Origin: an uncultured Methanosarcinales archaeon
GTDB taxonomy: Archaea > Halobacteriota > Methanosarcinia > Methanotrichales > Methanotrichaceae
DNA length: 34,159 bases
Assembly: GCA_963843555.1 (NCBI GenBank)
Contig: CAWJKV010000001.1
Coordinates: 1-34,159, forward strand
Direction: 5' to 3'
The translations under genes were made by a program, and so were the position numbers. Below are positions 1-34,159 of this stretch, piece after piece (position 1 is the stretch's first letter; each line of letters begins with the position of its first letter). The notes under the pieces were generated by a model. That model was not told the origin of the DNA. It ran no database searches and saw nothing but the letters and a program-made list of their open reading frames with translations.

Positions 1-673
1 GTGGTTCTATACAAGCTGAAAAGGTTTGATGAAGCCACGCGATACTTCGATAAAATTATCGAGATGGATCCGAATTATGCCAGGGCCTGGTACAATAAAG
101 GAGTGATACTTGGCAAGCTGGGCAATTACCCCGAAGCTATCGAATATTATGATAAGACTCTCAGTATAAATTCTGAAAGGCCGAAAGTCTGGAATAATAA
201 GGGTGCTGCTCTGGCCAATCTTGGGAGATATGATGAAGCATTGGACTGCTTCGATATAGCGATAGAGATGGATCCAGAGAACGCCGAGGCCTGGAATAAC
301 AGAGGAGCTGCTCTCGCTTCGCTCGGGCTGTACAGTGAAGCTGAGACGTGTTTTGAAAGCTGTAGAAATAGATCCAGAATACTCCGAAGCCTGGTACAAT
401 AAAGGCGAATCATTCAGGCGCCGGGATAACTATGATGACGCCATTAGGTGCTTTGAAAAGTCCATTGAGATTGATCCCCACTATGTCAAGGCGTGGAATA
501 GCATTGGTCTGGCACTGATGGCCGTGGAGAGGTTCGAAGAAGCTGATGCTGCTTTTGCCGGTGAAAGATCTTGGAAGGCTCTTCGAGAACCCTTCTCAGA
601 AGAGCTTCGAGAGCCAACTGAAGCTGGTGATGAAGCAGATACGCGGATCATCCCGTCCTACCAATCGCAATAG
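1..673 (+). CDS. TPR-repeat protein, 3' part (5' end outside window), one apparent frameshift near 355
   Basis: Repeated TPR motifs (AWYNKG..L..LG.Y.EA...YDK....P) in ORF 1..402 continue in ORF 335..673. The frame change falls at an A-run (ttttgaaagc). Confidence 0.88.
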
Positions 674-804
674 CTCCCCCCAAAACAGGATTCCATCAGC
701 ATCGTCCTCAAATGTAGCCAGAAGAAGGAGGACAGTTCGACCGGCGGATAAGGATGGTGACGAGGAGCATGGTTTTCATGATAGACAGCGGTGAGAGCTG
801 CTCT

Positions 805-1535
805 TTTCTATCTTTATCCCCGTCTCATAATCTCTTTCATCTATTCGAGCCTCGATTTCTAGCCATTTATTTGTCTTGGTCGATCCTATGATTCCCCCGC
901 CATCGGCGCAAATGAGCAAATTTTTGCAGTCCACATAATTATATTTTCCAACTAAATTCCACCACTGTCTGATGCTTTCAACAGCAAATTCTGCAGTATT
1001 ATGGCTTTTCCCGACATTAACGACCCCATTGTTTCTTTTTAGATCATAGATCCCGTAAGGAATCGCAGCACCAATCGCTTTTGAGGGAAAATCATAAACA
1101 TTTACCAGTTCTGGCTGCCCCTTTGGCCTCCAAGTCTTGCCTGAATTCTTATAATCGCCAATAAGCTCTTTCTTCTTTGCATCTACAGAAATTACAGGAT
1201 CGCCTGCATCTATAAAGGTGGCTGCTTGATTATTAATATAACGAAATTGACTATCTCTCTCAGGACCTGATTTGCCTTCTAATGTCTTTCTATTAGCTTG
1301 AAGCGAATAACCGTTCTCCTTCAATAGCCGTCTCACTGTATCGTGACTAACTTTATGACCTTTTAATTGTAGTTCCTCTGCGATAGCATAGGTTGATTTA
1401 TGAGTCCATTTAAGAAGACTCATCGGATCGCCTGATGTGCTCTCTTTCATTATATCTTCAAGGTCACTCAATAGGGTTGGCTCTCTATTTTCTGCCCTTT
1501 TTCGACCGCCACCGGGCTTGCGGAGCATTTCTGGC
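805..1535 (-). mobile_element. ISAzo13-family transposase remnant (N- and C-truncated, internal deletion)
   Basis: Motifs RKPGGGRK, GDPMSLLKWT, GYSLQANRKT.EG...ERDSQF, PVISVDAKKKELIG and LLICADGGG are typical of ISAzo13 DDE transposases. The sequence jumps from DGGG directly to IIGSTKT. Confidence 0.85.
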
Positions 1536-1537
1536 TG

Positions 1538-2038
1538 CATCAGGGTATCCGGAAAGCAGTAGATAAATCATTTCTAGGCGCTTCATGGCAGATGTGTCAT
1601 GTTCACCTGATACGGGCGGTTCTGAGAAACGTTGCCAAGAAATATCATAAGGAGATTGCAGATAAGATCAAAATGGCACTTGAAGATGAAACAGCGATGG
1701 AACAGCTAATTCAGGAGCTAGAGGATCGAGGCTACTCCAAATCTGCCGATACTGCGGAGAGTTTCAGATTCAGCTTATGGAATTACAGGGCGTTTCCAAG
1801 AGAGCACTGGCGAAGGATTAGAACTACAAACGGACTGGAGAGAATCAATAAGGAACTGAAAAGGAGAACAAGAGTAGTAGGTGCATTTCCCAGCGACCAA
1901 TCATTCATGAGGCTTGGCGTATCGTACTAATAGATATTAATGAAGAGTGGATGACAACTAGAAAGTATTTATCCATGGACATAGATTGATGTGTGGGATA
2001 ACAGGGCCGTCAAATTTACAGAAAATTCGGCAAACTAC
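1538..2038 (+). mobile_element. IS256-family transposase C-terminal remnant with probable right end
   Basis: HQGIRKAV...WQMCHVH and RTTNGLERINKELKRRTRVVGAFP are IS256/Mutator signatures. After a frameshift near 1925 the frame continues to TGA 1987-1989. tttacagaaaattcggcaaactac (2015-2038) resembles an IS256-type terminal inverted repeat. Confidence 0.85.
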
Positions 2039-2297
2039 AAAGGTGCATGACTGCCGAGTTGATCTGTCAATCGAAGACGAAGTTGTCATCCGAGATCGAG
2101 GATATTTTGGCGTGCCTGCAGAGGTGGTGATTTTCACCATAGTGCGCTGGACAACTGATGCGCCTCTGGGAGAGCTTGATAAAGAAAGGAACAGGTTGAT
2201 CAGCAAATTGAGATCGCCAGCGAAAGACCTCATGCTGTGTGCAAAAAGTATTTGGAGCGGGTGTCAATGGCAATCTCAAATTCCTCAAAAGTGGTAA
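2039..2297 (+). pseudogene. IS5-family transposase fragment
   Basis: VHD..VDLS.EDEVV.RDRGYFG and RNRLISKLRSP resemble the DDE segment of methanogen IS5 transposases. It is degraded and starts directly after the IS256 end. Confidence 0.65.
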
Positions 2298-2412
2298 ATA
2301 GGATTCTTCCATACATTCATAGTATATAGATTTATATAAAATATGCGGACACATCTTGCCAGGTTGGACTTCGTAACGGCCCGCAAACGAATGAAACCGC
2401 CGAAGGTCAGGC

Positions 2413-3330
2413 TCAGCCAATGATTCCCACAAAATCAATCTGGTGGGCTATGTAGATCAGTTCGTTGTTCTCCACCTGATTATGACGTTTGCAGATCCAG
2501 TCATTCAATCGGAGAGCGTCCAGCTCTGAGCTGTTTTGCAGAGCCTGTCCTATAATATTTATTATAAAATGCAGAAAGTAGGCCTCGTCTTGACGATAAC
2601 CATTCTGTCCTGCATAGATCACCCAATCCGATGCCCCAGCATCGAGGATCTGCATTCCAGCTTCTTTCAGGCAGGAGAAGAGATGACGACCCGAACGGCT
2701 ATCCCCGGATCGGTTACCGTTCACTAATCGTTCATCCATGGTTTTATGATAAAGATTTAGGATCAGATCATCAAGCTCTTCATCAATTGCCGGCTCTAAA
2801 ACTGTCAAACCATCAAAGTTAATTGTAAAATAAAAGAGCCCCCTCTTTTTGAGCAGCTCTGACATCAAAGGGAGTGTGGCCCGAATATCGACAAGATCCA
2901 AAAAAGCGTTGGCCATTATCAGATCAAATTTTCCCTTCTCATGAGAGGCAAAATCAAAAAAATCCTCATTTTTAAATCTGATATCGACCCGCTTATCGCT
3001 CCCTGCTAGGCACCAATTATCCGCAGAGGACTCTTCGAATCGCATGTCATGGCCGGCAGCCCAGTCTCGCATCCGCTCTTGAGCCCGAATTTTGTTCTCC
3101 TCACTGATATCGATGGCGGTATAAATTACGGAGTTGAGCAGCCTTGCATCCAGCAGGCGCTCGATCATTGTGCCGATTCCTGCTCCTACCTCCAGAATCC
3201 GTACAGGTTTATCAGGAGAGGATTTTATCGTCCCCAGCCTTTGAACCAGTGCATCCCAAACGTGGCGATTTAGGGAGCGATCATCTATACCTTTCTTGGC
3301 TTCAAGATAGTGAGTGAAGGAATATTTCAA
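2413..3330 (-). CDS. Class I SAM-dependent methyltransferase (copy A)
   Basis: 305-aa ORF with motif I RILEVGAGIG and FDLIMANAFLDL. The TTG start abuts the glycosyltransferase stop. Confidence 0.88.
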   Translation of the reverse strand: MKYSFTHYLEAKKGIDDRSLNRHVWDALVQRLGTIKSSPDKPVRILEVGAGIGTMIERLLDARLLNSVIYTAIDISEENKIRAQERMRDWAAGHDMRFEESSADNWCLAGSDKRVDIRFKNEDFFDFASHEKGKFDLIMANAFLDLVDIRATLPLMSELLKKRGLFYFTINFDGLTVLEPAIDEELDDLILNLYHKTMDERLVNGNRSGDSRSGRHLFSCLKEAGMQILDAGASDWVIYAGQNGYRQDEAYFLHFIINIIGQALQNSSELDALRLNDWICKRHNQVENNELIYIAHQIDFVGIIG

Positions 3331-4440
3331 TCAAATCAAACCCTGCAAGAAGCTTCGAATATTTTCCATAGAATTCTCCCATGTGGGTTGAGTTTGATAA
3401 CGATCCAGGGCAGCAAGGCTCATCTCCAATAATAGCTCCCGATTTTTCGCCAATCGCGTCAAATATTTCGCCAGATCGGCATAATCGCCGGGCGATACCA
3501 GAAAGCCATCCAACCCGTGCCTGATGATCTCTCCTGTCCCGCCGCAATTTGTGCCGATGGCCGGAAGACCAAAACCCATGCCCTCCAGGTAAGCTATGCC
3601 AAATCCTTCATAAAAGGAAGGAATAACCAGCAGATGGCTCGCTTTCATGCAACCGGCCAGGTCATCGTCGCTCAATATGCCTCTGAAACACACAACACCA
3701 GCCAGGCCGTCTCGCTCTATCTGCCGGCAAACCGACTTAAAGTAGGAGGGGTCCTTTTCCGTATCTCCCACCACATTGATGATGAACTGATTGTCTGGCG
3801 ATCCTTTCAGTGACTTTAGCAAAACGTGCAATCCTTTGCGCGGTATGATGTTGCCGATGAATAACAAACGCAGGGCACCCTCCAGTTGCACTCTCTTGCA
3901 GATTTCCGGCCTGCTGATCTGGGGATGCAAACGATCTCCACCGGGTTTTGCGATAAGGCAGTGATCATTTTGAGACCTGTAATCATTTGATGATAATTTA
4001 CTTGAAGATAATAGATCCGCAACAATCCTTTGAGTAGCCTGGCTGTTACAGATGAGACCATCCAGGCCGGATAGATACTGGCGCTCAACCAGACGGTAGA
4101 TCTGATTTATCCAGAAAGGATTATCCTCGCAGCATCGCAAGTGGTGGACGATGGATACAATTGGATAGCTTGATTTTTTGCGCAGTCTACGGTTGAGCAT
4201 GATCAGGGAGGGATGATTCAGTTCATCTTGAAGCAATAATTCGCAATCGAGGCCTGCCAGCTGATGGAACACTTGACCGGAGAAATTATGCAAAAGATGG
4301 TGCGCATAACTACGATCCGGCAAGGAGATGATTTCAACTTTATCCAGGTGACCTCTCAAAAACTCCACCAGCTTGCGATCATAGAGGTAGCCTCCAGATA
4401 GCCTATCCAGGCTGCCGTAGATCATCAGGCCGATGCGCAT
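3331..4440 (-). CDS. GT4-family (GT-B) glycosyltransferase (copy A)
   Basis: 369 aa with SGGYLYDR, GNIIPRKG and PSFYEGFGIAYLEGM (E-x7-E) motifs. Confidence 0.92.
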   Translation of the reverse strand: MRIGLMIYGSLDRLSGGYLYDRKLVEFLRGHLDKVEIISLPDRSYAHHLLHNFSGQVFHQLAGLDCELLLQDELNHPSLIMLNRRLRKKSSYPIVSIVHHLRCCEDNPFWINQIYRLVERQYLSGLDGLICNSQATQRIVADLLSSSKLSSNDYRSQNDHCLIAKPGGDRLHPQISRPEICKRVQLEGALRLLFIGNIIPRKGLHVLLKSLKGSPDNQFIINVVGDTEKDPSYFKSVCRQIERDGLAGVVCFRGILSDDDLAGCMKASHLLVIPSFYEGFGIAYLEGMGFGLPAIGTNCGGTGEIIRHGLDGFLVSPGDYADLAKYLTRLAKNRELLLEMSLAALDRYQTQPTWENSMENIRSFLQGLI

Positions 4441-4455
4441 TTAGCCTCTAGTGCC

Positions 4456-4845
4456 TCAATTTTTTCCTCTCTCAAGCCTGTACGAAGCCCATGCAATATT
4501 ATTTTCCCATATTTTTACAGTTAGAACCCGAACATCTTGCGTCTTTATCTTATCACAGAGCGTCCTGCAAATGATAAATGCAAACCGTTCAAGACTGGGA
4601 TTCAATCCGGCGAATTCCGCCAGATCATTTAGAGTTTTATCTCTATAATAGATTACCAGCTCTCCTAAATGAGATTCTACATCCACAATATCAACTAAAA
4701 AGCCGTACTGATTCAGATCGCATCCTTCCAGCTGCACTTCGATTTGATAATGATGGGAATGCCTTTTGTTCTCCTCTCCCCAATCTCCGCCTATCAAGTA
4801 GTGCTGAGCTACAAAATCCCTCTTTACAGCTATTGCATACGTCAT
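4456..4845 (-). CDS. 6-pyruvoyl-tetrahydropterin synthase/QueD-like T-fold protein (COG0720), non-canonical active site (copy A)
   Basis: 129 aa with FVAQH, HSHHY, GFLVDI, LND...F...NPS.E and V.IWEN motifs. It lacks the QueD CxxxHGH cysteine. Confidence 0.85.
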   Translation of the reverse strand: MTYAIAVKRDFVAQHYLIGGDWGEENKRHSHHYQIEVQLEGCDLNQYGFLVDIVDVESHLGELVIYYRDKTLNDLAEFAGLNPSLERFAFIICRTLCDKIKTQDVRVLTVKIWENNIAWASYRLERGKN

Positions 4846-4874
4846 CTCACCCTCTTCAATTTATTATCCACATC

Positions 4875-5955
4875 TCATTGGTACGTGAGCAAAATCTGGA
4901 TTGCCGACCCAGCCTCCTGATCAAGGATATTGTAGGCCTTTGCTGCTTCCCGAATTGGGAAACGATGAGTGACGAAGCGGCTTGGTTTCAATTGGCGTAT
5001 CATCTCCCAGGCAACTCCAAGACGGCGTGCTTTTGTCCAGCGACCCTGAAATTCTGAGGCGAGGGTGCTGACCTGGCTGCTAATGAGCCGGATCCTGCTG
5101 CGGTGAAACTGTCCGCCCAGGCTCAGGCTGGAACGCTGGCTTCCATACCATGATCCAATCACTATCCGACCTGCAAATCCGGTGGCTGCTAGAGCCTGAT
5201 CCAATGCGGCCGGAGATCCGGAGACCTCATAAGTAAGGTCTGCGCCGTTTGGCAAGTATTCTGACAGTCTTTCCTGAAGGTCAGCACCCTCCGGGTCGAG
5301 GCAGACCTTTGCACCAACTTCTCGGGAAACTTGTCGACGCATTGGGAATCGATCCAGTGCGATCAAGCTTGCCAGTGGAATACGAGCCAGGAGACCAGTT
5401 GTCAGCAAACCCACAATACCCTGGCCAAATACTGCCACATCCTCGCCGATCAGAGGCTTGCCATCCATTAGAAAATTGATCGCTGTTTCCATATTGGGCA
5501 GGAATACGCCATCATCCGGTTTTATGTCCTCTGGAAAGAGCATTAGTGTCTTTGGGTCGGCTATGAAATGGCTCTCGTGTGGATTGAAGGCCATGACCAA
5601 ACGGTCTTTCCACTGGGAATCTACATCTTTTCCTATATCAACAACTCTCCCTGCTGCCGAATAGCCATATTTTATAGGATATGAGAAATCTTTTCGAAAG
5701 GGAGACGATATTTTCGTCAACAGAAATATTTCCCGGAAATCCCCCCCGATAAATCAGAGATTCAGTCCCAGGACTTATGGCAGATAGCAGTGTCTCGACC
5801 AGCACCTGATTATCTCCCATTCTTGGCAATTCTTCCTCCTGCACCATAACCTGGCGTTGATTGGTGAAATAAAGAGAAACCCTATTTGAAGACGGCATGA
5901 AGTTCGCCTTTCGTTCCAATTTGCTGTCGCCAATAAAGGATTCGTTCATATCCAT
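4875..5955 (-). CDS. Zn-dependent/MDR-family dehydrogenase (copy A), frameshift near 5692
   Basis: SAISPGTE, GYSAAGRV, VFGQGIVG Rossmann motif and IGSWYG. The frameshift lies in an A-run that is one base shorter in copy B. Confidence 0.88.
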
Positions 5956-6294
5956 ATCCAAACTTCCCCTATCTCTTTCCAGCTTTGCCGGCTCTTATCT
6001 TAATCTGTTATTATTAAGTATTAAATTTATTCCAGCCATTGGATGCGCATCTTTGGGTCAATCTTTGCAGATATTAGAACATTCAAGAAATATGAAGCAA
6101 TAATTAAATAAGGTTATTTGTTTATCGCATTCAATATTCTTTAAGTTTTCCAAGGCGCGGAATTTGAAAAGGATCAGCAGCTTAGCAATGTGGAGATGAT
6201 ACGACAGTCGCTTCAACCCTCCGGGAAGAGGCGCGGCATCAGCACGGGAGAGATCATGCTGCTCAAAAAAAGAGATATTTGGAGATTGACGAAA

Positions 6295-6570
6295 TTACTG
6301 CACAGCTTCCGCATACTGGCTGCTGAACTCCTCGCACTGATCGATGATGCGGCGAGTGGCCTCTTTCAGGACAATTATGGGATCGATCCCTGAAGTTGTG
6401 ATCCGGAAGACGGGGTTATCCATGACCGGAAACTTGGTGTCGTAGGTGGCCATCAGCACCCGGTCGTCATTCAAAAGCTCAGTTCTGAGCAGGTTCAGGA
6501 TGGTATGCCCTTCGCCCACAAACTCTATGACGGCCTGGTTCTCCGTCTTCGTGATAATTTTCAGATTCAA
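6295..6570 (-). CDS. rpoL: DNA-directed RNA polymerase subunit L (Rpo11) (copy A)
   Basis: 91 aa with GEGHTILNLLR motif, directly downstream of csl4 as is common in archaea. Confidence 0.93.
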   Translation of the reverse strand: MNLKIITKTENQAVIEFVGEGHTILNLLRTELLNDDRVLMATYDTKFPVMDNPVFRITTSGIDPIIVLKEATRRIIDQCEEFSSQYAEAVQ

Positions 6571-7131
6571 CTAGACCACACCCAATCCATATGCTGAGCT
6601 TGTCTTGCGCGTCTCGGTATTGCCGCAATTGGGACAGACCAGTTTTCCGTCTTTGCGCATCAGGCCCGTAAGGCACCGACTGCAATAAGCCTTGATCACG
6701 CCCAGATCGTCATCGCCTGTGGAGAGCCTCATTTGCCTCTCATCCACGATCCTGGCCTTGAGGATATCGCGCAGAGAGAAAAGGTTGCGCAGATCCTTGA
6801 CATAGGAGTTCCTCACATTGGAGATGTGAATGGTGGCCTCCTCATCTGAGATGGGCCGATCCTCATAGCCCTTCTTAAAGGCCAGAGAGACTATGACCAG
6901 GCTGTCCTTAAGGTCAATTACCTCGCCGACTACTATATCGCCCTGACAGAGCTTGACTGGGGCGTTGGTCTTGGGTATAACACTGGCGGATCTGGTCTTG
7001 GAATCGACCTTAACCAGTCCCGCTGTAGTTGCAAAAATCATTCCTTCCCTGGCGTAGGTGCAATCTCCGGGAACGAACTCCTCGGCCGATCCCACCACAT
7101 CTCCAGGAAGCACAAAGCTGCCGTCCATCAT
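6571..7131 (-). CDS. csl4: Exosome complex RNA-binding protein Csl4 (copy A)
   Basis: FVLPGD..EEF.PG N-terminus, S1 domain, C-terminal zinc ribbon CSRC...CPNCG..E.RK. Confidence 0.93.
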   Translation of the reverse strand: MMDGSFVLPGDVVGSAEEFVPGDCTYAREGMIFATTAGLVKVDSKTRSASVIPKTNAPVKLCQGDIVVGEVIDLKDSLVIVSLAFKKGYEDRPISDEEATIHISNVRNSYVKDLRNLFSLRDILKARIVDERQMRLSTGDDDLGVIKAYCSRCLTGLMRKDGKLVCPNCGNTETRKTSSAYGLGVV

Positions 7132-7229
7132 TTATTCCTCTATAATTCCAATATATGCGCGTGTTGCTACCAGCATGATTTCTAATATCCGATTTCTAAT
7201 GTCAGCATCCAAACTACTTATATCTAAGA

Positions 7230-7820
7230 CTACTGGCATGTTATTCTATAAAGCTCAACCTCAATGATCTTGATATCCTGGCTATGAAACTCAAAACACC
7301 TCTTCATGGGAAAGGGAATGCGATAGACCTCTTGCACGACGCACGGCTTTACAAATCCACTGACAAAACCTATGCTACCCAGGTTATGCAGAGAATAGAT
7401 GGTCCTGGCGATCTTTTGGGCTTTGGAGAGAAAGGCGCGGTCGCCACTGCTTGCCTTCTGGGCTCCAAAGGGCGGATTCATGATTACAGTATCAATGCCT
7501 TTGAGGCTCACTGAGTTCACATCGGCGCGGATGAAGTCCACATCGACACCAAGCTTTTCTGCATTTCGTCTGGCCGCGGCCAGAGCCCCGGCATCGATCT
7601 CCACGCCAACGGCTTTCGCACCCAGCAGGGCAGCGCCCACTGCCAATACGCCTGTCCCGCAGCCCAGGTCGCATACTTTACCTAAATCGCCGCGCAGACC
7701 CGCCAGATATAGCATCTCCGCTGCGACAGGGGCAGGCGTTGCATACTGCTCCCTCTGAAAAGAGGGCTTAGAAAAACCCTCCAATCGCTCCAGGGCAATC
7801 TCTAGCTGCTTTTTCTTCAT
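7230..7820 (-). CDS. METTL5/COG2263-like N6-adenine RNA methyltransferase (copy A)
   Basis: EQY.TP, DLGCGTG, MNPPFG and IYSLH motifs. Confidence 0.88.
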   Translation of the reverse strand: MKKKQLEIALERLEGFSKPSFQREQYATPAPVAAEMLYLAGLRGDLGKVCDLGCGTGVLAVGAALLGAKAVGVEIDAGALAAARRNAEKLGVDVDFIRADVNSVSLKGIDTVIMNPPFGAQKASSGDRAFLSKAQKIARTIYSLHNLGSIGFVSGFVKPCVVQEVYRIPFPMKRCFEFHSQDIKIIEVELYRITCQ

Positions 7821-7846
7821 CCTTTAAGGCAGACATGCCAGACTCT

Positions 7847-10204
7847 CTATATCAAATATAGTATCGTTTCTATTGCCAGGAGCAAGACCACGATGACAGT
7901 CAGAGCCTTAAGGAGAAGTATAGCTTTCGCGCGGCTGAATGGACCTTCCTGGGCCTCAGAAGAAGCATCTTCCGGATCCGTGATCGCCTCGCGAGCAACA
8001 GTTCCCACGCCCTCAAGCTTGGCCTCTTGCGGCTCATTGTTATTGCCACGGTAGCCAAATTCTCTGGCGGGCGCTTCTATTAACTCTTCAATTAGCCCTT
8101 CATCTCTCCCAATAATCTCCATCTCCGGCTCTATTGGCGCCCGGCTCTCGCCATGCAATTGTTGATTCCTCGGAGACAGAATTACCTGGCCATAACTCCT
8201 GCAGGGCATGCTGGCACTGACAGGAACAAGCCAGCCTTCCTCGGGATTTATTATTTCCAGGACATGGACCTCTGAGGCTTCAAAGGTGCCATCGGCAAGT
8301 ATCAGGCCTCTGGCGACAGACCTCTCGGGAGAGATCTCAAGATTGGGAAGATCGGTTTCGCTAATAGGTTCCGGATTCGGCTCCACCTCCAGCTCATCTA
8401 TCTTGATTTTTTCAGCTCCTATCAATTTCCCTATTTCGGGCATCAGATTCAGGGCTTCATCCCAGGTGAATATTGCACTGCCATCATCGATTTCTTCCAG
8501 CAAATTGTCTGCCAAAACCTCTGCAATAATTAGAAGTGCATCTCTCTCCGGTCCAAAGCTGAGCTGATTATTGCGCAGATCATCCTGAATAGGCCCATTA
8601 TCTTTGCTCGCCTGCCCTTCCAGGACCCCAGCCGCCTCGATCAGCCTGCGAGAGTATCTTCCTTTTGGATCCCTTTCTGTGGCCAGGAAATGCTTTCCAG
8701 CGCTGCGGAAATCTGATGCTGCTGCATAAAGCTTCTCTGCAGGATCCGTTCTAGATCTTTCTGCCTCAATGCTTGCACAGAAATTGCCCAGACCGGTGCG
8801 AAGGCAGCTGTTGATATCACCGGATGAGCACTCTTCAGCGCCATTCAATAGCAGCTCGCTGGCATTGGCGACGGCCTTGATCAGTCTCCAGGGCTCGCTT
8901 CCCAAGAGCTTTATGGATCTCGCCTCTTTCATGCCGGCAATGGTCCTCTGCAGACCCTGGATCTTGGTCTTCTTTGAATCAGTTGCATTTGCGGCTGCGG
9001 TTTCCAGAGATGCCATAGCCCTCTCAGCCATCGCTACCGCTTCCTCGTCAGATACATCTCCGGAGAGCCTGGCCAGATAGGATCGGCTCCTGGCGATCCC
9101 CGCGGCCACTTTGATCCCTGGCTGAGCATGGGGAAGGATTGATGCCAGCTCCAGGAAACGGTCACTGGATCGGGCAAAAAATCTTGAGGCCTCCAACCGC
9201 TGCGATTGGCTCGATCCGCGGCCCAGTTCTTCAATAGCCTCTGCCTCATTCAGGCAATTTCTTGCCAGAGTGCCGTAGGTCGCGGCCAGGCAGGAGAGAG
9301 CATTCGGATAATTGGGCTGCATATTGCGCCGGATAAGAAGTATGGCCTTTTCCAGGGATTCGCGAGCCGCAGTTGCTTCACCCATCTCCAGATACATGCG
9401 TCCCAGGTTGGAGAGAACAATTCCCTGGCCCTGGCTTTGGCCTTGCTGCTCGAATAGGGAGAGACTCTGATTAAAGTAGCTTTGAGCTTTTTCCCAGTCC
9501 ATCGTCTCGCCGGCGATCCTTCCCATCCTGTCCAGGACCCAGGCTGCGCTCCTCTTATCCCCCAGCCTCTGAAAGTCGGTGAGGCTTCTCTCGAAATATC
9601 GCGCGGCCAGCTCTCTCTCGCCCATATCCGCATAGATCCTGCCCAGGCTTCCCGTCATCTGGGCGATGCCGAGATCGTCGCTCTTCTCCTCAAAGGTCTT
9701 CAGGCTGCGGTAGCAGTGCTCTATAGCTCTTTCCCAGTCTCCGTTGCGCCGGTAGGCTGAGCCCAAATTTCCCAGTACATGGGCAAGGCCTGTGCTGTCC
9801 CCCGCCTTGGCAAAACTGCTGGCAGATTTCTGGTAGTAGAAGGCGGCTCTGGCCAGATCTCCCTGACGGGCATAGGCCTGTCCCAGATTGTTTTGCAGTA
9901 CCGGCCGGAGGATTTGGTCGCGGCATATAGACAGCGCCCTGTTGTAGCTACTTATGGCGAGGCTGTGCATGCCAGCCCTGCGACAGATGTCACCCAGTCG
10001 CTTGATCTCGTAGACATCCTGGAGGCTGCCCGAAAGCTTGCGGCAGATGTCTTCGTCGATCCTCGCCTTCTTGGAGCCTTCCAGCAATTTACCGATCAGT
10101 TCGGGACAGCATCCTTCGATGGCCTTGCTGTCGATTTCCTGTAGACCATCCCCTCCTTTGGAAAACGATGCATAGATCTCCTGGAGAACGACTAATTGAT
10201 CCAT
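7847..10204 (-). CDS. Large TPR-repeat protein with acidic linker and C-terminal hydrophobic helix (copy A)
   Basis: 785 aa. NNLG/GNLG/GSLG/SNLG repeats recur at ~40-aa spacing, followed by a Glu/Pro-rich region and the tail ILLLKALTVIVVLLLAIETILYLI. Confidence 0.88.
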   Translation of the reverse strand: MDQLVVLQEIYASFSKGGDGLQEIDSKAIEGCCPELIGKLLEGSKKARIDEDICRKLSGSLQDVYEIKRLGDICRRAGMHSLAISSYNRALSICRDQILRPVLQNNLGQAYARQGDLARAAFYYQKSASSFAKAGDSTGLAHVLGNLGSAYRRNGDWERAIEHCYRSLKTFEEKSDDLGIAQMTGSLGRIYADMGERELAARYFERSLTDFQRLGDKRSAAWVLDRMGRIAGETMDWEKAQSYFNQSLSLFEQQGQSQGQGIVLSNLGRMYLEMGEATAARESLEKAILLIRRNMQPNYPNALSCLAATYGTLARNCLNEAEAIEELGRGSSQSQRLEASRFFARSSDRFLELASILPHAQPGIKVAAGIARSRSYLARLSGDVSDEEAVAMAERAMASLETAAANATDSKKTKIQGLQRTIAGMKEARSIKLLGSEPWRLIKAVANASELLLNGAEECSSGDINSCLRTGLGNFCASIEAERSRTDPAEKLYAAASDFRSAGKHFLATERDPKGRYSRRLIEAAGVLEGQASKDNGPIQDDLRNNQLSFGPERDALLIIAEVLADNLLEEIDDGSAIFTWDEALNLMPEIGKLIGAEKIKIDELEVEPNPEPISETDLPNLEISPERSVARGLILADGTFEASEVHVLEIINPEEGWLVPVSASMPCRSYGQVILSPRNQQLHGESRAPIEPEMEIIGRDEGLIEELIEAPAREFGYRGNNNEPQEAKLEGVGTVAREAITDPEDASSEAQEGPFSRAKAILLLKALTVIVVLLLAIETILYLI

Positions 10205-10208
10205 AGAT

Positions 10209-10240
10209 TATAAGATAACTTATATCTTTATATAGTTTTT
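10209..10240 (-). promoter_or_regulatory. Putative BRE/TATA promoter plus palindromic site for TPR gene (copy A)
   Basis: On the minus strand AAAAAC-TATATAAA lies ~22 nt upstream of the ATG, followed by TATAAG-N4-CTTATA. The segment is identical in copy B. Confidence 0.6.
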
Positions 10241-10444
10241 GAATAGGTCAAATTTTGTGATTTCTATTGTCAGATTTGCTATTACCGTTTAGCCTTAGAA
10301 AATCGGCCTTATATGAAATTATACGGTCAAAATCTAAGAAGAAAATTGAGATAGTAATAATAGTCTGACCTCGTTAGGATCGACCCCATTCAGTCCCAGT
10401 GTAATCTGGTCCAAAACAGAGGCATAATCATCCTAAATCCTCTT

Positions 10445-10461
10445 GAAGAAGCCTTTTATAT
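10445..10461 (+). promoter_or_regulatory. Putative BRE/TATA promoter of aRF1 operon
   Basis: gaagaagccTTTTATAT ~37 nt upstream of the ATG with a GGAG SD-like site. Conserved in copy B. Confidence 0.5.
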
Positions 10462-10497
10462 CTTGGCCCCGGAGCAGTTTTTGGGAGATTCGCCAGA

Positions 10498-11739
10498 ATG
10501 GAGTTCACTGCGCAGGAAAAGTATGAATATAAGCGTCTTCTCGACGGCCTTCGGAGCAAGACGGGCAGAGGTACGGAGCTAATTTCCCTTTATATTCCTC
10601 CCGACAAGCAGATCTCTGATGTCATGAGTCAGCTGCGCGAGGAGTACGGACAGGCGTCTAACATCAAATCCAGGGTTACCAGGCTCAGCGTGCAGGGCTC
10701 CCTTGAGTCTGCCATGTCCCGGCTCAAGCTCATTCCCAAGCCTCCGGCAAACGGGGTCGTCATCTTCATCGGCAGCGTGGATGCAGGTGCCAACCGCACC
10801 GAGATGTACAGCGTGGCAATGGAGCCGCCAGACCCCATAGTCACCTACAGATATCATTGCGACTCCTCTTTTCTTCTAGGGCCGCTGGAGGAGATGCTGG
10901 CCGACAAAAAAACCTTCGGGCTTATCGTCCTGGATCGGCGCGAGGCCGCCATTGGCGTTCTGAAGGGAAAATATATCGAACCTCTAAAGCATCTCACGTC
11001 AAGTGTGCCGGGCAAGCAGAGAAAAGGCGGCCAGTCCAGCCATAGGTTCCAGCAGCTCCGCCTTATCGCTATCCACGAATTCTACAAGAGGATAGGGGAT
11101 TCAGCCAACGATGCATTTCTCACCATTGACCCCAAGGATCTGGAAGGCATACTGGTGGGAGGGCCTTCGCCCACCAAAGAGGAGTTTGTGGACGGGGGCT
11201 TTTTGCACCATGAGCTGCAACGAAAGGTCTTGGGAGCTCTGGATGTCTCTTATACGGATGAGTCAGGGCTGTATGAGCTTGTGGATGCCGCTCAAGAGCA
11301 ACTTGTTGATCTCGAAGTGACCAAGGACAAACTGGTCATGCGACAGTTCATGAAGGAGCTGGTATCCGACAAAGGGCTGGCGGCTTACGGAGAGAAAGAA
11401 GTTCGCCATAACCTGGAGCTCGGCTCTGTAGAGACCCTTATACTTTCTGAGGATCTGCGAAAGACCAGGGCAAAGATCGTATGCAGTAACCGCAGCTGTG
11501 ACTTTACCGATAACCAGACGCGCAGCAGTTCATCGTCGCCTGTTGGCAATTGTCTGAAGTGCTCAAGCCCGTTATCCGTTGCGGAAGAAGAGGATATAGT
11601 CTCTGATCTATCCAAGCTGGCAGATCAGAGTGGAGCTGTGGTCAAGATCATCTCCACGGATTTTGAGGAAGGCGCTCAGCTTTACAAGGCATTTGGAGGG
11701 ATCGCTGCCATCCTCAGATACAAGACCAGTCATATCTAG
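10498..11739 (+). CDS. prf1: Peptide chain release factor aRF1 (copy A)
   Basis: GTELISLYIP, ASNIKS, YRYHCD and GGQS motifs, 413 aa. Confidence 0.97.
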   Translation: MEFTAQEKYEYKRLLDGLRSKTGRGTELISLYIPPDKQISDVMSQLREEYGQASNIKSRVTRLSVQGSLESAMSRLKLIPKPPANGVVIFIGSVDAGANRTEMYSVAMEPPDPIVTYRYHCDSSFLLGPLEEMLADKKTFGLIVLDRREAAIGVLKGKYIEPLKHLTSSVPGKQRKGGQSSHRFQQLRLIAIHEFYKRIGDSANDAFLTIDPKDLEGILVGGPSPTKEEFVDGGFLHHELQRKVLGALDVSYTDESGLYELVDAAQEQLVDLEVTKDKLVMRQFMKELVSDKGLAAYGEKEVRHNLELGSVETLILSEDLRKTRAKIVCSNRSCDFTDNQTRSSSSSPVGNCLKCSSPLSVAEEEDIVSDLSKLADQSGAVVKIISTDFEEGAQLYKAFGGIAAILRYKTSHI

Positions 11740-11744
11740 AGGCG

Positions 11745-12185
11745 ATGAGAACGATCGAGGTAACAGTCTACTCATCCGTCTGGCCCACGGAGCGCGTGGA
11801 GAAGGTAGTCTCCGCCATTGAGAATATTTTTCCAGGGCTTATCATGGACATTCGCGTGGACCGCATTGAGGCCTACAACGGGCCCGACGCCCTGAAAGTT
11901 TTTCACATGCTTTTGAGGAAGCAGGAGATTCTGGACTCGGCTCGATCCGCCATGCTGCGCGGCCGGTCGGGGGATTCGTTCCAGTTCCAGCTAAACAAGC
12001 AAGCCGCCCTGATGGGCATAGTGAGTTTTCCTCCAGTGGAGGAGCCACTGGGCTCTTTGCATGTCCAGATCACGGGAGGCGAGCGAGTTATCGATTGGCT
12101 GGCACCCGCTACGGAAAATGGAGCGCCGGTCAAAGAAATAGATCTCTCTAATCTGGCTGAAGGAACGGAGGGAGCAGATGTTTAG
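11745..12185 (+). CDS. UPF0201/DUF54 putative RNA-binding protein (copy A)
   Basis: PTE...KV..AI.NIFP, QEILDSAR, LNKQAA and IDWLAP.T..G.P motifs. Confidence 0.85.
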   Translation: MRTIEVTVYSSVWPTERVEKVVSAIENIFPGLIMDIRVDRIEAYNGPDALKVFHMLLRKQEILDSARSAMLRGRSGDSFQFQLNKQAALMGIVSFPPVEEPLGSLHVQITGGERVIDWLAPATENGAPVKEIDLSNLAEGTEGADV

Positions 12186-12948
12186 CTTCTCCTCCAGCAA
12201 GCTAGTTGACAGGCCCTTCGACTGGGCGTATCAGCTGGAAGATCTGGGCTACAGCGGCTGGGAGATTGTTAACGAAGGAAAGCAGAAGCTAACCCGCGAG
12301 AACCTCGCTGAGGCAAAACAGATTGTCGAGACCACAAATCTTACTATTACCATCCATCTGCCCTACTCGGATCTGAATCTGGCATCAGTAAACCAGCCCA
12401 TCTGGGAGGAGACGGTGCGGCAGATGAAGAGCTGTCTGGACCTCGCCAATGATTTTGCCCGTCTGGCCGTCCTTCATCCCGGCCACTTCTCGCCCCTGGG
12501 AATGCAGATGCCCGATGCTGCCTGGCTGCAAAGCATAAGCGGGATACAGCAGATCTGCGATCACGCCGCGAATCTGGATATGAGAATTGCCGTGGAGAAC
12601 ATGGTTAATATGCCTGCCATATTAGGACGTCAGCCTGAGGAGATTGCAGGCATACTGGAGACTGTAGATCGCGAGAATGCGGGCTTTATCTTTGATGTGG
12701 GTCATGCCAATACCAATGGAAATGTGGAGAACTTTTTGAAGTTAAAAGATAAGATGATTCACGCTCATGTGCATGACAACCACGGCGAAAGAGACGAGCA
12801 CCTGCCTGTGGGAAACGGCACTGTCCCCTGGAAAAAAGTCGCAGCTGCCCTGAAAGACTACAAAGGGCGCATTGTCACAGAATCCCGTTCTCTGGAAGAA
12901 GGGCAGAGGTCCGTGAACCGCCTTAAAAAGATGATGAATCTAGAGTGA
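12178..12948 (+). CDS. Sugar-phosphate isomerase/epimerase / AP-endonuclease-2 TIM-barrel protein (copy A)
   Basis: IHLP..DLN.AS, HPG, AVENM, FDVGHAN and HVHDN.G..D.HLP.G.G metal motifs. Confidence 0.88.
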   Translation: MFSFSSSKLVDRPFDWAYQLEDLGYSGWEIVNEGKQKLTRENLAEAKQIVETTNLTITIHLPYSDLNLASVNQPIWEETVRQMKSCLDLANDFARLAVLHPGHFSPLGMQMPDAAWLQSISGIQQICDHAANLDMRIAVENMVNMPAILGRQPEEIAGILETVDRENAGFIFDVGHANTNGNVENFLKLKDKMIHAHVHDNHGERDEHLPVGNGTVPWKKVAAALKDYKGRIVTESRSLEEGQRSVNRLKKMMNLE

Positions 12949-12979
12949 GATCAAATCCGAGGAGAATGTAACTACTACC

Positions 12980-13611
12980 ATGTCCATCTTTGAGAACATA
13001 TCATTGAGTATGCTGGCCAGCTTTGATTCCAAAGACGGGCCCGAGAGGAGGCTCTGCGCCTTTCCCGGGATGTCATCCGTCTTTGTTCTTCATCCATCAG
13101 ATCGGTGCACCGAAAGGACCTGCAGTCTGCGGAAAGGCTGGTGAAGGAGGCGGCTGTGGGCCTGGAGAAGATCCGGGTTATTCTGAAGGACCACCAGGAT
13201 GTACGTTATGCAGGTTTTGTGGACGGTGCGGAGCAGGAGTATGCCGAGGCGCTAAATGTCTACTCGATCACCACCAGGCATGAGGTTCTCACTCCTGATG
13301 AGGTGGGAGTGGAGCTGGTGAACTATTTGGCCGGCCTGGGTGACACCAGCGGCGAGCTTCGCCGTCATATTCTGGACCTCATTCGCAGCGGAAAGGCGGG
13401 CGAGGGCGAGTACTTCCTGGGAGTAATCGAGGAGATATACTATCTGCTGATGCTCTTTGACTATCCGGATGCCATCACCAGAGGGCTGCGACGCAAGAGC
13501 GACCTCGCCAGGTCTATGCTGGAAAGGACGCGCGGAGACCTCACCAATGCCCTGGAGCTTGCCAGGGTTGAAGCATCACTATCGTGTTTCCATGATTCAA
13601 AAAAGTCTTAA
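12980..13611 (+). CDS. Translin/TRAX (C3PO)-family protein (copy A), frameshift near 13040
   Basis: EQEYAEA, YLAGLGD..GELRR and GLRRK.D motifs. The N-terminus is restored by comparison with copy B (KDQAREEALRL). Confidence 0.85.
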
Positions 13612-13665
13612 AGTTTGAAAATGAATTCAATTAAATTAAATCGTTAAATCTTGGAGTTCAAAATC

Positions 13666-15279
13666 ATGAAATTTGATCCTAACCAGATTAAAGAGGCTGC
13701 TCGGGAGGATTTCGACAAGACCTGGCAGCAAGGGAGAGAGTATCTTGGCAAGCCCTCCTTGAATGAGAGATATCCCAGAAATACCTATTCTTTCGGGGCC
13801 GCTCACCCTATCTTCGATACCATTCAGAAGCTACGGGAGGCCTATATTCGCCTGGGTTTCAATGAGGCCATGAACCCGGTGATGGTCGAGGCCCAGGACG
13901 TTTACCGCCAGTTCGGCTCGGAGGCCCTGGCTGTGCTGGACAGGTGCTTTTATCTGGCTGGGCTGCCCAGGCCGGATATCGGCATCTCGGATGAGAGGAT
14001 CGCCCAGATAAACTCCCTTTTGGGCCGCGCTCTCTCCCCTGAGGAGGTGGAAGCCTTCCGCCAGATTCTGCATTCTTACAAAAAAGGCAAGGTTGAGGGA
14101 GACGACCTGGTGCAGGAGATTGCCAGGGCTCTAAATGCCCACGACGCCCTGATCAGCACAGTCCTGGAGGAGGTCTTCCCTGAGTTCAAGGGCTTGAAGG
14201 CAGAAGCCACGACGCGCACTCTGCGCAGCCACATGACCTCGGGATGGTTCCTGTCTCTCGCCAATATTCATCATCGCCAGAAGCTTCCCATCAAGCTCTT
14301 CTCTGTGGATCGCTGCTTTCGCAGGGAGCAGGCCGAGGATGCAGCCCGGCTGATGAGCTACTACTCGGCAAGCTGCGTGATAATGGATGAGGACGTATCC
14401 GTTGAGGACGGGAAAGCAGTTGCAGACGGTCTGCTCAGCCAGTTCGGCTTCCAGAAGTTTCAGTTCCGGCCGGACGAGAAGAGGAGCAAGTACTACGTGC
14501 CTGGTACGCAGATAGAGGTCTTCGCCTACCACCCGGGTTTGGTCGGATCGGCCACGAAGTACAAGAGCGGCTGGGTGGAGGTGGCAACCTTCGGCATCTA
14601 TTCGCCTACCGCCCTCTCCCAGTACGATATTCCCTATCCTGTCATGAATTTAGGTTTGGGAGTAGAACGCATTGCCATGATACTGCACAACTCGCAGGAT
14701 GTAAGAGCCCTTTCGTATCCGCAGTTCCAGACCAATTGGGAATTGTCCGCTCGTGAGATGGCCCAGATGATCCTGGTGGACAAGCTGCCATGCACGCCTG
14801 AGGGGCAGCTTATCGCCGAGGCCGTGGTCCAGACCGCTATTGAGCACGCCGACACCGTCTCGCCCTGCGAATTTGTCGCCTGGGAAGGAGAGCTCTTCGG
14901 GCGACAGGTGAAGGTATCTGTCGTCGAGCCCGAGGAGAATACCAAGCTCTGCGGGCCGGCTGCCCTGAATGAGATCGTGGTGCATAAGCAGAATATCATG
15001 GGAATTCCGCACACATCCCGCTGGGAGGAGGCTTTCTCTGAGGGTGTGACCACAGGCATTCGATATATCGACTCCTTTGCGGCTCTGGCCGCTCATGAGA
15101 TCGAGGTGGCAGCTATGGCTGGAAATGAGTCCGAGACCAGAGCACGGATTGTGCGCAGCCCCGGCGACATAAACATCAAGATTCATCCAGCTCTGGAGAG
15201 GTACATCACCAGCTACAAGCATAAGATGGACCTCAGGGGACCGGTGTTCACCACTGTTAAAAGCCAGATTCTGGGATAG
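13666..15279 (+). CDS. sepS: O-phosphoseryl-tRNA(Cys) synthetase (copy A)
   Basis: MKFDP start, [42 protein letters not shown] and D.RGPVFTT. Confidence 0.96.
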   Translation: MKFDPNQIKEAAREDFDKTWQQGREYLGKPSLNERYPRNTYSFGAAHPIFDTIQKLREAYIRLGFNEAMNPVMVEAQDVYRQFGSEALAVLDRCFYLAGLPRPDIGISDERIAQINSLLGRALSPEEVEAFRQILHSYKKGKVEGDDLVQEIARALNAHDALISTVLEEVFPEFKGLKAEATTRTLRSHMTSGWFLSLANIHHRQKLPIKLFSVDRCFRREQAEDAARLMSYYSASCVIMDEDVSVEDGKAVADGLLSQFGFQKFQFRPDEKRSKYYVPGTQIEVFAYHPGLVGSATKYKSGWVEVATFGIYSPTALSQYDIPYPVMNLGLGVERIAMILHNSQDVRALSYPQFQTNWELSAREMAQMILVDKLPCTPEGQLIAEAVVQTAIEHADTVSPCEFVAWEGELFGRQVKVSVVEPEENTKLCGPAALNEIVVHKQNIMGIPHTSRWEEAFSEGVTTGIRYIDSFAALAAHEIEVAAMAGNESETRARIVRSPGDINIKIHPALERYITSYKHKMDLRGPVFTTVKSQILG

Positions 15280-15341
15280 AGATAGGAATAACCAGATTCT
15301 GTTATGAGCGGATTCAAGGATAAGCGGATTTGAGAGGTTTC

Positions 15342-16034
15342 ATGAAAGAAGCGTCTTCCAATGCCGATGCCAAAAAGGCAGCGGGCGAGGCCGCCGCAGA
15401 GCTTGTCAAGAGTGGCATGGTTGTGGGTCTGGGCACAGGCTCCACAGTGGCTTGGACCATTAAACAGCTGGGGAAGAGGGTCAAAGAGGAGGGACTGAAT
15501 TTCTATGGAGTTCCCACCTCTTTTCAGGCGGAAGACCTAGCCATAGCTTCCGGGATCAAATTGACAACGCTTAACCAGCACCCACATCTTGACCTTGCCA
15601 TAGACGGAGCCGATCAGGTGGATGCCAGCCTGTTAGTGATCAAGGGCGGTGGAGCTGCGCACACGCGGGAGAAGGTTGTCGCATGTTCCGCGCAGCGGTT
15701 TGTTATTGTGGCCGACGAGAGCAAATTTGTGGAGAATCTGAGCTGGCCGGTGCCGGTGGAGGTCCTGCCCTTCGCATTCAGGCTGGTGGAGCGACAACTC
15801 AAAGAGCTGGGCGGGAAGCCGGTGCTGCGACAGGGCTTGAGGAAGGACGGGCCGGTGATCACGGACAATGGGAACTTCGTGATGGATGTGGACTTCGGAG
15901 TGATTGTTGATCCAGAGGCTCTGGCAGCAAAGATAAGCCCGATTCCGGGAGTGGTGGAGCACGGGATATTCGACAACCTGGACGAGCTGTATCTGGCAAG
16001 GGCGGGCGGGGTGGAGATAATAGGAAGAAGGTGA
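15342..16034 (+). CDS. rpiA: Ribose-5-phosphate isomerase A (copy A)
   Basis: GLGTGST, DGADQ, IKGGGAA..REK and ITDNGN motifs. Confidence 0.96.
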
Positions 16035-16118
16035 TGTGGCATTTTCAGTTCACTCATCTTCACTCTCAACTAGAATCTTGCGGAAAATTAAAATATGGTG
16101 CACGCGAATTAGGAAATA

Positions 16119-16429
16119 ATGGCTTCTCAATCGTCAACAATAGAATTTCTGGAAAGGCATCCTCTGCGGGAATTCGAGGTAGGCGTCAGGAAGCTCGTTC
16201 CTCTTAGGGTTACCAACCTGCAAGTGGATTACGATGATGGCTTGTGGTCTGTCAGTTTGTCACCCCTGGATGCAGTAGGAAGCTCTCCGGATTTTAGAGA
16301 AGCCAGACAAGGCTATTTGAATACATCGACTTCCTATGGACGGAGTATGTTCTGTGCCCGGAAGAGGAACTGGGCGAGACTGGGAGAATGCTCAAAGATT
16401 TGCTTTTAGAATTGTTTACGGTGAACTGA
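16119..16429 (+). CDS. HicB-like antitoxin candidate (copy A), frameshift near 16309
   Basis: Homologous to the intact 103-aa copy B ORF. Acidic, with pattern YDDGLWSV..PL...G.....EA....F. TGATG overlap with the next gene. Confidence 0.55.
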
Positions 16430-16842
16430 TGGCCTCAGCGCTAAGTCAGGATGAGATCGAGGCGGGCCTAGGAAGAGAGGGCTTCTGCCGCAGTCACACT
16501 TATCATAGATATTTTATCCTTTACGTCAATGGGAAGAAAGAGGCGGCCACTTTTCTTAGCCACGGGAAGAACCAGGATGTCGGTGCACCTTTGCTAAACG
16601 CTATGGGAAAGGAGCTTGGCCTTACTAAAAGAGAGTTCATTGGTCTAGCAGAGTGTCCAATGAGCACCGAGGAATTATTGCCAGTGAAAAAGGAGAAGCT
16701 GGCCAGCGGTCAGCGGATATTTAGGCGGGGTGAATCAAATATTTCACAACGGGGTAGCAATCGGCAAGCATGCAGTCTCAGATATATCCGTGCAGAGCCC
16801 TATCGCGGACCACATCCACCTTTCATATCGGGGAGGTCTTAG
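16429..16842 (+). CDS. HicA-like toxin candidate (copy A), C-terminal extension past ~16733 doubtful
   Basis: L...GF......H.YF...........SHG......LL..M.KELGL...EF pattern fits the HicA dsRBD-like fold. Confidence 0.65.
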   Translation: MASALSQDEIEAGLGREGFCRSHTYHRYFILYVNGKKEAATFLSHGKNQDVGAPLLNAMGKELGLTKREFIGLAECPMSTEELLPVKKEKLASGQRIFRRGESNISQRGSNRQACSLRYIRAEPYRGPHPPFISGRS

Positions 16843-16991
16843 AGATCCTGCTTGAGGGCCACGTGATCCCAAGCAGCGCCCTTTTGTCTGGGACCATAAT
16901 CAAGATGTAGAGTATATTGCCACAGACTGTGGACTTGCCTGCAAAACGATCAAAGGAATTAAGATGTTGTAGGACTAGCTTAGAAAATGAA

Positions 16992-18348
16992 ATGGCAAAA
17001 AGAGTTGACGATAAAACGAAGGAATCCGTCGAAATAAAAGACGTAACTCTGAACGAACTATCTCGATTCTTTAATGGACCTATTAGGATCCGTACGAGCA
17101 GATTTGGTCGCCTTCGTTTTCAAATGATCACTATCGGGGATATCGATTTCTTTCAAGAACTAATTAAGCACAATCCACCTGCTCGCGAATTCGTTATTCA
17201 AATTATTCATCATCAATTATTCTCTCCAAAATTATCAGTCGACACGATTCGTAATTGGAAAGAGAAATTGATAATTAGAGTGGCATCAATATGGGTCAAG
17301 AGCAATCCAGAATTGGCTGAATATCTTACAGAGAACGAACTATCCATTGAATCAATTAAGAAGATTATTATCAATTATATGAAAAAGCAGCTACAATACT
17401 TTTCAAGGCAGAACGAAGCATTGGTCAGAATGATGAACTTTTCTCATCCCTTTGTCGGATGCCAGGCATTCGAAAGTGCTCAAAAGTTGAGCGAGATGAC
17501 GAAGCTAGCTTCCGGATTTGAAAATGTTCAAAAGATCAACGATATGGTCATGCACAATCCAGCATTTGAAAATGTTCAAAGGATCAGCGATATGATCGGG
17601 CATAATCCAGCATTTGAAAATGCTCAAAGGATGAGCGATATGATCGGGCATAATCCAGCATTTGAAAATGCTCAAAGGATGAGCGATATGATCGGGCATA
17701 ATCCAGCACTTGAAAATGCTCAAAGGATCAGCGATATGATTGTGCATAATCCCACACTTGAAAATGCTCAAAGGATCAGCGATATGGTCCTGCACAATCC
17801 AGCATTTGAAAGTGCTCAAAGGATCAGCGATATGATTGTGCATAATCCCACACTTGAAAATGCTCAAAGGATCAGCGATATGGTCCTGCACAATCCAGCA
17901 CTTGAAAATGCTCAAAGGATCAGTGATATGGTTTGGCAAAATCCTGCACTTGAAAATGCTCAAAGGATCAGCGATATGATCGGGCATAATCCAGCATTTG
18001 AAAATGCTCAAAGGATGAGCGATATGATCGGGCATTAATCCAGCATTTGAAAATGCTCAAAGGATCAGTGATATGGTTTGGCAAAATCCTGCACTTGAAA
18101 ATGCTCAAAGGATCAGCGATATGATTGTGCATAATCCCACACTTGAAAATGCTCAAAGGATCAGCGATATGGTCCTGCACAATCCAGCACTTGAAAATGC
18201 TCAAAGGATCAGTGATATGGTTTGGCAAAATCCTGCACTTGAAAATGCTCAAAGGATGAGCGATATGATCGGGCATAATCCAGCATTTGAAAATGCTCAA
18301 AGGATCAGTGATATGGTTTGGCAAAATCCTGCACTTGAAAATGCTCAA
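16992..18348 (+). CDS. Hypothetical protein: ~160-aa N-terminal domain plus 16-aa tandem repeats (copy A), truncated at the fold-back, frameshift at 18035
   Basis: ORF 16917..18038 continues in frame 18073..18360. AT-rich N-terminal domain, repeat consensus HNPA(F/L)ENAQR(I/M)SDM(I/V)x. Confidence 0.8.
17467..18348 (+). repeat. 48-bp tandem repeat array, ~18 units
   Basis: Unit e.g. cataatccagcatttgaaaatgctcaaaggatgagcgatatgatcggg. The first two units are degenerate. Confidence 0.95.
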
Positions 18349-18739
18349 TCATATCGCTGATCCTTTGAGCATTTTCAAGTGCAGGATTTTGCCAAACCAT
18401 ATCACTGATCCTTTGAGCATTTTCAAATGCTGGATTATGCCCGATCATATCGCTCATCCTTTGAGCATTTTCAAGTGCAGGATTTTGCCAAACCATATCA
18501 CTGATCCTTTGAGCATTTTCAAGTGCTGGATTGTGCAGGACCATATCGCTGATCCTTTGAGCATTTTCAAGTGTGGGATTATGCACAATCATATCGCTGA
18601 TCCTTTGAGCATTTTCAAGTGCAGGATTTTGCCAAACCATATCACTGATCCTTTGAGCATTTTCAAATGCTGGATTATGCCCGATCATATCGCTCATCCT
18701 TTGAGCATTTTCAAATGCTGGATTATGCCCGATCATATC
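17973..18739. repeat. Near-perfect hairpin: 17973..18348 inverted against 18365..18739, 16-nt loop
   Basis: The same series of repeat variants is mirrored. The only difference I found is an extra T at 18035. Confidence 0.9.
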
Positions 18740-19240
18740 TCCGAGCCTTTGGGCACTTTCAAGTGCAGGATTTTCCATAATTCCGCGAATCCTTTGAGCA
18801 CTTTCAAGTGTGGGATTCTGCCAGATCATATCGCTGACCCTTTGAACACTTTCAAGTGTGGAATAATTCCCGATCATATCGCTCATCCTTTGAGCACTTT
18901 CAAGTGTGGAATAATTCCGATCATATCGCTCATCCTTTGAGCACTTTCAAGTGTGGAATAATTCCCGATCATATCGCTCATCCTTTGAGCACTTTCAAGT
19001 GTGGAATAATTCCCGATCATATCGCTCATCCTTTGAGCACTTTCAAGTGTGGAATAATTCCCGATCATATCGCTGACCCTTTGAACACTTTCAAGTGTGG
19101 GATGATTCCCGATCATATCGCTCATCCTTTGAGCATTTTCAAGTGCTGGATTATGCAGGACCATATCGCTCATCCTTTGAACATTTTCATATCCGGAAGC
19201 TAGCTTCGTCATCTCGCTCAACTTTTGAGCACTTTCGAGT
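18349..19240 (-). repeat. 48-bp tandem repeat array, ~18-19 units, inverted orientation
   Basis: Same unit on the minus strand, with arm-specific variants (NYSTLES, NHPTLES, one 15-aa unit RGIME). Confidence 0.95.
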
Positions 19241-19716
19241 TCCTGGCATCCGACAACGGGGTGAGAAAAATTCATCATTCTGACCAATGCTTCGTTCTGC
19301 CTTGAAAAGTATTGGAGCTGCTTTTTCATATAATTGATAATAATTTTCTTAATTGATTCAATGGATAATTCGTTTTCTGTAAGATATTCAGCCAATTCTG
19401 GATTGTTCTTGACCCATATTGATGCCACTCTAATTATCAATTTCTCTTTCCAATTACGAATCGTGTCGACTGGTAATTTTGGAGAGAATAATTGATGATA
19501 AATAATTTGAATAACGAATTCGCGAGCAGGTGGATTGTGCTTAATTAGTTCTTGAAAGAAATCGAGATCCCCGATAGTGATCATTTGAAAACGAAGGAGA
19601 CCAAATCTGCTCGTACGGATCCTAATAGGTCCATTAAAGAATCGAGATAGTTCGTTCAGAGTAACGTCTTTTATTTCGACGGATTCCTTCGTTTTATTGC
19701 CAACTCTTTTTGCCAT
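18349..19716 (-). CDS. Hypothetical repeat protein (copy B), truncated at the fold-back, frameshift near 18917
   Basis: ORFs 18883..19779 and 18305..18886. The N-terminal domain is nearly identical to copy A. Confidence 0.8.
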
Positions 19717-19977
19717 TTCATTTTCTAAGCTAGTCCTACAACATCTTAATTCCTTTGATCGTTTTGCAGACAAGTCCACAATCTATGGCAATATACTCTA
19801 CACCTTGATTATGATCCCCGTCAAAAGGGCGCAGCTTGGGATCACGTGGCCCTCAAGCAGGATCTCATAGACGTCCCGATACGAAAGGTGGATGTGGTCA
19901 GCGAAAGAGCCCTGCACTGGTACATCCGGGACCGAGTGCTTGCCGAGGCTACGCCCCTATGAATAAAGATAAAATCA

Positions 19978-20283
19978 TCAACCCCTTATTAATATTCTTA
20001 AACTGTTCGCCAGCCTCTCTTTTTTCGCCGCTAAAAGTTCCTCAGTGCTCATTGGACACTTTACCAGATCGATGAACTCCTTTGTAGTGAGGCCAAGCTC
20101 CTTTGCCATAGCGTTTAGCAAAGGTGCACCGACATCCTGGTTCTTCCCGTGGCTAAGAAAAGTGGCCGCCTCTTTCTTCCCATTGACGTAAAGGATAAAA
20201 TATCTATGATCAGTGTGACTGCGGCAGAAGCCCTTTCTTCCTAGGCCCGCCTCGATCTCATCCTGACTTAGCGCTGAGACCAT
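19978..20283 (-). CDS. HicA-like toxin candidate (copy B, 101 aa)
   Basis: MVSALSQDEIEAGLGRKGFCRSHTDHRYF...SHGK...LLNAMAKELGL. The start overlaps the upstream stop (TGATG). Confidence 0.7.
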   Translation of the reverse strand: MVSALSQDEIEAGLGRKGFCRSHTDHRYFILYVNGKKEAATFLSHGKNQDVGAPLLNAMAKELGLTTKEFIDLVKCPMSTEELLAAKKERLANSLRILIRG

Positions 20284-20594
20284 CAGTTCACCGTAAACAA
20301 TTCTAAAAGCAAATCTTTGAGCATTCTCCCAGTCTCGCCCAGTTCCTCTTCCGGGCACAGAACATACTCAGTCCATAGGAAGTCGATGTATTCAAATAGC
20401 CTTTGTTTGGCTTCTCGAAAATCCGGAGAGCTTCCTACTGCATCCAGGGGTGACAAACTGACAGACCACAAGCCATCATCATAATCCACTTGCAGGTTGG
20501 TAACCCTAAGAGGAACGAACTTCCTGACGCCTACCTCGAATTCCCGCAGAGGATGCCTTTCCAGAAATTCTATTGTTGACGATTGAGAAGCCAT
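20283..20594 (-). CDS. HicB-like antitoxin candidate (copy B, 103 aa)
   Basis: Intact acidic ORF translationally coupled to the HicA-like gene. Confidence 0.6.
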   Translation of the reverse strand: MASQSSTIEFLERHPLREFEVGVRKFVPLRVTNLQVDYDDGLWSVSLSPLDAVGSSPDFREAKQRLFEYIDFLWTEYVLCPEEELGETGRMLKDLLLELFTVN

Positions 20595-20679
20595 TATTTC
20601 CTAATCCGCTTGCACCATATTTTAATTTTCCGCAAGATTCTCAGTTGAGAGTGAAGATGAGTGAACTGAAAATGCCACA

Positions 20680-21371
20680 TCACCTTCTTCCGATTATCTC
20701 CACCCCGCCCGCCCTCGCCAGATACAGCTCGTCCAGGTTGTCGAATATGCCGTGCTCCACCAGCCCAGGGATGGGGCAGAGCTTGGCCGCCAGTGCCTTT
20801 GGATCAACGATTGTCCCGAAGTCCACATCCATCACGAAGTTGCCGTTGTCCGTGATCACCGGCCCGTCCTTCATCTTGCCCAGTCGCAGCACCGGCTTTC
20901 CGCCCAGCTCTCGCAGCCGCTGCTCCACCAGCTTGGCAGCGAAGGGCAGCACCTCCACCGGCACGGGCCAGTTCAGCCGCTCGACGTATTTGGACTCATC
21001 AGCGACGATCACGAACCTGCGTGCGGAGCAGGCCACCACCTTCTCGCGGGTGTGCGCCGCCCCGCCGCCCTTGATTACCAGCAGGTCTGATCCACCTGGT
21101 CGGCTCCGTCGATGGCCAGGTCCAGGAGAGGATGCTGGTTCAGGGTGGTGAGCTTTATTCCTGACTCGATGGCCAGGTCCTCGGCCTGATAGGAGGTGGG
21201 AACGCCATAGAAGTCCAGCCCCTCCTCCTTGACTCTCTCGCCCAGCCGCTTGATGGTCCAGGCCACGGTGGAGCCCGTGCCCAGGCCGACCACCATGCCG
21301 TTCTTGACCAGGTCGGCTGCCGACTCGCCCGCTGCCTTTTTGGCGTTGGCATTTGAAGATGCCTCTTTCAT
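20680..21371 (-). CDS. rpiA: Ribose-5-phosphate isomerase A (copy B), frameshift near 21088
   Basis: ORFs 21075..21371 and 20680..21390 together give a full RpiA. Confidence 0.92.
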
Positions 21372-22992
21372 AAATCTCTCTGCTCAACAATCTGGCTCCT
21401 CACAGTGGTGAACACCGGTCCGCGCAGGTCCATCTTGTGCTTGTAGCTGGTGATGTACCTCTCCAGGGCTGGATGGATCTTGATGTTTATGTCTCCCGGG
21501 CTGCGCACGATCCGGGCTCGCGTCTCCGACTCCTTTCCCGCCATCGCTGCCACCTCGATCTCGTAGGCGGCCAGTTCGGCAAAGGCATCGATGTATCTTA
21601 TGCCGGTGGTCACGCCCTCGCTGAAGGCCTCCTCCCAGCGGGAGGTGCGGGGAATGCCCATGATATTCTGCTTGTGCACCACGATCTCATTCATCGCAGC
21701 CGGCCCGCAGAGCTTGGTGTTCTCCTCGGGCTCGACTACCGAAACCTTAACCCTTCGCCCGTAGAGCTCGCCCTCCCAGGCCAGGAACTCGCAGGGCGAG
21801 ACGGTGTCGCCGTGCTCGATGCAGGTCTGGACCATGGCCTCGGCCATGGCCTGCCCTCGGCGTGCTGGGAATCTTGTCCACCAGGATCATCTGCGCCATC
21901 TCCCGTGCCGACAAGTCCCAATCGGTCTGGAACTGGGGATAAGAGAGGGCTCGCACATCCTGGGAGTTGTGCAGTATCATGGCTATGCGCTCTACTCCCA
22001 GACCCAGATTCATGACAGGATAGGGAATATCGTACTGGGATAGGGCGGTAGGCGAATAGATGCCGAAGGTTGCCACCTCCACCCAGCCGGTCTTGTACTT
22101 GGTGGCTGAGCCGACCAGACCCGGGTGGTAGGCAAAGACCTCGATCTGCGTTCCCGGCATGTAGTACTTGCTCCTCTTCTCGTCCGGCCGGAACTGAAAC
22201 TTCTGGAAGCCGAACTGGCTGAGCAGCCCGTCGGCCACTGGCTTTTCCGTCCTCCACGGAGACATCCTCATCCATTATCACGCAGCTTGCGGAGTGGTAG
22301 CTCATCAGCCGGGCGGCATCCTCGGCCTGCTCCCTGCGGAAGCAGCGATCAATGGAGAATAGCTTGATGGGCAGCTTCTGGCGGAAATGAAGATTGGAGA
22401 GCGAGATGAACCATCCCGAGGTCATGTGGCTGCGCAGAGTGCGCGTCGTGGCCTCTGCCTTCAAGCCCTTGAACTCCGGGAAGACCTCCTCCAGGACCGT
22501 GCTGATCAGGGCGTCGTGGGCTTTTAGGGCCGTGGCAATCTCCTGCACCAGGTCATCTCCCTCCACCTTGCCTTTTTTGTAGCAATGCAGAATCTGGCGG
22601 AAGGCTTCTACCTCATCTGCCGAAAGCTCGCGGCCCAAAAGATAGTTTATCTGGGCAATCCTCTCATCCGACATGCCAATGTCCGGACGCGGCAGCCCCG
22701 CCAGATAAAAGCACCTGTCCAGCACGGCCAGCGCCTCCGAGCCGAACTGGCGGTAAACGTCCTGGGCATCGACCATCACCGGGTTCATGGCCTCAGAGAA
22801 ACCCAGACGAAGGTAGGCCTCCCGGAGCCTTTGAATGGTATCGAAGATGGGATGAGCGGTCCCGAAAGAATAGCTATTTCTGGGATATCTCTCATTTAAG
22901 GAAGGCTTGCCAAGATACTCTCTCCCCTGCTGCCAGGTCTAGTCGAAATCCTCCCGGGCGGCCTCTTTGATCTGGTTAGGATCAAATTTCAT
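21368..22992 (-). CDS. sepS: O-phosphoseryl-tRNA synthetase (copy B), in-frame TAG at codon 18, frameshifts near 22240 and 21855
   Basis: Three ORF pieces are collinear with copy A. Confidence 0.92.
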
Positions 22993-23017
22993 GATTTAAA
23001 ACTCCAAGATTTGAGCT

Positions 23018-23647
23018 TTAAGCTTTTTTGATTCATGGAAACGCATAGCGAGGCTTCAACCCTGGCAAGCTCCAGGGCATTGGTGAGGTCGCCTCTCGTC
23101 TTCTCCAGCATCGATCTGGCCAGGTCGCTCTTGCGGCGCAGGCCTCGAGTGATGGCGTCCGGATAATCGAAGAGCATCAGCAGATAGTAAATCTCCTCTA
23201 TCACTCCCAGGAAATACTCGCCCTCGCTCGCCTTTCCTCTTCGTATCAGGTCCAGAATATGACGGCGAAGCTCTCCGGTGGTGTCCCCAAGGCCGCCCAG
23301 ATAGTTCACCAGCTCCACTCCCACCTCATCGGGCGTGAGGATCTCATGTCTGGTGATGATGGAGTGGACGATTTGGCTTCGGCATACTCCTGCTCAGCTC
23401 CGTCCACAAATCCGGCATGGCGAACATCCTGGTGATCCGACAGGATCTCCCGGATCTTCTTCAGGCCCAGAGCCGCCTGGTCCATGAGCCTCTCTGCTGT
23501 TGGAGGTCGCTTTCGGTGCATGGATCTGATCGATGAAGAACAAAGACGTATCACCTCCCGGCAGAGGCGCAGGGCCTCTTCTCGGGCCTGGTCTTTGGAT
23601 TCAAAGCTGGCGAGCATGCTCTCGGACAGGTTCTCAAAGCTGGACAT
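23018..23647 (-). CDS. Translin/TRAX-family protein (copy B), several indels
   Basis: ORFs 23306..23647 and 22989..23324 match copy A. Confidence 0.82.
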
Positions 23648-23676
23648 AGTAGTAGTTCATTCTCCTACGGAATTAC

Positions 23677-24449
23677 TCATTCTCGATTCATCAAGTTCTT
23701 GAGGCGCATTACAGACCTCTGGCCCTCTTCCAGGGAACGGGACTCAGTAACCATGCGCCCTTTATAATCCTTTAGGGCGGAAGCCACCTTCGACCAGGGA
23801 ACGGTTCCGATGCCCACAGGCAGGTGCTCGTCTCTTTCGCCGTGGTTGTCATGAATATGAGCGTGAATGACCATTATCTTTTAGCTTCAGGAAGTCCTCC
23901 ACGTTGCCATTGGTGTTGGCATGGCCAACGTCGAGAATAAAGCCCGCATTCTCCCGGTCCACAGTCTCCAGTATTCCCACAATCTCCTCCGGCCTTCTGC
24001 CCAGCAACGCAGGCATGTTCACCATGTTCTCCACGGCGATCCTCATGTCCAGCTCCGCGGCATGATCGCAGATCTGCTGCAGCCCGAGTATGTTCTGGGT
24101 CCAGGCAGCATCAGGCATCTGCATTCCCAGGGGGGAGAGGTGGCCGGGATGAACGACGGCCAGACGGGAAAACTCACACGCCAGGTCCAGACAGCTCTTC
24201 ATCTGCCTCACCGTCTCTTCCCAGATGGGCTGGTTCATGGATGCCAGGTTCAGGTCGGAGTAGGGCAGGTGAATGGTAATGACCAGATTGGTGGTCTCGA
24301 CGATCTGCATGGCCTCGGCCCGGTTCTCAGCGCGTTAGCTTCTGCTGTCCCTCGTTCACGATCTCCCAGCCGCTGTAGCCCAGGTCTTCCAGTTGATACG
24401 CCCAGTCAAAGGGCCTGTCCACGAGCTTGCTGGAGGAGAAGCTAAACAT
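23677..24449 (-). CDS. Sugar-phosphate isomerase/epimerase TIM-barrel protein (copy B), frameshifted
   Basis: ORFs 23849..24310 and 23677..23874 plus the 5' segment match copy A. Confidence 0.85.
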
Positions 24450-24880
24450 CCTGCCCCTCCGTTCCGATCTATCTGATCAAACGACTATTTCTATGATCGG
24501 CATTCCATTTACCGTATCGGGTGCCAGCCAATCGATAAGCCGTTCGCTCCCGTTATCTGGACATGCAAAGAGCCCAGTGGCTCTTCCACTGGCGGAAAGC
24601 TCACCATGCCCATCAGGGCCGCCTGCTTGTTCAGCTGGAACTGGAACGAATCGCCCGACCGGCCACGCAGCATGACAGATCGAGCCGAGTCCAGAATTTC
24701 CTGCTTCCTCAAAAGCTCGTGAAAGATTTTCAGGGCAGCAGGCCCGCCATAGGCCTCTACCCTGTCATCCCGAATGTCCATAATCATTTCGGGAAAGAGC
24801 TTCTCAATGGCGGAGACGACCCTCTCCACGCGCTCTGTCGGCCTGATGGATGAGTGGACAGAGACCTCGATCGTTCTCAT
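24442..24880 (-). CDS. UPF0201/DUF54 protein (copy B), frameshift near 24545
   Basis: ORF 24509..24880 is homologous to copy A. Confidence 0.82.
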
Positions 24881-24885
24881 CGCCC

Positions 24886-26127
24886 CTAGAGGTGGCTGGT
24901 CTTGTATCTGAGGATGGCGGCCACTCCGCCGAAGGCCTTGTAAAGCTGTGCCCCTTCCTCAAACTCGGTGGAGATGATCTTGACCGCGCTCCGCTTGAGT
25001 CTGCCAGCCCGGACAGATCAGATACGATATCCGTCTCCTCCGCAATGGATAGGGGGCTTCCGCACTTCAGGCAGTTACCTAAAGGCGCTGCGGCGCCGGC
25101 AGCGGGTCTGGCTATCGGAGAAGTCGCAGCTTCGATTGGTGCAGACGATCTTGGCCCTGGTCTTGCGCAGATCTTCGGAGAGGAGAAGGACCTCGACGGA
25201 GCCAAGCTCCAGGTTGTGGCGAACCTCCTTTTCGCCGTAGGCAGCCAGGCCGTGGTCGCTGACCAGCTCCTTCATGAAGCGGCGCATCACCAGTTTGTCC
25301 TGGGTCAGTTCCAGGTCCAGGAGTTGGTCTTGAGCGGCATCCACCAGCTCATACAGCCCCGATTCATCGGTATAGGAGACATCGAGAGCACCCAATACCT
25401 TGCGCTGCAGCTCATGGTGCAAGAATCCGCCATCTATGAACTCTTCTTTGGTGGGAGATGGCCCGCCTACCAGGATGCCCTGCAGGTCCTTGGGGTCTAT
25501 GGGGAGAAAGGCATCATTGGCGGACTCCCCGATCCTTCCATAAAAGTCGTGGATGGCGATCAAGCGCAGTTGCTGGAAGCGGTGGCTGGACTGCCCGCCC
25601 TTCCTCTGTTTGCCAGGCACGGTAGAGGTGAGGTGCTTTAGGGGTTCGATGTATTTGCCTCTTAGAACACCGATGGCCGCCTCGCGCCTGTCCAGGACTA
25701 TGAGCCCGAAGGTCTTCTTGTCGGCCAGCATCTCCTCCAGCGGCTGGAGCAGAAAAGAGGAATCGCAGTGATACCGGTAAGTCACAATCGGATCCGGCGG
25801 CTCCAGGGCGACGCTGTACATCTCGGTCTTGTTGGCACCTGCATCCACGCTGCCGATGAAGATGACCACGCCGTTTGCGGGTGGCTTGGGGATCAATTTG
25901 AGCCGGGACATGGCCGACTCAAGAGAGCCCTGCACGCTGAGCCGGGTGACCCTGGATTTGATGTTGGATGCCTGTCCGTACTCCTCGCGAAGCTGGGCAG
26001 TGACATCCGAGATCTGTTTGTCGGGAGGAATGTAGAGGGAAATTAGCTCCGTTCCTCTGCCTGTCTTGGTCCGAAGGCCGTCAAGAAGACGTTTAAACTC
26101 ATATTTTTCCTGCGCAGTGAACTCCAT
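24886..26127 (-). CDS. prf1: Peptide chain release factor aRF1 (copy B), offsetting indels near 25100 and 24990
   Basis: NIKS, YRYHCD and GGQS motifs. Same total length (1242 nt) as copy A. Confidence 0.94.
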
Positions 26128-26373
26128 TCTGGCGAATCTCCCAAAAAATGCTCCGGGCCATGATATAAAAGGCTTCTTCAAGATGATTTCAGATGATTAT
26201 GCCTCTGGGTTGGACCTATTTGTGATGAATGGGGTCGATCCCAACAGGCAAACTATTATTACTATCTCAATTTTCTTTTTGAATATCGACTGTATAATCT
26301 CATGTAAGGCTAATTTTCTAAGTAAACGGTAATAGTAAATCCGACAATAGAAATCTCAAAATTTGACCTATTC

Positions 26374-26405
26374 AAAAACTATATAAAGATATAAGTTATC
26401 TTATA
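26374..26405 (+). promoter_or_regulatory. Putative BRE/TATA promoter plus palindromic site for TPR gene (copy B)
   Basis: aaaaacTATATAAA (TATA 26380-26387), then TATAAG-ttat-CTTATA 26390-26405, ATG at 26410. Confidence 0.6.
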
Positions 26406-26409
26406 ATCC

Positions 26410-28767
26410 ATGGATCAATTAGTCGTTCTCCAGGAGATTTATGAATCATTTTCCAAAGGAGGGGATGGTCTCCAGGAAATCAATAGCAAGGCCATCGAAG
26501 GAAGCTGTCCCGAACTGATCAGTAAATTGCTGGAAGGCGCCCAGAAGGCGAGGATTGACGAAGACATCTGCCGCAAGCTTTCGGGCAGCCTCCAGGATAT
26601 CTACGAGATCAAGCGACTGGGCGACATCTGTCGCAGGGCTGGCATGCATAGCCTCGCCATAAATAGCTACAACAGGGCGCTGTCTCTATGCCGCGATCAG
26701 ATCCTCCGGCCGGTACTGCAGAACAACCTGGGACAGGCCTATGCCCGTCAGGGAGATCTGGCGAGAGCCGCCTTCTACTACCAGAAATCTGCCAGCAGTT
26801 TTGCGAAATCGGGAGACAGTACAGGCCTTGCCCATGTGCTGGGAAATTTGGGCTCAGCCTACCGGCGCAACGGGGACTGGGAAAAAGCCATAGAGCACTG
26901 CTATCGCAGCTTGAAGACCTTCGAGGAGAAGAGAGACGATCTCGGCATTGCCCAGATGACGGGAAGCCTGGGGAGGATATATGCGGATATGGGTGAGAGA
27001 GAGCTGGCCGCGCGATATTTCGAGAGAAGCCTGACCGACTTTCAGAGGCTGGGGGATAAGAGGAGCGCGGCATGGGTCCTGGACAGGATGGGAAGGATCG
27101 CTGGTGAGGCGCTGGACTGGGACAGGGCTCAGGGCTACTTTAATCAGAGTCTCTCCCTATTCGAGCAGCAAGGCCAAAGCCAGAGCCAGGGAATTGTTCT
27201 CTCCAACCTGGGACGCATGTATCTGGAGATGGGTGAAGCAACCGCGGCTCGCGAATCCCTGGAGAAGGCCATACTTCTGATCAGGCGCAATATGCAGCCC
27301 AACTATCCGAATGCTCTCTCCTGCCTGGCCGCGACCTACAGCACGATTGCAAGAAATTGTCTGAATGAGGCAGAGGCCATTGAAGAACTGGGCCGCGGAT
27401 CGAGCCAATCGCAACGTTTGGAGGCCTCCAGACAATTTGCCCGATCCTCAGATCGTTTCCTGGAGCTGGCATCAATCCTTCCCCATGTTCAGCCTGAGAT
27501 CAAAGTTGCCGCAGGAATAGCCAAAAGCCGATCCTACCTGGCCAAGCTCTCCGGCCAGGTCTCTGATGAGGAGGCAGTATCCCTGGCCGAGAGGGCTATG
27601 GCATCTCTGGACACGGCAGCCGCAAATGCAACTGATTCGAAGAAAATCAAGATACAGGGTCTGCAGAAGACCATTGCCGGGATGAAGGAGGCCAGATCCA
27701 TAAAGCTTCTGGGAAGCGAGCCCTGGAGGCTGATCAAGGCCGTCGCCAATGCCAGCGAGCTGCTAATGGGCGGCGCTGAAGAGTGCTCATCCGGTGATAT
27801 CAACTGCTGCCTTTGCACGGGTCTCGGCAATTTTTGTGCCAGCATTGAGGCAGAAAGATCCAGAACGGACCCTGCAGAGAAACTCTATGCCGCCGCATCA
27901 AATTTCCGCAGCGCTGGAAAGCATTTCCTGGCTGCAGAAAAGGATCCAAAAGGGAGGTATTCTCGCAGGCTGAGCGAGGCGGCAGCGATCCTGGAAGCGC
28001 AGGCGAGCAAAGATAATGGAAATATGCAGGATGAGCTGCGCAACAATCAGCTCAGCTTTGGGCCGGAGAGAGATGCACTTCTAATTATTGCAGAGGTTAT
28101 GGCGGACAATTTGCTGGCGGAAATCGATGATGGCAGTGCAATATTCGCCTGGGATGAAGCCCTGAATCTTATGCCTGAAACTGGAAAACGCATTGGAGCC
28201 GAAAAAATCAAGATAGATGAGCTGGAGGTGGAGCCGAATCCGGAACCCATCAGCGAAACTGATCTTCCTAATCTCGAGATCTCTCCCGAGAGGTCTGTCG
28301 CTAGAGGCCTGATACTTGCCGATGGCACCCTTGAAGCCTCTGAGGTCTTTGTCTCGGAAATAATAAGTCCCGAGGAAGGCTGGCTTGTTCCTGTCAGTGC
28401 GAGCGTGCCCTGCCGGAGTTATGGCCAGGTCATTCTCTCTCCAAAGACTCAATCATTCCGTGGCGAGAGCCGGGCGCCAATAAGGTCGGAGATGGAGATA
28501 ATTGGGAGAGATGAAGGGCAGGTCGATGGACCAATTGCAGAGCCAGTTGAAGGGTTTGCCGATTATGGGAATGACACAGAGCCGCAAGAGATCAGGCTTG
28601 AGGGAGTAGGTCCTGTTGCTCGCGAGGCTGTCCCGGACCCGGAAGATTCGTCTTTGGACGCCAAGGAAGGTCTACTCAGCCGCTCGAAAGGTATACTTCT
28701 CCTTAAGGCTCTGACTGTCCTCGTCGTCTTGCTCCTGGCAATAGAGGTGATACTATATTTGATATAG
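26410..28767 (+). CDS. Large TPR-repeat protein with C-terminal hydrophobic helix (copy B)
   Basis: Intact 785-aa ORF homologous to copy A. Confidence 0.88.
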   Translation: MDQLVVLQEIYESFSKGGDGLQEINSKAIEGSCPELISKLLEGAQKARIDEDICRKLSGSLQDIYEIKRLGDICRRAGMHSLAINSYNRALSLCRDQILRPVLQNNLGQAYARQGDLARAAFYYQKSASSFAKSGDSTGLAHVLGNLGSAYRRNGDWEKAIEHCYRSLKTFEEKRDDLGIAQMTGSLGRIYADMGERELAARYFERSLTDFQRLGDKRSAAWVLDRMGRIAGEALDWDRAQGYFNQSLSLFEQQGQSQSQGIVLSNLGRMYLEMGEATAARESLEKAILLIRRNMQPNYPNALSCLAATYSTIARNCLNEAEAIEELGRGSSQSQRLEASRQFARSSDRFLELASILPHVQPEIKVAAGIAKSRSYLAKLSGQVSDEEAVSLAERAMASLDTAAANATDSKKIKIQGLQKTIAGMKEARSIKLLGSEPWRLIKAVANASELLMGGAEECSSGDINCCLCTGLGNFCASIEAERSRTDPAEKLYAAASNFRSAGKHFLAAEKDPKGRYSRRLSEAAAILEAQASKDNGNMQDELRNNQLSFGPERDALLIIAEVMADNLLAEIDDGSAIFAWDEALNLMPETGKRIGAEKIKIDELEVEPNPEPISETDLPNLEISPERSVARGLILADGTLEASEVFVSEIISPEEGWLVPVSASVPCRSYGQVILSPKTQSFRGESRAPIRSEMEIIGRDEGQVDGPIAEPVEGFADYGNDTEPQEIRLEGVGPVAREAVPDPEDSSLDAKEGLLSRSKGILLLKALTVLVVLLLAIEVILYLI

Positions 28768-28793
28768 GCAGTGCGGCATGTCTGCCCTAAGGG

Positions 28794-29387
28794 ATGAAGA
28801 AAAAGCAGCTAGAGATTGCCCTGGAGCGATTGGAGGGTTTTTCTAATCCCTCTTTTCAGAGGGAGCAGTATGCCACGCCCGCCTCGGTCGCAGCGGAGAT
28901 GCTTTACCTGGCAGGTCTGCGCGGCGATTTAGGTACCGTATGCGACCTGGGCTGCGGGACAGGCGTATTGGCAGTGGGCGCGGCCCTCCTGGGTGCAACA
29001 AAGGCCGTTGGCGTGGAGATCGATGCCGGGGCTCTGGCCGTGGCCAGACGAAATGCAGAAAAGCTTGGTGTCGATGTGGACTTCATCCGCGCCGATGTGA
29101 ACTCAGTGAACCTCAAAGGCATCGATACCGTGATCATGAATCCGCCCTTTGGAGCCCAGAAGGCAAGCAGAGGCGACCGCGCCTTTCTCTCCAAAGCCCA
29201 AAAGATCGCCAGGACCATCTATTCACTGCATAACCTGGGTAGCCTAGGTTTCGTCAGCGGATTTGTAAAGCCCTGCGTCGTGCAGGAGGTCTATCGCATT
29301 CCCTTTCCCATGAAGAGGTGCTTTGAGTTTCATAGCCAGGATATCAAGATCATTGAGGTTGAGCTTTATAGAATAACATGCCAGTAG
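28794..29387 (+). CDS. METTL5/COG2263-like RNA methyltransferase (copy B)
   Basis: DLGCGTG and NPPF motifs, 197 aa (one codon longer than copy A). Confidence 0.88.
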   Translation: MKKKQLEIALERLEGFSNPSFQREQYATPASVAAEMLYLAGLRGDLGTVCDLGCGTGVLAVGAALLGATKAVGVEIDAGALAVARRNAEKLGVDVDFIRADVNSVNLKGIDTVIMNPPFGAQKASRGDRAFLSKAQKIARTIYSLHNLGSLGFVSGFVKPCVVQEVYRIPFPMKRCFEFHSQDIKIIEVELYRITCQ

Positions 29388-29486
29388 TCTTAGATATTAG
29401 TAGTTCTGGATGCTGACATTAGAAATCGGATATTAGAAATGATGCTGGTAGTAACACGCGCATATATTGGAATTATAGAGGAATAA

Positions 29487-30047
29487 ATGATGGACGGCAG
29501 CTTTGTGCTTCCTGGAGATGTGGTGGGATCGGCTGAGGAGTTCGTTCCCGGAGATTGCACCTACGCCAGGGGAGGAATGATTTTTGCAACTACAGCGGGA
29601 CTGGTTAAGGTCGATTCCAAGACCAGATCTGCCAGTGTTATACCCAAGACCAACGCCCCAGTCAAGCTCTGTCAGGGCGATATAGTAGTCGGCGAGGTAA
29701 TTGACCTTAAGGACAGTCTGGTCATAGTCTCTCTGGCCTTTAAGAAGGGCCATGAGGACCGGCCCATCTCAGACGAGGAGGCCACCATTCACATCTCCAA
29801 TGTGAGGAACTCCTATGTCAAGGATCTGCGCAACCTTTTCTCTCTGCGCGATATCCTCAAGGCCAGGATCATGGATGAGAGGCAGATGAGGCTCTCCACA
29901 GGCGATGACGATCTGGGCGTGATCAAGGCTTATTGCAGTCGGTGCCTTACCGGCCTGATGCGCAAAGACGGAAAACTGGTCTGTCCCAATTGCGGCAATA
30001 CCGAGACGCGCAAGACAAGCTCAGCATATGGATTGGGTGTGGTCTAG
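29487..30047 (+). CDS. csl4: Exosome protein Csl4 (copy B)
   Basis: 186 aa, 3 aa differences from copy A. Confidence 0.93.
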   Translation: MMDGSFVLPGDVVGSAEEFVPGDCTYARGGMIFATTAGLVKVDSKTRSASVIPKTNAPVKLCQGDIVVGEVIDLKDSLVIVSLAFKKGHEDRPISDEEATIHISNVRNSYVKDLRNLFSLRDILKARIMDERQMRLSTGDDDLGVIKAYCSRCLTGLMRKDGKLVCPNCGNTETRKTSSAYGLGVV

Positions 30048-30322
30048 TTGAATCTGAAAATTATCACTAAGACGGAGAACCAGGCCGTCATAGAGTTTGT
30101 GGGTGAAGGGCATACCATCCTGAACCTGCTCAGAACTGAGCTTTTGAATGACGAAAGGGTGCTGATGGCCACCTACGACACCAAGTTTCCGGTCATGGAT
30201 AACCCCGTCTTCAGGATCACGACTCAGGGGTTGATCCCATAGTTGTCCTGAAAGAGGCCACTCGCCGCATCATCGACCAGTGCGAGGAGTTCAGCAGCCA
30301 GTATGCGGAAGCTGTGCAGTAG
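30048..30322 (+). CDS. rpoL: RNA polymerase subunit L (copy B), 1-nt deletion near 30224
   Basis: GEGHTILNLLR motif. 275 nt versus 276 nt in copy A. Confidence 0.9.
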
Positions 30323-30657
30323 TTCCGCAATCCCAAATATTCTTTTTCCAGCAGCAGGTCTCTCCTGTGCCGACGCCGCGCCTCTTCCCGGAGGGTTGAA
30401 GCGACTGTCGTATCATCTCCACATTGCTAAGCTGCTGATCCTTTTCAAATTCCGCGCCTTGGAAAACTTAAAGAATATTGAATGCGATAAACAAATAACC
30501 TTATTTAATTATTGCTTTATATTTCTTGAATGTTCTAATATCTGCAAAGATTGACCCAAAGATGCGCATCCAATGGCTGGAATAAATTTAATACTTAATA
30601 ATAACAGATTAAGATAAGAGCCGGCAAAGCTGGAAAGAGATAGGGGGAAGTTTGGAT

Positions 30658-31738
30658 ATGGATATGAACGAATCCGTTATTGGCGACAGCAAATTAGAAC
30701 GAAAGGCGAACTTCAGGCCGTCTTCAAATAGGGTTTCTCTTTATTTCACCAATCAACGCCAGGTTATGGTGCAGGAGGAAGAATTGCCAAGAATGGGAGA
30801 TAATCAGGTGCTGGTCGAGACACTGCTATCTGCCATAAGTCCTGGGACTGAATCTCTGATTTATCGGGGGGAATTTCCGGGAAATATTTCTGTTGACGAA
30901 AATATCGTCTCCCTTTCGAAAGATTTCTCATATCCTATAAAATATGGCTATTCGGCAGCAGGGAGAGTTGTTGATATAGGAAAGTGATGTAGATTCCCAA
31001 TGGAAAGACCGTTTGGTCATGGCCTTCAATCCACACGAGAGCCATTTCATAGCCGACCCAAAGACACTAATGCTCTTTCCAGAGGACATAAAACCGGATG
31101 ATGGCGTATTCCTGCCCAATATGGAAACAGCGATCAATTTTCTAATGGATGGCAAGCCTCTGATCGGCGAGGATGTGGCAGTATTTGGCCAGGGTATTGT
31201 GGGTTTGCTGACAACTGGTCTCCTGGCTCGTATTCCACTGGCAAGCTTGATCGCATTGGATCGATTCCCAATGCGGCGACAAGTTTCCCGAGAAGTCGGT
31301 GCAAAGGTCTGCCTCGATCCGGAGGATGCTGACCTCCAGGAAAGACTGGCAGAATACTTGCCAAACGGCGCAGACCTTACTTATGAGGTCTCCGGATCTC
31401 CGGCCGCATTGGATCAGGCTCTAGCAGCCACAGGATTTGCAGGTCGGATAGTGATTGGATCATGGTATGGAAGCCAGCGTTCCAGCCTGAGCCTGGGCGG
31501 ACAGTTTCACCGCAGCAGGATCCGACTCATTAGCAGCCAGGTCAGCACCCTCGCCTCAGAATTTCAGGGTCGCTGGACAAAAGCACGCCGTCTAGGAGTT
31601 GCCTGGGAGATGATACGCCAATTGAAACCAAGTCGCTTCGTCACTCATCGTTTCCCAATTCGGGAAGCAGCAAAGGCCTACAATATCCTTGATCAGGAGG
31701 CTGGATCGGCAATCCAGATTTTGCTCACGTACCAATGA
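30658..31738 (+). CDS. Zn-dependent/MDR dehydrogenase (copy B), frameshift near 30985
   Basis: ORFs 30652..30987 and 31013..31738 match copy A. Confidence 0.87.
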
Positions 31739-31767
31739 GATGTGTATAATAAATTGAAGAGGGTGAG

Positions 31768-32156
31768 ATGACGTATGCAATAGCTGTAAAGAGGGATTTT
31801 GTAGCTCAGCACTACTTGATAGGCGGAGATTGGGGGAGGAGAACAAAAGGCATTCCCATCATTATCAAATCGAAGTGCAGCTGGAAGGAGGCGATCTGAA
31901 TCAGCACGGCTTTTTAGTTGATATTGTGGATGTAGAATCTCATTTAGGAGAGTTGATGATTTATTATAGAGATAAAACTCTAAATGATCTGGCGGAATTT
32001 GCCGGATTGAATCCCAGTCTTGAAAGGTTTGCATTCATCATTTGCAGGACGCTCAGTGATAAGATAAAGGCGCAAGATGTTCGGGTTCTAACTGTAAAAA
32101 TATGGGAAAATGATATTGCTTGGGCGTCTTACAGGCTTGAGAGAGGAGAAAATTGA
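31768..32156 (+). CDS. PTPS/QueD-like protein (copy B), 1-nt deletion near 31835
   Basis: Homologous to 4456..4845. Confidence 0.83.
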
Positions 32157-32171
32157 GGCACCAGAGGCTAA

Positions 32172-33281
32172 ATGCGCATCGGCCTGATGATCTACGGCAG
32201 CCTGGATAGGCTATCTGGAGGCTACCTCTATGATCGCAAGCTGGTGGAGTTTTTGAGAGGGCACCTGGATAAAGTTGAAATCATCTCCTTGCCGGATCGT
32301 AGTTATGCGCACCATCTTTTGCATAATTTCTCCGGTCAATTGTTCCATCAGCTGGCAGGCCTCGATTGTGAATTGTTGCTTCAAGATGAACTGAATCATC
32401 CCTCCCTGATCATGCTCAACCGTAGACTGCGTAAAAAATCAAGCTATCCAATTGTATCCATCGTCCACCACTTGCGATGCTGCGAGGATAATCCTTTCTG
32501 GATAAATCAGATCTACCGTCTGGTTGAGCGCCAGTATCTATCCGGCCTGGATGGTCTCATCTGCAACAGCCAGGCTACTCAAAGGATTGTTGCGGATCTA
32601 TTATCTTCAAGTAAATTATCATCAAATGATTACAGGTCTCAAAATGATCACTGCCTTATCGCAAATCCCGGTGGAGATCGTTTGCATCCCCAGATCAGCA
32701 GGCCGGAAATCTGCAAGAGAGTGCAACAGGAGGGTGCCCTGCGTTTGTTATTCATCGGCAACATCATACCGCGCAAAGGATTGCACGTTTTGCTAAAGTC
32801 ACTGAAAGGATCGCCAGCCAATCAGTTCATCATCAATGTGGTGGGAGATACGGAAAAGGACCCCTCCTACTTTAAGTCGGTTTGCCGGCAGATAGAGCGA
32901 GACGGCCTGGCTGGTGTTGTGTGTTTCAGAGGCATACTGAGCGACGATGACCTGGCCGGTTGCATGAAAGCGAGCCATCTGCTGGTTATTCCTTCCTTTT
33001 ATGAAGGATTTGGCATAGCTTACCTGGAGGGCATGGGTTTTGGTCTTCCGGCCATCGGCACAAATTGCGGCGGGACAGGAGAGATCATCAGGCACGGGTT
33101 GGATGGCTTTCTGGTATCGCCCGGCGATTATGCCGCTCTGGCGGAATATTTGACGCGATTGGCGAAAAATCGGGAGCTATTATTGGAGATGAGCCTTGCT
33201 GCCCTGGATCGTTATCAAACTCAACCCACATGGGAGAATTCTATGGAAAATATTCGAAGCTTTTTGCAGGGTTTGATTTGA
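32172..33281 (+). CDS. GT4 glycosyltransferase (copy B)
   Basis: 369 aa, 6 aa differences from copy A. Confidence 0.92.
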   Translation: MRIGLMIYGSLDRLSGGYLYDRKLVEFLRGHLDKVEIISLPDRSYAHHLLHNFSGQLFHQLAGLDCELLLQDELNHPSLIMLNRRLRKKSSYPIVSIVHHLRCCEDNPFWINQIYRLVERQYLSGLDGLICNSQATQRIVADLLSSSKLSSNDYRSQNDHCLIANPGGDRLHPQISRPEICKRVQQEGALRLLFIGNIIPRKGLHVLLKSLKGSPANQFIINVVGDTEKDPSYFKSVCRQIERDGLAGVVCFRGILSDDDLAGCMKASHLLVIPSFYEGFGIAYLEGMGFGLPAIGTNCGGTGEIIRHGLDGFLVSPGDYAALAEYLTRLAKNRELLLEMSLAALDRYQTQPTWENSMENIRSFLQGLI

Positions 33282-34159
33282 TTGAAATATTCCTTCACTC
33301 GCTATCTTGAAGCCAAGAAAGGTATTGATGATCGCTCCTTAAATCGCCACGTTTGGAATGCACTGGTTCAAAGGCTGGGGAGGATAAAATCCTCTCCTGA
33401 TAAACCTGTACGGATTCTGGAGGTAGGAGCAGGTATCGGCACAATGATCGAGCGCCTGCTGGATGCAAGGCTGCTCAACTCCGTAATTTATACCGCCATC
33501 GATATTAGTGAGGAGAACAAAATTCGGGCTCAAGAGCGGATGCGAGACTGGGCTGCCGGCCATGACATGCGATTCGAAGAGTCCTCTGCGGATAATTGGT
33601 GCCTAGCAGGGAGCGATAAGCGGGTCGAGATCAGATTCAAAAATGAGGATTTTTTTGATTTTGCCTCTCATGAGAAGGGAAAATTTGATCTAATAATAGC
33701 CAACGCTTTTTTAGATCTTGTGGATATTCGGGTCACACTTCCTCTGATGTCAGAGCTGCTCAAAAAGAGGGGGCTCTTTTATTTTACAATTAACTTCGAT
33801 GGTTTGACAGTTTTAGAGCCGGCAATTGATGAAGAGCTTGATGATCTGATCCTAAATCTGTACCATAAAACCATGGATGAACGATTAGTGAACGGTAACC
33901 TCTCTGGGGATAGCCGTTCGGGTCGTCATCTCTTCTCCGGTCTGAAAGACGCTGGAATGCAGATACTCGATGCTGGGGCATCGGATTGGGTGATCTTTGC
34001 AGGACAGAATGGCTATCGCCAAGACGAGGCCTACTTTCTGCATTTTATAATAAATATAATAGGACAGTCTCTGCAAAACAGCTCAGAGCTGGACGCTATT
34101 CGATTGAGTTGACTGGATCTGCAAACGTCATAATCAGGTGGAGAACAATGAACTGATCT
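33282..34159 (+). CDS. SAM-dependent methyltransferase (copy B), frameshift near 34110, cut by window end
   Basis: Homologous to 2413..3330. Confidence 0.87.

What the first reader, a model, noticed from the sequence alone, without database searches (positions are those of the whole stretch)
2454..34159. Giant palindrome whose arms are two evolutionarily diverged versions of one core-gene region
Seen: 17 genes are mirrored around ~18356, including normally single-copy genes (rpoL, csl4, sepS, rpiA). The arms differ by many synonymous and conservative substitutions, codon-sized indels and different intergenic lengths. This is not simply one molecule read twice. Inference: most likely a metagenomic chimera of two related strains or species joined at the tandem array. 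Alternatives are an old inverted segmental duplication, or a merodiploid formed by uptake of a relative's DNA. Either alternative would be remarkable.
Basis: partly seen in the sequence, partly recalled or inferred. Interest (0 to 1): 0.75.

Follow-up and report, generated by a model that had tools for sequence, protein, structure and literature searches.

The report
Fold-back artefact repainted by relatives' reads
The 32-kb mirror-image gene block in this methane-making archaeon's draft genome is in the sequence but is most likely an assembly artefact: one DNA stretch read forward and back, whose second copy was likely rewritten from the reads of related strains and species, which makes it look like an old duplication.

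Summary
The palindrome is there: 2454-18348 mirrors 18365-34159 at 90.3%, 17 genes, differences mostly at third codon positions. It is most likely not biology. The window is a whole contig of a Methanothrix-family metagenome bin. It folds on a 16-base loop inside a 48-bp repeat gene, with a 313-bp perfect core, at 53.7% of the contig; another contig ends in a plain, error-ridden fold-back. The left arm behaves like a real genome: intact core genes, one sister genome throughout. The right arm does not: 94-99% like the left where relatives lack the DNA, 79-91% in the genus-wide core block; its tree position changes between genes; all six genes from aRF1 to rpiA are frameshifted. Both arrays hold 18 units before the fold, in register. 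A toy re-polishing of a mirror draft with an excess of relatives' reads gave this pattern in 11 of 19 runs. Source reads were not available. The scan noted fold-back artefacts before on other DNA.

The parts
1..2453 (.). Unmirrored left flank with transposase fragments; overlaps the start of contig C14
2454..18348 (+). Arm A: genome-like copy of 17 genes; aRF1-rpiA block free of frameshifts; sister to G058 in every gene compared
6295..7820 (-). rpoL, csl4 and a methyltransferase; genus-wide genes, yet arms 93-98% alike (exception to the main trend)
10498..16034 (+). Core block aRF1, RNA-binding protein, TIM-barrel protein, translin-like protein, sepS, rpiA; arms only 79-91% alike
16040..17460 (+). 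Accessory block after rpiA (two small ORFs, start of the repeat gene); arms 96-98% alike except about 16600-16870 (80%)
16917..18348 (+). Gene with 16-residue repeats; one 1-base insertion near 18035; its frame ends in the loop, so it is cut by the fold
17470..18348 (+). Left 48-bp array, 18 units plus a part unit
18036..18677 (.). Perfect mirror core: 313 bp per side (about 375 with one indel), all arm-A unit types
18349..18364 (.). 16-base loop at the fold; on the minus strand it continues the repeat unit, then turns back at a 7-of-8 inverted microhomology inside the unit
18365..19238 (-). Right 48-bp array, 18 units plus a part unit; the outer 11 units are another allele, in register from the gene's 5' side
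20680..26130 (-). Arm B core block (rpiA to aRF1): alleles of other Methanothrix lineages, 9 frameshifting indels in 6 of 6 genes
26410..28767 (+). Arm B TPR gene, open frame, 90% to arm A and 90% to G058
18365..34159 (-). Arm B as a whole: mosaic mirror copy; its end overlaps the same start of contig C14 as arm A does

Best explanation
The contig is most likely a fold-back artefact of long-read sequencing whose second arm was likely rewritten, during consensus building, from reads of co-occurring strains and related Methanothrix species. Inferred steps: (1) a DNA end inside the 48-bp array folded onto itself at a short inverted match, so one molecule was read out and back; (2) the assembler kept this as a mirror draft; (3) reads of the focal population settled on one arm and made it clean, while reads of other strains and species, with no better place to map, settled on the other and outvoted the draft wherever they could align. 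That leaves real, mostly synonymous alleles in genus-wide genes, near-identity in lineage-specific DNA, leftover frameshifts, and an untouched perfect core. The real genome likely carries one copy, running from contig C14 through arm A and, in another strain, on into contig C17.
For: Shown: perfect 313-bp core and 16-base loop cutting an ORF, fold at 53.7% of the contig. Second fold-back at the end of C2: 66-bp perfect core, 3-base loop, 172 gap openings in 8.3 kb, bursts of error in the terminal arm. Both ends of C1 overlap the same start of C14; C17 ends in sepS-rpiA. Arm-arm identity is 0.936 or more in 15 of 15 300-bp windows where no distant relative aligned, and 0.79-0.91 in 18 of 18 windows from 10554 to 15953 where 22-25 aligned; rho -0.69 over 50 windows, which are not independent. 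Arm B has 9 frameshifting indels in 6 of 6 core genes, arm A none; sepS is whole in arm A and in three pieces in arm B. Arm B groups with arm A and G058 in csl4 and the methyltransferase, but that clade is rejected for aRF1 (p-AU 0.00016) and weakly for rpiA (0.034). 33 of 41 arm-B residue changes in aRF1 occur in relatives. Five long contigs of public runs seen on both arms fit arm A better: 28 v 84, 46 v 85, 21 v 69, 44 v 71, 25 v 81 differences (runs were found with arm A). Both arrays have 18 units before the fold. Toy model: 11 of 15 runs with relatives' reads in excess gave one clean and one overwritten arm with codon-position ratios like the real 96/51/378.
Against: The source reads, platform and assembler are unknown to me; long-read origin is inferred. 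rpoL-csl4-methyltransferase and the 5' part of the TPR gene are genus-wide yet 93-98% alike between arms; among 30 windows with relatives, arm identity does not track how conserved the window is (rho 0.04). The first toy setting failed in 4 of 4 runs; I raised the relatives' share afterwards, set the pass rule after seeing the output, and 2 of the 11 passes keep over 120 deleted bases in the cleaner arm. The model needs relatives' reads to outnumber the focal strain locally. No donor was found: the best other genome matches arm B's block at 85% among 58. For sepS the clade arm A + arm B + G058 is not rejected (p-AU 0.07).
Confidence: 0.74

Rival explanations
1. A short fold-back in the array bridged the assembly, and the return arm was tiled from left-over reads of other strains and species at low depth. 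It is also an artefact and differs from the best explanation only in the stage (layout rather than polishing).
For: Only the inner 7-8 array units are one molecule; the outer 11 units of the right array are another allele. Arm B changes affinity in multi-kb blocks and has about one frameshift per 600 bases in the core block.
Against: Equal unit counts and in-register arrays suggest a mirror scaffold. Tiling would need overlaps between reads about 80-90% alike (inference). Affinity also switches inside genes, e.g. the two halves of the RNA-binding gene.
Confidence: 0.18
2. A real inverted duplication or merodiploid: a fold-back rearrangement in the cell, with one arm later patched by recombination with several relatives and then decaying.
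For: The divergence is selection-shaped. The rpiA neighbourhood is naturally variable: arm A, C17 and G058 differ by 11-12% there. Hairpin junctions with microhomology also arise in cells (own knowledge).
Against: It needs several donors, frameshifts after arrival in 6 of 6 core genes, a perfect 313-bp hairpin kept unchanged, and a second fold-back in the same bin. Among 58 other genomes of the genus the block was found once, or in adjacent or contig-split pieces; the one overlap I noticed is G009, at a contig start. Both contig ends point to the same C14 end.
Confidence: 0.04
3. One molecule read twice, the arm differences being base-calling errors on the fast-moving second strand.
For: This is what the C2 fold-back looks like, and it is a described effect (PMC7229812).
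Against: In C1, 800 of 1250 coding substitutions are at third positions, most changed residues occur in relatives, and arm B aRF1 falls in another clade with 100/98 support.
Confidence: 0.04

Closest known systems
Fold-back (duplicated-inversion) long-read artefact, Heinz, Meyerson and Li 2026, PMC12870357 (first fifth of the text and passages read)
   Same: Second half maps back on the opposite strand within 200 bp, with the break within 10% of the middle; said to cause tangles in assembly graphs.
   Different: Defined on reads with near-perfect arms; here it is a contig whose arms are 90% alike with selection-shaped differences.
Low-accuracy second arm of inverted duplicates in nanopores, Spealman, Burrell and Gresham 2020, PMC7229812 (first quarter read)
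   Same: Wrong and missed calls after the junction; matches the C2 fold-back.
   Different: The C1 arm differences are real alleles of relatives, not random errors.
Haplotyping errors, false duplications and chimeras in long-read metagenome assemblies, bioRxiv 10.1101/2025.04.22.649783 (passages read; supplements closed)
   Same: Contigs that join sub-population sequences, duplicate single-copy genes, or carry palindrome-like repeats unsupported by reads.
   Different: The passages I saw concern PacBio HiFi assemblies and do not describe a fold-back arm overwritten by relatives' reads.
Hairpin-telomere read-through in N15-like linear replicons
   Same: Mirror contig around a tiny loop.
   Different: Here the fold cuts a chromosomal gene beside translation genes, and the arms are not identical.

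Membership tests
Fold-back long-read artefact (PMC12870357) | Second segment on the opposite strand within 200 bp of the first | tested here: met
   16-base loop
Fold-back long-read artefact (PMC12870357) | Break within 10% of the middle | tested here: met
   18356 of 34159 = 53.7%; measured on the contig, not on a read
Fold-back long-read artefact (PMC12870357) | Near-perfect mirror arms | tested here: not met
   Only the inner 313-375 bp are perfect; whole arms 90.3%. So the contig is not a raw fold-back read; it works like one that was rewritten.
Fold-back long-read artefact (PMC12870357) | Junction carried by one read and not by independent reads | not testable with these tools
   No listed run held half of the arm-A words (best 0.36), all were contigs, and my two lays stopped short of the array
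Two-genome chimera | Each arm a coherent genome with one affinity throughout | tested here: not met
   Arm A coherent; arm B 97.5% to G058 in csl4, 83% in aRF1, clade rejected for aRF1
Two-genome chimera | Single-copy core genes doubled on one contig | tested here: met
   rpoL, csl4, aRF1, sepS, rpiA
Biological inverted duplication or merodiploid | Second copy either intact under selection or decaying without codon bias | tested here: not met
   Third-position-biased divergence together with frameshifts in 6 of 6 core genes
Biological inverted duplication or merodiploid | Core genes no more diverged than neighbouring accessory and non-coding DNA | tested here: not met
   Core 79-91%, accessory 96-98% apart from one 270-bp patch
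Hairpin-telomere linear replicon | Protelomerase gene and its target at the fold | not tested
   No search for a protelomerase was run; the fold lies inside a repeat ORF

The most novel reading that the evidence does not exclude
A Methanothrix strain really carries a hairpin-centred inverted duplication of more than 30 kb of core translation and transcription genes, whose second arm has become a sink for DNA from several co-occurring species.
Probability: 0.04. Interest if true: 0.75.

Novelty: not a real feature. Interest (0 to 1): 0.12.

Why it matters
As biology it most likely does not matter. As a caution it does: synonymous, selection-shaped differences between two copies do not prove that both exist in one cell. 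If the inferred mechanism holds, a fold-back plus consensus from relatives' reads can make false paralogues of single-copy markers in a species-representative genome, which would distort contamination scores, marker trees and gene-transfer calls. My searches (listings only, apart from three papers) showed no paper on this combination. A cheap screen follows: a perfect core with a tiny loop near mid-contig, arms more alike in accessory than in core genes, and frameshifts on one side. Bases 18349-34159 should be ignored for annotation.

Tried and rejected
Donor search: arm B's core block against 59 genomes of the genus found nothing above 85% outside G000; an exact 27-base scan of metagenome contigs gave 4 loci, all 74-88% to either arm. 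Public runs: 22 listed, best share 0.36; 4 of 22 were laid. Arm B 23390-26280 had little cover at 90% or more where arm A had much, but the runs were chosen with arm A and a hole in contigs proves nothing, so I do not count it. None of the four covered 16648-17450, so the natural sequence beyond the array stays unknown. A simple 'arm B is the centroid of relatives' test was not supported: at differing aRF1 sites 105 favour arm A, 99 arm B, 15 tie. The first toy simulation left the noisy arm unrepaired in 4 of 4 runs. The repeat protein has no Pfam family, one weak NCBIfam hit below cut-off and one weak homologue among 58 genomes; no structure-based look-up result was obtained. The csl4 tree failed on a label and was redone. 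The loop's strand suggests that arm B was read first, but a strand-switch would give the same sequence, so I draw nothing from it.
Full report
Observation. Self-comparison gives one inverted match, 2454-34159, 90.3% over 31,859 columns. The arms are 2454-18348 and 18365-34159 around a 16-base loop. Seventeen ORFs are mirrored; rpoL, csl4, aRF1, sepS and rpiA pass their NCBIfam cut-offs. Coding substitutions fall 265/185/800 on codon positions 1/2/3, so they are shaped by selection. Indels are mostly single bases: 26 of 38; 6 of 38 are multiples of three.

Context. The window is the whole contig C1 of genome G000: 18 contigs, 2.68 Mb, 82% complete, 3% contaminated. The closest named aRF1 relatives are Methanothrix, Methanotrichaceae and uncultured Methanosarcinales records. 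Several contigs overlap at their ends at 93-98% over kilobases, which suggests a long-read assembly of a mixed population (inference). Both ends of C1 overlap the same start of C14 (98.2% and 97.2%), and the end of C17 overlaps sepS-rpiA (89% to arm A, 78% to arm B) and then goes on in other sequence. At the 69 two-way sites where the arms differ in the C14 overlap, C14 sides with arm A 52 times and with arm B 17 times; at 25 further sites both arms differ from C14. The simple reading is one chromosomal copy, C14 - arm A - C17, with strain variation after rpiA.

The junction. The innermost 313 bp per side are a perfect mirror. The loop, read on the minus strand, continues the 48-bp repeat unit and turns back at a 7-of-8 inverted match that exists inside the unit. 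The repeat gene has no end of its own: its frame stops in the loop. The fold lies at 53.7% of the contig. These meet two criteria of the fold-back artefact in PMC12870357 (opposite strand within 200 bp; within 10% of the middle), applied here to a contig. The same bin has a second case: C2 ends in an 8-kb palindrome with a 66-bp perfect core, a 3-base loop, 172 gap openings and bursts of error in the terminal arm, as described for nanopore inverted duplicates (PMC7229812). Three control contigs had no hairpin above 12 bp (C8, C13, C17 only).

The arrays. Each has 18 units before the fold. Units 12-18 are mirror-identical apart from one inserted base and are arm-A types; units 1-11 of the right array are a different allele, in register from the gene's 5' side. 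Equal counts are expected if a mirror scaffold was overwritten from outside, and would be a coincidence if two contigs were joined somewhere in the array (inference).

Which arm is real. Against up to 30 relatives, arm A's closest other genome is G058 in all nine genes from csl4 to rpiA (88-98%), and its six core genes have no frameshift. Contigs from four public wetland, soil and sediment runs lie along it, the long ones mostly at 94-99%. Five long contigs seen on both arms differ from arm A by 28, 46, 21, 44, 25 letters and from arm B by 84, 85, 69, 71, 81; these runs were found with arm A, so this shows that arm A is a natural allele, not that arm B cannot exist. Arm B is 97.5% to G058 in csl4, 90% in the TPR gene, 83% in aRF1, 91% in sepS and 85% in rpiA. 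It groups with arm A and G058 in csl4 (88/89) and the methyltransferase (99/98), but in aRF1 it sits with G014, G044, G033 and G069 (100/98) and the clade arm A + arm B + G058 is rejected (p-AU 0.00016); rpiA 0.034; sepS 0.07, not rejected. Its changed residues are mostly real: 33 of 41 in aRF1, 36 of 46 in SepS, 26 of 29 in RpiA occur in relatives. Yet it has 9 frameshifting indels across 6 of 6 genes from aRF1 to rpiA, and the genome's only whole sepS is in arm A. No other genome of 58 in the genus matches the block above 85%.

The inverted pattern. In 300-bp windows, arm-arm identity is 0.936-0.993 in 15 of 15 windows where no distant relative aligned and 0.79-0.91 in 18 of 18 windows of the aRF1-rpiA block where 22-25 aligned (rho -0.69, 50 non-independent windows). 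Relatives' loci were at most 20 kb, so some zeros reflect their reach; G058, G055 and G063 do extend about 4-5 kb past rpoL without a match. Right after the rpiA stop the arms are 98% alike in non-coding DNA where C17 is unrelated. Two genomes or an old duplication would be expected to show the reverse (inference). Exceptions: rpoL-csl4-methyltransferase and the 5' TPR part are genus-wide but 93-98% alike; the 3' TPR part has few distant homologues but is 81-90%; and among 30 windows with relatives, identity does not follow conservation (rho 0.04).

Mechanism and a toy test. I built mirror drafts of arm A, simulated reads from arm A and from relatives' loci, assigned each read to its best place and took a majority consensus for 3-4 rounds. 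With mixed, modest foreign depth 0 of 4 runs reproduced the picture, though third-position-biased drift of one arm appeared. With relatives in excess, or both arms clean at the start, 11 of 15 runs ended with one arm at 0.975 or more and the other at 0.92 or less in the core block; focal reads moved to one arm; lineage-specific DNA on the right arm stayed at 0.989 or more; codon-position counts such as 105/60/435 compare with the real 96/51/378. Settings and pass rule were chosen after seeing results, and this is not the real pipeline: it shows sufficiency only.

Rivals. A real duplication or merodiploid (0.04) needs several donors, later frameshifts in every core gene and an unchanged perfect hairpin. 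Pure base-calling noise (0.04) cannot give relatives' residues. Artefact readings sum to about 0.96.

Literature and earlier notes. I read the first fifth plus passages of PMC12870357, the first quarter of PMC7229812 and passages of bioRxiv 10.1101/2025.04.22.649783, which reports haplotyping errors, false duplications and palindrome-like repeats in long-read metagenome assemblies; no supplements were seen, and those of the preprint may hold similar cases. Searches (listings) showed no description of a fold-back arm overwritten by relatives' reads. Earlier notes of this scan list fold-back artefacts in other genomes; none of the 8 notes shown, of 41 for this genome, concerns this contig.

Verdict. 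The palindrome is in the assembly and most likely not in the organism. Interest 0.12.

Noticed in passing
G000:C2:323783-331801: Second fold-back at the contig end: 66-bp perfect core, 3-base loop, terminal arm with bursts of errors and deletions.
   Followed up: yes
window 16917-18348: Gene with a unique part of about 185 residues followed by 18 or more 16-residue repeats in at least two alleles; no Pfam family; one weak homologue of the unique part among 58 genomes. Its true end is lost.
   Followed up: partly
L024:633-5936: Whole rpiA plus a second 3' rpiA fragment about 4.3 kb downstream, enclosing several ORFs and homologues of the two small ORFs that follow rpiA in the window; the rpiA 3' end may be an island integration site. 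1 of 33 loci checked shows the doubling.
   Followed up: partly
window 16119-16842: Two small overlapping ORFs without Pfam or NCBIfam hits, found after rpiA in G004, G012, G068 and L023 (the first also in G042); arm A's first ORF looks frameshifted near 16308. Layout recalls a toxin-antitoxin pair (recalled, untested).
   Followed up: partly
G009:C6:4-1625 and G009:C7:25670-31260: sepS-rpiA present twice in another genome, once at a contig start, like C17 in G000.
   Followed up: no
G000:C9:35781-49859: About 14 kb tandem array with a 369-bp period, copies 80-88% alike.
   Followed up: no
window 2413-5961: Cluster of methyltransferase, glycosyltransferase, PTPS-family protein and zinc dehydrogenase next to transposase fragments, not found at this place in the relatives' loci; the 1-base insertion at 5691 in arm A is absent from contigs of three runs, so it is likely an error.
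   Followed up: partly
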